NCBI GenBank assembly: GCA_008632985.1 | Contig: QPGO01000022.1 | Coordinates: 620,001 to 684,000, forward strand | Direction of reading: 5' to 3' | Source: Psammoneis japonica | Taxonomy: Eukaryota | DNA length: 64,000 bases | Part shown: positions 1 to 64,000 of the stretch, piece after piece | How the letters are laid out: each line of letters starts with the position of its first letter | Numbering within the stretch: the stretch's first letter is position 1 | Translations under genes and position numbers: made by a program | The notes under the pieces: generated by a model | Databases searched by the model: none | What the model was told of the DNA's origin: nothing | The model's input: only the letters and a program-made list of their open reading frames with translations

Positions 1-238
1 TATTTTTCCGATGAATTATTCTTTTTTAACTTCAAAAGAGCTTGTTCCGCTTGATGCACTGGCTTCATATCTCTAGCGACTCCCACTTCCCACTCTCGAA
101 CCTCTCTCTAAGACTCTTTCTGCTGTACCAAACAGAATAAGAGCGACGAACGTCGAGCGTCAGCGTCTTTGTTCGTTCGCGATGATGGGTTGCCGTTCGT
201 TTGGTGAAAGGGCGAGAGACAGACGGAACACCGATGTG

Positions 239-286
239 TCGAGCGAGCGCTCGCGAGCGAGCGAGCGAGCGCTCGCGAGCGAGCGA
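239..286. repeat. (GAGC)n-type CG-rich microsatellite
   Basis: tcgagcgagcgctcgcgagcgagcgagcgagcgctcgcgagcgagcga. Confidence 0.8.
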
Positions 287-316
287 TCCATCCACAGGAT
301 CTGTCTCGCTTCTGCC

Positions 317-787
317 TGCGGTTCACCAGCAAACTGGGTGAAGCAGGGACCTTCGTGGACTGGACTGGTGTGTTGATGGACACGTGCACGAGCCTTGCAT
401 CGTCCAATCCCAAGCTGGACGGCTGGGCCAGAGGGGTGGGCAAGGTGGGGGTGTTTGGGGCTGTCTCTCTCTGTTTCACTCTCTGCTGTGATGATGATCA
501 GCTGCTGTTGTTGCCGCGCTGCTTTTTGGAAGAGCTGCAAACGGAAAGCAACGAGGTGTGAGTTGCTCTCTGCTGAACACAAGCAGTCAATTGCTTGTGG
601 TGGTTGGAATGACTGCAATGGTTGGAGGAGCATTTCAATGGTCACGAGAGGGCTCCACCTCACCTTGTCGAGCTGCTTGAGGCAGAGCTGGGGCGGTGCC
701 ACACCCTCCGTTCACCTGTGTGGTTCACTGGCAAACTGGGGAAAACAAGAGTCTTCTTGGACAGGCCTGGTTTTGTCAGTCAGACAC
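317..787. repeat. pair of ~70-bp degenerate direct repeats (~317-384 and ~719-787), possibly terminal repeats of the adjacent YR retroelement
   Basis: tgcggttcaccagcaaactggg...tggactggactggt...gacac vs tgtggttcactggcaaactggg...tggacaggcctggt...gacac. Confidence 0.6.
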
Positions 788-929
788 CACATGAAGTGTG
801 TGAGAGACTCTGACTCGGGACCCGTGCCATGCACACACACTGGGAGGAGTTGGCCTGGTGGGTGAGGGTGCAACTGGAGAAGGATGTGGCATCATGGCCC
901 GCCAGCAGGCATGGGGACATTGGCATTGG

Positions 930-1760
930 CTAAGATGGAGGTTGAAGTCACTGGCAAGCATTTCTTGGGCAAAGTTGTGCATGGTGGGCTCTGCTTGGTG
1001 GGGTGATGGCATCGCAACATTCAGTCAGAATGCTGCCTGCCCAAGAGGAGTCATGCCAGATCAGCATCCACATGGGCACAGAAAACAATGCCATGGTGCC
1101 TGCTGTGGCATGACAACACTGAGCAGAAATGTCAGAGATCATGTGGCCAAAGTTGGCTGGGTCAAGAGCAACAACAGTGCTGTGCAGAAGAATGCGGGCA
1201 ATGTTGGCTGGCCCTGAGAGACATGACACCAGGCATCAATGTGAAAACATGTGCCAAGGGGCATGTGTCAGAATGTGCTCCATGGGTGCTGCACAAGCAT
1301 TTGGTGCAACAGACTGGAGCATGGGTGGGGCACAAATTGTGGTGGCCTAAAAAGCCTGGGCTCCAATTGCTTCCCCACGCATGCTGTTTTTCTGGGCTGT
1401 GAAAGCAAAGGCAGAGAAGAAAGCAGCGGCATGATCAAGTTGTGCATCAGGAACTTGGAACAAGTCCACACAGTGGCCACCTGTGGTCAGGCAAACACTG
1501 TCAAGGTGGAAAAGTGTCACATTGGATGGGGTGGTGGCACACTCTCTGCGACATGGCAGGGAAAAAAATGTGATGGCTGTCATGTCACCATCACAGCTTG
1601 GGCACCTGGTTGTTTGCTGGTGGCTGCTGCACACACGACATCCGCAAGAGGATGGCAATGGGGGGCTGGCTTTACCCAGCGTGGCAGTGGATCCTCTTTT
1701 TCTTTTGCAAAATGAACTTGGCGGGAAAGCCACAAATCCATCTTGCCCAACTTTTCTCAA
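930..1760 (-). pseudogene. degenerate tyrosine recombinase of a DIRS/Ngaro-type retrotransposon
   Basis: Stitching frames gives KEDPLPRWVKPAPI ... AITFFSL ... FTAQKNSMRGEAIG ... GTMALF-CAHVDADLA*LLLGRQHSD*MLRC ... QAEPTMHNFAQEML. This matches YR C-terminal motifs (SLRxGGAMAL...GRWxSDxMLRY); the catalytic Tyr reads as Cys. Confidence 0.7.
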
Positions 1761-2134
1761 CTTTCTGCCAACACAAATGACAGCAACATGTGCAGCAATT
1801 CATTGTTGCTGACAATGTGAGCCTGTCAAGCTGCTCCAAGTGTGTGGGTGGGTTGTTGTCATGAACAGTGCATTTTGAGTTGATCACCTTTGCTCAAACT
1901 TGATTTCTTTCAACTCCAAGAAATCATGGTTGCTCTTCTCACATGAGAGTTTTGAACTGCAGAGACGGAGGAACAGCTTTGTCCACTCACTGGGGGGAAC
2001 AAGGCAAGCAATGTGAGTGAGTCATTGTTTGTTTCCAAGGTGACAGTCACTTTTTCAATCATTTGCCATTGCCAAAGCCAGATTTTTGCCAGGTTTGGAC
2101 AATTGTGGTCATGTTTCTTGTGGGATTTTCAAGC

Positions 2135-2800
2135 CCAAGTCCTGCTCCAAGCAATGCACCACAACTGGCATGACACCACCACCAAGTTGCGCTCACTGGC
2201 AATGATTTGAGATGCTCCAAGCAGTGGTGTGCTGAGTGCAAGCGCCTCATTTCTAGCTTGGCAGAGGTTGGCATGTTTTTTAATGCCAACACCTTTGCAG
2301 TCACCAAGTGTGGTCCCTGCTCCCAGCAATGCACCAACTCACATGACACCACACTGCTGAGTCACTGTTGTTGGCAGTGATTTGATGCTCCAAGCAGAGG
2401 GCTGAGTGCAAGTGCTGTTCTCAGCTTAAAACCCAGAATTCCAAAGCTGACACCTTGACAGTCACCAAGTGCAAGTCCTGCTCCCAGCAATGTGCCAACT
2501 CACATGACACCACCACAGTCACCAACGATCATTTGATGGCGCTTAAAGCAAAGTGCCAAGTGTGAGCCCTGGTCCAGCTTGGAGCTGGTGCATCGGCAAT
2601 CTCCAAGTGTCAGCCCTGCTCCTGGCAATGCACAAACTCACATGACACCACCACCAAGTCACAGTCATCTGTGACTGGGGTTGATGCTCCAAACAGAGTG
2701 CTGGTCTGTTCCTGCAGGAAAGTCCATCAAGCAGCCCTGCTCCAAGCGATGCTCCAAGCAGCAGAGCACCAAGCTCAAGTGTGCCCTGCTCCCTTGGAGT
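2135..2800. repeat. degenerate tandem repeat, ~140-175 bp unit, 4-5 copies
   Basis: Recurring cctgctcc..gcaatg..c.aactcacatgacaccac...gatgctccaa.cag near 2140, 2315, 2477, 2614. Confidence 0.75.
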
Positions 2801-3282
2801 CAAAGAAACTGCAGTGCAAATGTCTTGGCATTGTGAAGCACCTTCTCTGCAACCATGTGCAGCACCTTCATAAAGCCCGTCAGCTGTCCTGAGTTCCATG
2901 CCAGGTGGCATCCAGTTGCTGGTCTGTCCAGAGTCAGCCAAGCCATGTGCCTTCTCCACAGCCATCCACAGTGCTTGTTGTCTGTCAACCCTTTTATGGT
3001 GCCCTTGCCCCCCCCCCCCCCCCCCCACCCCTCCGAAATGCCAACTGCAGCTCCTAGCAACATGCCATCAGCGCTCCAACAGCAGAACCAAGTGATTTTC
3101 TGTCTCTTTTGCCTTCTTCTGTGCCCTTAACTCCTCTGACTGGCTCTACTAGAGGTCCACTTTGACGCTGAATCGGCATGCTTATGTGCATGTAACCAGT
3201 CCGCGTGTGGCAGAGATGACAGTAATTGAAAAGGACTGCAGATCTGTCTCTAAATATCTCTGGATTAAACGCGCTACAGTAG

Positions 3283-4644
3283 TTAGGATAAACCAAAGAT
3301 TTCCATGGCACATCCTGCTCCACCCTCGTCGTTTGTTTCGTCCATGACGAAGTCGGCTGATTCTTTTGCCACCGAACAAGCATTGCCAACAGCAACACCA
3401 AGAGCGGCCATTTCCAACATTTCAGCATCGTTCTCAGCGTCGCCGATTGCCAGCAGTTGCTTCGTTGGATCAATACCAAGAGCCTCGCACAGTTTCGTGA
3501 CCCCTTGTGCCTTGGAACAACCCTCTGGTATCAGCTCTAACATTGTCGGGATCGCTTGCGTCACGGAAGCCCCACTTCTACCGGCCAACGCCTCCAACTT
3601 TGGTCTAATGTCCTTCTTAAGTCTTGAAACGTCGTCATCCATTACCAGAATCTTGTGCATCAATGAATCGTGCACAGCAAACGACTCGATACGTTGTGCC
3701 ATTGGCTCCCCGTACCGTTCATGAAGCTCTATCACTTTGGGTGTCAATTCCGTAGAGTAGATGTTATCACCATCATAGGCAACCGCGGAAAGGCCGGCAT
3801 TTTGTTTCACTAGTTCCTCACATGCCTCAATCGCGGCGCGATTAAGTTTTTGTTCAAACACGACATTGCCCGCGCCATCGACACAATAAAGACCTTGGAT
3901 GTAGACGCCAGGACCGTTAATCAATTGAGACCCAAGTTCAGGCCCGAGTGAGTCGAGCGCTCCTTTTCTGGTTTTTCCTGTCGCTGGGAAGAAATACTGG
4001 AGTTTTTCCTTTACCGAAGCTACGGATTTCATTGCTCTCAAAACTGCCTGCCGTGTCCTCGGGTGTAGGGACTGGCGACTCGATAAGAGCGTTCCGTCCA
4101 CGTCAGAAGCAATAGCGCATATGTTCGAAATGGTGTTCCGCGTCTTGTTGTCCATCCAAGAGTTGTCACTCAATCTCCCTGACGGTGCTTCAATCTGAAT
4201 GTCGTTTCCCTCCACATTGGTTGTTTGCAATACCAACTCATGAAGAGATGGAGGTACTGATGCTGGCTCTCCCCCGTCTATACAAGTGCTCTCTTTATCT
4301 GTTATCGCTCGTGTTTTAGCAAGCTGAGTGTGCACTTGAAGGACATTGAATAGTTCGTCTTCGTCGTATAAATCAGCGGAGCTTAGGCCTCTTCGAGCGG
4401 AAGCAAAACCTTGTGCAAAAGGGTTCGTAGGAATGTTCCCATTTCCAAACATTTTTCGTGTCATCTCATCCAGTATCTGGCTTCTCTTCTCTTCGTCTTC
4501 AGACATGTTTAGTGGCCATCTTGCTTTGAATGCGATTTTGCTGCATTCGCAAGGCAGGCTGACAAATCCACCAACGCGACAACAGCAGCGTACGAAGAAG
4601 CAGATGAGCCACAGGAACTGGCTCCATCTCGTTTGCATATGCAT
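3283..4644 (-). CDS. Cof-type HAD-superfamily (IIB) hydrolase, probably plastid-targeted
   Basis: 453-aa ORF with HAD motif I (IASDVDGTLL), ATGK and motif IV (AIGDAENDAEMLEMAALGVAVGNA); N-terminal signal peptide followed by VGG-F, an ASAFAP-like cleavage site. Confidence 0.9.
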   Translation of the reverse strand: MHMQTRWSQFLWLICFFVRCCCRVGGFVSLPCECSKIAFKARWPLNMSEDEEKRSQILDEMTRKMFGNGNIPTNPFAQGFASARRGLSSADLYDEDELFNVLQVHTQLAKTRAITDKESTCIDGGEPASVPPSLHELVLQTTNVEGNDIQIEAPSGRLSDNSWMDNKTRNTISNICAIASDVDGTLLSSRQSLHPRTRQAVLRAMKSVASVKEKLQYFFPATGKTRKGALDSLGPELGSQLINGPGVYIQGLYCVDGAGNVVFEQKLNRAAIEACEELVKQNAGLSAVAYDGDNIYSTELTPKVIELHERYGEPMAQRIESFAVHDSLMHKILVMDDDVSRLKKDIRPKLEALAGRSGASVTQAIPTMLELIPEGCSKAQGVTKLCEALGIDPTKQLLAIGDAENDAEMLEMAALGVAVGNACSVAKESADFVMDETNDEGGAGCAMEIFGLS

Positions 4645-5616
4645 ATTTCAAATCCGGCTGCTCTAGAGGTTTGATGTTTCAGTTGTCGCGTCTAATGGAT
4701 GGTTTCAATTCTCTACGTTCAAAGCGTACGCATGTGGTTGCCGTCGGCGTAGGATCGTTGTGTCATTGTCGTTTCGCATTTTCACCTTCCATTTTCTCTG
4801 TTCGCCACGTCATCGCGCTCGCTGCGCGTGCAGCTATGGGTGGGGACGCCGTATAAATCACGTAGAGACGAATTTTCTTGGATCGAAACGAGAGTTACCT
4901 TGGTCGATGGAGGGTGTTACGGCGGTCTTAAAATGGGGGGTAACTTTTTCATTTGCCTTGTGTTCATCGATAATGAGATCGATGAAGTGACCGCAATTTT
5001 CCCGTGCTTTGCCGTGCAATCACGACTGAAAACATTTCGATTTTTCGAAAATCCCACCATTGCTCGTTTGCAGTTTTGGAATGTCACTGCAACTTTTGTC
5101 ATGCCAACACTGGCCAACATCAAAAGCAGAGGCTCTCACGTCTCTGACAACATGTCTGCCATGTCACCTGACTCCACAGTTGGAAAGAACGTGAAACGGC
5201 ACTTTGGTCGCTTTTGCCGCACTTCACCATGTTGTGGTCACGACTGAAAATCCTTGATGACTCGTTTGCAGTTTTAGAGTGTTGTTGCGGCTGTCATGAC
5301 ACCAAAAGTGACCGATGTCAATTGCAGAATCTCTTGCATCTCTGACAATTTGTCTGCCACTGCAGTTGTCACTCCAGTTGCAGAGAATGATCAATGGCGT
5401 TGTTCTTGCTTTTCCCGCACTTTGCCGCGCAAAAATCTGCCATTTCAAATGCGTGCCCGTTTCGCAGCGATGCCAAGGTCGGTCACAGGTCCCATTTTCT
5501 GATGTGCTCAACTCTGCATTTTTTGTCCTTTCCAGAGTGCTGTGCCATGCCAGTGGCCTGATTCTTCCCACTCATCCTCTTCACCTTCAAAGTCTGAATC
5601 TTCTCATCGTCACTCT

Positions 5617-5862
5617 TGACAGGATTTGAACAAGATTTTAGTTTGTCACACACAATTGTGTGTGCTCTCAGTTCCGGGCACGTTGCATGATGCAGTTTGC
5701 TTTCAAGCCACATGGCTCACAAGAATGATGACAGCAGCACCGACATCATGACACCAGTCTTTTGGCTCCTGTGATGGTCTCTGCATGGAGACTCATCTGC
5801 TGTTCAGACAGCAGCAAGGAGTCATTGCATTCTTCCACCCCAGTCATCTTCATTTTCTGTCA
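5617..5862 (+). repeat. 5' LTR of copia 1 (followed by a tandem copy of its 3' half, 5863-5990)
   Basis: Aligns to 10364-10609; TG...CA ends. Confidence 0.92.
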
Positions 5863-5990
5863 CAGTGCCGACATCACGACACCAGTTTTTTGGCTCCTGT
5901 GATGGTCTCTGCATGGAGACTCATCTGCTGTTTAGACAGCAGTGAGGAGTTGTTGTTTTCTTCCACCCCAGTCATCTTCATTTTCTGTCA

Positions 5991-8900
5991 GAACACCTTG
6001 CCCCAGCCCACCAAGGCCATCATTCTTGGCTTGCGCAATGCCCACACCGGCAACTGCCATGACTTGACGGCGGCCAACCTGCACAACCTCCATCTTGGCA
6101 GTGACGGCAATGTCAACTTGTCCGCCAACACCCATGATCTTGCATCGGAACTTGCACCATCCGACGCTGCCGCCGACACGGCCGATGCCAACCCCATCCC
6201 CCAGCCCATCTCACATGGCGCAAGCCTTTACCACCCGGCAATTTGCAACGCCTCCTGGCACCTGAACGGCCCCCCTCTGCCCACTCTGGTGAGAACCCCC
6301 CTGGATCTACACCTTCTGTCTGCTCCGATGAGAAATCCAATGGATCTGTGTCCCTCCGCACTGCCGACACTGACACTGAGCTTAACGGTCAAAAACACCG
6401 TCGCGTCAACAACCACAATGTCGTCTGCTCTGCCTTGACCCACAAGTCAACTCACAAAGGTGCTCTTGTGGATCGTGGTGCAAACAGTGGCATCGCAGGT
6501 GATGATGTTCGTGTCATTGCCCGCAATGGTCACCAGGTTGATGTCCAAGGTGTCAATGATCATCAACCAGTCAACACCCCCATTGTCACTGCTGGTGGTG
6601 TCATCCACATGCAACGCGGCCCTGCCATTGCCATCCTTCACCAGCGCGCCTGCACTGGAAAGGGGAAGACAATGCACTCTTGCAGCCAGCTTGAGTGGTG
6701 CAAACATGATGTCAACGATCGGTCCATCAAGGTCCCCAACGGTCTGCAGCACATCACCACCATTGATGGACACATCATTCCCATCGACATTAAAGCCGGC
6801 CTTCCGTACATTGCCATGCGCCCGTGCACCGACGCCGAATGGGACACTCTGCCACATGTCATTCTCACTGGTGATGACACATGGGATCCATCTGTCCTTG
6901 ACCACCAGTTCACCAATGATGAGACATGGTGTGATGCCATGTCTGACCTCCAAGACGACCCGACTGCCAACCTCTTTGATGAGTTTGGCAACTGTCATCA
7001 CCGCCATGTTGTCAACAACGCCATGCTTGCAGACTCCGTCCTTGATGATCACCTGCTCCTGACATCTGATTTCTTCTGTGAATGCCATGAGCGTGAACTC
7101 CATCCAAAGGATCCCGACTTTGAGTCTCTCCGCCCTTGTTTTGGCTTTCTCCCAGAGGACACTGTTCACCGCACTTTTGATTGCATGAAGCAGTGTGCCC
7201 GCATGCCAGCCAGCACACACCTGAAAAAGGCATGCAAGTTGCCCAACCCGGCTCTCAATGTCCACCAACGCAATGAACCCATTGTTGCTGACACGGTGCA
7301 CTCCAACACCCCTGCTGTTGACTCTGGTTGCACCAGCGCCCAGCTCTTTGTCGGCACAGAATCTCTCGTCACTGACGTGTGTGGCACCAAAACTGACAAA
7401 GAATTTGTCAACACCCTCGAAGACAACATTTGCAATCATGGTGCCCCGTCCAAGCTCATCAGCGACCGCGCACAAGTTGAGATCAGCAACAAGGTTCTTG
7501 GCATCATTTGTGCCCTCTTCATCCCCAGTTGGCAAAGCGAGCCTCACCAACAGCATCAGAATTTTGCTGAATGCCGCCACCAAACTGTGAAGACCATGGC
7601 CAACACTGTCATGGATTGCTTCAGGTCCCTGGCTTGCACCTTGCTGCTCGCCCTGATGAGCGTGTGCTTTGTCCCCAACCACACGGCGTCCACCAAGCTC
7701 CACTGGCACACCCCCACCGAGGTGCCATCCGGCTCTACTCCCGACATCAGCCCGCTCCTCTGCTTTCAATGGTGGGAACCCGTGTGCTGCCACCTGGATG
7801 ATTCCGACTGGCCGTCCGAATCCCGTGAATTACGTGGTCACTTCATTGGCATCGCCGAACACGTTGGTCACCAAATGACATTCAAGATTCTTTCCAACGA
7901 CACTCAGAAGATTCTCTGCCGTTCCAACATGCGTTCTGCCCATGATCCATCTGCTCCAAACCTGCGTCTTGATCCTCCTGAGAAGAAATCTGCTGAACCT
8001 GTCATCAAACCCCACCACGACTCCGAGGATTTGCCAGATTCACCAGATGGGGAGGCGATCAGGATGCCCAAAATGCCGGTCTTTGACCCCGAGGACATCA
8101 TCGGATGCACCTTCCTCATGAAGCCACAAGAGGATGGACAACGCCACAGAGCCCACATCGTCAAAGCCGTTGAGGACCATGACTGGAAAATCAGAGTCAA
8201 TCCTGAACTGGTCAAGTTCATTTGCTCCACCAACAATGACGAGTGTGAGGAAATCCCAGCCTGCAACAACATCATGCACCACACTGAGCAAGAAGATGAG
8301 GACACCACCCTCTGGAAGTTCCAATGCATCGCAACAAAATGCATCGCATTGCACGAAGGACCATTGCAACCCCATGATCCCTCTTGGAAAGACTCAAGCT
8401 ACAACATCATGCTTGAATGGGAGAATGGGGAGATCACGTCCGAACCCCTTGCCACCATTGCCAAAGATGATCCTGTCACCTGTGCCATCTGCACACGTGA
8501 GCATGGCCTTCTTGAAACCAAAGGATGGGGGTGCTTTTGCAAGATGGCCTTGCATCAGAAGAAGCCATTCCGCATGGCCAACCAGGCCAAGTTGCACTCC
8601 TTTTGCACTGCGCCATGACACAAGTGCGGGTGTGAAGTGCCGCGCGACTGCAAGCATGCCCTGGCCCTTGATGAGCGCAATGGCAACTGCAAGTGGGGAG
8701 ACGCAACGGACCTTGAGATGACTCAGCTTGATGAGCATGAGGTCTTCCGTGACTGCGGACACTGCAAGGATTCCAGTGCTCCATCAGGACACAAGAAGAT
8801 CCGGGTGCATCTCGTCTGCAACGTCAAACATGATGGACGGCACAAAGCAAGGCTTGTTGCCGATGGACACCTCACAGACGCGCCCGTCAACAGTGTCTGT

Positions 8901-10376
8901 TCTGGAGCAGTGTCTCTCCGTGGCCTGCGAATGATGATCTTCCTGGCCGAATTCAATGAACTAGAGACTTGGGCCACTGACATTGGGAATGCCCATCTCA
9001 AAGCTGTGACCAAGGAGAAACTGCACATCGCAGCAGGCCCCAAGTTCGGTGAGCTGGAAGGACACATCCTTGTCATCCACAAGGCCTTGCACGGACTCCG
9101 CAGCTCCGGCCTCAGATGGCATGAACACTTTGCTGATTGCTTGCATGCCAAAGGCTTCTTCCCATGCAAAGCCAAACCCAACATCTGGCTGCACAGGAAT
9201 GGTGACCACTGTGAACATGTGGCAGTGCATGTGGATGACCCAGCCTTTGCCATGAAGGACCCCCAGGCTTTTGCAAACACCCTCATGGAGAAATGCAAGT
9301 TCAAGCTCAAGGGCACTGGACCATTGGAGTTCCATCTTGGCTGCGACTTCACCCGTGACCCAGACGGCACCCTGTGCCTTGCTCCCTGCAAGCACATTGA
9401 GCACATGGTTGGCAACTGCGCGCGCCTCTTTGGGGAGAAGCCCTGCACTGATGTGCTTTCACCCCTTGACAAGGGAGACCACCCTGAGCTCGACACCTCT
9501 GAACAGCTCGAACTGGAGGGCATCCACCAATTTCAATCCTTGGTTGGATCCCTGCAATGGGCCGCATCTCTTGGTCGCATTGACATCACTGCGGCTGTCA
9601 TGTCCCTGTCCAGCTTCCGTGCAGTGCCCTGCCAAGGCCACCTGGACTGCGCCAAACGCATCTGTGGATTCCTTTCCAAGATGCATCATGGTGCCCTCCG
9701 AGTGCGCGCTGAGGAGCCCGACTGTTCGGACCTCCCCAAGCCCGTGCATGACTGGGCTCAATCTGTGTGTGGGGAGGTAGAAGAGCTGCTCCCACAAGAT
9801 GCGCCCGAGCCACTTGGCAAGTTCATCACCACCACACACCACGTTGATGCGAACTTGTTCCATTGCATGCTCACTGGGTGCTCTGTCACTGGCATCCTCC
9901 ATTTCCTCAACAAGTTTCCGGCTGATTGGTTCTCTGAGAAACAAGCAACAGTCGAGACTGCCACGCATGGATCAGAGTTTGTTGCCGCAAGGACATGCGT
10001 TGAGCAGATCATTGATCTGTGCATCACTTTGCTTCACCTTGGCGTCCCCATTCGTGAAACATGTCACATGTTCGGGGACAACAAGTCAGTTGTGGACAGC
10101 GCCACCATCCCGCACTCCAAGTTGCACAAGCAACACACCGCCCTCTTGTTCCATCGGGTGCGCAAGGTGATTGCCTCCGGTTTCCTTGAGCTTCATTTCA
10201 TCGAAGGCTCCCGCAACCCAGCTGACATCCTCAGCAAGCATTGGGGTCACTCCCAAGTCTGGAGCCTCCTTTGTCCTCTGATGTTTTGGAACTTTGATCC
10301 CAAGGCTTTCAACCAATCTGACCTCAAATCTGTTGCTGTTGACCCCTCAAGCAAACTGGGGAGTGACAGGATTTGA
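5991..10376 (+). pseudogene. copia 1 gag(C-term)-pol pseudogene (protease, integrase, RT, RNase H)
   Basis: ALVDRGANSG (protease), LISDRAQVE..QSEPHQQHQNFAE (integrase), HDGRHKARLVADGH, DIGNAHL, HVDD (RT) and NPADILSK (RNase H); TGA stop at 8616-8618. Confidence 0.92.
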
Positions 10377-10609
10377 ACAAGATTTTGGTTTGTCACACAC
10401 AATTGTGTGTGCTCTCAGCTCCGTGCATGTCGCGCAATGCAGTTTGCTTTCAAGCCACGTGGCTCACAAGAACAACAACAGCAGTGCCAACATCGCAACA
10501 CCAGTCTTTTGGCTCCTGCAATGGTCTCTGCACGGAGACTCATCTGCTGTTAAGACAGCAGCAAGGAGTTGTTGTTTTCTTCCACCCCAGTCATCTTCAT
10601 TTTCTGTCA
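10364..10609 (+). repeat. 3' LTR of copia 1
   Basis: Follows the PPT; ends tttctgtca before TSD ACTCT. Confidence 0.92.
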
Positions 10610-11622
10610 ACTCTCCTTGACACCCGCTGTTGCTTGCAGGGGTGCTGTGTCAGTGTGGGCCACAGACTGTTGTGAGTGACACTGTGCATTTTTAGAAGCA
10701 AGAGTGGACAGCATGCTCGGCATCAAAGCAAGTCACGACCTGGTCTTTTGGTCACAGCATTTGGAGCCACACATTGCAGTTTTGGCTTCATTGCCATGAC
10801 GCTGTCCACACTCCTCCAGCACCAGCAAAAGGTAGCATGCGCTGACGACACTTCCATGAGAGCATGGTGTTTGCTTCTCGGTGGCAACATCAACCTCAGC
10901 TTTGTCAAAAAATGTCCAGAAGCTCTTGCGTTGGTTTCAGCTTCAACCGGTTGTCCGCACAGATCCAATGTGAGTGATTTCTTCTCATCCGCAACTTGCG
11001 ACATCACTTTCATGCCCATTGCGTGAACAGCTGATTGCCGGCAGATGATGGCGGATGTGACAATTCAAAGGGGCTGTCTGAAACAGTGATTCTGAAGGCA
11101 CCAAAGCGATTTGGTGAGAAACGGTGGGCTGGTTTGGTTGTCGCGCTTGGCAAAGGCTGTGGCGGGAGATGAAAGCTCGGACTTGCGTCTTGTGACTGCA
11201 CGTTGAGTCTTGTGAATCGTGATGTGTGGTGACACTTTTCTTTTTGTCACGACGTCGACGACCGCCATGGTCCATTTGGGCAAAAAGTTTGATTTTTCTA
11301 AAAAAATAGCACCTGCGTGATTTTTACGGCGTCCCCACCCATGGCAGCACGAAAGTCAGGGTCATACAAACAGCAATGTAGATAATGACGTGTCATTTCT
11401 TAGGGAATTGACATAAAGCAGTTGGCTGCATCAGCTTCATTCACAAAAAGTATACAGGAATAAATACATATACATAAACATTTCAATGTTCTTTGAGGCG
11501 AAAGTTGAAGTGTGCTACGTACGGAATCGTATGTTTTCACGTGGCAGATGGCGACTCTGAAGTTTTCGATTTTGTGTTTTTCGTGAAAGAGATAGTTTCG
11601 AGTTGTATTTGAGGGCATCACG

Positions 11623-12750
11623 ATGTTGAAAGTCAACTCTCGTACATCAGCAAGAGAAGTATCGTCCGAACTCTCCTCAGCTTTGAAAGCGAAAAAAAAT
11701 CCTAATGAACGAAAAGCAAGGGCTTCCACCAAAATTGGAAAGAGAATGGATCCTAGAATCAAGAATGTGGTCGATCCGTCACTCGGGAGAGTGGAGGAAG
11801 ATTCCACGTCTCTTTCACGAGGTGTCAAACGGCCTCTCTTGATCGCTGCCGATCCAATTCTCGGCAGAGGTGATGATGATTCCAAGTCTCTTCCTCGAGG
11901 TGGTGTGGTTGCTCCGTTTCCCAAGAAACTGCATGATATGTTGGGTGAGGCCGAAGATAAGAACTTTTGTCATGTCGTCTCTTGGCAATGTCACGGACGA
12001 GCTTTCACCGTGCACAAGCCGCTTGAGTTTGTACGCGACGTTATGCCAGCATACTTTCACCAAACAAAGATGGCATCTTTCCAGCGTCAGCTCAATCTTT
12101 ACGCTTTCAAGAGAGTAACTAGTGGACCTGACAAGGGTGCATATTTTCACAATCTTTTCTTGCGTGGACGGTATTCGCTTTGTGATGGCATGACGCGCAC
12201 GAAGATCAAGGGCACCCGAGTCAGAAAAGCCTTGACTTTTGATTCAGTCCCAGACTTTTACAAGCTACCCTTCATGCCGTCCGTACCTTGCAGATGCAAG
12301 ACACCACCGTTGCCTCAGTCACATGAAGGACCCTCAGTTAGAACTGCAAATCAAACCCACCGCTCTCGGCGAAGCGCTCCAAAACAAAAGAAAATCAAAA
12401 GCCGATTGTCAAATCACTTCAAGCACTCGTCACAATATGAGTCATCGTGGACAAGGGCACCGTCGGAGGATGAAAGACAATCAGATTGTCCCTCCACACC
12501 ACCCCTTACCTCTGAGCAGGGCCCGTCATCCACCGCCCAGGGAAGTTCGTGCACTTACGATTGTCCTCCTGCACTTGTGACACCTGACTACCAAAGATCT
12601 GGTGTAGTGATCAAGGGTGAAACAAGAAACAATGGGGAAGGAAACAAGTGCGGTGACGTGCTGTTTTTCGAGGGGAAGCCTTTTCATTATCTGGACCACG
12701 GGTACGGCGTGCACAATGTTCTCTGTCTGCATGTACCCAACGACTCCTGA
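11623..12750 (+). CDS. heat shock transcription factor (HSF-type DNA-binding domain)
   Basis: PFPKKLHDML...VVSWQCHGRAFTVHKP...YFHQTKMASFQRQLNLYAFKRVTSGPDKGAYFHNLFLRG; C-terminal FFEGKPFHYL; start codon uncertain. Confidence 0.92.
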   Translation: MLKVNSRTSAREVSSELSSALKAKKNPNERKARASTKIGKRMDPRIKNVVDPSLGRVEEDSTSLSRGVKRPLLIAADPILGRGDDDSKSLPRGGVVAPFPKKLHDMLGEAEDKNFCHVVSWQCHGRAFTVHKPLEFVRDVMPAYFHQTKMASFQRQLNLYAFKRVTSGPDKGAYFHNLFLRGRYSLCDGMTRTKIKGTRVRKALTFDSVPDFYKLPFMPSVPCRCKTPPLPQSHEGPSVRTANQTHRSRRSAPKQKKIKSRLSNHFKHSSQYESSWTRAPSEDERQSDCPSTPPLTSEQGPSSTAQGSSCTYDCPPALVTPDYQRSGVVIKGETRNNGEGNKCGDVLFFEGKPFHYLDHGYGVHNVLCLHVPNDS

Positions 12751-15700
12751 GCATCAACTGGCTTTTCGTATGCGAGAAGGCTGAACCTTTTATCTTACAT
12801 GACTACTGTATGTCTCCTTATTGCTGTATCAGAAACAAGCAGTCCTTCCTTGTCGTTAGTTCATAGTTTTATAATTACAAGTAACAATTGAATTACTCTT
12901 TACCAGGTGCGATCTTTTCGCATTTCAATCATTACAAGTACTATATAACGTGCCTCGTGAGCACCGCATACGCTATAGCAGAGGGTTGGTCCGTCTTGAT
13001 CGAAAGAGAGTGGGACACGGAACTTTGCACATTTCTCGTACTTAGCCAGCCTTTGGAAAAGATGTCAGTTGACGTGATAACCCAGACGTCAAAAAATAGG
13101 CTAATAGCTAGACACGTTTTGCTTTTTTGTTGAATGTCGTGGATGCGGTAATTTGGTATCGAAAACGAAGCCGAATCCAACGTGTCTCGAAGCTCTAGCA
13201 ACAATTGCTGAAATGCGACGATAAAAAATGAAATGCCTCGGATAGAAGATTGAAACATTTATGGATGCAAAAGCTTGGACATGCGCACAACGGCGACCTC
13301 CATGGGACAAGAGATGTATGCCGCTATTACACCCGTGACAGCTCCTACTCCGACACAACGAGTAACCATACAAAAACATGCATGTGAGTAAGAAACAAGA
13401 GAGACGAAGAGGCACCGTTGCGACAAAACTCCCGCGGACATCGTGCAGCTTGTCACGAAGTGTCTCAAAAGACCGAAACGAATGGAAGCATGAGAGACCT
13501 GTCTCCACACTCCGGCAGCCAACCAAGCATGTTGGCCGGGCGCACAATCATCCAGCCTGAGCATCCCCACAAACCCGACGCCGCGAACACGACCGCACGA
13601 GAAACGGGCGGTGGGCTGGGGAGGAGGGCTGCACTGCTCCTGAGGACATCGCCAGCTGGAGAGCAGAGAGCGCCAAAGATGTGCACAATGCTGCCAGAGC
13701 TGGAGGTTGCAAACTCTTGAGACTGCAGTGTGTGTGTCTCATGCATCAAAGGTCACACACACATCAAAGTTTGCAACCTCCCCAACACATTTTTGAGAAA
13801 TGTCAAGAATGCCATCATCTTCGTGCTTCAATCACGGTGTCAGAATGTTCTCATTTTTGTGCGCGATTGGGGTGTGAGGGCCCCCAATTTTTGCGCGCAA
13901 CTGTGCATCTCCACCACACGCACTCCACACAGTGGGACAAACTGTGGGGTGACCCCAGTTGGTTGATGGCCCCCCCTGCAAGTCTGTGCATTCATCCAAT
14001 TGAGCCACTTTTCTGAGTGGAACGCAACCCTTCTTGTGTTGATCAATGCAGTGACTTCCCTTTGAGTCTGTTGCACATGCCAACACATTGTTGCAGCTGT
14101 CCTGCTGGCAATCATTGTCAACAAATCATTTGCTCCACTCCTGTTGGGGACATTTGGTGAAAAGGATCACCAGCAGAAAGTGTTTTGTGACAGCAACAAT
14201 TGCAAATCAATGTCGCCATTGCCAGTCAGCAGCAACACCCAAACTCCTCAAAGCCCACCCAAGTGCAAGAAAACTCAGACAAAAAGAAGTGTGCAATCCC
14301 GGCACATGATGTGTGGTTCCAGTGTGGAAAAAAACCAGGATTTCAGTGCAAGGAGCAAGTCACAAAATGTTGATGTTCTTTCTCATGTTGCGCCAATGTC
14401 TGGCATCTCACAAACGTTTGTTTGGTCATTGTGGCTGTCCGGCTGTCAACACTTTCCCACAAATCATTTGTTCTGCTCCCATTGGTGAGGTTTGATCAAC
14501 AGGATTGACAGCAGAAGGTCACAAACATGGACAGAAATGAGGCAACTGCAACTGGATGTGCTGCCATTCATGCCAGCATTTGCAGCATTCGTCATCACTC
14601 TAAATTCTGGGTTTTAATTCCACAACTCTCAATTCTGCAGCAGCAAGTTGTGCCCAACAGAAGTGCTGCACAAAGCATCACATTTGGTGTTTTGTGTCAT
14701 GACAGCAACTGCTGCAGTGCTCAAGCAACTCCTGCACAGAGAAAAACACCCAACATGCCACTCTTGTTGCGTTTTTGCAGATGCCTTGATTCTGATCATT
14801 GACAAATGGCAATGCTCTGCAAAGCATTGCATTGGTGCCTTGGAATCATGTGTTGACAGTTGTTGCCATGCTCAAGCAGCTCTCCACAAAGAAACTGCTC
14901 TCAGCCATCATGCAAGGGCATGCTGCTGCAGCTTGTTTGCAAAATCAATGGACCAATTGATGTTGACCAATTTCTCACCCCATTCTTTGCATCCACCATC
15001 ATCAACAGTCTTGGATTCTGAATCACTTTGCTGCATTTCCGAACAACCAGAAGTTTGGGGAGCAGCATCACCGTTGTTCTCCTTGTGTGAGTGGCCTGCT
15101 TCTTACACTGTTTGAGTGGCCTCCACTGGTGCCGTGCTGTCCTTTTTCCTCGTGTTGTTCAGGAAATGTTTGCTCCCAATTCTTTGACAAAGTCACAACC
15201 CTTCAAACTCCTGTGCTTCACAGCCATTGCACTGGAGTTCTTCACCTGCCAGAGCAACAGCATGGCAGCGCTTGCCTCGGCAGTTGTTCACTTGGAGGGC
15301 AAGCGAATGTGAGGCACCACCTTGGAGAGCAGATGAGACACCATCCTTGTGGAGTTGTGGAAAGCCACCACATTGCAGTGCCTTCAGCACACAGGTCACT
15401 GTCCATCCACATGCATTGCAACCTGGCTGGAAAAGCAATCACAAGAAGCCTTGCGGCTTCGGTGGAAAAAATTTTCACAGAGCTGTCTTGAAGCTGAAGC
15501 AGCAATGGGCAATGTGCAGACTTGTGGGGGGGGGGGGGGGGGGGTTGTTAATTGCATCAACTTTCATGAAGACAACAAGACACAGCCATTCAGCGAAGCG
15601 TCCAATCTGCACAATGTGTTGCACACTGGCATTGCTGTGCACAATCCACGCATGCGATTTCTACATGTTCTAAAGTGCTGAGGTTTTGGAGCATGCAAAT

Positions 15701-15757
15701 TTGGAGAATCCTTTCTCAGCAAACACACAACAAACAACAACGATGATGACCACAACC

Positions 15758-17055
15758 ATGAACAAAATGTTGCTCCAACCCCCGCTCAGCAATGCTCGAG
15801 AGACTGACGATGAGTGCCGTGCCTTGGAGTTTGTTGAAGAATGGTCTGAACAAATTAAAGTTGACAGTGTTGTGATGTTGGTGAGTTTTGCCAGCATGTG
15901 AACTTGAGACTGCTCAAGTTGTTGCAAACTTTTTGTGCCCAAATGTTGCCCATGTGAAATCGGTCAATGTTGGTGACTTCATTGCTGGCTTGCCCAAAGA
16001 CAAAGTGCTGGCCTCCCTCCAACACATCTGCGATGTGTTTGCCGACTGTGAGTTGGAACGCATCAATGTCAGCAACAATGTGCTTGGCTCCAAGGGCATT
16101 CAAGCATGCTCATCTCTGCTGAATGCCCAGACAGCGTTGCTCAAGGAACTCTGTTTGGCCAACAATGGTCTTGCCGCCAAGACTTTGAAAGAAATTGCCG
16201 ACATTCTTCTGCAAGTTGATGCCAAAACCAACATGTGTGCCTGTCATTGGCTGGAGGTGTTGCACATGTGCAACAAAATGATTGGCAATGAAGGATCTCC
16301 TGCACTTGAATGCATTTTACAAGAGTGCTGTTGATTGAAAATGCTCGTGTGTTCTGGCTGTCATGCCTTGTCAGTGGGAAGTCTCTTGCTGGCATGGGGA
16401 TTGAACGCTGTGGACATTTTGCACTTGGAGATGCTCAACCTGGACGGCTTGGACTTTGGTGGCAGCAAAGATGAAAATGATGGCATCCACCTCTTGTTGC
16501 AAAAACTGACCAAGGCGTCCAACTTGAAACACGGCATTTTTCGTGACTCTGGATTAAATGCCCAAGGCCTGGAAGTCGTGATGCAAGCCTTGCTGGAGGA
16601 CAGTGTGCCTCTGGAAGAAATTGATGTGTCCAAGAATGAAGTGGGGCACAAGAGTGCAGTGTTTTGGTGCCCTTGACTCTCAAGGTCAAGGACATGCTTC
16701 AAGTCTTCATTGCTGACTTGAATGAGTTTACCAGCATCAACATGTCCACACTCTTGTTCAAGCACTGAGTGAGGCGTCCAAGCTCCACAAAGTGGCCTTG
16801 AATGAAAACAAGTGTGGCCACATTGGTGCTTTGGCATTGTGTGAGGCAGAATTGCCCCAGATGGAAAAGATTTTTCTTGATGAAAATGCCTTTTTGCCTG
16901 ATGATGTGGCCATGTTGGAAGTGCACTTTGGGGACAAGCTCCAGCCCATGGAGGATGAGGATGATTTGGAAGATGTTGGTGCAGAGTTGGAAGAAGAAGC
17001 TGAGGAAGAGGAAGTGGATGAGTTTGCCAAGCAACTGGCCAAGTCACAAGTTCAG
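15758..17055 (+). pseudogene. Ran GTPase-activating protein (RanGAP)-like LRR pseudogene
   Basis: GDFIAGLP..., RINVSNNVLGSKGIQAC, LKELCLANNGL, EEIDVSKNEVG, LDENAF and an acidic tail EDEDDLEDVGAELEEEAEEEE; several stops and frameshifts. Confidence 0.8.
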
Positions 17056-17339
17056 GGAGCAAAGTGTGCAGTTTTGCACAGCATGCAACATGGGTGGAGT
17101 TTAGATTGGACAAGACACACTGTGGCAATGACATGCACTGTCGCGATTCAATGTTGCACTGTGTGGCATCCAGAGAGCAACACAACTTTTGTTGGTGGCT
17201 CTGACATGCGTGTCAGTTGCTCGTTCCATCTTTCAAACAATGTCATGCCGAGTCAGTCCTGCCAGCATTCCAAGTGATGTCAAAGGGACCTGAGACCACA
17301 ACAACTCAAACCATTTTGGCAACAGCAAATTTTTCTGTC

Positions 17340-17590
17340 TTCTCCCATCTGCTGCCAGCTGCTGTCACTGCCATGAATGCATTTTTTAGAGGTGCAAGCT
17401 GGTTGAATTGCAATGTCAAAGATCTGGTCGTCTGCACTTTCTTGTCCCATCTGCTGCCACTGTCACTGCCATTTGTCGCAAACATGAACATGTTGAGAGG
17501 CACGAGCTGGCTGCACTTTCAAAGATCCAATCCTCTGCACCATCTTGTCCCATCTGTCACTGCCACCACTGCCATTTGTTGCAAACACAA
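17340..17590. repeat. ~102-bp degenerate tandem repeat, ~2.5 copies
   Basis: cccatctg...ctgccat...agagg...agctgg...caaagatc recurs near 17344, 17446, 17549. Confidence 0.7.
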
Positions 17591-17767
17591 ACACAAACAG
17601 AGGGGCTGACAATCTGTCAGGAAGAGGTCGCCATTGTTGAAAAGACACATGGATGTTTGCTTGCAAAGCAAATGCACACTGCCTCTCTTCAAAAACAACA
17701 GATGGACTGCTCAAGCTCTTCCAATGACAGAATGACAGAGAGGATCACATTGGCACAAACAAGGCAG

Positions 17768-18308
17768 CCAGTCAATTTCCATGGCATCCTCATGGTCAAC
17801 CTCCTCCTTGGGGAATGCCTTTTGGAACTTCGCCTTGCAGTTTGCAAGGATCTCCTTGTCGATGGTGCACTCTGCATTTAGAAGATCAGGAAGTTCAGTG
17901 ATTTCCAGGTTGCAGTGACCTGTGATCATCACAAGAAGCATTTGGAGTGGTGCTTTGCATTTGCAGTTGCAATTGGCAGAGATGTCAAAGTGGGGGATGT
18001 TCTTCTTCTTTGGGGGACGTCTTCGGAAGCGAGACTGTTGAAGAAAGTTACGTAGAATTTGCACTGAAACAGTCTGTCAATCAGTGTGATTGGGTGTTTG
18101 GGACCTCTGGACAGATCCCACGTGTTTTCTTGTGTGCACAAATTGCGCTGGGAAAACCCCCAAATGTGCTGGCGATCAGACCGCCTTCGACGATCTCACT
18201 TCCAAAGATGCCCCCCATCTTGGGGTGCTTGATTTGGTTGGCCTTGACCTTGCAATGAATTTCTTTGATGTTGACCTTGTTTCCAACAATGATGACAGGC
18301 AGATCTGG
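17768..18308 (-). pseudogene. Ran GTPase-like pseudogene, 3' part (interrupted by a MITE)
   Basis: PDLPVIIVGNKVNIKE..KVKANQIKHPK | KKKNIPHFDISANCN...GHCNLE, comparable to Ran IPIVLCGNKVD..KKNLQYYDISAKSNYN. Confidence 0.8.
18013..18215. mobile_element. ~200-bp MITE with ~31-bp imperfect TIRs, probable TA target (Tc1/mariner-type)
   Basis: ggggacgtcttcggaagcgagactgttgaag / cttcgacgatctcacttccaaagatgccccc, flanked by TG and CA; excision leaving one TA restores the Ran frame (HPKIKKKNIP). Confidence 0.75.
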
Positions 18309-18571
18309 TGACAGGATTTGAACAGGATTCAGGTGCGCGCGAAATGTTGCGTGCTGTTTAGTTTGCCACGCACAGTTTTGTGTGCTCTTCAGTTCCGCGC
18401 GTGCGCGCGCGATGTAGTTTGCTTTCAAGCCACACGGCTCACAACAATGATGCCAGTAGCCCGGTTGCACCGACTTACACGTCTTTCGGATTGGCGGAGA
18501 CTCATCTGCCATTTAGACAGCAGTGAGGAGTTGTTGTTTGAGTTCTTGCCATTTGCCTTCAATTTCTGTCA
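18309..18571 (+). repeat. 5' LTR of copia 2 (263 bp; ~15 bp shorter than the 3' LTR)
   Basis: TGACAGG...TTTCTGTCA; aligns to 25161-25438. Confidence 0.93.
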
Positions 18572-19525
18572 GATTGACAGTCTTGCTCATTGTCAACCCA
18601 TTGAGCAACCACCATCATCGTCGTTGATTTACTGACAATGCCACTTCAATTCTGCGTGGACCTCCGCACATGTTCTGCGTGCACATCGGCAAGTCTGCGC
18701 ACATTCAACACCAGGCACCGGCAGGAATTTAACGTCACCGTCAAGTCTCCTTGCCGCTGGACATCTGGATTGATTGCACTGCCTTTTGTCGCTGAAGACG
18801 TGCATTCAACGGTCACATCCAAGTCTGTCCTTGATCCTCATCCCTTGACACACCCATTCAACGGTTAACGGTCAAGAACCCTGCACATTCAAAGATCTTC
18901 GTCGCTCAAGACATGTGCACACATGCATCTTCACGGCCAAGAACTTGAACCCACTCTTTGGACTGTGGCTTTGCTGCCACTCTACAAGCACACCGAGTCT
19001 GTTGCACCTGATCTGCCCCGGACCACTGGTGCTCTGCAGTTCTGCTGGGTCCACGAGGATGACTGTGAGAGCAAGCAGCCGTGATTGCAGCCTGCGTTGG
19101 GGCGAGGGTGTTTTCCCGCATTTGTTTGTTCGTCCACAGTGCCCAACGCCCACGTCAACTGGCCAGCCTGATCGGGAAATCCAACCGACATAAAACAAGA
19201 ACAGTTTGGGGGTCTTGTCCGCCTCCAGTCAGCTCACCTGCAGGGGTTCACAACCCGCTGCTCCGCTTGCAAGCAACCCAAAGTGCCGCCAGCTGCGGGT
19301 TCGGAAGTGCCAGCACAACTCTGCAGACCGGACAGGAAGTTTGGCACTTAACAACAAATGGGACAGCACAGCCCGGCGACTTCTGATTTTAAGACAGTTC
19401 AAGATTTCAAGTCAAGTCTGTTTCAAGTCAAGTCTGTTTCAAGTCAAGTCCATTCCCACTCAAGTTTCAAGTCTGCCTCTGCGTCCCAACAAGAATCGCT
19501 TGCCCTGGCACCGCTTTTGTCTGCC

Positions 19526-22500
19526 ATGGTTCTCACTCGTCAGCAACAAACCGATGGTTTCGAGCACGTTGTTGGAACCGTGCTTGCCCAAGGTGCTGGA
19601 AGCCCTCTTTGTTTGGCCTTGACCCATGACGGCACGGACTCGTGCCAAGAACTGTTCACGTTCATGCCTTCCCAAATCGACTCGCTTGAGTGCGACAATG
19701 GCACTAATGTGGTCCCATTGCCCCGAGGTTGTAAGAACATGTTAGCAGCTCTGGTCAGTCTGTGCATTGTCAAAGCACACAAGGGCCTTGATGTTGCCAA
19801 TGACTCTTCATTGTTCATGCATGATGAGTTCCTTGCCTGCTGCCTCAGTCCCAACTGCATGGCTTCTGTGTCCGTCGGTGGCTCACCTCTTGCACCTCCG
19901 CACGTCACCAACCTGACCAAGGCACGCGACCCAGTGCGAGACTTCAAGCGAGGCATCAAGCGTGACCCCACTGCTTTCACGGCTCTCAAATCCGACAAAC
20001 AGTGGCACACTTGGCACACCTCACTTGTGGCACAAGCCTGTGCCCAAGACATCAAGTGCACTCTAGACTCATCGTACAAACCAACCAGCCCCAAAGACAA
20101 ACTGCTCTTTGCTGAACAGCAAAAGCACATGTTCGCTGTCTTCGAACGCATCCTTCTCACCGACAAGGGCAAAGCTCTCATTTGCGAAAATGTGGGGTCT
20201 TCTGACGCCCAGACCATCTGCCGTGCCTTGTCCGAGCATGCGCTCACCTCCACCCATGCATCTGTTGAGTCCTCCACCTTGCTCACGCACCTCACCACCG
20301 CACGCCTTGGTGATGGCACTTGGAAAGGTCCAACCCATGGGTTCATCCTTCATTGGCAGGATCAGTCACGCAAGCACAAGGCACTCATCCCGGCCAGTGA
20401 CCACTTCTCTGAAGGACAGAAGCGCGTCATGCTCGAGAATGCCGCACATCCTGTTGAGGAACTCCGCGCCGTCAAGAACCAAGCTGATCAAGATCGCACG
20501 CAGAGTGGCAAGAGCCTCGTGTGCGATCAACATTGTGGCTTGCTCCTCTCCGCGGCAGCTCAGTGTGACAGCACGTTTCAACCCAAGACGACACCTCGAG
20601 CTCCCCGCCGTGCCACACACGCACATGACGTCCACTCCGAGGAACCATCCGATGATGTGTTCCATGACATCGACAGCGACATTGACGTCCTTCAGGCCAA
20701 TGCTGCCCACACCTGCGGTCCCAGCCTCACCGGCGACCAATGGAAACGTCTCCCTCCTGACCACCAACAGATTTGGGATTCGTTGCCCAATTCCTCCAAG
20801 GCAATCATCCTTGAGCATTCTCGTCCGCCTCCTTGCAACCCACGAGCCGGCAACTGGCATGAGTCCGTTGCGGTCAACCTTCACGACCAACGACTTGGGA
20901 GTGACGGTGATGTCAACTTGTCCGCCACGACTCTTGCTGACTCTGGTGATCCTGCTCCGAATGTGGGTGCCACTTCAGACAATCCCATTCTGGCGCATCT
21001 CACCAAGTGCAAGCCACTGCCACCCGGTGATCTGCAACGCCTGTTGTCTCCTGACCAAACCCCCACAGCCAGTCGACCGGGCCCATCCACCGCTCCCTCT
21101 ACCTCGCCTGCTCCTCCAGATGACATGGAACTCAACGGCCGCACTTGCTGCTGCGTCAATGACCACAATGTCATTCACTCTGCCTCCGCTCATCGCTCCA
21201 CACGCACTGGTGCTCTGGTCAATTGTGGAGCCAATGGCGGCATTGCTGGCGACGACGCTCACGTCATTGCACGCACCTCTCGCCAAGTCGACGTTCAGGG
21301 CATTGACGACCATCAATTGGTGGACATCCCCATTGTCGCCACTGGTGCCGTCATTGAGACACAGCATGGTCCCGTCATTGCCATCCTCCATCAGTGCGCG
21401 CACACGGGAAATGGCAAGACCATTCATTCCTGTGGCCAGCTCGAATGGCACAAACACGATGTCAACGATCGCTCTGTCAAGGTGCCCAACGGCTTGCAGC
21501 GCATCGCCACCCCTGATGGCTGTGTCATCACAATTGACATCAAGGGTGGCCTGCCTTACATTGCCATGTGGCCCTGCACTGACGACGAATGGGACACCCT
21601 GCCACATGTCATCCTTGCCAGTGATGACACATGGGACCCTTCCATCCTTGATCACTCTGTCACTGACGACGACCAGTGGTGCGATGCGATCTCTGACCTG
21701 CAGGACGATCCCACTGCCAACCCATTTGACGAGTGCGGCAACTGCCGTCACCGTGTCATTGTCAACAAGGCCGTCATGTCCGCCTCCTTGCCTGCCGATC
21801 ACGCGTCCGCCCTCGATGACCACCTCATTCCGAATGAAGACGTGTTCTGCGAGTGTCATCTGCACGCGATTGACCCCAAGGACGACGATGTTTTGCCTCT
21901 GGAGCGCAATGTGCAGCCCAAGGACCCCCCCCCACGAGTCTCTTCGGCCCTGCTTTGGTTTCCAACCCACCGTTTCCAACCCACCGACACGGTTCGTCGC
22001 ACTTTCGACTGCACCACGCAATGTGCCTGCATGCCCGCCGGTGCGCACCTCAAGAAGGCCCACAAATCGCCCAACCCCGCCCTCAATGTGCACCGCCGCA
22101 ACAAGCCTGTCGCCACTGACACCATTCATGCCAACACCCCGGCCATCGACTCTGGCTGCACCAGCGCCCAACTGTTTGTTGGTGCTGAGTCTGCCGTCAC
22201 TGACATCTGCGGCACCAAATCCGACAAAGAGTTTGTCAACACACTTGAGGATCAGATCCGTGAGCGTGGTGCTCCATCCAAACTCATCAGTGACCGTGCT
22301 CAAGTTGAGATCAGCAACAAGGTGCTCGGGATTCTACGAGCCCTGTTCATCTCCAGCTGGCAAAGCGAGCCTCACCAGCAACACCAAAACTTTGCCGAAC
22401 GCTGATGCCAGACCATGAAGCGCATGGCAAACACCATCATGGACCGTTTCGGTTCGCCTGCCCACACATGGCTGCTGGCACTCATGTGTGTTTGCTTCAC

Positions 22501-25160
22501 ACTCAACCACACAGCGTCCCCATGTCTCCACTGGTGCATGCCCCTCGAGACTCTTGCTGGCTCCACCCTGGACATCAGCCCATTGCTCCGCTTTCACTGG
22601 TGGGAACCCGTGCACTTCCACCTCGATGACTCCAATTGGCTGTCCAAATCCCGTGAGTTGCGTGGATGCTTTGTTGGCATTGCTGAACACGTCGGCCACC
22701 AGATGACCTTTAAGATTCTTTCTGATGACACTCAGAAGATCCTCTGCCGATCCAATGTACGATCCGCTGCCACCGATCCTTCCATTCGAAACCTGCATCG
22801 TCTTGATCCTCCTGATGGGGAGCCACCTGAACCCATCATCAAATCTCGCCATGACGACAACCCCGTCGATTCACCTGATGGGGAGATCAGGACACCCAAG
22901 ATGCCAGTTTTCGATCCGCAAGACATCATCGGACGCACCTTCCTCATGCAGCCACAAGAGGACGGACAATGCCACAGAGCTCGCATCGTCAAGGCCGTCA
23001 AAGATCATGACTGGAAAGTGAACGGCAACCCCGAGCTCACTAAGTTCATCTGCTCTGTCAACAATGACGAATGCGAGGAAGTCCTGGCCTGCAACGACAT
23101 CATGAATCACATTGAGCAAGAAGACGAAGACACTGCTGTTTGGAAATTTCGACGCATTGTGTCACACAAAGGACCTCTGAAGCCTCATGACCCAACCTGG
23201 AAAGGCTCAAGCTGCAACATCATGCTTGAATGGGAAAGTGGGGAGATCACGTCTGAGCCTCTTGCCATCATCGCCAAGGACGACCCTGTCACCTGCGCCA
23301 TCTATGCACGAGAGAACGGACTTCTCGACACTGATGGCTGGAAGCGGTTCCGCACCATCGCGAGGCACCAGAAGAAGCCACTCCGCATGGCCAACCAAGC
23401 CAAGCTTCGCTCCTTCCGCACTGCACCTCGCTGCAAGTGCGGATGCGAAGTTCCCCGGAACTGCAAACATGCCATGTCCCTAGACGAACGCAACGGCAAC
23501 CGCAAATGGGGAGACGCAACCAATCTCGAGATGGACCAACTCGATGAATACGAAGTCTTTCATGACTGCGGACCCTCCGAGTCTTCCACTCCCCCTGCGG
23601 GACACAAGAAGATCCGAGTGCACCTGGTGCACGACGTGAAACATGACGGCCGCCACAAGGCATGACTCGTAGCCGATGGACACCTCACAGACGCACCCAT
23701 CGACAGTGTCTGCTCTGGAGCAGTCTCCCTTTGTGGCCTTTGGCTGATGATTTTCCTGGCCGAACTCAATGAGTTAGAGACATGGGCCGCTGACATTGGC
23801 AATGCCTGCCTTGAAGCCACCACCAAGGAGAAGCTGTGCATTGTGGCTGGACCCAAATTTGGCAAACTCAAAGGCCACATTCTTGTCATCTACAAGGCCC
23901 TGTATGGACTGCGCAGCTCTGGCCTTCGCTGGCACGAGCGCTTCACCGACTGCCTGCGAGCTGAAGGTTTCTTCCCCTGCCGCGCCGAACCCGACATTTG
24001 GATGCGCACGAACGGCGACCACTGCGAACATGTTGCCGTTTGTGTGGATGACCTCGCCATTGCCATGAAGGATCCTCAATCTTTCGTCGACACTCTCACG
24101 GAAAAGTGCAAGTTCAAGCTCAAGGGTGCGGGACCGATTGAGTTCCACCCAGGCTGCGACTTCTCCCGGGATCTGGATGGCACCTTGTGTCTGTCTCCGC
24201 GCAAGCACATCGAACGCATGGTCGACAGCTGCACATGACTGTTTGGGGAGAAACCCACCACCAACGTCCTGTCCCCTCTGGAAAAGGGTGACCACCCCGA
24301 ACTGGACACTTCCGAACTGCTGGAGCCCGATGGCATTCAACAGTTCCAGTCTCTTGTCGGTTCCCTCCAATGGGCAGTGTCTCTAGGTCGGATTGACATC
24401 ACCATGGCTGTCATGTCACTCTCTGGCTTTCAAGCTGCGCCCCGTCAAGGCCACTTGGATTGTGCCAAACGCGTCTGTGGGTGCCTCTCCAAGATGCGAC
24501 ACGGTGCTCTCCACGTTCGCACGGAAGAGCCCGACCATTTGGATCTCCCTGCACCGGCCTGTGAATGGATGCATTCCGTGCACGGCGAAGCAGAGGAGAT
24601 GATCCCGAAGGACACTCCACCGCCCCTTGGCAAGTTTGTCACCACCACCCACTGCGTCGATGCAAACTTGCATCATTGCATGCTCACCGGATGCTCTGTC
24701 ATGGGAATGCTCCACTTCCTCAACAAATTCCGGGCTGATTGGTTCTCTAAGAAGCAAGCCACCGTGGAGACTGCGACCTGCGGGTCTGAATTTGTTGCCG
24801 CAAGGACTTGTGTCGAGCAGATCATCAACCTGCGCATTGCCCTGCATCACCTCGGTGTCCCGATCCGTGACATTGGTTGCATGTTCGGCGACAACAAGTC
24901 CATTGTGGACAGTGCCACCATCCCGCACTCCAAGTTACACAAGCGACACACCGCACTGTCGTTCCATCGTGTGCGTGAGGCGATTGCCTCTGGTTGCCTT
25001 GAGCTCCACTTCATCGAAGGCTCCCGCAACCCTGCTGACATTCTTGGCAAGCATTGGGGTTGCTCCCAAATCTGGGACCTTCTCCGTCCCCTCATGTTTT
25101 GGAACTTCATTCCATCCAAAGTCGAATCTGTTTCTGTGACTCCTCAAGCAAACTGGGGAG
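19526..25160 (+). pseudogene. copia 2 gag-pol pseudogene
   Basis: MVLTR...FKRGIKRDPTAF (gag), ALVNCGANGG, LISDRAQVE, KALYGLRSSG, CVDD, NPADILGK; in-frame TGA stops at 22403, 23663 and 24236 where Arg (CGA) is expected. Confidence 0.93.
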
Positions 25161-25438
25161 TGACAGGATTTGAACAGGATTCAGGTGCGCGCGAAATGTC
25201 GCGCGCTGTTTAGTTTGCCGTGCACAGTTTTGTGTGCTCTTTGGTTCCGCGCGCACGCATGCGATGCAGTTTGCTTTCGAGCCACACGGCTCACAAGAAT
25301 GACAACAGCAGCCCGATTGCACCAACTTGCACGTCTTTCGGCTCCTGTGCGGGTCTCTGAGTGGAGACTCATCTGCTGTTTAGACAGCAGCAAGGAGTCA
25401 TTGTTTGAATTCTTGCCACTTGCCTTCAATTTCTGTCA
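25161..25438 (+). repeat. 3' LTR of copia 2 (278 bp)
   Basis: Follows the PPT; ends before TSD TCTGG. Confidence 0.93.
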
Positions 25439-25739
25439 TCTGGGTTCAAGTGGATCACATCCTTGCACCAGGCAGGGATGGCTTTGCAGGACAAGCATGC
25501 CATGATGTCAAACATGATCAGCACACCATCCAATTTCTTCTGTCCACTTGCATCACAAAGAATGATCTTCATCCATCCGTCATTTGTCTGGAGCAGCAAC
25601 GGCGGCATCTCAACATGCACTCTGTGCTGCACTTGCACTTCTGTTGAAACTCAGCAATGACATGACACAACATGCATGAGGTCTTGCCAATGCCTCCATT
25701 GCCAACAAGGATGACAGTGAACGTGGGGATGTCAGCTTG
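25439..25739 (-). pseudogene. Ran GTPase-like pseudogene, 5' part
   Basis: PTFTVILVGNGGIGKTS (P-loop) ... VEMPPLLLQTNDG..ILCDASGQKK..LIMFDI..KAIPAWCKD..LNPD; joins the 3' part across the copia 2 TSD; pyrimidine tract plus CAG acceptor at 25740. Confidence 0.82.
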
Positions 25740-27389
25740 CTGAGGAAGAGATTAAAAAAAAGAAGAGAGAGAAAAAAGTCACAGAGCAACAGAAATGAGA
25801 GCAAGCCAGTTGAGCAGGAGTGGTTCCCAAAGGCGCTTGAACTGTTGCCGGTTCACACTTTCCCACACAGAAAACAGGATGCCAACGGGACCCTTTCAAG
25901 CACACATGAGCAAGACACAAGTCCAAAACTTTCCATGTTGTTCAAGCACAAACCACCGGTCAATGCAGCAAATGACAACACACTGTGCATCTTGGGCCAT
26001 GGGACTGTCTGGGATGCACTGGAGGTGAAAAACCGTTGATGACTGCACACCACTTGGAGTTGCACAAATTCTCATGGTGTCACATGCAGCAGAATTTATG
26101 CAAACATCTTTGAACAGTCAGTCCTGGTGATTTTGAATTTTGATTGTGTTTTGACAGTTTTTGACAATCCTGATGCATTCATGATGGTGGTCTTGTTGAT
26201 GTTGAATGCCAGACAAGGCTCGGCATTGCCCATGTTGGTGGTGATGTGAGGGCAGACACTCATGATGATGCAATTGTGCACGCAGGTGACATGCTTCTTT
26301 GGAGTGAAGGTCTTGGATGATGGGTTGGCCAAGTGCTTGTCAGTGGATGTCAATTTGGCATGCTTGGCAGAAGGACCACCCACCATGGTGATGGTTCTTG
26401 AAGGTCTTGATGTGTGCTGACATGTTTGTTGAATGGTCAAAGCACCACTTAAAAGTGGAGTGGTGTGAAAAGTGAGTGATTCTCAAAATTGTGAGCTGCT
26501 TCTCCTGTGGTGAGCTGAAAAGTGGTGAGTGAAGAGGGGCCATTGGTGATCAATAGTTTCTCAATGGACAAAGGGTCAAAAGATGCTGGCTTGCATCACT
26601 TTAAGAGTTTGATGTGATTGTGGCACACAGTTGTGTTTGCATTTTCAAATGCAGAACCATTTCATGTGTCACACAACATGTGCACAAATCTGCACCACCT
26701 CAGATTCAGTGTTTCAGGTGGTTAAATTTGTGAGAATGTCAAAATGTGACAACACACTGACAACTGAGTGGAGACCTGGAAATTTAAAAAACGGGGGAAC
26801 AAGAATTGAAAAAAGATGCCAAAACATCAAAAGATCAGCAACATCAAGCAGTTGTGAGAAAGCCAGTTAACAAGGTTGTCAGAGACAATGAGATCAAAAC
26901 AACTCCTTCATTGTCAGCACAAAGAAGCAGTCATTGACATTGCACATTTACATTGAAGGATTGTGCACAAAATTGGCCTGGAACCTCATGCAAGCCATGT
27001 GTCACACACGGTCATTCCACGTTGGCATTCAAGTTCTTGACCTTGATGCCATGCTTGCGCTTGCTCAATGGTGCAGATGACAAGAACTCAGGTGGATCTG
27101 GCATGGATGATTCTTTTCAGATGGAAGCAGTTGGCACCAGAGTGCAAATGAAGCACACTGGACTTTTTAAGTTGATGATGCAGTGTGCTGCACATTCAAC
27201 AACAACACGTGGTTTTGACTCAATCATCTGTCAAGCAATCACATTCAATGATGACATGCAATTCCGTCCACTGCCACTCTACACAGTCTTTGGAAATTCT
27301 TTTGCTGGTTTGAAGTTGACAGCTTCCAAGTGTCTGATGTGCTCCAGCACAACCAGCAGTGTGCCTCTGCCACACCAGGATGAAAAGGA

Positions 27390-27970
27390 CTCAACCACCT
27401 TGAGAGCTGGCAGCACACAGGCTCCATCCACCACCAGCACCAGCAGCATGCAGGCTCCCACCACCACCAGGGCCACAGCAGCAGTGCACAGATGCCTGCT
27501 GCCACCAGTGCCAGCAGCAAAGAATGGCTCCAACCGCCTCCAGTGCCAGTGGTGTGCCAGTGCAGGCTCTGCTGCCACCAGTGTTGGCAGCACACACACT
27601 CCAACCACCTCAACTGGTGACAGTGGCTGTGAATGTTCCCACCACCACTGCCACCAGCAGCAGCCAGGCTCCCACTGTTGCCAGCACCAGCAGCAGAAAT
27701 GCAGCAGTGCACATGCTCCAACCACCTTTTGACCAGGGCCAGCAGCTGCGCAGGTTCCCACCACTGCCAATGCCAGCAGTGGCAACCAGGCTCCCACTGT
27801 CAGCAGCACAGGCAGCAGAAATGCTCCAACCACCACAAGTGCCAATGTCATGCAGAGGTGCCCACTGCCACCAGACAAAAGGCTCCAACCACCTTGATTG
27901 CTGGTGGCAGGCCTCAGCCTGCACACACTCCAACCACCTTGACCAGTGCCAACAGCTGTGCAGGTTTCCA
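27390..27970 (+). repeat. degenerate low-complexity repeats encoding Thr/Ser/Ala/Pro-rich units (QAPTTTS-like)
   Basis: Recurring caggctcc(c/a)accacc..ccag(c/t)gc/agcagc units. Confidence 0.65.
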
Positions 27971-29379
27971 CTGCTAAATTTCTCTTGGATCTCTTGGCAC
28001 TTTAGACCCCAACTGCAATGCATTGCTCTTTCTCCTCATGGGACAAGAGGAGATCAGGTGCTGCACATGCAGGCATCATCATTGTGTCAATGAATGTCAG
28101 ATGATGCTGGCAGCAAGTGTGATGTTACAAAATTTGAGGCAAAAATGCTCACTCAATTGTGGATGTCCCTCAAAAAATTCAAGAGCATCACAGATTTCTG
28201 TGAGCATTTCTGTGTGGGTGATCACTGCTTGTGGTGCTCTGCACAGCAAACCAACAGCAAACCACAAACCTTCCCCAAGCAAAATGACATTGACGATGAA
28301 CCACTGGCCTGCTCATGTTTGCTCAACCTCCCTGAAGAAAACGTTCATCATGCAATGCCCACATGATGGACATCAATCAGCGCTGAATCTGCAGTGCCCC
28401 CACATGCATTGTGCAGCACTGCCATGTGCACATTCTGCTGTCACACCCTGTGCTGGTGCACGCAGCAGAGACTGGCACTGTGGGGGCCTGCAGCACATTG
28501 CTCATCCTGTGAGAGAGAAGGCGCCACATTCTAAGTTCCAAAGTGACATCAAAAGGGGTGCACATGAAAAGGCTGATTGACCAAAGACTCTGACAACTCA
28601 AACCATCTTGGTGATGAAAAAATGTTCAGTTGTCTCCACATGATGTCTTCCTCTTGTGCGCTTGTGCTTTGGCTGAAAGTGTTGCTCTAATTCACAAAAC
28701 CTCCATCCACAGTCAGCATGGCATCCAATCCTTTTCTGTGCTGGCAGTGCTCCAGAATTTCATTGTTTGGATTCGAGTTGATCAAGTTGAACAAAATGTC
28801 CTCCATCCATCTGTCCTCCATCAGACAACAGAGAAGATCCCAGACATCATCTTCTGGGATCTGGGATCTTAGTGGGGAAAAGGATTGCGGACAAGATCAG
28901 TGGAGATTCACAATGACAGCATCAAAATTGTCCATCTGACAGAGGAAGAAAATGCAAGGATGAGAGATTGGTCTTTCACAAAAACATCGACACACAAGCA
29001 CAAGTGCAGCCAGGCATTGGATGACTGAGAGGAAACAAACAAACACTCTGTGAAAGAGGTGCACTGCATGGCAGCCACAGACCCAGCACATTGGCTGTTC
29101 TCCAGTCCACTGTGAAGAACTCATGCCATTGCTGATGTGAGTTCCCAGGTGCAGACAGACTTTGTTCCAGGGTGCAGATTTTTTGCTTTGGAGGCAGCAC
29201 CGGCCCACGCCAGGCCTTGTTTGAGCTTCCATTGTCTTCTGAGAAACTGAGTTGTCATTTTGCAGAAATCAAGTTCTTTCTGTTGTCTTGGCCATTTCTG
29301 AGCAACAAAATCCAGGGTTTGATGTTTGTTTGTTTGCTGCACCTCCTCTGTTGACAAACACTGCTTGTGTTGACCAACC

Positions 29380-29725
29380 ACAGTCACAAAAGGCACCGCA
29401 TGTCTTGGGTGTGATGTGGGCAGGAGCTGTGGCAAGAATTGTTGTTGTTCTCTTGCATCAACTGCAAAGACAGAAGAACAGGGAATTGAGTTGTTTTCCA
29501 CTGCCTGATGTTTGTTCATTCACTTCACCTCTTCTGTTCATCCCCATTGCTTGCATCAACTCATCACAATCACAAAAGGTGTCCCATGTCTTGGATGCAA
29601 TGTGGGTGCAAGCTGTGGTGAGAAACAGCATCATTCACACTTGTGTGGCCTTGCACTGGCCATTCATGGCTGATGCTGACCTGTCCTTAGACAATGTTTG
29701 TTCATTCATCTCCTCTCTTCACTCA
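29380..29725. repeat. ~185-bp degenerate tandem duplication
   Basis: tcacaaaagg...catgtcttgg...tgtggg...agctgtgg...atgtttgttcattca occurs twice. Confidence 0.65.
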
Positions 29726-30944
29726 AACATCATTGATCTTTGCTCCTCACAGATGCAAAAAGATTGTTCTCTCACAGATTTTCTTTCAGCACAGATTGTG
29801 AAGAGCAAATGTCATTTGTGCCAGCTGCTGCATGCACACCAAGGCCTCTCCTCCTTTCTGAGTCTTGAGAATGCATTTTCCAGTTTGTCCAATCAGATTG
29901 ACACCAATTGAGTCACAAAACAGAGTGGCAATGCCACAAACTTTCTTCCATTGTCATCTGAAGCTGTTGTTTCCTTGCTTTTGTTGGCAGCATCATGCTC
30001 ACTGGCTGTCACACATCCAAGAGTGGAGTGCTGACTCAAGTCATCATGTCATCCAACAGTCCTCACATGTTGTCCAACATCAGCATGCTCAGTGGAAGAA
30101 TCACAAGCAGAGAAACTGCTGGAAAAATCATTTCATGAGCTGCACTGTCAAAAAAACCCAGCTCTCTTTGTCAGCATTTTCCCACATGGCTTGAACACTG
30201 GCTTTGAAGTGATTGAGACCACATCAGAGGTGGGTTTGATGAGGGGGTTGAATTGTTCCATCGGGTTTTGGTTCCTTGAATGAGGTGTCAAGCTCATTTA
30301 ATTTAACCAGACTTCATCATTTTCACACCAACCCTCATGACTCCAGCATGGCCTGCATGACCCTGGACCCCCAGACAATTTTAGTTGACACTCACCTGAT
30401 TAAATTTGCCTTTGTTTGCAGACACAATCACCCAATGTTCCCCAGAGAGCTTCGCTCCTGTGTGTTCTCTGCATGGACTCCCCACACAAATTTCTTCTGC
30501 TCTTTTTATCTGATGCTCTCATTTTTCGTGCAACATGTCACCTCTTTTTCCCCCATGATAAATCTGGTTTCCAACGATTGCAAAAATTTCAACCTCTGGC
30601 CTTAAATGGTGTCAATGTCCCATTCATCCTGCAAGTTTGTTTGCTCCAAAATTTTTGTTTGCTCACTTGCATCCTTGTCACAAAATTTTTGTTCACAATT
30701 TCACTCACCGGTGCCCTTTTTTCTGCTGTCCAGTTTCATTTTGCCACGCAAACAACACATCCTTGCCGGTGCCATGGGTTGCAGTTCCTCCCAATCTGGC
30801 CACCGCCACTTTCTCATCTGTCAAAAAAGCTTTGCAACAGTGCAGCCAAGGATCAGAAAGTGAAGTCACCGGATCAAGAACCATCTTTGTCTGCTCGGAT
30901 TTGTGCAAGACTGCCTTGCTTGGATGGAACCAGAGATGTCTGGT

Positions 30945-31215
30945 GTGCTGCCAGGGTTCATCCCATGGCCCCCATTGTTGTTGGGGGTGCAGCCAGACAT
31001 CCTGTTCTTTTTGACAGCTTGTTTGATGTTGCTGCCAGGGTTCATGCCATGCCCCCTGCTCTGATTGGGGGTGCAGCAATGTCAATGGATGCTCCCTGCA
31101 CTGATTTTGTCAGTTTGCATCCCCAGCTCCCTCCTCACTTTGGGGGCACAGCCACTGGATCCTGCTTCTGGGCTTGCAAGCCAGAAAGTGTGCTGCCAGA
31201 GTTCATCCCGTGGCC
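30945..31215 (+). repeat. ~80-bp degenerate tandem repeat, 3-4 copies
   Basis: gctgccagggttcat(c/g)ccatg..ccc...tgggggtgcagc near 30947 and 31031, weaker copies near 31110 and 31192. Confidence 0.7.
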
Positions 31216-32283
31216 TCATGCGGCATTTGCGACTGTGCAGATTCCCGTTTCATTGACTCCATTGACCAACATCCAGGTTCCTCTCCTGCTGCTTCCCCCC
31301 TGCTCTTTGGCAATTGTTCCCACATGTCAAACCCGGGTTCCCCTTCCAATGTTGCAGCAGTGTCTTTGCCTGTCACTGGTGAGTCACCAGATGTGTCGCC
31401 AACAAGCATTCCCACAACTGATGCAACCACAAATGATCGGAGTGGGCACAGCCCAGAACTTCCCAATGATGCAGTGCCGTCCCCTCCTGTCAACACTCGG
31501 CAGTCATCAACTGTCCCACACTCTGTTCCCAGACAATGGAGAGGACTCAAGGACGTTGGCATGGTCTGCAAGGAGCCCAAACAATTGCACTGGAAGAGAG
31601 TTTTTGCACTTTGCAAGCTCGGGCTAGCCAGCCATGTGCATTGGACACACATCACTTGCACTCACTTTGTGCTGCCCAATCTAGACAAGGGTCAGGCATC
31701 CATTCATGCCAATGGGAAGCACTGTCATCACATGATGGCACCCTCAGACATGTGCCAGGCCGTCGCCCAGCTCCATTGCAAGGGCACCATCCAATTCGAA
31801 GTCTGTCTTCCAAACCAGAACCACCGCAACAACTGCCTTCATGTTGTCAATGAGGGCCACACCATCCTTGATCTAATGGACTTCAAGGCCCTCCCCAAGA
31901 AAGCTGGCAAAACCCCTGCCACTGGCTCTTCCTCCTCTCACACCATTTGCCAGATGCTTGACATGTTCACAGACTGTGGCTTCACTTCCAGTCAATGCAT
32001 GGGAAGGAAGAATGAGAAAGGCACTCACAAACTTTGACTGCAATGTCTTCTTTGTGCTTGTCCTCCTCTGCCATGTCCCTTTCATTGCCGCGCTGCAGTG
32101 TCATCTGAGTGTCACAAGCATCTTTCTTGTGGGATGATTTGCCATTGCTGGGAAAAGTCTTTGGATCCACTCCATGTCTGGGTGTGGCGTCATCGGTGAT
32201 GGGACACTGCTTCTTGATGATTTTGGCCACAGCAGTCTTGACTCCTCCAGACTTGACTCCATTCTTGACAGCACTCAGAACCG

Positions 32284-33366
32284 TCAACTCAAGTTGCTGT
32301 CGGTGCTCCTGAAATTGTTTTGAGAAACAGTCAACGCAACCATTGACTCAATCTGCGCAAGTGCAGGAAGCTGGGCACTCGGTTCAGTGCAGGCCGCACT
32401 GCTTGGAGAACTCGCATTGGTGGCATTGGTGCTGCGGCTGCAAGAATTGTCAGCACCGCAGTCATCGGCACTGCTGCCATCAGCTCTGGCATTGCTGTTG
32501 CTGCAAGAGTTGTCGTGGCCACTGTGCGAGTTGGCAGCAGTGGCACTTTGGCTGCGAGAGTTGTCGATGGGTTCATCATTGTGATTGGCACTGCCATTGT
32601 TGTGATTGGCAGTGTCACCTCTGGGGTGGGTGTTGGCATTGTCATCGCGGGAGCTGGTGCCAAACAAGCACCCGCTAAAGTTGGCATTTCCCTGAAGCTC
32701 CTGGATGCAGTTCAAGCTGCCACCAGCATTCACCACTGTGCTTGGAGGTGCTGGTGCCAGTGCCGGCTGCTGATGCATCCCAGCATCTGCCGCTCCCAAT
32801 CGGCACGTGTGGCAGCACACAGCTGCAGATTGGATCTGTGTGCAGGGCAACGATGGATTGCAAATTGAATCGCTCCACAGCCTTTTCCACAAATCACTGT
32901 TAAAGCAGAACTCTTGCTTCATGTGTTTTTCCAGCTCTTCCACCGATGATGGCCTCTCCCACTCAGAAAATGTGTCCAGTTTCTTGATCGTCTCTTGGCG
33001 GCACCGATCAGTCGCAAGGCACTTGCACCAAGATCCACTGCAGCATTTTTTGAGCTGCAATTCACATGTGCTGCTGACTCGCATTGTCTCAGATGTTGTT
33101 GTTCTCCAGTCCGGAAGGCATGGTGAGTCTCTGCAAGCTTGCTTCCACTGTGACTTCACGTCAATGTCTTGTTGGTCTTGAAGGCTCCACAGTTCAGCCA
33201 TCTTCAGCAAAACGCAGAGGCTGAATGCTCTTCCCTTTGGGGGGAGCTCTTTGCAAATTCTTGCAAACGCAACTCCAGACACTGCAGTGCTGTGTCCAAC
33301 ACGAATGTCACAATGAATTGAAGCGCCGTCTGCCGGTGCTGTGCCGTTGTTGTTGTCATTCGACAT
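32284..33366 (-). pseudogene. TpA-mutated former coding sequence of unknown function
   Basis: ATG-initiated 360-aa ORF with no Tyr and excess Cys/His, divergent from the 33987+ ORF; no recognisable family. Confidence 0.35.
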
Positions 33367-33986
33367 TTTCCCAATGCAGCGATGTTGTGGTCACGACAAA
33401 GTGAACAACGCAGAATTTGGAGGGATGAGCGGGTGAGCAGGATGCAGCAACTGTGGGAACTCTTGCAATGAAGGCTGCAATGAGAGAGCATTTGCTGCAA
33501 CTGTTTTTCTTGTCATTGTGTTGATGGTGGGGTTGTGATGCGATGCTGCCCAGTGCATGTTGGATTTTGCTTGTCCTTCCTTGCCGTCCCGGCCCAGCAA
33601 ACCGTCGAACTCATAAATCATGTTCGTGCAGTGGGACTTGCATTGATTTGTTTGTTGAAAGGAATGAATTCTTTCACGTGTTAATTTTAAAAAGACAGGG
33701 CTCTGGCACAATGCCATTGAGTGCATGTGAAGACATGAGACAATCATTGGAGGATTTCCCGAGCTGTCTTGAGTGCCGGTACGACATGAAACAACGCGCC
33801 GCAACTTCGACACGACAACGCTGCACAACAAGCTCTTGCTTTTCCACCGCCAAGTTGCAACCATGCGCAATGCCAACAACCGCATCCACTGACGTGTTCA
33901 TGTGCCGGGCCTGACGATCCGCATCGGCGTGCAACTTCCAACGCTGCTCGCCCAGGTCGAGCACCTCCACCGCCACCATGCCACCA

Positions 33987-35422
33987 TGCGCAACTCCAAC
34001 AGTCACATGTCTCTGCCCCCCAACCCCCAAAGATCTGTCCGTTTCTCCATGCTCCGCTGCTGTGGTGACCAGGGAGAAATCACTGCCCAAAAGACGAGGT
34101 CGTCTATCAAAGCAAAAAATTCCGCCGGCATCTCTTCAACCTCCACAGAAGGAGAACATCCCAATGGCATGGACTCCATCCCCTGGCACTGTGATGCACG
34201 AAGAAGCCGCGGCAACAGTCACAGCTGCGAAAGACCAATCACCATGCCACTCCGCTGCTGCGTCAACACTCGTCAAGGCAAAGCCAAAAAGCAAGCTCGT
34301 CGAACAAAATTCAAAAAGTCAAATGCTCGGGCTTCTCACAGCAATGGACTGCACGAAACGAGGGAATCGAAACGGATTGGAACTTCACCACCCCACGAGA
34401 CTGCTCAAGAAGAAGCAACGGCAGCAACAGAAACACAGAACCGACCACTCGATCATGCCACTGCTGCATCAACAAGCGCTGAAATCGCACGTCAGAATCC
34501 GAATGCTGCGCCCCCCAAGATTCTAACGCCCCCAGCGTCAACTGCCATTGATCTTAACGGTAGAAGGCATTGCTTCCAAGACGACTCCGCCACAAGAAGA
34601 AGCTCCCAAGCCAGAAAATAGAACGGAAGAGCAAGGAAACGCATGCACTCCCATTGGTGCTACTGAGGAGGCGAGTGCTCAAGAACCAATTCCATCAAAG
34701 GCGAAGAGCAAGCGTGGGTTATACGTCATGAAACTCACTCCTCAAGACAAACGGAATCATCTCTATTGCTTGTGTGCCAGCGATGAAAGCACCACATTTC
34801 GTGCCTACTGCGCTCAGAATGGAATCGAGAGCCAACGCGGTACCCTCCTGAGTCTGTCCAAGAAAATCAACCTGGACGAGTTGAGAGAAAGAGGTGCTCC
34901 CAAAGAAGCAGTGGCCGATCGAATCAACGCCGCCGTTCCTCTCTGGACGGAACCGCAAACGGAAAGGATGGACGTGGGAAAGGGAACTCCTATCTGACCA
35001 ATATGGAGCAACACTACATCTCATACCTTGTGTCTATTCTCGGAATCACTGGCAATGGAATCGACAAGCCCTACATTGAAATGCTCGTTAATTCTATTCT
35101 TTCGATGAGGATGGATATCGAAGATATTTGGGCCGTTGACGACCGAGTTGTCGATAAACTGTTGGAGAAGAATAAACTCCGTCTGGCGAAAGCAAACTCA
35201 CTGGATCCAAGGAGGGCTGAAGCTGCAAGGCTTGAAATCCAGGAATGTTTCTTCAATGATCTTGACAAGTTCTGCTTCATGCTGCATGAAGTGTTCGGCG
35301 AGGAGGTCTGGCCCTGGAAATATTTCAAGGATGTACCAGCGGCCAACATGTCTAACTCAGACGAGATGGCAACGAATACCTTGGGACACAGAAATGGAAT
35401 AGCGCTTCCAGAGAGTTCTTAG
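33987..35422 (+). pseudogene. frameshifted, truncated pogo/DDE_1-like transposase N-terminal region
   Basis: Helical region, then KANSLDPRRA...WPWKYFKDVPAANMSNSDE resembling the pogo-type first catalytic D (NxDE); several frame breaks. Confidence 0.5.
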
Positions 35423-35646
35423 CTGTAAATCCGAAGATTTTCCAGAACACACCTGAACGCGCAGATAGCCTTGTATGTGGATACACAAGCGAATGGTTAG
35501 TAGTTTAATCATAGCAGTCTTTGGATCGTCGACAATCTATCGATCTTATTCTTTTGATTTTCGTACTTTGAGTGGCGGACAATCGGCAAAGAAAGCATCG
35601 CACGTCTTGTTTCATTCGCGGTGTACGGTATGGTCCGGCCTTCTCA

Positions 35647-36147
35647 CTATTCTCGTGTATCCGCCATGCGCACAGCCCTTGACACAAAGTTCCCTACACA
35701 TCTTTCTACTGCCTTTCTTTCCGTCTCGCAAATGCCTTCTTCTTGGAAAACTTGAAGCGACACCAACCGAGAGGCAGCAACCCCGCATTGTTGGTATTTG
35801 CGCATGCGATCAGGACACAAAGTTTTTGCCAAACAAGTTTGATAGAGCCACAGATCTCTTTGTAGAGACTGCTTATCTTCTGGTTTATCACTGCCTTCAG
35901 CTTGATCCCGAGACTTTGTTATATTTTTGCGGTAGGCCTGGCATTGAGTCACCGTTTTCTCCAGCTGCTTCCCTAGCTGGCTCTTCATCAGCCGTTGCTG
36001 CTCGTCTTCATCAAAAAGACGAGAATTCTTGAGGAGCGACAACAAGGCATCGACCTTCGGAGGAGGCAGTAAGACCCTTTCCCTTGTTGGTTCATTGGGA
36101 GGAGGTATGGCATTTGGAGGAGGAAAACCGAGCGGCTTCAGCGTCAT
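35647..36147 (-). CDS. small twin-CX9C (CHCH-like) protein
   Basis: 166 aa; CPDRMRKYQQC and CETERKAVERC are both CX9C; normal TA content; divergent from OCRL. Confidence 0.65.
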   Translation of the reverse strand: MTLKPLGFPPPNAIPPPNEPTRERVLLPPPKVDALLSLLKNSRLFDEDEQQRLMKSQLGKQLEKTVTQCQAYRKNITKSRDQAEGSDKPEDKQSLQRDLWLYQTCLAKTLCPDRMRKYQQCGVAASRLVSLQVFQEEGICETERKAVERCVGNFVSRAVRMADTRE

Positions 36148-36406
36148 GGTGGTATCTTTCTTGATTGTTGGGGGTTGGGGGGGGGGGCTTCATCATCTGA
36201 GTTGTTTACCTTTTATATATAATAGCCTATTCCAAATAAAATTTTTAAGTGAAAATTTTCCGATTTTCCTTAGTCAAACTGTTTTCTGACTTCATTATTT
36301 TTTTGCGGTCATACCCCAAAAAATATTCGCGACTGTATATGATTTTAAACGTTCTAACGTTCGCACACGCAACACCCAACACACCGACACAAAAAGCACC
36401 TTCGCC

Positions 36407-39030
36407 ATGGACGGTCAACAGCCACCGGCGTGGGCGACTGCTCCCCCGCCACAAGGAGCGCCGCCCCCGCAACCTGCTCAAGCAGCACCTCAGCCACAGT
36501 CACAGCAGCAGCAGCCATTTCCCCAGCAAGCACCTCCCCAGCACCAAGGTCCGCCACAACAACATGCCGGAGCTCCTTCAACGCCGCCGCAAACTCCCGC
36601 TGCTCCGCAAACACCGCCTCAGACAGCCGCCAACAAGATCAGTTCTGAGCTAGAGAAGTCTGTGCTAACCACTCGTACTCAGGATGAAGAGACTGAAGAC
36701 GGACGTATTCGTAATCGAGAGGCGGTGATGCGAATTCGGGATGCGTGGATTTACAGGCAGATCCGTCAGCGGCAATCTGAGTTTACGCAGTACAGAAGCG
36801 TAAGTCCTTTGCTGCATACGCCACCAACGAAACAGAGTCCTTTTCTTATATCGTGACTCACATAGTATGCGATGTACCCATTCTTACAGGCCACCATGTT
36901 TTTGGGTACTTGGAATGTCAACGCGAAAGGAAAGGAAGAACCTCTTGAGAGCTGGTTGTGTGCGGACTGGGGGCCGAATCGCGAGCACGCACCTGATATT
37001 GTCGCGGTCGGCTTTCAGGAAATCGTGGACCTCAACGCTGTAAACGTTGCGGTAGAGAACAAGTCGCTCCAGCGATCTCAGCATTGGGTGGAGCGGATAC
37101 GCGCCACGCTCAACTCTCCGCAGAATACCCGGAACGATCCCATGCGAGGATACACGCTCTTGATGCAACGATATTTGGTGGGGCTGCTGGTGTGTGTCTT
37201 TGTCAAGAATCCTCACAGAAACAGGGTGAACTATGTTCATGCAGATACCGTTGGAGTGGGAGTCATGGGCGTTCTAGGAAACAAGGGCGGTGTCTCTATT
37301 CGGATGCAGTTTTACGATTCCACAATGTGCTTTGTTTGCACGCACTTGGCTGCTCACCGCGAAAACGTGACGGGAAGGAACGATGACTTTGCCAATGTTT
37401 TTAGTAAAACGTCCTTTGACATTGGGGAGGAGGCTATTCGGGAGGTTATTCGGTCTGGTTCTCTCAATCAGTGGGCGACAGGTTCTTCTGCCGTCGGCGT
37501 GCGCGATCACGACCACGTCTTTTGGTTGGGTGATCTCAACTATCGCGTGGATGAGTCCTTGTCAACGGAGAAAGTATTGGAGCTTGCAGAGAAGGGAAAG
37601 ATCAGTGAGTTACGGGACCTGGACCAGCTCAACATTGAACGCAAAGCTGGACGCGTTTTTGAAGGCTTTGAGGAAGGGGTATTGAATTTTCTGCCCACGT
37701 ATAAATACCAACCAGGCACGGATATGTACGAACAGCGTCCTGAAAAGAAACTTCGGGCGCCTGCTTGGTGTGATCGTATCCTTTGGATGTCACAAGAACC
37801 CAGTCATGTTAAGCAGCTCACCTACGGAAGGAGCGAAAGCAACATCTCGGACCACAAACCTGTGTACTCCACAATGCAAATCACAATCAAAGACGTGGTT
37901 CAAAGGAAGAGAGAAGCCGTCTACGAACAGGTCATGAAGCTTCTTGATCAATATGAGAACGAAACTCTGCCCATGGTTGGACTCGACCGGAGCACTCTCA
38001 ACTATGGCAGCATCCGCTACGAACAGACCGTCACGCTTCCGATTCAAATCACCAACACCGGCAAAGTCGTGGCGCAGTTCCGATTCGTTCCCAAGCTGGA
38101 TGATGTAAGTCACGTTTGTATGGCTGTCATAGTGAACAAGATCTTCCATTTTGTTTTTCATATCTGTTGTGTTTCATTCCCTTGCAGAACTCGTTGTGCA
38201 AGCCTTGGATGACGGTGAACCCAACGTTTGGTATGTTGCTTCCAGGAGAAGGCCCTGCCACCATCAACCTGAGCATTACAATCGACAACAAGACTGCGCA
38301 TCGCCTTAATAGCGGAAGAGAAGTGCTTGACGATATTTTGATTCTTCGGCTGGAGAATGGACGTGACTATTACATTACTGTCAAGGCGTCCTACGCTCGT
38401 TCTTGCTTTGGCATGTCAGTGGATGAACTTGTCATGTATTCAGAGCCGATTCGGAATATTCCCCTTGACGCTATAAAGAGGGCAGAGCAGTTCGACCCGA
38501 ACCCAGCGTCCGCTCTCTGCGTTCCGAAAGAGTTGTGGCGAATCATTGACGGAATTTACCAGAAAGGATTGCACGAGAAGGACATTTTCGTGACTCCTGG
38601 ATTCGCCGAGGAAGTCACTCAGATTCGCGAGTGCCTTGACACGGGTGCCCCATTTGGAAAGTTTCGCGTCCACTCCATGGCAGAAGTTCTCTTGTCTTTT
38701 CTTTCGAACTTGTCTTCTCCCATCGTACCCCCGTCTCTCTTTCCAACCTTGGAAATTGACGCTCAAAACATTCAGTCCAGTGTAAGGCGATTCTTGGAGG
38801 AGTTGCCACCCATCCACTACAACGTCTTTGTCTACATGGTCTCTTTCTTCCGAGAAGCACTACTTTACCGAGAGGCAAACAACTTATCGGCTGCCAAGCT
38901 GGCCCGCATTTGTTGCAACTGCCTCGTGCTTGGCAGTCACAGTTCCAAAGAAGAATCGGCTGCTTTTCTGCAACGGCGCGCAGGGATGCAACTCATTTTC
39001 TTTCATCTATTGGAAACCAATTCTATCTAA
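36407..39030 (+). CDS. OCRL: OCRL/INPP5B-type inositol polyphosphate 5-phosphatase with ASH and RhoGAP-like domains (exons 36407-36799, 36890-38104, 38188-39030; ~816 aa)
   Basis: GTWNVN, GFQEIVDL, GNKGGV, HLAAH, FWLGDLNYR, PTYKY, PAWCDRIL, SDHKPV; LILRLENGRDYYI; VPKELWRIID; two phase-0 GT-AG introns. Confidence 0.95.
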
Positions 39031-39626
39031 CACCCTCTGGATAAATATTAAAAATATGTGTAGTGCATTCTGCTGACTGAAGAAAGCTGTCTACTCTTTC
39101 TCTACTAGAGAGAGCGTAAGGAGTCTACCCTCTAGTAGCTATAGTCGTAGACTATGGTAGTAGAGGTCTTGCCTCTTCTCTGTAGGCTGTCCATAGAGAG
39201 GAGTTGCCTCTACTCTCTACTCTAGAGGCCCTCTACTAGAGAGAGAGAGAGAGAGCGAGAGGGAGGGAGTATGCTGTAGCTCTCTAAGTACAGTAGTGAG
39301 GTTGCTCTGTCCTTTTCCTTTCCCTCTCTCAATTGCGATGTATGAGGTCGAGATAGGTACGTAGAATTCTACGTGCTTCCTAGTACTACAGTCGGATCCT
39401 TCATTTTTTATGGCGCGCGCGCCTCTGTTTTGCGCTTTTGCTGTTTTTCTTGTTTTCAGTTTTTGAGTTTCCATTTCTCAACGACACCAGACAAAGAGAT
39501 CCAAGATGAGAACGACACCGCATGCTTACTGCAGATCGTAATTATTCTGGGTTATTATTTCTGTGGACGTTGCTTGTACCGTATGCCATTGCGTGTCTCT
39601 CTACCAACATAGAAAAATCCGAGTCA

Positions 39627-41065
39627 ATGTCGAAACACCAAACTCTCTTGAACTTTTTCGGCCCGAAACGGTCCAAAGGAGACGAGCAAGAGTCGTCGAC
39701 AGATTCCAAGTCAACGCAAGTGTCGTTGCAACAACAATCCATTCAGTCGTACTTTTTGACACCATCCACAACCGTGACGGATGCTGCCGTGTCTTCGCCC
39801 TCTTTACGACGCGCAACGCCGCCGTCACCGCCCCCACCCTTCACTCCCAAAACGCCACCGACACCTGACACAATCTACACGGGGACACCATTGTCTGTAG
39901 CGACAGTCGCTCGCAAAGGAACGCCTCCAACACCCGCAGAAATTGGCCTGAGAAAAGCAGCCGGAGAAACAACTTTCGGGACACCGAATTCAGTAAATAT
40001 CAACTCGAGCGCAGCAGACAAATTTGGTACTCCCCGGTCAGCTTCTCCTCAATTCGAACAAGAAAATGCGTCATTATTGGATCCTGCACCGGAGGTTACC
40101 AGGACCCATGACTCTTGTCAATCGAAACCCTTTGAAGCGGCAGCGACCGTAAGTGTCTCAACCGAAAAGCCAAGCAGAGGGCGACGACAACAACAGCCGA
40201 GTCACGTAGTAACCGGGGGAACGTCAGCGAAGGACGATAATCGACACCAACTATCTGCCCGGAAACGACCGAAGAACAGCAAACAAATGAAGCAGCTCTA
40301 TCTGGATTTTGGGCAGGAGAACTTTGCCAAGCGATCCATTTGCAAAACCTGCGGTATGCTGTACGTGCACGGTTTGTCGGAAGATTCTCAGCAGCATAGT
40401 CGGGTTTGTGCAAGCCATATCAAGGGAGTTGCCTTTCAAATGGCAAATGCTCGTGTGGTGGCTACTCATCCGCCCGACGGGACTGTCGTCGAGGTGGGTA
40501 CAGGGAACATTGTTGCAAGACATAGTTTCATCAAAGTGCCGATTGATTGTTTCTCGTTGACAATCACAACTCATCCGTTGTTGCTTGTATTACCTCATTT
40601 TTGTAGATCCGTCCAACGGATTCCTACGCTCTTCGACAAAAGCTCATAAAAGTCAAAAACATTGTGGACGAAGAATTGGGTTTTTCTCCGTGCGATGATC
40701 CAGTTCCGAGAACAGCCTATCTCTACATACTTGACAAGAGGGTGGTAGGAATGGTAACTGCGGAAATCATTTTAGAGGCCTACTTGTTGGATACAACCAA
40801 TTTGGAACGATCGCGACAGTCCTACAAAGCCATGGTGGGAATCCATCAATTGTGGGTACATTCCAAGTATCGGAAACAAAACATTGCGACGCGTTTGATT
40901 GATGCTGTACGTAGCAAACTGGTTTTCGGTCAATTGATATCTCCGGATCTTGTGGCATTTTCGAGTCCAACGGAGGCTGGGGCCAACTTTGCCCGACGGT
41001 ATGTTGAGTCTTTTGGAAAAAAGGGCGACGCAAAAACGCGGATTCTTGTCTACGATTGTCAATGA
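39627..41065 (+). CDS. ECO1: ESCO/Eco1 cohesin acetyltransferase (exons 39627-40493, 40607-41065)
   Basis: QLYLDFGQ PIP-like box, CKTCGMLY..DSQQHSRVC zinc finger, VDEELG, GIHQLWV..RKQNIATRLID, AFSSPTEAG; the start could instead be 39522. Confidence 0.92.
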
Positions 41066-41682
41066 ACATTGAGCAAGGTGATTTCGGAAGTGATATCATC
41101 TTGCCCTAAGTGAACAATGTGAAGCAATTGAAGAAGTTGCCTCTCTAACTTAGAGAGTACTCAAGGAACGGAATACCTAACCATGGCAACAACTATGATA
41201 GAGATTAGCACCTAACGTAGGACAGGAGTTCTCTAGCTAGAGGGCTCGCAAATGAAGTAGTAGTACTTCATCGTCCTCGCTAGCTAGCTACTTATATCTG
41301 TTAGAGAGTGAAGCACACCTACGAAGTGCTACTGATATTCACTTCCCTTGTCCTCTCACACATCATGCACAGTACCAACCCAAACCATTCACACATTTCC
41401 TTTTCCTAAGAGTGCCTTCGAGTTTTTTGAAAGACGCTCACGAACAGCAAAGTCAGTCCTTCGTACGTTACGTTCGCCTTCTGAAACTGAGTCAGGTCAC
41501 GAGTGACGTCGGCTTTCGGCCATCGCGCGTCGACAGCCGGCCAGGGTTCGCATTTTTTCGCCGCCGCGCATGTGCTCAAGTGCGCGTGTGCCTCACAGAA
41601 AAGCCGCCGAAGAAATCTGCGAAAGATTCACACAATCTGAAATCCGCAGCGCGTCAACGAGAACCACGAACCACCAACCACC

Positions 41683-42688
41683 ATGCCGATTGAAACCCTT
41701 ACGCACACCAAATCGGGCGCCTCCGTCAAGGTTCACTCCTACGGGGCGACTGTTTTGTCCTTTGTCGATGGAAGCGGCCGCGAGAATCTGTTTGTGAGTT
41801 CTGATGCCAAACTCGACGGCACCGCTCCCATCCGCGGCGGGATTCCTCTGGTCTTTCCCATCTTTGGGCCGCCCGGCGAGCACGATGGAAGCATGCCGCA
41901 ACACGGCTTTGCTCGTCGAAACGAGTGGACCATGGCGAACAAGTATGATCACGAAGAAGTGGCGGGTGTGAGTTACACGCTTGCACTCAAGGACGTTGTC
42001 GACGGCCGTGGAGAGAACAACGCGTGGAGTTCTGCCCAAGCAAGCGTGGACGGCACCGACTGTCTGCTGCAGTACGACATTGTTTTGGCTCCCATGACGC
42101 TGACGACTACACTTAGTGTCCACAACACGGGCAAGGATTCTTTCAATCTTCACCTGTTGCAACATTCGTACCTCAAAGTCGACGGCGGTGCTTCGCTTGA
42201 CAGCAAGCAGTGCTTTGTTGAGCATTTGGAAAATTACAGCATTATTGATAAGATTCACCCTGAACTCTCGGAAAGCTTCAGAATGATCCTGTTTTCCTTG
42301 CAAAGGACGAAGCTACCGACAAGGTCTTTTTGCATCCGGAAGGAGACCATCCCACCGTCAAGGTCTTCGTAGGAGTTGGCGGAGGAAAGAAGGTTTGTAT
42401 GGAAGCCGCGGCCATGGTGGATGAAAGCCCTGTCCCAGTTTCATGCGTCGTGTGGAATCCAAACAAGGAGAAAGCGGCAGCCATGGCTGACTTTGGAAAC
42501 GAGGTAAGTCTTACTAAAGCGTCATCCACGCTCAATTATCACGTAATCTCACCACAACTTCGTTTTTGTTTCGTGCACTCTAGGAATACAAAGACATGAT
42601 TTGCGTTGAGCCTGGAATGATCGGGCACCAGCCGTTGCTAATGCCTGGAAAAAAGGCGCAGCTCACTCAGATTCTCCTTGTCCAGTAA
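41683..42688 (+). CDS. glucose-6-phosphate 1-epimerase / aldose 1-epimerase family (intron 42504-42583; apparent 1-nt frameshift near 42270)
   Basis: YGATVLSF, PIRGGIPLVFPIFG, QHGFARRNEW, HSYL, VVWNP..MADFGNE|EYKDMICVEPG. Confidence 0.9.
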
Positions 42689-43035
42689 ACTGTGTTGTGT
42701 CCCCCGATACGTATGTGGTTTGAGCAGACTAGATACAGTAGAGATAGTGACTGCCTCTCCATAATTGTTATAGAACTGCTGTACTAGAGAGAACGCGCAA
42801 AGCAGAATACAAGTACGATACATAAACGAGTCGCAGTCGCACCATTCGTAGTTACTACCGGAAATGCTCTTACTGTACATCTGGTATACCGAAGATAGTG
42901 TAATACAGCACGTATTCCCGAACAAATCGACATCTGATAGTTGGGATACGAATTTGGGTGGCGCCAAAATGGTAGCAACAAAGCTTACCATTTCCTCCTT
43001 GTGACTCAACACAATGCTTCGTTTTATACTTGACT

Positions 43036-44445
43036 TCACCCAGCGGAACAGGTTGCATCGTGCGTGAAGATAACTGAAGAAATATTTGATATCAAGGGCT
43101 GTTGTTGATCTCCGCGTTTGCTGCCAAAGTGAATGTACAACAGCTGCGAAGCCTCCTTGAGACTACCAATGCCGTTCTTCGAGAACCAGGGACTGTTTAT
43201 TAGAATTTCTGCCGGGATTCGTTTCGCTGTCCAGCGTGGAACCGTTTGGAGTGCAGAGACAAATTCAGGTGACCTTCGTACGATGCGGGTACCAGGCAAG
43301 ATGAATAAAGACTGACTACTTGTAGTCTACGTACCAGGTTCCTTCTGAAGACAGCCACAAATAATCTCACGCAAATTCCCGATAATGTAACTTGGGATCA
43401 TCTCATTTGTGTTGGTTTCTTCGACTGTGAGGACTAGTTCGACCTGAGAGTTGCGATAGCAACCGAGTGTTAGTATACAAAGTGCATCCGTCCTTTCCGC
43501 TAGGATGTTGTCGGCGATGGACTGCCTTCTTACCAGGGAGCTGATACCTTCCCACGCCGGAAAACCTTGTGCGCACTCAAGCAAAATTAAACCATAGCCC
43601 CACATGTCGCTCGCACTGCCATATTTGTTACTTCGAAGTCTCTCTGGGGACATGTACTTCGTCGTTCCCACGACGGTCGCGTTGAGACCATCAACAAGCT
43701 GTTCAGAAGCAATACCAAAATCCGACAGCTTTACAGATCCGTTCGAGTGAATCAACACGTTGGCTGGCTTCACATCTCTATGGATCATATTCTCGTAGTG
43801 CAGATAAGAAAGGCCTACCAACCCTTGGTAACCAATTGCAGATAGCAGTCCCTCCGGCATGTGCAAACTCGCGTCTTTCTTGTTGGCTTTCGGCAGCGTC
43901 TTCAAGAAGTCACAAAGTGACCCTTTATCCATGTATTCCAATACCTACAATCCGAAAATGAGGACAACAAAAGAGGTAAAACCTTCCGATTGAAGTACGA
44001 CGCTGACGTATCGATGTTGCTGCTCACTGCTCACCATTGTCACTGTATCTTGCTCCGTGAATGCGCCTAAAAGCTTCACGAGACATTCACATTCTACTTT
44101 GCACAATATCCTCAATTCCTTGATGAGCATACATCGTCGCTCCTTAGATTCCAAATGGAACCGTTTGAGCGCGACGTGCTCCGTTGAGCCATTATTTCTC
44201 CAGGAAGCTCTCTGAACAACGCTGCATGCTCCTCTGCCAATTGTTTCTTCCACATTTACGGAAGACGGAAGCCATTGGCCTCGCGTTATTGTGGATCCTT
44301 CCCACCTTAAATATGCCCGCCCAATAGAGAATCCTTCTTGTCGATATGTTGTACCCATCAGGCGTTCGCGCTGCTCTTGTTGAATGCGATCATCCTCCGA
44401 GTTCACCAGCGATAAATCGATGGTTATCCCTGAGAGCTTCTTCAT
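43036..44445 (-). CDS. MAP kinase kinase (MAP2K/STE7 family); exons 44445-44035, 43944-43534, 43443-43335, 43226-43036
   Basis: IGRGACSVV, VALK, VLEYMDKGSL, HRDVKPAN, VKLSDFG, VGTTKYMSPERL, SDMWGYG; three GT-AG introns restore the frame. Confidence 0.92.
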
Positions 44446-44984
44446 GTTCTTGATGTTGCCTTACAATTTCTTAGATCTCGACACAATTTCTGTCTATGAA
44501 TATACCCTATCATGCAGTCACAACTACTTCTACCGTATGATCATGGACTGAGATGAGCTCCCTGAATGAACATCACGTCTTCACCGTGAGCGCCTCTGCG
44601 CGACGATCATCGCCCGCACCGGCCAACATTCACACGAGAGCCCCTGCCACCCGTGCTGCGCCCATGGATGTACCGTACATCCATGGCCACACCCAGCAGA
44701 GAGTGACCAAATGACCACATGCCATGGTGGAACTGTCCAGTGATTTGCTTGATGAGAAGGGGGTGATCTGGCCAAATTGTTGCTGGCAGCACACACACAA
44801 TGGAAGAGCTGCTCTCTTGAGAGATTGCCCCAAGCAATCTGGATCGGCGGCGACTCCAATGACGACAGCCATTTGGGTCGGCACCCCGGCGCATCTCAGA
44901 CACCCCATGACACTTGTTGTTAGATGGATCTGAAGAAGAAAGACCTGTTGGGACAAGTGAGTGTTGGAGGGTTGGGGTGCAAGG

Positions 44985-46630
44985 CAGTTTTTCACAGGAC
45001 AGACAGACAATGTTGCAGCAAATGATGCACTGATGATTGTTGATGATGCAGCAAATTTGTGCTCACAACTCATGATGAGTCATGGGTCTTGTGCTTGCTT
45101 TTTAGCTTTTGCACCCATTGACATGGCAACAGCAATGGAGGTGCATTTGCAAACCAAGTGAGCACGCCAGTTGGCAAGCTGTGAAATCCCAACACAGAAG
45201 CCAAAAGAGCTGGCTGCAAAACCATCAAGAGCCTGAAGGCATGATTTTTTTGTCAATGGATTGCAGCAAACAAGCTGGCTGGATGAAGGCAAAGAAACCT
45301 TCTCTGGAGGGCCTTGTTGTGAGAAAGCTCCTGGTGTCAAGGGTCTGCTGCTGAAAAAGAGGGTGTGGTGGTGAAGCTGTGTTGGACTGGGACAAACATC
45401 AACATTGACAAGGACACAACTGAGCATGGAAGTTTGAAAGATTTGAGAGAGTGCATGCATGGTGACACCATTGCAGAGTTGGGTCAACAGGCAGATGGTT
45501 GGGCATGGGGCCATGAGACAAATCAGCGAGTGTGTCGCAAGAATGTTTGGGCCAGAGATGCAGGTGCTGCTGGCATCTCTGAGGCAGGAGAACAAACTGG
45601 AGGAGCTGGAACATTCATTGGGCACAACCATGTCAGGGGGGGCAATGCACCGCCTGTGTGCAAATGGGCTGTCCACCACAAGGTTGAAGGAGTGATGGAG
45701 TTTGAGGGGGTCACAAAGGAGTGGGACATGGTGGCATGATTGGAAATTCTCAAGTTGATCTCATTTGATGCAAACAAAAGAAACCACTTGCATGCCCAGG
45801 CAGTCAATGCTTGGAAGCAGTTGGCACTCATTCATCAGGATGAAGGCAAGGTGCTTCAAGATCACTGTGCAATTGGCTCATGAGCATTGTTGAGATGGTG
45901 GGAGGGTTGTGTGGCAGACCCATCCCAGAAAAAATTGCCAACAAAGAAGATGGGTTTGGCAAGGATGCTGATGACACCCAGAAAAAAAGGAACAAATTGC
46001 CAGTGTTGCTGCCAATGGAAGGTGCCAAGGAACATTGGTGCATCTTGAAAGACCTGCACCGGCAGTTGGCACTGGGGATTGACAATTGTCCCAATTTGCC
46101 CAAGGAGGCACTGCAGGTGTTGGACGCATGTGGGTCCAACAAGAAACCTGAGGGTGTGAGCTTTGTGCAAAATGAGAAGAAGCAAATCAAATGCTGGAAA
46201 TGCAACAAGGTTGGGCATGTGAAAAAGGGCTGTCCTTTGCTCAATGATGATGATGATCATTCATCAGTGGAGTCCTTGGACAATGTCAGCCATGAGGGTG
46301 GATGATGCAGTCAACATGGCATTGGACAGAATGGTCTCCAACTGTCACCCTCCTTTGGCTGCTGTGCCCAAGTCAGCTTGTGTGAAAGACAGTGTGTTGG
46401 AACAGTTTTTCTGCAGGACAGTCAGACAATGTTGCAGTGAGCAATGCACAGACAACTTCTTAAACTCATGCTGAGTTTTGGGTCTTGTGCTCACTTTTTA
46501 GCTTCTGCACCTGGTGGTCAGCATGGTGACAGCAACAACAGCAATGGAAATGTGTCTGCAATCTGTGCAGCAAGTTTGGGGATCAGCAAGACCAGGTGCA
46601 CATCAGCCTGCAAGCCATGAAATCCCAACA
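44985..46630. repeat. ~220-bp degenerate direct repeats (~44985-45195 and ~46402-46630) flanking a gag remnant
   Basis: cagttttt..caggacag.cagacaatgttgcag...aactcatg.tgagt..tgggtcttgtgct...tttttagctt.tgcacc...aacagcaatgga occurs twice. Confidence 0.7.
45365..46305 (+). pseudogene. degenerate retrotransposon gag with CCHC zinc knuckle
   Basis: LALGIDNCPNLPKEALQVLDAC...GVSFVQ...IKCWKCNKVGHVKKGCP (CX2CX4HX4C). Confidence 0.7.
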
Positions 46631-49600
46631 TCAATGCTGCCATGCCAAGGAAGGCTTCAATGGCCAGACATTGAGGGCAATGTGCCAAGCCACAGTGCCT
46701 TGTCCCTGCACTTGCCAGCCTTGCTTTTTCTAGCATCAAGACTTTGCAAACATTGAGCTCACACCACTTGAGTGGCTTGCAAGTGCTGAGACATCAGATG
46801 AGGAGGCACATGTGGTCTCTTTCATTTTCCCTCCAACACACCATTGTGAGATTGTCAAAGAAAGTGTTGAGGAGCTGCTGTGTGTTTTCAGGCTTGTAAA
46901 ATAAATGTTGTGACCAAAGTTTCCAGCCACAGAGAAGCCTTTTTTCCAATTGTTGTGTTGTTGGCAAAGCATGCTGGCCAGAACACTGCTGCTCTTTTTA
47001 AGCCCCCCCCCCCCCTTCTGTGTGGGCTCTCACAAGTGCAAAATAGAAAGAAGCACTGCTGGGGCTGTTCAAGTTGTGCCAACATGCAACTGAGTGGAGT
47101 CACAAATGTTGGTGCAGTGTCTGAGCTTGGAGGATCCTGCGCAGAGAGAACAAGCTTGTTGAGATCTTGCAGAGAGAACAAGCCTTCTGAGATCTGCCCC
47201 CAGCCAGCAGCACACTGCACCTGGAGGACCCTGGTGCTTGGTGCTTGTGGCATTTTGTCACATTCAAAATTTGAGTTTGAAGTCAAGGACAACACACTCT
47301 TTGTTTTGTTTGAGTTGGCACTTGCCTCACTCTCCACCACCTCTTTTTGTTGCATTTCCCATGCTCTGCACTGCCAACTTGTTCCAGACTGCTGGGTGAG
47401 TCACAACAGGACTGTGGCATGCTCATGAGCACATGCCCCATGTCAACAAGGACAAAGAGCATGACAAATTCCTTGGGGGGCCCAAGCTCAAAAAGATGAG
47501 TGTCAAAAGCATCTCACATTTAGAAAGAATGCAAAGACAGTCCAGAAGTCATTTTGCCAAATGCACATGATGTTGACAGAACAACTCTGCTTCATGATGC
47601 ATGGAAGAAAACTGACTGCAGGGATCTGTGCAAGAGTGCTTTCCAGGGGAGCAAAGGAACATGTCACAAGGATTGCTGTGATTTTCACAAGGGAACAAAA
47701 TCCAGCCCCTTTGTTTCTTGCCAAGAAGATTTTAAATTTGTGTTTGGTGTGGCACCAGAAGAGCTGCAACCCATGCTTGGTCATTTTGAATGATGGATCA
47801 AGGAATGGATGGACTCATTTGTGGATGCAATGATGGAAGTGTTGCATGCCACCCTTCACAAGAGAGTGCTGCTTCAGGTGAAAAAACAACTGCAGACACT
47901 CGTCACGTGCATTTGCCAACAATTGCATGCAAGTGCTGCATCAGTGCAACATTGTGATGGTTGCTGATGATGATCAGATGTGCACTTGGTCTTGGCAGTT
48001 TGACTCTTTTCTGACCAGCTGGGTTGTGTCTGAGGTGAAAGCAGTTGGCAAGAAGGGAGATGGGACAGATGTGTTCTTTGAATGAGTTGTTGGGAATGAG
48101 GACATTGCAGACATGCTCAGTGGCTTGAAGGGAACACTGCACTTCATGTTGCACTGGACACTTTCTGCATCAGCTGAGCAAAAATCATCAAGATGCAAAC
48201 TCACAATTGAAAAATTTGTTGTGCTGAATTGGCTGGCAGCCAATTTAGAGCAAGAAGGAGGGAGTTGTCTCTGATGTCATAGACTCAAAAGAGATTCAAA
48301 ACAACTCCCTTTCTCAAGCTGGTCCTCTGTGCTTCCAACTCATTTGTCTCATGGATGTTTTGCATGCTTTGAATTTGACACCACATGTTGTGGCCCAGCT
48401 CAAAGATTCATTTTCTTGCCATTGTCAAACAGAGGGCAGAGTTGCAAGACCTCCTCTTTGCAAAATGTGTGCTCTGTCACATGCTTTGGTTGCAGAGAGA
48501 GAGATGTGCAGATGACTGATGTGTGCAATGTCATTCTTTCAAAGTGTGCAAACATGAGATGCTGCAATGCACTTTGCAAAACAAATCAAGCAGAAAGCCA
48601 ATGGCACTCAGAACTGGGTTGCTGCCACAGCAGTTTCAGCAAAGAACAAGAGGAAGCAAGATTCAGAGCTGCCATGAAAGTTGTGCACCAGCAAAATTTG
48701 GTCCAGTTGCGGAGCTTGTGCTGGACAACAACACCAATTTTTGTGACTTCCCATGTTAAAAAAAACCTTGTGCTGCCACAACATTCCACTGCAGTGCCAA
48801 ACAACATCACCAATTTTTTGTGACTTCCCACTCATCACAACTCACTCAATGAAGCCTTTGTTGGCTGTTCATTGTTTCTGGAGCCAGAGCAGTTGCACTT
48901 CTTTGCATTTTCTGTTCTCAAAAAAGCAGATGAAGCTGTGCCTTGTTGGCAGCACATTTGGTTTGGCTCATGGCGTCTGCCACAATTCTGTTGATTGTTC
49001 CAAAATGCTTTTCATTTGTGTCTTGGCTGACCTTTGCAAGATGACAACACTTTCCCTTCATGGCACATGTTTGAAAAATGTCAAGCACACAAAACTGCAA
49101 CAAACACATCTCAAGCTTTGTCTGGCATCTGTTGGCAAGAACTTGTTTGGATCAAAATCCTCCAGCTGGGTTTTGAGCCATGAATTTCATTTTTCACACC
49201 AAGACAGAATCTGCAACAGCTTTTCAGCATGTCCTGGACCAGAATTTGGAGTGGCTTTGGCAACAGGTTTTTGGGTCCATGCTGTTGCATGTGTCAAAGC
49301 AGAAACTGATCATTGTCATCACCATGCATTCTTTCAGATGATGAAACAGCTTTTGTGTGACAACCCCAGGTGGGGGCAGCCATCCATCAGATGCTTGTTC
49401 GGATGGGTGCATGCTTTGCAATCTTTTTTTTCATGGCACCACTCATGAGTCAAGCATTGGAGCCAACACACATTGCTTTCCACTGACTCATTTCATTGAA
49501 AGTCACTTTCAGACTGGTGGAGCACAACAATGTGCTGTTGCCTTGACAAGCTTTGGGTGCAATGTGCACTTGACACTTGGTGTGACATGGGGCAGTTCTT

Positions 49601-50849
49601 GTGCACTGGCTCTCAGCTGAACAATGCTCTTGCTGGTGGCTTCTTGGTTTTGTGTGAGGAGCATTTGAGATGAAAATGAATGCACACCACTCAGTTGAAG
49701 TGTCGCGACTCCAAAGTCACTGTCTGGCCCACCATCAATGCTTGCCAGGAGAAACCATTCTCATCCATGACCATTGCATTGTCCTCCACATGTCAATGAA
49801 CTTGTGTGGTGTGATCAAACTGTGGGAAAATTGCAAGCCACAGTTGCAAAACGCAAATCAATTCCAGGTTTGAGAGACTTTGCTGGGTGCACCAAGTGCT
49901 CATGGCTCAACTCAATTGCTTCTGAAACTGCACTCTCGAAATTGCACCCTTTGTGTTCCATCTTTTGTGGCAACACCTTCTGAACAACAATGTCATTCTC
50001 CAAGCATTTTTTGATTGAGCTCTTGCCTGTGTGCTCAGTTTTCTCAAACTGTGCAAATCTCTGGGACCCAATGACACTTGCAATGAGTTCTTGCTGCACT
50101 CTCCTTGAGGATGGCTTCTGTCCAGCAAAAAAGAACTGGGCACATTAACCTGCCCATCTGAGCCTTGTTTCTCTTGCAAGTTGCTGTCCACTCCATTTTG
50201 CACCAAAATGGCTGCACCTTGGAACCTCTCAGACAATGATCAATGAGCCACCAACCCAGCCCTTGGCAATGTTCACAAGTCTGGTTCAGTGCTGTGTTGA
50301 AAAGGAAAGGCTGAGTCTGAGACTTCCAAGTTCAGTTCGTTTGACTGCTCATTCTGGGCTGATGGAAGCATGCCTCAGGAATCAAACACATCTGCTGTTG
50401 CGTGCTGCTCACATGCTGTCACTGGAAATCCAAGCAAATGAAGAATTTGGCTGAGAGCTCTAACAGCACTTTCAAAGAATGTGTGGTTGGCTCATTTGCC
50501 ATCAACCTCACAGCTGCATTCTGTTTTGCACAGGTTCATTCCATCAGCAACAATGTGGTGCCAGTTGCCATCACATTTGAGATTCCACCCCAGTTTTTTA
50601 CAACAGCATTCTGCCCAGAGGTCTGACAGCATCCAGCAGTCACAGGGGCACTTGTCATCAGTGTTGGATGCTGCACAATGGCCACAGATTTGCAAACAGG
50701 TGCTTTGAATCTAGAGCCTGTTTCTCCCTGTCTCCGGGGCTAAAACCAACCAAGATGGCCCTTGGCAGCAGTTGTGAACTCAACTTTGTTGCACATGGGG
50801 TCACCAAGACAAAATGAGAGTGCCAACAAACAAAGTGCCAGCAGCCAGC

Positions 50850-52560
50850 CACCATGACCAAACTCAATCAAGAAGCATTTTCCATCAACAACACCTGCCA
50901 GTCTTTCTGGAGTTTCAATGAAAGACCTGGAGTGATTGGTTGTCAAAGACAGGTTGCATCATGTTTGAAACACTGCCCCATTGGCCCACTTGGCAACAGG
51001 TTCATGGGTGATCTCTTTCATGCACTCAAGCACTCAATTTTGAGTGCAAACAACAGCAGCAGCATCACCCTTTCCAAAACCAAGTGCAAGCTCAGTCCTC
51101 CTGGCCAACACATCAACATTGACCATCAAAGAACTTGGGAAGCAGGTGCCTGTGCTGCTGCCACAGCTGCAAAATGTGTTCAATTGTCAATCATGAGTGA
51201 ATGAATCTGCTGCACAACATGCAGAGTCTGAGAGCATTTCATTCTCCACCTCAACATGTTGACACATCTCATGGAATTCTCAGCCAAATCACTGTTGCTC
51301 CTGAAATGCAATCATCACAACAATTTTTGTGTTTTGCTGGCCAGCCAGCTCATTTTCTCATGTGTTTTGTTTTTCTTGCTGTCATCTTTAAAGTGTGTCC
51401 TGCCAAGCAGTCAAAGCAACTTGGGCATCTGGGTGGACAAGACAAGCTCCAAAAGGTTCCTCGCCACCAACGACCATGCTTCAAGAGCTCCCTGGACCTG
51501 AAACAAGCACTCGTCCAAATGGAAATGCCACTGAATTGCCTCCTCTTCACATCTGATGCTGAGGCCCATTGCTCTAACACACCTGCCAACAAAACACCCC
51601 CCACTGATTGCTTCCTGTCTTTGACATCACGAAAACAACTGCAATGATGCACCAATGAAAGCCCTTGTCAAAGCATTCCAAGTTGCAATGGACAACAATG
51701 TGCTCACATTTGGAAACACTGCCTGGCAGCACCAGCACAATGGAGCTGCCATGGGCACACCACCCACCCCTCCACATGCCACCCTGTGCTGTGCACTTCA
51801 CACAAAGACATGCTCCTGGAGGAGTTTGGCTCCCAGCTGTTTTGCGGCAAATGATTTGTTGTGATGATGATGTCTTTGGCATCTGGCACATCACCACCAC
51901 CACCGACACTGCCACCTGGGAAGCATTTGCCTCCAGGCTTGACAACTTCAACATTGCCTGGATCACGAGTGCCCAAAGCTGCCAAAGTTAACTTTGTGGA
52001 CCTCACAATCTCACTCCAAGGCTCCCACCTTCACACTGCCCTTCACCAAAAAGAAATGAATCTGTGCATGTGCATCCCACCTCACTCAGCTCACCCGCCT
52101 GGAGTGCTCACCGGCCTGATCATGGGCATGCTCTTCTGCTTTTTAAAAATCTTTACTCCAACACTGCCAATGCAAAGGCAAAGATGAGACTGCTCTGCCT
52201 CTGACTGCAAGCTCAAGGCTGCAAGCTCAGCAAACCACAACCACTCTTCTGCAAGGCACACAACTTCATTTTTGGAAATGCCGCCACCAGAACAACACTG
52301 GAACACCAGCCCAACCCCATCTCCCTGCACATCCCTTGTCACCTGAATGACCCACTGTCCAGTGAATGGCAGAAGATTTGAAAAGGCACTGGCCACCCCT
52401 TCCTGCTCACAACCCCTCTCAAATCTCCAAAACTGGGCCAGACAATGCATCGGCCTGGACCGCATGATTGCACGCTGCAGCCGCTCCCACAACCTTGGAA
52501 ATCTCCTTTCACATCACGTCCTTTGCACCCCACTGGCCCCCCAGTTTTGTCCTGCCAGAC
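50850..52560 (+). pseudogene. Penelope-like element reverse transcriptase remnant
   Basis: LLFTSDAEA, MDNNVLTFGN..W....GAAMGTPP, CCDDDVFGIW (YxDD-like), VNFVDLTI, KEMNLCMCIPPHSAHPPGVLTGLI, SRSHNLGNLLS; 5' limit approximate. Confidence 0.78.
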
Positions 52561-52579
52561 TGCAAACAGGGAGACCACT

Positions 52580-52640
52580 GAGAGAGAGAGAGAGGGAGAG
52601 AGGGAGAGAGAGAGAGACAGACAGACAGACAGAGAGACGG
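52580..52640. repeat. (GA)n/(GACA)n microsatellite; a second (GA)n tract lies at ~52917-52965
   Basis: Seen directly in the sequence. Confidence 0.85.
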
Positions 52641-55516
52641 CAATTGAACTCGAATCGTCCCAATCGACCCGTTCACCCCCCTTCAGATCTTTTTAACACA
52701 ACAACCTCAATCACGCAAACAGCAACAGCCAGCCGCTGATGAAGCCACTGCAAAAGTCTTGTTCTCCTGACTTTGGCCAACATTGTTGTGCCTGCTGTTT
52801 GCTGAAACAGTTGGATGAACATCCGATCAAGCAGCTCCACCTTGGCTGCCAACACTGTTTGTTTGTCACATTTGACAGAAAATTGGCTTTGCCAATTTTG
52901 ATCATTCATTTGTTCAAGAGGGAGAGAGAGACAGCAATTTAATTGAGAGAGAGAGAGAGAGAGAAGAGTTCCCAGCCAGCAAGTGAAGACAAAGCCTGCC
53001 ATGATGTCTTCTGCCATGGCAAGAAGAGAAATGGAGTTCTCCTCCTCAGCGCACCAGCTGCTGGAGCTGCTGCCATGCATCCTTCTGTTGACCACGTCAT
53101 CAAGAAGATTGACTTTGCCTGTGGCAAGATTTGTGCCACCTCTTCTCACAAGCCATTTTGCAGCATGTGTTCTCCTTTGCACTCTTCTTTCAAGTGCTCT
53201 GCAGTTGGCTGGAAAGATCCAAGAAGGACAGTTTGACAACAGACAACTCAGGGCCATGACCATGGCCACCCACAGGGATGTTCTTCTCTTCTTTTCTGTT
53301 TCAAAAAGTGTTGCTGACACATTGTCTGGATGACTCTCTTCAGTCATTTGCCAAGTGCAGGTCATGTTGCAGATGTCACTCCTCTGCATGCCCACAGGCC
53401 AAAAAGCTCTCAAATTGGTGTGCTGGTTGTCTTGGCAAAAAATGTGGGCACGTCAAACCTTGTCACAGGCTGCAGTCATTCATCATGGTGGCAACAACAA
53501 CACATCAACCCAGAGATCCAAAATGGTCATGGGGCAAAGGTCAGCCACCACAGCTCCCAAAGGCAGGTGCATCACCTTGCTCAAGAATCTCATGTGGGGA
53601 GCCTTTCTTGTGCAGTGTGCATGCAGACAAAAGGTCATTTTTGTCACACCCTTTGTGACATTTAAAGGCTGTAACACGTCGCCGTGATGCATTGACTCTC
53701 ATCAGCAGCTGTCCATTGCACTTGCACAAGATTTCATTGGACTCAAGATGGGGGGCAGAGTTGGTGTTCTGATGGAGACAACATCATGGCTTTGGCTCCT
53801 GCCTCATTGTGCAGCTGACAAAAGACTGCCAATGTGTGCAGGAGGACAGCAATTGCCATCCCACATGATTTCTGTGTGGCTGCTGCTTGCCTGCAGAGTG
53901 AGCAACAGAGTTTTGTGCTCAAAAAGCACACCCATGTGCCATGTCTCCAAAACAATGGAGCCTGACTTTTGAGCACCACCAGTCTTTTCTGAACCCATCA
54001 AAACAAGTCTGTCACAATGCTGTTGGAGAATGCACCAGCCATCTTGAACAGCTCCAAGGCAAACAACAAGAAAGCAAGAAGAGCAACTCGCCCAATCTCC
54101 CAGTCAAATGGCCCAGCACAACAAGCCAAATGAGCCCACAAACTTGTGAGGCATTTCATGTCACTTTGCAAATGATGTGCTGACATGTCAAGCAACAATC
54201 AAAATCTTTTGCCTGCTGAAGAGGAGTCACCACATTGGCATTTTTGCTTGAGACATTTGAGGTTTTGCTGCAAGGTCAATTTTTTGGTCTGAGTGGGCAG
54301 ACACCCCAAGCCCACTCTGAAAGCACTTCCTGTTTCCACAAAAAAGCCCATCATTTTGACCAACCTTTGCTTTGCACTGCTTGCCAGTGTGGCCACAAAA
54401 GCACTGTTTCCTGTCCCTGGTGAGTTTTTTGAGTTCTTTCACACACAGTCAAAAGAGGGAGCCCCCAAGAAGGATGAGCTCATTTCCCATTGGTGGGGGG
54501 AATCACCAACAGCAGCCAACCCCTTTGTTTGCTCCACTTTGAGCTGTTTGAAATGTGCTGTTGTGCCAAGAAGATGTCAAGCACCAGTGCTCATTTGATG
54601 CAAATTTTGTGGATCATGCATCAGGACATGTGTGCAGGCATGATGCCACCGGGCTGACCTGAACTCACACTGGACTCTCAGATCAAGTTCAAAAAAGGCA
54701 CATTGTCTGGATTTTGTGGTGTGATGCCACAAGAATGCACAAGTGGCAACAACAGAAAGGCTTCTGTTTGACCAACTGTCAAGTCCTCTGTGACAGTTGT
54801 TCACCCAAGCATCCAAGTTTGCTGGGGTGGGTCCTTCTCACCACTGGTGCAATCTCATTGCTGAAGTCAACAAGCCACCCCTGTGCAGCCATGTTGATTG
54901 CTTTTTCCACAATGCTTGGTGCTGCAATTCTCAACATTGCCAATTGCCACCTTTTGCTGCAAACTTTGCCATCATGCTTTGCAGTGCGGTGCCAGACCCT
55001 TGTGCTGGTTTGAGTTCCCAACAACTTGTTTGCCTGGATGAGATGGCCTCACTTTTTTGTTTTCACTGCTGTCATGTTTGAGGCTGCCCAGTGTTTTCAT
55101 TCTTGATAAGAAAAACGGCAATGGCAAGAAACTCCCAAAGTGAGCACATGTGCACGGGTCAGATGCCACCATCTCACAATCGTCATTTTTGATGGTTGGT
55201 TTTGCCGCTGTTCCTGCCCACCATGGGCGTCGCACGGCATGGAGAAGAAAAAGCAGCATATGAGGTCGACATCAATGAGTTTCTTTGTGAATGTAGCTAC
55301 TTTTAGAATGGCATTGGTGCGGATTGATCATCATTGTTTTATGTTCATGATTGTTGCCGGCCACCTTGCGACGAAAGATTATATCTTGCGCAACTCTCTG
55401 AACGATGGCGTTCGTGGCATCACGTACTCTGCCGCGACACTAATGACTAATTTATCGCTCTCGTTTCGACAAGTGCAGACTTGCTACAATGGCTGTTGCA
55501 CCTTCTTCTTGTCAGC

Positions 55517-56539
55517 TCACCTTGGGCTTTTGCCATCCTCTGACAACGCAGGCCGAGGAGCAGCAGCGGTTTGCGAGAATGGCTCCGGCCCTCCCTGATC
55601 CTGCAACGTAGGCTGTCCTTCCTGGTCCTGACGCTCCAAGTGATGGTCGTTCGGCCTTGGAAACTGCCGCATTTGATGCCCTCCTCGGCCGCTCAACCCA
55701 ACAGGACTCGGTCTAAAGCTAGACCTCTGAGGAGAGAGCAACACATCGGCTGGATTTGGTCCACGGGCAAGCCTTTCAACACTCATCCCTAATGTGCCAC
55801 TAGCGCCAGCCGGAGGTTGCGGGTGGCAATACGAAGAAGCTTGGTGGGCGAGGCTTACGTTTGCAAGAGATGGAGGGAGAGTCCCAGCATAAAGTGGAGG
55901 TACCATGCCGAGCCTTCCGTGGGGTGGAAAATGTATAGCAGGATCAATAGGCTGCAAGGTTGGGACCATAATTGTGACCTGAACATAGAAGAATACACAC
56001 AGTACAATCAACAATTCGTATCGTCTGGTTGTAAGGCACCACATCAGTCAACAACATGTTGAAAATGTCCCATGGTGTTTTTAACTAACCTGATCTTGAC
56101 CTCCAGCTATAGTTGCCGTTACGCTTCTTAATCGACCGGTGAGCTCTGCAATCAATTGCTTACGCTGCTCATTTTCGTGGTGTATGCGTTCCATGATGGT
56201 GACAGTGTGGTTGATGAGTTCCACTCGACTTATCGGAAGGGTGCCTTCCCCATCAGGGTTCTTTCCCGTGGATTTCCCTTGCTTTTCAAGCTCTCTTTGC
56301 TCGACTTCATATTTGAAATCCGGATCTATTCTGACTAAAAGTGAAGTCAGCTCATCAAAGCCTCTGGTGATGTGATTTCGCCTCTTCATCTCTCTATGGC
56401 GCTTTCGTTCTGAGCGGCTCATTCTCGCCAGATCATCAGGAGTAGGATCCGTAACTTTTTCTGTATGGAGAGGCCTTTTCTGCCCGGCGAGGCTCGTCGA
56501 AGCATGCTGTGATACTTTTGGTTCAACCGGTGGCGTCAT
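55517..56539 (-). CDS. bHLH transcription factor, paralogue A (exons 56539-56090, 55978-55517; 3' end may continue via a further intron)
   Basis: RSERKRHREMKRRNHITRGFDELTSLL...SRVELINHTVTIMERIHHENEQRK; GT-AG intron. Confidence 0.8.
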
Positions 56540-57090
56540 CGTTGCAACACATCCAGCAGATAATACAGAGTAATAGGGCCCTATCTATCTCTCATCTGCA
56601 ACAAAACTGAAAACGTAACAAACATGCAACCAAAAAACATGAAACATCCATTCCCCCCCCCCCCTCCGCAAAGCGCACAGCCCACAGACCGACGAAGCGC
56701 GCCAACGCGCGCGCCCGAAGTCACTTCTGCTTGAATGATCTTCAATCAAAAATCAAACTCTCAGAGAGAAGAGGAGGAGAGGAGGAGGAGTAGGGCCTCT
56801 CTAATAGCTAGCTAGAGTAGAGAGAAGTAGAGACTAAGCTCTACCGGTAAAGAGCTAGCTAGCTGTAGAGAGTAGCTGAAAATTGTAGATGAAATACCGA
56901 GAACTCAAAAATGTAACCACCACACATTTAGCTCTAGTTAGACCTAGTTATCAATGACTACATGTTGTACAGTAGTGAGGAATATCAGAATGACAAGGTG
57001 ATTTCGTGAGAAATCTGTGGTTACACTCAAAAGCGTACGGCAGTCTTAGTTTTCTGTGGCGAAAACAACCGTAGCTTACAAAACGTTGCT

Positions 57091-58174
57091 TCACCGAAGA
57101 CGGTGGCGGCCTTGATTTTGTTGTTGATTTGTGCCACCGTCATGGTTTCGTCCTTCATTGCTGCTAGCGTTTGTTGAAGCTTCCAAAGTTGGTCCTGAAG
57201 AGGGCATAAGAAATGACGAATCGCTCGTTCGATCCAGCAATCCATCCAATCCAAAGCCCATCAGTCGACCCGGTGGAAAAGACGATGTGTTCGGGGCCAA
57301 CTGGTAGGCACTGAGCGGAGAAAACGTATTATTGTATCGAGCAGCGACTCCTTGTGAAGAAGTAATATCAGTCCTAGGGTCGATTGGAGTCACACTGGGT
57401 ACCACCATCATCACCTACCGATTATTATAAGAGAAACAAAGAAATTCATAGGAGAAACGATGACGACTCAAAGCAACCTATGCATGGTTCAATATCACAC
57501 GATTGTTATTCTGCATCGCATACCTGTTCATCACCTCTGTCAAGTCCGAGTCGCTCTATACGTCTACGCAGCTCAGCAACTAAAATTTTTCTTTCCTCAT
57601 TCTCCCGATGAAGGCGCTCCAGCGTAGCTATGGTGCAGCTTATCAACTCTGCACGACTCATGTGCGAAGTACTGTCATCACGATCACGTCGTCCGGAGCA
57701 GGGTCTATCAGCATAAGAGCGTTGTGAACTATCAAGATTGGCCTCTTCTGTGATACTCGGATCGACCTTCGCCAAAAGATCCATCAAATTATCAAACGCT
57801 TTGCTTACTTCATTCCGTCGCTTCCTTTCCTTTTCCCGCTTTCGTTCTCTGCTCCTTCTTTCGATATTCTCGGCGGTGGTTGCACTAGTCAGTGACCTAT
57901 TTTGTTCAAAAGATTCGTTCAGGTCGTTTACAGTGTTCTGGTTCAAATCGAAACTTTCCGCGCCTGCTATGAAACCACTTGAAAATCTCTGGTTCAGAGG
58001 ATCACTCAAGCGACTCGGGTTCGCGTTTTGAATGGGTTCGTCTACACCGCATTCTGAATTCGGAGATAGCAAACGATTATTTTCTTCTAATTTGTCTTTG
58101 CCAAGGGCATCAGAGTCACCTGCTCCCTCGTCATCCTTCGCCGTCGCTTCTTTCAGTGTACGACTTTGCTTCAT
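57091..58174 (-). CDS. bHLH transcription factor, paralogue B (exons 58174-57524, 57414-57091)
   Basis: RERKREKERKRRNEVSKAFDNLMDLL...SRAELISCTIATLERLHRENEERK; intron in the same position as in paralogue A. Confidence 0.8.
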
Positions 58175-58502
58175 TTCATTTTGGTTTGCTTTTTGCTTTT
58201 GTTTTGAGAGGGAAGGGAGATGTGGGATCAACGCGCGCGCGGGTGTGCTTTATGGTACAATATAAAATTTATTGATATATGCAATAGATATCTTAATTAC
58301 CATAGATGTATCAATTCAGCATCGAAATTTTTAAATATGAAAGACCGATATCTCTTCTGCGAAACAGTGACCTACGCACTAAACAGGCACGTGCAACCCA
58401 TTGCGGTCTCTCTCGGCCGGGCGACTTACGTACCGGTAGTACGGTCTATCTGGCCTGGGCTGGCGCTGGCGGCGGTGTCCGGTACCGGATGTGTTTACGA
58501 CG

Positions 58503-58799
58503 AATTGCAAGACAATTGCGCGATTCACGTGCCCGAAGGGTGATTGTTGAAATTCGAGCTTCGCGCACGTAGAGCCTGTAGAAAATGTACCAGCCAGCCC
58601 GAAGCTCCGATTTGCGTAGATCACGTAGGAGAGTACCACAAGGTCATTTGATGAAATGACTGGGACGATTTAGACGACCAAAATGAAAATTTTGATACCA
58701 CATCATACGTAGAAATGACATCTGCGCGAAGGGAGAATGTTGCTTCGGGCAACGATATTCCACCTTCGGGCACGTGAATCGCGCAATTGTCTTGCAATT
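58503..58799. mobile_element. MITE-like element with perfect 37-bp inverted repeats
   Basis: aattgcaagacaattgcgcgattcacgtgcccgaagg (58503-58539) is the exact reverse complement of 58763-58799. Confidence 0.65.
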
Positions 58800-58891
58800 T
58801 GTAGTAGTGTTTAGTTGCAACACTTGAGACTGTGTGTAACACAAGCAGCAGTGCTGCGACATACTCCTACTACTAGTAAAAAAAGAGAACG

Positions 58892-60496
58892 ATGGGCGAC
58901 TGCCGAATCCGTATCCTGGTTGCAAGGGAGTTGCTCGATTCTTCACAAGAGGATAAGGGCACCTCTTCTGAAGCGTCGTTTTCGGTTGTAGTTCGTATTT
59001 TCTCTGCAGATGCGACGGTGCGAGATGTTGTTGAGGATGTGTTGCTTCCAATGCCATGGTGCAATCTTGACTGTGACTGCAAACTGCCCTTTCCTATACA
59101 TGCTTGCTTATGGGACTGTACAATACATCCTCCTAAAGACATAACTGACTGGGCACTTAACATTTTTTCGGAGAAAAAGGGTCCCAAGAGTAAGACTTTG
59201 TACGATGCTGGGTGGTTTCCGTCGGGTGCTCTGCAGATAATTCCAATTGAAAAAGCGCCAAAGGCTGCGACGGCTGACATGTACACCGATACCCAATACA
59301 ATCGACCAACATCTAGCATGCTATCTCAGACTGCCTCGCAAATTGGTCTTATAGATGCGAGAACGGGAGAAACGCAACACGCGGAAGAACTTAGACCGTC
59401 CCAAGTTATCCATGCTGGTACGACGAGATTTCCGATGGTGGGAGAAGAAGAATCGTTGAGTCAAGCAATGGAGAAAAGAAGGCAAAACAGACTTGCGCTA
59501 CGACATCAAGAAATTGACCGTCATCGGAAACTTGAACAACGCATTCGCGCATTGGACGAACGGGAAAGCAAGAAAAACACGACGGTTTTGGTCAAAAGAA
59601 TGTTGATTAAAAGCCGTTGCACCGGAAGCAAGCACTTAGATATCGACGATCGTGTTTATTTGCACTGTATCATCATAGCGGGAGATGATAACGACAAATC
59701 AGAATACCGATATTTCTCGCGTCAGGATACAGTGGGAAGAGTGACGTCCTCGTTGAAAGGCACAAGCGACATGGATGCCGAGCTCTTGATCCGGACTGGC
59801 GATTCGGAGTACCGCCGCTTACCGGCAACCATGCGTCTTTACGAAGCTATGTCGCATGGGTATATACAAGTGGTTGACTCAGTTGTGTTTCGGTGTTTCT
59901 GGCCAGAATTGGAAGAACCCACAATTGATCTGGTAGATGGTACCGAGAAGGGGGCAGATGACAAAAGTTATGCTGAGAATGCGTGCCATGATGAGACAAG
60001 GACGGATAGTGGCGACATGATTGAGCTAGAGGAGATCAGTATGACGAGAAAGAACCTGCATTTTGAACGATTGCAAAAAGCGCTTGAGGATATGGATGCC
60101 GCCGAGGAAGCTGCCAAATGTAAGAAAAAGAAGAACGCCAAAACATCGGCCACGGTGAGACGAATGTTGATAAAAGGTCGAGCTGTAGGGGACACCAAAC
60201 GGATTCCCAAAATTGAAGATCGATTCTTTTTGGAGCTAGCGACACTAAAGGAGAAGTCAGACAATGTGGAAGCGTCGCTTGCCTTCGTATTTCTGGCCAA
60301 GACCGACACTGTGGGGCGGCTTGCACGAGATTGCGTTCAGGAATCCTCGTCTGACTATGCTAGTTCCATTCTGGTTCCAATGGAAGATGGTGGATTCCGT
60401 GGCTTATCCGTTGATCTCACATGGGAAGAGGTAGAGCAGAAAGGCTTTATCAAACCTTTTGACAGGGTGGTAGTACGCCTGTCAAAGATTGATTAA
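58892..60496 (+). CDS. hypothetical protein with two ZFAND1/Cuz1-like ubiquitin-like repeats and a UBX-like N-terminal segment
   Basis: 534-aa intact ORF; repeated RMLIKSRCTG..DDRVYL..F...DTVGR and RMLIKGRAVGD..EDRFFL..F...DTVGR; KTLYDAGWFPSG. The domain call is by eye. Confidence 0.7.
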   Translation: MGDCRIRILVARELLDSSQEDKGTSSEASFSVVVRIFSADATVRDVVEDVLLPMPWCNLDCDCKLPFPIHACLWDCTIHPPKDITDWALNIFSEKKGPKSKTLYDAGWFPSGALQIIPIEKAPKAATADMYTDTQYNRPTSSMLSQTASQIGLIDARTGETQHAEELRPSQVIHAGTTRFPMVGEEESLSQAMEKRRQNRLALRHQEIDRHRKLEQRIRALDERESKKNTTVLVKRMLIKSRCTGSKHLDIDDRVYLHCIIIAGDDNDKSEYRYFSRQDTVGRVTSSLKGTSDMDAELLIRTGDSEYRRLPATMRLYEAMSHGYIQVVDSVVFRCFWPELEEPTIDLVDGTEKGADDKSYAENACHDETRTDSGDMIELEEISMTRKNLHFERLQKALEDMDAAEEAAKCKKKKNAKTSATVRRMLIKGRAVGDTKRIPKIEDRFFLELATLKEKSDNVEASLAFVFLAKTDTVGRLARDCVQESSSDYASSILVPMEDGGFRGLSVDLTWEEVEQKGFIKPFDRVVVRLSKID

Positions 60497-60727
60497 TGTT
60501 TTAAAAGCTGCTTCTCTTCTTTAGTGGTACTGTACCTTTCCCACGAAGTTGATAGGGGTTGTTCGTTTTGTACAACCCGATTCTCAATTCTGTGTTTATC
60601 AATTGCTGGGAACGATACACGATGTTAATAACTGAATCTGATTGCAGACTACACAGGCTATTAGTTTCTATTGCCGTGGCACAAAATTCTTGTCAACAAT
60701 AAAAAGAAATGGTAAACTCCAGAAACA

Positions 60728-61189
60728 TCAATCAACAATAAGCTCATCTATCGACCAATCTTCGTGACTTCCGTCAGGTAAATACCGTCGAATAATGATG
60801 GGTATCTTGCGCTCGCGCAGTTCCTTCAACGCAATCTTGAGGGGATCAGTCTCGCCATCGGGGTCGCACATTACTGGAGCATTCATGCTTATCTGCAGAG
60901 CTCTTGTCCCAAGCACCCGTGCCCGTTCGTACTTGGTTAGGTATCTTGTCGTGACACGCTCCGCTGGTGCTGTGGCAGAACTGTCACCCATGTCTTCTCC
61001 CACAGACACAACCATCGTGTCATCACGCTCGCCAGTCACATCCAAATGATCCTCCTCCTCGGGGTCCTCTGGTCGGTCTTCATTTTCTTGCTGCTGTTCC
61101 TGTTCCTCTTCGCCTCCCGTGGTGTCGAACACACCGCCTGCATTATCAAAGCCGTCGCCCTGACCGATTGGGTCCTCGTCGTCGCTCAT
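60728..61189 (-). CDS. RPB6: RNA polymerase I/II/III shared subunit RPB6 (RPABC2)
   Basis: [27 protein letters not shown]...[31 protein letters not shown]; acidic N-terminus. Confidence 0.97.
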
Positions 61190-61611
61190 GGTGGGCACTA
61201 TGCTAAGGTACTCGCTCGTCTGAAGTCTGGCAAACTTGGGCAAACTGGCAAATGGGTGCTGGGTCGTGCGAGTGCTATGCGCGCGCATGAGACGTGAGCT
61301 GAGCATGGAGCATGAGCCCCGCGACTATGGAATCGGGAATCTTAGCGGAAAAGATCCGAAGCATCGTTCCACTGCGTGCGTGGCGCGTGGAGTTCATTTT
61401 TCGATTTTTTGTTGGAAGCAACGAAGCCAGCATCCATCATCGACAACATAACACAGGGAACGTTCGAAGAGATGAGCGCCAGCACTGCTACGGCCAGCCA
61501 CAACGCCTTGTAACACCTTGTAACGTACACTCCTCCGTTATCGTTGCATTTAGCATCTTCGCAAACTGAAACCATTCTTGGCTTTGTGGCCCGTGGAGGT
61601 TTGTCGCCAAG

Positions 61612-64000
61612 ATGATTATTTTGTTCTTGGCCTTCATAAACTTGTTCTCTAAGAACAATGGAGTTTCTTGCTTCTCGAGCTCGCCACAAGCGCAACGATC
61701 TGTGATGAAGATGGAATCGTCGCTGTTGGACAAGATACCCAATCCTTTTGCGAGCCAGTCAGGCGCACCTGATATTCCATCCGCGTTCAAGTCTGACACT
61801 AGTTTCAACCCCACTGCGGATGGCCTTGTGTTGAGAGCCAAGGCCGTGCTATCGGCGGATTTTGGTGTTTTGGATGAAACCCTATTGGACGACAATTTCA
61901 TTTGGATCGGGCCTTCTCTTGGGAGCAAGGTTCTAGGGAAAGCTGATTTTCTCGCTGCAGGAAAATTCTTTGATTTGAGGTAGAGTATGATTCTAGCAGT
62001 GTTATTTATCCTTTCGTATCAGAATCACCTCAAACCTTGTTTTCGCTCACTTTTCGACTGCAGATCAACTTTTCCCGACTTAGATTACCGCCCGCACGAT
62101 TTTCGTGTGGACGAGAAGGAACCACTGACAATCAGGTTAACGACACGCACTGTAGGATCAATGAGGGGAGATCTTCGTCTGAGAAATGAAATCGTCCCCC
62201 CTAGTGGTGTTCGAATGGTTTGTCCTCCAGAAGCTGTCACGATGACTTTCACGCAAACAGGGAAATTGGTTAAACTTTGTTCTGGTTTTGCGATGGATCG
62301 GCTAGTGGGAAACACGGGAGGTCTGTGCGGTGTCATGGGTGCAGCTGCCGTAGCTGGTGTTCCGCCCTCTGATTGGGAGGTGTATCCGGTCACAACCGTG
62401 TTGCAGCGTTTTCTCGGCCGACCTGTCGAGCAACTTGAGGAACCGTCAAACTTTCTCGCACCCTTTCCGGAACAAGTCATGATACAACTTGCCAAGGGTA
62501 TCATTGCAGCAGACATGGCGGAGCTCGATCCTGATCTACTTGATCCATCCTTTTCGTTCTGTACTCCTTTTGTTGGACCAGTTGACAAAGAAAGTTACAT
62601 AAAATTATACGCAAAGGTAAGAGAGGTGTGCCGCTTTCAGCATTCAACTCTCGCTTTTTTCTCCGTATCTCAATCAGTTTTCTTGTTGAAATCGAGGAAC
62701 CTCAAGAAAGTTCTTGGCAAATCGGACCCTGAACTGACAAATTTCCGTGTTGATCCGTACGATCCATACCGAGTTTGGTTAGATGTCCTCCCCGCTAGTG
62801 GATGTCCACAAGCGATGTCTTTTGCCTTTGATGACGACGGATTTTGTACAAGAATTACCGCGTGGGCTGTTATGGATCCTTCAGTTGGTGTGTTTGTCCA
62901 AGTGATCATGGTCTGCCTGTGTTGTTGTGGCTATGCATTTCTCACAACCTTTTGTGCTCGTTTAGGCAAATCTGGCGGACTCGGTGGGGAGAACGGCGTT
63001 CAGTACGCCAGTGGTTCGGCGCCTCCTGGTATTATCGCTCGTCCGTTGCCACAAGTTTTCGGAAGATTGCAACAGAGACTTTTTTCTATCGTCACAAAAG
63101 TGGGAGTTGATGAATACCGTTTAGAGGGAACATCACAAGATGGAGCAGAAGTGCGAGACAAAAAAGTGATACCCCGTCCGCCCGCAGTTCCAAAAGAATT
63201 GATTCCTAAACGCACGCCTGAGAAAATTTTACCTACAGCCACATCGCCATTTTCACCTTTGTCGTTGCAGCCCAAAGTAGCCAGTTCCAATGCCGCCTCT
63301 GAGAAGAAGGTTCCCACGAAGAAGCCCCTGTCGCCCCTGTCATTGAACGCTCCGACGCTTGCACCAAAGAAGCCATCTCAAAAGACGCCGACCGCCGGCA
63401 CCTTTTTTGCAGGGCGAAAATCGATCTCCACCCCGACGCAGGCGAAAGGTACAAGGAGCCTACCATCGAAGCAGAAGCCAATCAAGAGACAATCTAAAAC
63501 AACGAGAGCTGCTGTACAACAACAGAACCTCAAGGAACAACAGGCTAAGAAAGAGAGACAGAGGGAAGAGCAGATGAAGGCTAGACAAGAGGCCAAAGAA
63601 CGAGCAAATACCCTCGCTGCGGAAAGGAAGAGAGCGGCCGAACTCAAGAAGCAAGAGCAGGCTCGTCGCCAAGAGGAAGCGCGCCAGCTAGCGGCAGAAA
63701 AGAAGAAAGAGGCGGCACAAGCTGCTGCTGAGCGTAGTCGTCAGCGTGCAGAACAACGGGCGGCAAAAGAAGCCGCTATGCAGGTAGCAGCTGAAGCGAA
63801 ACGTAAGGAAGTAGAAGCTAAACGAGCTGCCAGTGCCGCCAAAGCTACGAAAGCTATGGAAAGTGCGAAGCCAGGAGCAACCATTCCCCTATTTGGTTTC
63901 GGTGGAGCTACAGAAACAAAAGATGGTGTTTCTAAAATGACACGTGCAAAGGCAACGAAGGCAGAGGCTAAAGCGAAAGCTACGAAAGCAATGGAAAGTG
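61612..64000 (+). CDS. putative plastid-targeted protein with repeated SnoaL/NTF2-like domains and an Ala/Lys/Glu-rich coiled-coil tail (partial, multi-exon)
   Basis: Signal peptide + VSC-F; intron 61980-62063 gives LRSTFPDLDYRPHDFRVD; second repeat NFRVDPYDPYRVW; further introns near 62617 and ~62888-62965 are not fully resolved; runs off the window. Confidence 0.7.

Follow-up and report, generated by a model that had tools for sequence, protein, structure and literature searches.

Near-complete loss of TpA from repeat-bearing blocks of a diatom genome, an apparently undescribed hypermutation chemically opposite to fungal RIP

In a 64,000-nt stretch of forward-strand DNA from the diatom Psammoneis japonica (GCA_008632985.1, contig QPGO01000022.1, positions 620,001 to 684,000; hereafter the window), nearly every T:A pair within 5'-TA-3' can be shown by sequence comparison to have been converted to C:G after insertion, with sites and strands changing independently of one another, and this conversion occurs only within non-genic blocks with sharp limits, which contain high-copy copia elements along with other relics. 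The pattern points to a TpA-erasing, repeat-directed mutation process that is chemically opposite to fungal RIP and apparently undescribed; our literature search found no earlier description of TpA-erasing repeat hypermutation. We consider deamination of adenine at T-A-Y in silenced or repeated chromatin the best explanation overall, with a probability of roughly 0.45 on the basis of the mutational footprint in this one 64-kb window. An earlier note on the same DNA had proposed a mutator acting at the DNA level on silenced repeats, and its interpretation is partly supported.

The four TA-poor blocks described in that note, which lie beside host genes with normal TA, were recovered with the same limits by segmentation in 250-bp bins:

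140..3125, no strand: TA-free block 1, with 10 TpA in ~3 kb; strongly CpG-depleted too
4980..11290, no strand: TA-free block 2, with 16 TpA in 6.3 kb; copia element 1 and ~0.6 kb of TA-free flank on each side
11291..13394, + strand: host island between blocks 2 and 3; HSF-type DNA-binding gene (Pfam HSF_DNA-bind, E 6e-21), normal TpA
13395..34520, no strand: TA-free block 3, with 85 TpA in 21 kb; copia element 2, LRR gene relic, and CpG-poor sequence
34521..44689, no strand: host gene cluster; OCRL-like inositol 5-phosphatase/RhoGAP, ESCO-type zinc finger, aldose 1-epimerase, and protein kinase (Pfam)
44690..55255, no strand: TA-free block 4, with 29 TpA in 10.5 kb; the lowest in CpG of the four blocks

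The TpA depletion of the blocks is confirmed as real and very strong, with an observed/expected ratio of 0.056 within them (140 TpA in 40,993 bases, ~41 kb) versus 0.596 in the gene-bearing DNA outside (921 TpA in 23,015 bases). TpG (1.80 vs 1.12) and CpA (1.69 vs 1.12) are higher inside the blocks and CpG is lower (0.39 vs 0.99), and the remaining dinucleotides are the same inside and outside, including ApA (1.17 vs 1.15), ApT (0.89 vs 0.89), and GpA. Judged by individual TpA positions, the density switches within ~10-50 bp at block edges: at the left edge of block 3, TpA is dense until 13389 and then absent before 14601, and at the right edge of block 2, the last TpA lies at 10833 and TpA is dense again from 11299. 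Dense TpA in the host island reaches both adjoining block edges. The host gene cluster, for which diatoms are the nearest named relatives, has normal ratios (TA 0.42-0.82, CG 0.78-1.15). The corresponding values are 0.03-0.10 and 0.11-0.16 for block 1 at 1001-3000, and 0.00-0.09 and 0.04-0.26 for block 4.

A Pfam search of all 200 stop-to-stop ORFs of at least 90 aa that overlap the blocks returned copia RVT_2 alone, in 2 ORFs; the YR, Penelope, and TIR classes that the earlier note had listed among the targets were not found in this set. Among ORFs of at least 90 aa, block 1 yielded no Pfam family below E 0.001 and a single chance-level Triabin match (E 0.0025), and block 4 contains a weak zf-CCHC zinc-knuckle match at 45844-46302 (E 0.0011) that is under the Pfam cut-off. 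Both copia copies are present, as judged by LTR pairs in self-BLAST and by 5-bp target-site duplications, and the relic of a cellular-type gene lies in block 3:

5617..10612, + strand: copia element 1; LTRs 5617-5862 and 10364-10609, target-site duplication ACTCT (self-BLAST, LTR alignment)
8619..10373, + strand: RT/RNase H frame of element 1; 585 aa stop-to-stop, Pfam RVT_2 E 3.7e-18, zero Tyr, YVDD changed to HVDD
15885..16673, + strand: LRR_6 gene relic (RNase-inhibitor/RanGAP-like leucine-rich repeat, cellular-type); in-frame TGA, TA observed/expected 0.05, 0 Tyr
18308..25441, + strand: copia element 2; LTRs 18308-18571 and 25160-25438, target-site duplication TCTGG

In element 1, a 123-bp tandem duplication extends from the end of the 5' LTR to 5990; element 2 carries a single gag-pol frame (19352-25210) with three in-frame TGA codons and an RVT_2 match at 23666-24235 (E 4.7e-15). 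The copia families are high-copy, with a summed depth of 5,000-100,000 in run contigs (see below) vs ~60 for unique DNA. For the LRR relic, phmmer found 459 relatives at E ≤0.001 (best 7e-47); LRR_6 is present in 4 of 6 scanned top matches, and Cys (TGT or TGC) stands at 3 positions where relatives often carry Tyr. This gene relic, a possible duplicate, partly bears out the claim that duplicated host genes were affected.

The reported scarcity of Tyr (0 in the 579-aa ORF and 2 in the 1015-aa ORF) is correct, and the motif pairs HVDD/CVDD, DIGNAHL/DIGNACL, ATHGSEF/ATCGSEF, HWGHSQ/HWGCSQ, SVCGE/SVHGE, and IHKALHG/IYKALYG were all found in the translations. The changes were polarised against 60 related copia RTs, which have a conserved Tyr in 21 columns. 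Element 1 carries His at 12 of these columns, Cys at 7, Phe at 2, and Tyr at none, and element 2 carries Cys at 13, His at 5, Tyr at 2, and Phe at 1, in agreement with the proposed change of TAY to CAY or TGY; conserved non-Tyr columns, in comparison, were kept in 314/364 cases (86%; Fisher p = 2e-17 vs Tyr columns). The outcome at the Tyr columns settles the direction of change, from TA to TG or CA. TA scarcity is not inherent to the copia family: the TA observed/expected ratio ranges over 0.31-0.99 in 79 related copia loci of metagenomic origin, with no 1-kb window below 0.22. Former Tyr sites of the two elements are concordant in 8 and discordant in 9 of 17 cases, and the TG/CA discordances (n = 63) are without runs (z = -0.4); as the earlier note had claimed, the copies resolved the same sites independently.

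The sense strand carries both polarities (17 His vs 20 Cys, p = 0.74), which alternate on a scale of 6-100 bp. Within the LTR pair of element 1, 27/246 columns differ, of which 24 are transitions and 22 lie inside YR<->YR dinucleotide changes; for element 2, 32/264 columns differ, with 29 transitions and 24 inside such changes. Direct TA vs TG/CA differences number 3 in the LTR pair of element 2 and 4 in both pairs together. Because most differences within the LTR pairs of single insertions, whose target-site duplications are intact, fall at these dinucleotides, because both polarities occur, and because the LRR relic is affected, the change from TA to TG or CA happened in chromosomal DNA after insertion and not in RNA or cDNA, in line with the DNA-level action proposed earlier.

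The context dependence of TpA loss is new here. With flanking host DNA standing in for the ancestral composition, and with some residual TpA possibly newly created, survival inside relative to outside the blocks is 0.22 for TAA, 0.10 for TAG, 0.043 for TAC, and 0.018 for TAT, and by tetranucleotide 0.012 for RTAY, 0.055 for mixed contexts, and 0.31 for YTAR. The order of loss is thus TAT > TAC > TAG > TAA, or equivalently R-T-A > Y-T-A, with RTAY ~25x more depleted than YTAR. Former Tyr codons became TG in 19 and CA in 7 cases after a pyrimidine vs TG in 7 and CA in 14 after a purine (Fisher p = 0.009, with sites of elements 1 and 2 not fully independent). These data fit a model in which each strand would be hit independently, ~3.7x faster if a pyrimidine follows the A, and which predicts 0.061 for the mixed contexts. 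Centred on the A, this rule reads A>G at TAY, and centred on the T, it reads T>C at RTA; the two are formally identical, and deamination of A and a mutagenic change of T are therefore indistinguishable.

The rate at TpA exceeds that at other sites at least ~100-fold, and this excess, together with the strict dinucleotide specificity, points to enzymatic action and not to spontaneous decay. A nucleic-acid deaminase recruited to silenced or repeated chromatin would turn adenine into hypoxanthine at 5'-T-A-Y-3' in DNA; the hypoxanthine would pair with C, and replication would then fix A:T to G:C. The natural target of TadA-type tRNA deaminases is U-A-C, which the T-A-Y context resembles, and to this extent the TadA-like deaminase suggested in the earlier note fits. 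ADAR and engineered TadA-derived DNA adenine base editors share the net A>G change and the 5' T(U) preference; however, DNA-acting TadA variants are laboratory products, and a naturally occurring eukaryotic deaminase of DNA adenine is not known to us.

The footprint resembles RIP of ascomycete fungi, which is RID/Dim-2 dependent, in its dense transition hypermutation of repeat-rich blocks with sharp edges beside intact genes, as well as in its dinucleotide-specific action on both strands of chromosomal DNA and its destruction of TE coding capacity. However, RIP converts C:G to T:A, mostly at CpA, making TpA and AT-rich isochores, whereas the diatom process converts T:A to C:G at TpA, erasing TpA and raising GC; its description as the chemical reverse of RIP, and of 5-methylcytosine decay, holds. 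Functionally, it would act as RIP does, inactivating repeats irreversibly by mutation, but through the opposite base change. We infer a role in genome defence from the loss of catalytic Tyr: the coding capacity of the elements is wrecked, with nearly all Tyr codons gone, including that of YVDD, and TpA erasure additionally eliminates TAA and TAG stops. According to PMC9998398, diatoms possess RID-related DNMT4 enzymes of unknown function, but it is not obvious how a C5-methyltransferase fold would lead to A>G or T>C.

Alternatively, silenced repeats may be marked by a maintained symmetric modification of TpA that is itself mutagenic (5hmU/5fU made by a TET/JBP-type enzyme, or N6-methyladenine), an explanation that we consider unlikely, though it is the main rival. 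TpA would then decay to CpA/TpG as 5mCpG does to TpG/CpA, as a second epigenetic mark with a second decay footprint. The target is self-complementary like CpG and reaches the same TG/CA end state, the two strands are affected to the same extent and independently of each other, and the R-T-A form of the context rule suits an enzyme that reads T; moreover, 5-formyluracil mispairs with G. The likeness of TpA loss to 5-methylcytosine decay extends to the YpR target and to the restriction to silenced repeats, and ordinary CpG to TpG/CpA decay is shown to act in these same blocks as well, slower and more unevenly than TpA loss: CpG loss differs among blocks, CGN Arg codons have become Cys, His, or Gln in the elements, and Arg is kept at 18/26 and 20/28 sites in the same young elements in which Tyr is kept at 0-2/21. 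However, CpG decay cannot remove TpA, and TpA is already gone from block margins with normal CpG density; CpG loss is a process separate from the faster and more complete TpA loss. Since TpA loss is the more complete of the two, a TpA mark would have to be far more mutagenic than 5mC, and 6mA is, to our knowledge, not known as strongly mutagenic. Thymine hypermodification in protists (dinoflagellate 5hmU, kinetoplastid base J) would likewise offer a T-centred route to T>C, and in PMC11071213, 5hmU is described as a T modification associated with repeats in dinoflagellates, another algal lineage; however, that paper reports no sequence motif for it, a search on diatoms and 5-hydroxymethyluracil gave dinoflagellate-centred papers only, among the matches listed, and our literature search found no TpA-erasure footprint in organisms with 5hmU or base J.

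Error-prone synthesis or repair recruited to heterochromatin, e.g., Pol eta placing G opposite T at WA/TW during patch repair of methylated DNA, is improbable, and this candidate of the earlier note is disfavoured. Pol eta makes A:T>G:C changes at WA motifs with TA as a hotspot, and the CpG decay in the blocks implies T:G mismatch repair traffic. However, ApA, the other half of WA, is undepleted, a ~95% loss of TpA with almost nothing else altered is hard to obtain from a polymerase error spectrum, only 5/246 (element 1) and 8/264 (element 2) LTR columns differ outside YR<->YR changes, and TpA is gone where CpG density is normal.

The polarity data already contradict editing before integration, whether ADAR-like A-to-I editing of retrotransposon RNA or deamination of the single-stranded cDNA while it is being made, and we find it hardly credible, even though the best-characterised targets are LTR retrotransposons, block edges match insertion boundaries in sharpness, and UA is a favoured ADAR context. 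ADAR requires dsRNA, also edits A-A, and leaves one polarity after reverse transcription, as would any editing of genomic RNA or minus-strand cDNA, whereas in the diatom blocks ApA is untouched and T>C equals A>G on the sense strand, mixed within 6 bp. Furthermore, single insertions have LTRs that differ from each other, the TA-free sequence flanking element 1 lies outside the target-site duplications, the cellular LRR relic is affected too, and apparently allelic differences are present in single-copy stretches.

A technical artefact, in which modified bases were misread or assembly or polishing erred and the true DNA retains TA, is likewise very improbable. K-mer contigs built independently from a public run, from the same sample as the assembly and with the library type not on record, reproduce the TA-free sequence: at depth 55-85, they match five single-copy TA-free stretches of 411-1353 bp, with 0-3 differences per stretch, and one further stretch with 4. 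The stretches matched with 0-3 differences in block 3 are 13618-14028, 15526-16878, 16917-17672, and 17646-18060, and the flanks of element 1 at 5088-5640 (0 differences) and 10580-11093 (4) are approximately single-copy at depth 75-86; a run contig over 11312-13304 in the host island has 0 differences from the window. TG<->CA doublets between assembly and run contigs could come from strand-specific misreading, but strand-specific conversion predicts all-TG or all-CA phases per read length, and the mixed polarity 6 bp apart excludes it; misreading on both strands would make CpG, which is depleted instead. Moreover, the signature is seen in partial form in two copia proteins of environmental origin, from other data sets.

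That the elements themselves evolved UpA/TpA avoidance (against an RNase or TA-targeting nuclease), and not host mutation, has next to no probability and is already contradicted: UpA avoidance is known in RNA viruses (PMC6892864) and the copia families are very abundant, but invariant and catalytic Tyr are destroyed (YVDD to HVDD or CVDD), copies, and even the paired LTRs of a single insertion, resolve the same site differently, TA is just as absent from non-coding and non-TE sequence, and relatives elsewhere have normal TpA.

Restriction to repeats, and with it targeting by repetition, is less firm than the confinement to non-genic blocks with high-copy copia elements: a TA-free stretch of ~4 kb (13.6-17.7 kb) occurs in nearly single copy in run contigs at ≥90% identity, a count limited by this threshold, as mutated copies would diverge beyond it. 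Finally, TA/TG and TG<->CA differences were seen between the window and run contigs or other copies, which suggests that the process is recent or ongoing.

TpA is nearly absent from four blocks of the window (140-3125, 4980-11290, 13395-34520, and 44690-55255, blocks 1 to 4). Within them, its observed/expected ratio is 0.00-0.12 in most 1-kb steps and up to 0.18 in two steps that hold block or LTR edges, compared to 0.42-0.82 in the steps wholly outside the blocks. Pooled, the blocks contain 140 TpA in 41.0 kb (ratio 0.056) and the DNA outside them 921 in 23.0 kb (0.596). TpG (1.80) and CpA (1.69) are raised in the blocks in comparison to 1.12 outside, CpG stands at 0.39 overall with a range from 0.04 to 0.83 among sub-blocks, and ApA (1.17 in blocks, 1.15 outside), ApT, GpA, and the remaining dinucleotides do not change. 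The edges are sharp: at the start of block 3, TpA occurs each 10-40 bp until 13389 and then not before 14601, and the same abrupt switch is seen at 3125, 4980, 11290, 34520, 44690, and 55255.

The following features were found within the blocks, the two elements by self-comparison:

5617-10612, element 1 (block 2), a copia LTR retrotransposon with an 89% identical LTR pair and an intact 5-bp target-site duplication, ACTCT
18308-25441, element 2 (block 3), a copia LTR retrotransposon with an 84-88% identical LTR pair and an intact 5-bp target-site duplication, TCTGG
15885-16673, + strand, relic of an LRR_6 gene (block 3) of cellular type (RNase-inhibitor/RanGAP-like), with an in-frame TGA

The LTR pair, the 5-bp target-site duplication, and an RVT_2 reverse transcriptase, present in both elements (Pfam), identify them as Ty1/copia elements. 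At E 1e-10 or better, 2,209 copia relatives were found, the best 120 of which are 52-65% identical. Since the two elements share 76% identity internally, they belong to different subfamilies. Contigs assembled from a public sequencing run of the same sample (run X1) reach a summed depth of 5,000-100,000 over the copia elements compared to about 60 for unique DNA, which implies hundreds of copia copies within 90% identity; for the region 13.6-17.7 kb and the element 1 flanks, the copy number at 90% identity or more is about one. The 5' LTR of element 1 contains a 123-bp tandem duplication (5740-5862 and 5868-5990) that is absent from the 3' LTR, and between its two units, 9 columns differ, 6 through changes from one YpR dinucleotide (TA, TG, CA, CG) to another. 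The LRR_6 relic has a TpA ratio of 0.05 and 459 relatives in an exhaustive phmmer search (best E 7e-47); it may be the copy of a live host gene or a piece of a gene that a transposon picked up.

The Pfam scan covered the 200 stop-to-stop ORFs of at least 90 aa that overlap the blocks; a further 138 ORFs measure 60-89 aa. Only 2 of the 200 gave a convincing match, both to RVT_2, and none of the 200 showed a domain of an integrase, a YR recombinase, a Penelope element, or a transposase; the YR, Penelope, and TIR elements named in the earlier note therefore found no confirmation. Matches to Triabin, Nitroreductase, Usp-48, YjcZ, and zf-CCHC fell below the cut-offs and were taken as chance. Outside the blocks, the long ORFs encode ordinary cellular proteins (Pfam): a HAD hydrolase, an HSF-type factor, an OCRL-like inositol 5-phosphatase with RhoGAP, an ESCO-type zinc finger protein, an aldose 1-epimerase, a protein kinase, and an HLH protein. 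For the inositol 5-phosphatase, a search at E 1e-20 or better gave 2,200 relatives, and among the best 120 of these, the named ones are from the diatoms Attheya, Synedra, Cyclotella, and Fragilariopsis (66-76% identity). The cellular proteins and the diatom relatives of the phosphatase thus mark the DNA as nuclear and diatom. Two further host-side ORFs on the + strand with normal TpA, 58880-60496 (538 aa) and 61984-63999 (672 aa, continuing past the window end), matched no Pfam family.

The direction of change can be read from the coding sequence. The RT/RNase H frames of both elements were aligned with 60 of the 120 best relatives (59-65% identical), and 21 columns with Tyr in at least 70% of the relatives were defined as conserved. 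At these columns, element 1 has His 12 times, Cys 7 times, Phe twice, and no Tyr, and element 2 has Cys 13 times, His 5 times, Tyr twice, and Phe once, with CAY and TGY as the replacement codons, as the earlier note had proposed. Other conserved residues were retained in 314 of 364 cases (His 18/18, Trp 10/10, Pro 21/21, Gly 35/36), unlike Tyr (Fisher p = 2e-17). TpA was therefore ancestral and was turned into CpA or TpG. Conserved Arg was retained at 18 of 26 and 20 of 28 positions, and the lost ones, now Cys, His, Gln, Trp, or TGA, are ordinary CpG decay; the comparison of Tyr with Arg retention shows that TpA conversion is far more complete than CpG loss.

The earlier note's Tyr counts proved exact (0 in the 579-aa ORF, 2 in the 1015-aa ORF), and the 6 of its 7 motif pairs that were looked up, all but SSYNIM/SSCNIM, are present in the translations. 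Its claim that the two elements had resolved the same Tyr codons independently was likewise borne out, with 8 concordant and 9 discordant outcomes. A copia family inherently lacking TA and Tyr would have accounted for the pattern as well, but 79 related metagenome loci, obtained with two search patterns of which one included a Tyr, have TpA ratios of 0.31-0.99 and no 1-kb window below 0.22.

An assembly artefact is argued against by run X1, whose k-mer contigs (depth 55-85) match the TA-free single-copy stretches 5088-5640, 13618-14028, 15526-16878, 16917-17672, and 17646-18060 with 0-3 differences; the run derives from the same sample, with its library type unrecorded, and thus gives read-level support that is not fully independent. 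Misreading of a modified base on one strand would produce phases of all TG or all CA over a read length, and CpG would arise if both strands were misread; the data show neither pattern.

LTRs of one element are identical at integration. By now, 27 of 246 columns separate the pair of element 1 and 32 of 264 that of element 2; transitions account for 24 and 29 of these. The bulk of the differences, 22 and 24, fall within changes between YpR dinucleotides, with 5 and 8 otherwise; these include TG/CA doublets (7 and 6), CG versus TG or CA (7 and 9), and direct TA versus TG or CA (1 and 3). At conserved Tyr, sense-strand T>C (to His, 17) and A>G (to Cys, 20) are equally common and mixed within 6 bp, and the runs test (z = -0.4) finds no runs among the 63 TG/CA discordances of the two elements, and hence no strand processivity. 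Furthermore, the flanks of element 1 outside the target-site duplication and the LRR relic are TA-free, too. Together, the LTR differences, the independent Tyr outcomes, both polarities, the lack of runs, and the affected flanks and relic exclude editing of an RNA genome or of single-stranded cDNA and assign the process to chromosomal DNA and to the time after integration. RNA hyper-editing of the ADAR type, with fixation by retrotransposition, was rejected on the same grounds: it predicts A>G on the transcribed strand only, identical LTRs, and a restriction to retroelements, whereas both polarities occur, the LTRs differ, and the LRR relic and flanks are affected. What has acted here is a DNA-level, post-insertion, two-strand, TpA-specific A:T>G:C hypermutation, limited to these sharply bounded, repeat-bearing blocks.

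The process appears to be recent or still active, since copies and contigs differ from each other at such sites. In single-copy stretches, the window and the run X1 contigs show a TA/TG difference at 10834 and TG<->CA doublets at 10969/70 and 16463/4, and at 4902, 4909, 18066, and 18137, the window copy has TG or CA where other copies retain TA. Over six TA-free single-copy stretches (approximately 4.0 kb), 7 differences to run X1 were found, all transitions, and over two host-gene stretches (3.8 kb) 2 differences, both transversions. Those in the approximately single-copy TA-free stretches are probably haplotype differences.

The few TpA that survive in the blocks follow a context rule that is newly reported here. 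They lie mostly in TTAA (40), TTAG (22), CTAA (15), and TTAC (15), TTAA being the rarest TpA context outside the blocks. With both strands counted, survival inside relative to outside is 0.22 for TAA, 0.10 for TAG, 0.043 for TAC, and 0.018 for TAT, and at the tetranucleotide level 0.012 for RTAY, 0.055 for RTAR and YTAY, and 0.31 for YTAR. In a model with independent hits on the two strands, at a rate of 2.2 for an A with a pyrimidine after it and 0.59 for one with a purine after it, the mixed class (RTAR, YTAY) should survive at 0.061, compared to the 0.055 found. Polarity agrees: former Tyr codons (TAY) became TG 19 times and CA 7 times after a pyrimidine, for which the model predicts 79% TG, and TG 7 times and CA 14 times after a purine (Fisher p = 0.009, with element 1 and 2 sites not fully independent). 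Survival and polarity thus yield the signature T[A>G]Y = R[T>C]A.

CpG decay driven by 5mC is present in the blocks as well (CpG 0.39; Arg>Cys/His/Gln), yet it does not explain the TpA loss. In the young high-copy copia elements, about 95-100% of TpA is gone compared to about 30% of Arg CpG, and the block margins 13395-13690, 34120-34520, 10890-11290, and 4980-5080 combine zero TpA with normal CpG density, so that TpA loss either reaches beyond CpG decay or precedes it. These margins may represent TpA loss spreading into flanking DNA, or younger sequence. TpA loss and CpG decay are separable processes in a common territory.

LTR sites outside YpR differ by 2-3% compared to about 95% of TpA gone, a rate excess of about 100-fold or more, and we infer that the process is enzymatic. 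Our preferred reading, to which we give a probability of about 0.45 as a whole statement, is that adenine at T-A-Y in DNA would be deaminated, with hypoxanthine as the intermediate, and that this deamination would be recruited to silenced chromatin. In the tRNA target of TadA, U-A-C, the A is likewise preceded by U and followed by a pyrimidine; the T-A-Y context of the strictly TpA-directed loss thus resembles that of a TadA/ADAT-like deaminase, in context only. No gene for a CDA-fold deaminase with chromatin targeting was found in the window (Pfam). The main rival, in which a maintained and mutagenic modified base at the TpA step (oxidised thymine, for example) brings about the loss, we consider rather unlikely, and by sequence alone deamination and a modified base are not separable from each other (PMC11453091 and PMC6313786, in their available parts, provide background on 5hmU only). 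Mutagenesis by Pol eta at WA motifs, a suggestion of the earlier note, is disfavoured: it would bring about A>G at both TA and AA, but ApA is untouched (1.17 versus 1.15). Selected UpA avoidance was considered and rejected.

Functionally, the process is RIP-like and would count as repeat-directed point hypermutation. Fungal RIP takes place before meiosis, requires a RID/DNMT4-type enzyme, and affects only duplicated sequence that exceeds a threshold of length and identity. The base change is opposite, however: RIP converts C:G to T:A (CpA>TpA) and raises TpA and AT content, whereas here TpA is erased. PMC9998398 reports DNMT4 from many diatoms, its available part bearing on the relation of DNMT4 to RIP only.

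A partial signature was found in 2 of the best 120 of the 2,209 copia relatives, both environmental. P0218 has Tyr at 4 of 17 conserved columns (Cys 6, His 4), and P0215 at 12 of 23 (Cys 5, His 4) with Arg at 30 of 30; both retain 88% of other conserved residues. To judge from these sequences, the same process is probably active in other organisms. Full-text literature searches turned up no account of TpA>TpG/CpA repeat hypermutation, whether from diatoms or from other organisms, though a mention inside some genome paper may exist; PMC9258296 proved to be off the subject, and the available parts of PMC2806351 and bioRxiv 10.1101/2025.10.24.684338 contain no mention of TpA hypermutation.

We tentatively propose, at somewhat less than even odds, that diatoms, or this lineage at least, possess enzymes dedicated to genome defence, a system that singles out repeated or silenced DNA and turns the T:A of each TpA into C:G. 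This system would be one of two things: a DNA adenine deaminase, the first natural one directed against transposons, or a second heritable mark, placed on TpA, with decay like that of 5mCpG. In either form, it would have evolved independently of fungal RIP and with a base change in the other direction, and its partial footprint in environmental copia would extend it to other marine protists. The odds that the chemistry behind the process is new in kind are substantial. To our knowledge, the mechanism of repeat-directed hypermutation is known from fungi only, and as C-to-T only; TpA erasure by A:T-to-G:C change would be a second, chemically distinct answer to repeat control, in a major ocean primary producer. 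If enzymatic, it would amount to an A:T>G:C editor found in nature that works on double-stranded chromosomal DNA with strong context specificity and is of interest for base editing; we know of such editing so far from laboratory evolution only. If a modified base is involved, an epigenetic mark on TpA would have gone unrecognised in diatoms.

For annotation, profile searches miss mutated domains in such blocks (the gag and integrase parts in Pfam), repeat finders would under-cluster the copies, and gene finders would over-call ORFs. With TAA and TAG erased, the blocks are left with nearly only TGA stops (1,989 TGA versus 144 TAA and 77 TAG, 221 together, on both strands) and thus with long spurious ORFs; the 200 stop-to-stop ORFs of at least 90 aa that overlap them occupy all six frames, the longest reaching 1,017 aa.

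Follow-up and report, generated by a model that had tools for sequence, protein, structure and literature searches.

LTR pairs and tyrosine codons point to a post-insertion, TpA-directed mutation of Copia elements on both DNA strands

Introduction

In fungal RIP, transposons are inactivated in situ and at the DNA level by dinucleotide-specific transitions, which strike both strands and can leak into neighbouring DNA. RIP converts C into T, mostly at CpA, and thereby creates TpA and AT-rich DNA. The ADAR and ADAT RNA deaminases, and the engineered adenine base editors that are derived from TadA, convert A to G and strongly prefer a 5' U or T. Natural and heritable A:T-to-G:C editing of genomic DNA against mobile elements was reported first in 2026, for the viral inserts of one protist. 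According to that preprint, mutation-accumulation lines of Bigelowiella natans show de novo TpA to TpG/CpA changes in integrated viral DNA at about 1000 times the baseline, and the elevation of the rate is episodic among the lines (Mettrop et al., bioRxiv 10.64898/2026.01.13.699255). In our literature search, TpA-to-CpA/TpG hypermutation of DNA was reported nowhere beyond this preprint.

Here we describe a stretch of 64 kb (the window, meaning the whole DNA that was analysed) with two Copia elements, called Copia 1 and Copia 2. The data lead us to believe, with a probability of roughly 0.85, that silenced domains rich in repeats are the target of a mutator working at the DNA level, which converts TA into TG or CA in situ after integration, alongside a slower CpG decay.

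Results and Discussion

Both elements show the hallmarks of Ty1/Copia: LTR ends of the form TG...CA, 5-bp TSDs, an RVT_2 domain and a polypurine tract, which reads GGGGAG immediately 5' of the Copia 2 3' LTR. The RVT_2 matches of the two elements have E = 3.7e-18 and 4.7e-15. At E <= 1e-10 we found 2209 homologues, and PF07727 is present in 120 of the 120 that were listed. The parts of the elements are as follows.

18309..25438, + strand: whole Copia 2 element, TSD TCTGG on either side
18309..18571, + strand: Copia 2 5' LTR, 263 bp, TG...CA, 5-bp TSD TCTGG at 18304-18308
19352..25210, + strand: Copia 2 polyprotein frame, 1953 codons
23666-24238, + strand: Copia 2 RVT_2 (Pfam)
25161..25438, + strand: Copia 2 3' LTR, 278 bp, TSD TCTGG at 25439-25443
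5617-10609, + strand: whole Copia 1 element, TSD ACTCT at both ends
5617..5990, + strand: Copia 1 5' LTR plus duplicate, TSD ACTCT at 5612-5616
6138..10373, + strand: Copia 1 polyprotein frame, 1412 codons
within 8619-10376, + strand: Copia 1 RVT_2 (Pfam)
10364..10609, + strand: Copia 1 3' LTR, TSD ACTCT at 10610-10614

The Copia 1 5' LTR itself spans 5617-5862; directly behind it, at 5863-5990, its 3' part is repeated as a 128-bp tandem duplicate. In Copia 2, 15 bp of the 3' LTR are missing in the 5' LTR. Copia 1 lacks about 2.2 kb of the 5' (gag-side) region, which Copia 2 has at 18572-20790. The polyprotein frames contain three in-frame stops in Copia 2 and one in Copia 1, every one of them TGA. 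They are rich in His (5.3% in Copia 2, 6.8% in Copia 1) and Cys (4.0% and 4.9%), with Tyr at 0.3% and 0.1%. Integrase (rve) and gag were not detected in the Copia elements by Pfam, which plausibly fits sequence so degraded.

The LTR pairs differ at 32 of 263 aligned columns in Copia 2 (12.2%) and at 27 of 246 columns in Copia 1 (11.0%). The original prediction had held that these differences are largely TA/CA/TG swaps. Indeed, 24 of the 32 and 22 of the 27 mismatches lie inside sites that are pyrimidine-purine (YR) dinucleotides in both LTRs, and all six sequence examples quoted in the prediction are found in the alignments. The two pairs contain TA/CA, TA/TG, CG/TG, CG/CA and double CA/TG swaps. 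The site classes are CG/CG 13, CG/TG 5, CA/CG 4, CA/TG 6, TA/TA 2, CA/TA 2 and TA/TG 1 in Copia 2, and CG/CG 1, CG/TG 3, CA/CG 4, CA/TG 7 and TA/TG 1 in Copia 1, where one more CA/TA difference separates the two tandem copies of the 5' LTR. Outside the YR/YR sites we counted 5 transitions and 3 transversions in Copia 2, and 2 and 3 in Copia 1. When equal numbers of transitions and transversions were scattered at random over the 5' LTR in 20,000 rounds, the double CA/TG swaps (6 and 7) were never equalled (0/20,000), and the YR-site mismatch counts had P = 7e-4 for Copia 2 and 5e-5 for Copia 1. A simple binomial test of the YR-site excess gives 0.0097 and 0.00087, respectively. Because the divergence at non-YR columns is 6.5% in Copia 2 and 4.1% in Copia 1, against the all-site values of 12.2% and 11.0%, LTR-divergence dating in such genomes would give ages that are about 2-3 fold too old, an overestimate that had been foreseen.

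Which dinucleotide was ancestral is a separate question. Among the directly assignable sites those involving CpG outnumber those involving TpA, 9 to 3 in Copia 2 and 7 to 1 in Copia 1. Ordinary CpG decay is a second contributor, to which roughly one quarter to one third of all LTR differences can be ascribed. The CA/TG class, whose ancestor is not assignable from the LTRs alone, would derive from TA if calibrated with the coding columns described below. The prediction's reading of its quoted CA/TG swaps as ancestral TA rests on the coding columns and not on the LTRs themselves. For gcgTGcg/gcgCAcg, which lies within a (CG)n run, an origin from CpG is the likelier one.

One may ask if CpG methylation decay alone could create the whole pattern, every CA/TG pair being one CpG that mutated on opposite strands and the low TA content being native. 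The lead of CpG in the assignable class of both LTR pairs, the quoted swap within the (CG)n run and a CpG o/e of 0.38 in the depleted compartments speak for it, and for Copia 1 a CpG-only model expects about 6 discordant sites where 7 are seen. For the Copia 2 LTRs, however, the same arithmetic from the census expects about 0.8 discordant sites and 6 are seen, TA drops 10-fold between the compartments of the window, and CpG decay cannot remove Tyr codons. It is exactly these codons that are missing. In the 120 best homologues, which served as the reference set, Tyr accounts for 4.6%, His for 3.9% and Cys for 1.2% of the residues. Nineteen columns carry Tyr in 80% or more of these homologues. 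In Copia 1 they hold no Tyr, 10 His (CAY), 7 Cys (TGY) and 2 Phe, and in Copia 2 they hold 3 Tyr, 4 His, 11 Cys and 1 Phe. Over both elements 32 of the 38 conserved TAY codons were turned into CAY or TGY; of the conserved non-Arg residues other than Tyr, 579 of 640 (about 90%) are retained. The YVDD motif of the reverse transcriptase (RT) has become HVDD in Copia 1; in Copia 2 it is CVDD. Furthermore, one element has CA and the other TG at 6 of the 19 Tyr columns (11/30 at a 50% threshold), but such discordance is seen at 0 of 26 Arg columns (0/34). We therefore consider CpG decay as the only cause to be highly improbable.

With the LTRs of the other element as outgroup, two changes in Copia 1 can be polarised, one per strand: TTTAG became TTTGG in the 3' LTR and TTCAG in the 5' LTR. 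As counter-evidence, CA would be ancestral at the two TA/CA sites of Copia 2 if these are judged by simple parsimony with the LTRs of Copia 1. From the converted Tyr codons, the TA o/e of 0.06 in depleted compartments versus 0.59 in gene islands and the outgroup-polarised LTR changes we conclude that the direction of change is TA to CA or TG. The claim that TpA is the source is correct in this direction and has to be complemented by CpG decay, to which 9 of the Copia 2 sites and 7 of the Copia 1 sites belong.

The mutation post-dates insertion, as had been proposed for chromosomal DNA. TA/CA, TA/TG and CA/TG differences are present within LTR pairs whose TSDs are intact, the catalytic RT Tyr was lost differently in each element (to His or to Cys), and the TA depletion reaches the target DNA around Copia 1. 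The elements would instead arrive already mutated if an A-to-I editing of the ADAR/ADAT type acted on the element RNA before reverse transcription. The 5' U/T preference is like that of RNA adenosine deaminases, and the Discussion of the B. natans preprint argues likewise (bioRxiv 10.64898/2026.01.13.699255). Some CA/TG states are also common to both LTRs, unlike most family copies, and could predate insertion; at place 25320, for example, TA makes up 66% of the family depth. Editing of RNA would, however, be copied into both LTRs, and these differ. Acting on the sense strand it yields TG only, but CA is the outcome at 14 of the 32 converted Tyr codons (10/17 in Copia 1 and 4/15 in Copia 2). 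The presumably non-element DNA beside Copia 1 is depleted equally, and an element that lacks the catalytic Tyr would have been unable to produce an RT of its own. With the original prediction, we thus hold editing of the RNA intermediate to be very improbable.

The dinucleotide profile divides the window into TA-depleted domains and gene islands.

300..3050, no strand: TA-depleted block at the left end (dinucleotide profile)
5000..5616, no strand: target DNA left of Copia 1, 1 TA in 617 bp, CpG partly kept
10615..11300, no strand: target DNA right of Copia 1, about 3 TA in ~690 bp (691 bp)
13400..34450, no strand: large TA-depleted domain of older repeats into which Copia 2 is nested, TA o/e 0.01-0.18
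44700..55100, no strand: old TA- and CpG-depleted block, TA o/e 0-0.09, CG 0.04-0.26, edges <=100 bp

The depleted compartments comprise 40.5 kb, about 60% of the window, and contain 138 TA (3.4 per kb). The gene islands comprise 23 kb with 912 TA (39.6 per kb) and carry HAD, HSF, OCRL-like, ESCO, kinase and Rpb6 genes. TA loss is confined to the repeat domains, the gene islands stand at a TA o/e of 0.59, and the borders between repeat block and gene island are at most 100 bp wide. In the depleted compartments a marked fall is limited to TA and CG out of all 16 dinucleotides, and a marked rise to CA and TG (1.70 and 1.81), while GA, TC and GC move by about 0.1. This is not the trace of an APOBEC-type attack on cDNA: the non-CpG transitions are A-to-G/T-to-C at TpA, and from islands to depleted DNA the o/e of TC (1.13 to 0.99) and CC (0.89 to 0.91) is little changed.

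On either side of Copia 1, the depletion extends over some 0.6-0.7 kb of target DNA. The DNA at 4600-5000, adjoining the left flank, has 3-5 TA per 100 bp, and from 11300 on, 5' of the HSF gene, there are 5-9 TA per 100 bp. Compared within the window, the sole repeat in the left flank is a local 198-bp direct repeat. The Copia 2 flank at 17800-18308 is multi-copy in sequencing run X1, and the old parts of its domain have a CpG o/e of 0.06-0.25. A weak zf-CCHC remnant lies at 45844-46302 within the old block; Pfam over the 52 ORFs of the old depleted blocks gave one sub-threshold zf-CCHC and nothing else. No further Copia remnants were found in the window by tblastn with the 12 longest homologues, and Rfam gave 0 matches over the 64 kb.

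Sharp borders and dinucleotide specificity resemble a modification-dependent basecalling error, in which modified bases of the repeat chromatin would be miscalled at TA and CG. Yet the k-mer contigs of run X1, a run that may itself underlie the assembly, are exact where unique (261 and 491 bases, 0 differences), and 1,845 pieces of this run are at least 99% alike to the window. A systematic error would repeat in both LTRs and in both elements, where the outcomes instead differ, and the public relatives P0098 and P0095 show the same partial Tyr-to-His/Cys pattern. We give a sequencing or assembly artefact next to no weight.

Both strands are affected, as expected by the prediction. Overall, the polarised outcomes are balanced with 29 CA versus 34 TG, A-to-G changes are not limited to the sense strand, and His and Cys outcomes are intermixed along each element. 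The depleted DNA contains 4436 CA and 4177 TG; counted per 500 bp, CA versus TG is overdispersed (chi2 159, df 79), and no large-scale strand bias is seen in these counts. We found no strand-coordinated runs among the 86 discordant CA/TG sites between the elements (42 runs vs 42.5 expected), so that a processive single-strand deaminase receives no support.

The loss of TA depends on the flanking bases. Relative to the gene islands, tetranucleotide survival is 0.84 for TTAA, 0.27 for CTAA/TTAG and 0.008 for ATAC, and 0 of about 107 expected ATAT are left. When an additive half-site model is fitted to the three palindromic contexts, its predictions for the remaining six are right to within about 1.5-fold. 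The 5' base also sways the outcome: purine-TA gave 21 CA and 9 TG, C-TA gave 4 CA and 20 TG (Fisher P = 1e-4). A fixed-parameter 3'-neighbour model is outperformed by a coin flip in describing the outcomes (logL -46.8 vs -43.7) because of 4 CA outcomes at T-TA sites. The context rule is therefore only partly understood, and for the outcome just the broad difference between purine-TA and C-TA stands.

CpG decay accounts for the 9 + 7 LTR sites and for the Arg-to-Cys/His/Gln/stop changes. By arithmetic, survival is about 0.66 for CGN Arg codons versus 0.09 for Tyr codons, which makes CpG decay about 6 times slower than the TpA process; TA decays about 50 times faster than non-YR nucleotides, all of these being relative and not absolute rates. 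The same two sources appear in the family. Among 40 of 726 variant places, selected by support, the Copia 2 copy carries CA (8) or TG (8) where other family copies have TA, and CA (7) or TG (6) where they have CG. The family is highly repeated: 11,952 contig pieces of run X1 map onto 8.1 kb, and the summed depth, which is not a copy number, is in the tens of thousands against about 65-75 on flanking single-copy contigs. With such abundance, and with contigs of run X1 that join LTR to LTR (18396 to 25263), the LTR differences could have been imported from diverged copies by gene conversion or recombination. The matching TSDs, however, were kept, so there was no inter-element crossover, and imported variants would still need the same DNA-level TpA process elsewhere. 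Import also leaves the depleted target DNA and the equal saturation everywhere unexplained, and we judge it improbable. A search of metagenome contigs gave 29 pattern matches and just one confirmed relative, L001, which is 50% identical (TA o/e 0.49, CG 0.01); being CpG-depleted and from another organism, it is uninformative for TpA.

These data are best accommodated by a mutator that would convert 5'-TA-3' into 5'-TG-3', or via the other strand into 5'-CA-3', in place after the retrotransposon has integrated and until TA is nearly exhausted. It would hit both LTRs independently, together with the coding region and a few hundred bp of neighbouring target DNA, and its action would end sharply at the gene islands. 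CpG-to-TpG/CpA decay, presumably by deamination of 5mC, proceeds in the same domains about 6 times slower. Because TA loss outpaces CpG decay, young elements are TA-free yet CpG-rich, and old blocks lack both. The enzyme may be a TadA/ADAT-like or other deaminase requiring a 5' T, which turns adenine in DNA into hypoxanthine; this we propose tentatively, at slightly less than even odds. Hypoxanthine would be read as G on replication, and the deaminase would favour a 3' pyrimidine and disfavour a 3' A (TAY > TAG >> TAA). That the T of TpA is instead modified or oxidised and then mispairs with G seems unlikely. No deaminase gene lies within the 64-kb window.

The mutator may be targeted by the chromatin state and may serve in defence. 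Even odds we give to a chromatin-targeted "reverse RIP" in the genome of what is probably a stramenopile alga other than Bigelowiella. It would edit the A (or T) of 5'-TA-3', with TAY preferred and TTAA immune, run about 6-fold ahead of CpG decay and spread about 0.6-0.7 kb into promoters. Elements would be killed by Tyr-to-His/Cys exchanges with their reading frames left open.

Conclusion

In summary, the two Copia elements, like the repeat-rich DNA that surrounds them, lost almost all their TA dinucleotides to CA and TG after insertion. Since only TGA stops arise, dead elements keep long open reading frames and gene predictors call them genes; since Tyr and Arg are systematically replaced, profile searches miss element domains. 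Promoters adjoining the insertions are mutated as well. LTR-pair evidence from what is probably another lineage, and at a genome-shaping scale, would make TpA editing a general defence mechanism and would suggest that there is a natural editor of adenine (or thymine) in DNA that obeys a defined sequence rule. If the "reverse RIP" is real, TpA-directed DNA editing would be a widespread genome defence across SAR eukaryotes and not a chlorarachniophyte curiosity.

How does the locus compare with known systems? ADAR, ADAT and TadA editors act on RNA, or on DNA if engineered, whereas the product here is heritable, genomic and on both strands. CpG decay likewise turns CG into TG/CA in the same domains but cannot touch TpA. 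In B. natans, according to the preprint, the changes are also exclusively TpA to TpG/CpA, on both strands of chromosomal DNA; foreign or mobile sequence is affected and ordinary genes are spared, and a long-term TpA depletion goes along with an excess of CpA+TpG, RT and transposase coding sequences being in the depleted set. There, the mutation was measured directly on single-copy giant-virus and virophage inserts that still retain many TpA (Rho 0.45), whereas here it is deduced from LTR pairs and codons. Only 124 depleted clusters are given for B. natans, with a callable genome (90%) of 85 Mb; here, a very abundant Copia family and about 60% of a 64-kb window are near saturation (o/e 0.06), in a host that is intron-poor and probably of another lineage, possibly diatom-like, as a weak lead from its Copia family hints. 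CpG decay, sharp borders, spread into the flanks and a flanking-base rule that spares TTAA are further differences, insofar as the terms CpG, LTR, flanking and TTAA are absent from the preprint text, whose supplements may hold flanking-context data. With RIP the locus shares the in-situ, dinucleotide-specific hypermutation of transposons on both strands and the leak into neighbouring DNA. The direction is nevertheless opposite: where RIP leaves an excess of TpA and AT-rich DNA, TpA is destroyed here and down 10-fold, CpA and TpG are up, and GC is gained, with a G+C content of 50.5% in the depleted domains versus 48.3% in the gene islands.

Results and Discussion

The LTR differences lie in two related retrotransposons of the window, whose features are as follows:

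18309-25438, Copia 2, a complete Ty1/Copia-type LTR retrotransposon with LTRs and target-site duplication (TSD)
18309-18571 and 25161-25438, Copia 2 LTRs, starting with TG and ending with CA
TCTGG, the 5-bp TSD at both ends of Copia 2
GGGGAG, purine run upstream of the Copia 2 3' LTR
19352-25210, Copia 2 reading frame, three in-frame stops
23666-24238, RVT_2 domain (Pfam) of Copia 2
5617-10609, Copia 1, the related second element, TSD ACTCT
5863-5990, 128-bp tandem duplicate in the Copia 1 5' LTR
6138-10373, Copia 1 reading frame, one in-frame stop
8616, 22403, 23663 and 24236, the in-frame stops of both frames, all four TGA
5063-5224 and 5261-5422, direct repeat in the left flank of Copia 1, 69% identity, 198-bp period

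Across their common 4.3 kb the elements are ~74% identical. Copia 1 lacks ~2.2 kb of the 5' internal (gag-side) sequence of Copia 2 (18572-20790 vs 5991-6170) and may be a non-autonomous deletion derivative. A single-copy contig (depth 64.8) of the public sequencing run X1 connects 18306 with 25624 at ~85% identity; it looks like a paralogue of the older host repeat that lacks Copia 2.

All LTR strings on which the original prediction had built were indeed found in the sequence. The Copia 2 LTR pair shows 32 mismatches in 263 aligned columns (12.2%), 24 of them within sites that are pyrimidine-purine (YR) dinucleotides in both copies (classes of all such sites: CG/CG 13, CG/TG 5, CA/CG 4, CA/TG 6, TA/TA 2, CA/TA 2, TA/TG 1). 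For Copia 1 the figures are 27 in 246 (11.0%) and 22 (classes: CG/CG 1, CG/TG 3, CA/CG 4, CA/TG 7, TA/TG 1). The two copies of the duplicated 5' LTR segment (5735-5990) differ at 11 of 128 positions, eight of them in YR sites. When equal numbers of transitions and transversions were placed at random 20,000 times, the YR-site load was reached with P = 7e-4 (Copia 2) and 5e-5 (Copia 1) and the double CA/TG swaps (6 and 7) not once; the pattern is thus genuine and lies well outside what chance would give.

The direction of change was read from codons. A protein search that used the RT/RNase H frame of Copia 1 as query gave 2209 proteins at E <= 1e-10. The best 120 of these, mostly from environmental contigs, are 52-65% identical and all carry PF07727.

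Table. Residue content of the Copia frames and their homologues
Best 120 of 2209 homologues (mean): Tyr 4.6%, His 3.9%, Cys 1.2%
Copia 1 frame: Tyr 0.1%, His 6.8%, Cys 4.9%
Copia 2 frame: Tyr 0.3%, His 5.3%, Cys 4.0%

Host ORFs of the window contain 1.5-3.6% Tyr. Tyr is present in >=80% of the best 120 homologues at 19 columns; there Copia 1 has no Tyr, ten His (all CAY), seven Cys (all TGY) and two Phe, and Copia 2 has three Tyr, four His, eleven Cys and one Phe. As catalytic motif of the RT, Copia 1 has HVDD and Copia 2 has CVDD; the Tyr position of the LYGL motif is H in the former and Y in the latter. Other conserved residues are mostly retained (W 12/12, H 17/17, P 22-23/23; 579/640 without Arg). 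Arg persists in 17 of 26 columns per element and is otherwise replaced by Cys, His, Gln, Trp or stop, plus one Leu, as expected from CpG decay. Codon, composition and motif evidence thus set the polarity as TA to CA/TG, and the same evidence excludes a RIP-like CA to TA process. Both outcomes, CA and TG, are interspersed inside a single element. Two of the best 120 homologues, P0098 and P0095 from public collections, lie on other contigs and have His/Cys at 10/16 and 8/19 Tyr columns; judged by these residues they carry the same partial signature at an intermediate stage. A distant Copia relative of 50% identity on a 4027-bp metagenome contig (L001) has a CpG observed/expected ratio (o/e) of 0.01 and a TA o/e of 0.49, which would mean that CpG decayed to an extreme there with no TpA process at work.

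How much of the LTR divergence stems from CpG, the point on which the original prediction had offered itself for refutation? Directly assignable sites are mostly CpG-involved (Copia 2: 9, with 3 TpA-involved; Copia 1: 7, with 1), which leaves the CA/TG swaps, at two nucleotides each, as the deciding class. A model of independent CpG decay only, fitted by our own arithmetic to intact and single-hit LTR sites, gives ~0.26 loss per copy for Copia 2 (13 intact, 9 single-hit) and ~0.8 expected discordant sites against 6 observed. The Copia 1 LTRs (1 intact, 7 single-hit) do not discriminate, because ~6 discordant sites are expected. Coding columns of known ancestry served as calibration: between the elements, discordant CA/TG outcomes occur in 6 of 19 Tyr columns (11/30 at a 50% threshold) and in 0 of 26 Arg columns (0/34). 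On this calibration most LTR swaps would be TA-derived, so that ~15 nucleotide differences would go back to TA, and 9 (Copia 2) or 7 (Copia 1) to CpG; the CpG share could be larger if CpG decay is heterogeneous. The outcome is mixed but favourable to TpA, which is supported as a source of LTR divergence once the swaps are attributed through the coding columns, with CpG decay as a sizeable co-contributor. One quoted pair, gcgTGcg/gcgCAcg, is present, lies inside a (CG)n run and is probably CpG-derived.

Several lines of evidence indicate that the changes arose after integration, as had been proposed. LTR pairs, identical when integrated, now differ at TA/CA/TG sites in spite of the perfect TSDs of both elements. 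The LTRs of the other element, taken as outgroup, polarise two Copia 1 changes, one per strand: TTTAG, which stands in three copies, was turned into TTTGG in the 3' LTR, and one copy of the 5' LTR segment that is duplicated has TTCAG from TTTAG. Tyr columns mutated in both elements show the same outcome eight times and different outcomes six times, as independent hits would yield. Moreover, an element without the catalytic Tyr could not supply its own RT.

As a further line for this timing, the target flanks of Copia 1 are also depleted, over 617 bp on the left (one TA in 5000-5616) and ~690 bp on the right (~3 in 10615-11300), against 3-9 in each adjoining 100-bp bin; their CpG is only partly reduced, like that of Copia 1 itself. 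Apart from the local 198-bp repeat, they have no other match within the window. Depletion stops ~300-350 bp short of the HAD and HSF ORFs, which are in divergent orientation. From this within-window comparison of the flanks, it looks as though the mutagenic state spreads from Copia 1 into promoters.

Over the whole window the o/e values are 0.26 for TpA, 0.59 for CpG, 1.49 for CpA and 1.55 for TpG, and a 1-kb map splits it into two sharply separated compartments:

~3.1-5.0, 11.3-13.4, 34.5-44.7 and 55.1-64 kb, gene islands with HAD hydrolase, HSF, OCRL-like 5-phosphatase/RhoGAP, ESCO, aldose epimerase, kinase, two bHLH and Rpb6 genes
300-3050, 5000-11300, 13400-34450 and 44700-55100, depleted compartments
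45844-46302 (+), zf-CCHC match, E = 0.0011, sub-threshold

The islands (23 kb) hold 912 TA (o/e TA 0.59, CG 0.99) and the depleted compartments (40.5 kb) 138 (o/e TA 0.06, CG 0.38, CA 1.70, TG 1.81), with borders at most 100 bp wide, for example at 3100, 5000, 11300, 13400, 44700 and 55100. The remaining twelve dinucleotides shift by at most ~0.1 (GA, TC, GC). Both Copias have TA o/e of 0.02-0.16 with CpG still at 0.44-0.83; in older blocks (14-18.3, 25.4-32 and 44.7-55.1 kb) TA and CpG are both lost. At the margins 200-700, 13400-13900 and 32300-34450 TA is absent and CpG still moderately frequent, consistent with TA being lost before CpG at the edges of domains. Among 52 ORFs from the old depleted blocks the zf-CCHC match is the sole family; another retroelement may have left it as a remnant of its gag. 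One old block has a strong local CA excess at 27400-27900 (95 CA vs 43 TG per 500 bp).

Both strands are affected, in line with the original prediction: polarised outcomes are 29 CA vs 34 TG, depleted DNA contains 4436 CA and 4177 TG, and no clustering of outcomes was seen along the element. Survival of TA depends strongly on context.

Table. TA survival by context, depleted DNA relative to gene islands
TTAA: 0.84
CTAA/TTAG: 0.27
CTAG: 0.11
GTAA/TTAC: 0.10
CTAC/GTAG: 0.06
ATAA/TTAT: 0.04
GTAC: 0.03
ATAG/CTAT: 0.03
ATAC/GTAT: 0.008
ATAT: 0

TTAA is all but immune and TTAG/CTAA partly spared; ATAT, ATAC and ATAG are nearly lost. An additive model with one term per half-site, fitted to the palindromes by our own arithmetic, reproduces the mixed contexts. 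The outcome follows the base 5' of the T, with 21 CA : 9 TG at purine-TA and 4 CA : 20 TG at C-TA (Fisher P = 1e-4). These counts point to TA followed by a 3' pyrimidine on the A-bearing strand as the favoured target and to TAA as refractory; the rule is incomplete, since its fixed-parameter version fails at T-TA sites.

A family-wide view came from run X1, possibly the source of the assembly, of which 11,952 contig pieces at >=80% identity fall on 17800-25900. Its records 1 and 7 match the unique flanks with 0 differences. Variant places comprise 596 transitions and 96 transversions. Among 40 listed of the 726 variant places, other copies have TA where CA (8) or TG (8) stands here, or CG where CA/TG stands here (7 + 6); one place is CG>CA, and the last ten show changes of other kinds. 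Both Copia 2 LTRs carry CA at place 25320, where TA makes up 66% of the family depth.

By our own arithmetic on codon and LTR counts, Tyr codons survive at 3/35 (Phe left out) and CGN Arg codons at ~66%, and non-YR LTR columns differ by 6.5% (Copia 2) and 4.1% (Copia 1) per pair; from these figures TA decays ~6x faster than CpG and ~50x faster than other nucleotides. LTR-divergence dating, suspected to overestimate ages, does so: 12.2% and 11.0% over all sites inflate them ~2-3 fold. TAA and TAG fall from 16 to 2.6 per kb, being 5-9 times rarer in depleted DNA, and therefore frames taken at random run on over hundreds of codons and dead elements hold very long ORFs.

Taken together, the observation is confirmed and its interpretation supported, with two corrections, the CpG share and the swap attribution. 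The process consists of DNA-level, TpA-specific, strand-symmetric and domain-confined transitions that act after insertion. As to the enzyme behind it, we infer that a deaminase brought to silenced chromatin, TadA/ADAT-like or of another type, would deaminate adenine in 5'-TA-3' DNA; we prefer this reading tentatively, at a probability of roughly 45%. That the T of TpA is instead modified (5hmU type) and then mispairs with G would leave the same trace, because TpA is self-complementary and the adenine and thymine routes are indistinguishable from sequence; we consider this route less likely than adenine deamination. For the CpG loss in the depleted domains, 5mC deamination is the simplest account. 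TC and CC are barely altered, so nothing points to a cytosine deaminase directed by a 5' T.

Comparison with Known Systems

Genes of the window have 0-1 short introns, unlike those of Bigelowiella natans, which are intron-rich, and the Atlas cluster nearest to a close Copia homologue lists Bacillariophyta, on a single record. Together with the extent of TpA depletion compared below, this makes an organism other than B. natans the probable source of the window. In the full-text literature we found one relevant work, a 2026 preprint on this organism (Mettrop et al., bioRxiv 10.64898/2026.01.13.699255), so that the phenomenon has a precedent, in a single very recent preprint. There, 231 of 302 de novo mutations fell in two integrated viral regions, and 230 of these 231 were A-to-G or T-to-C, all at TpA and at ~1000x the baseline rate. 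TpA-depleted CDS were enriched in RT and transposase domains, 124 depleted clusters were counted, the callable genome was 85 Mb (90%), and ADAT2 was named as candidate. The 5% tail there begins at Rho(TpA) 0.43, and ~60% of our 64-kb window lies far below this value. A term search of the preprint returned none of CpG, LTR, flanking and TTAA. The core TpA signature is common to both. Judged by the main text of that source, the present case differs: it concerns LTR retrotransposons and is close to saturation, and its borders, its spread into flanks and its context rule are not described there.
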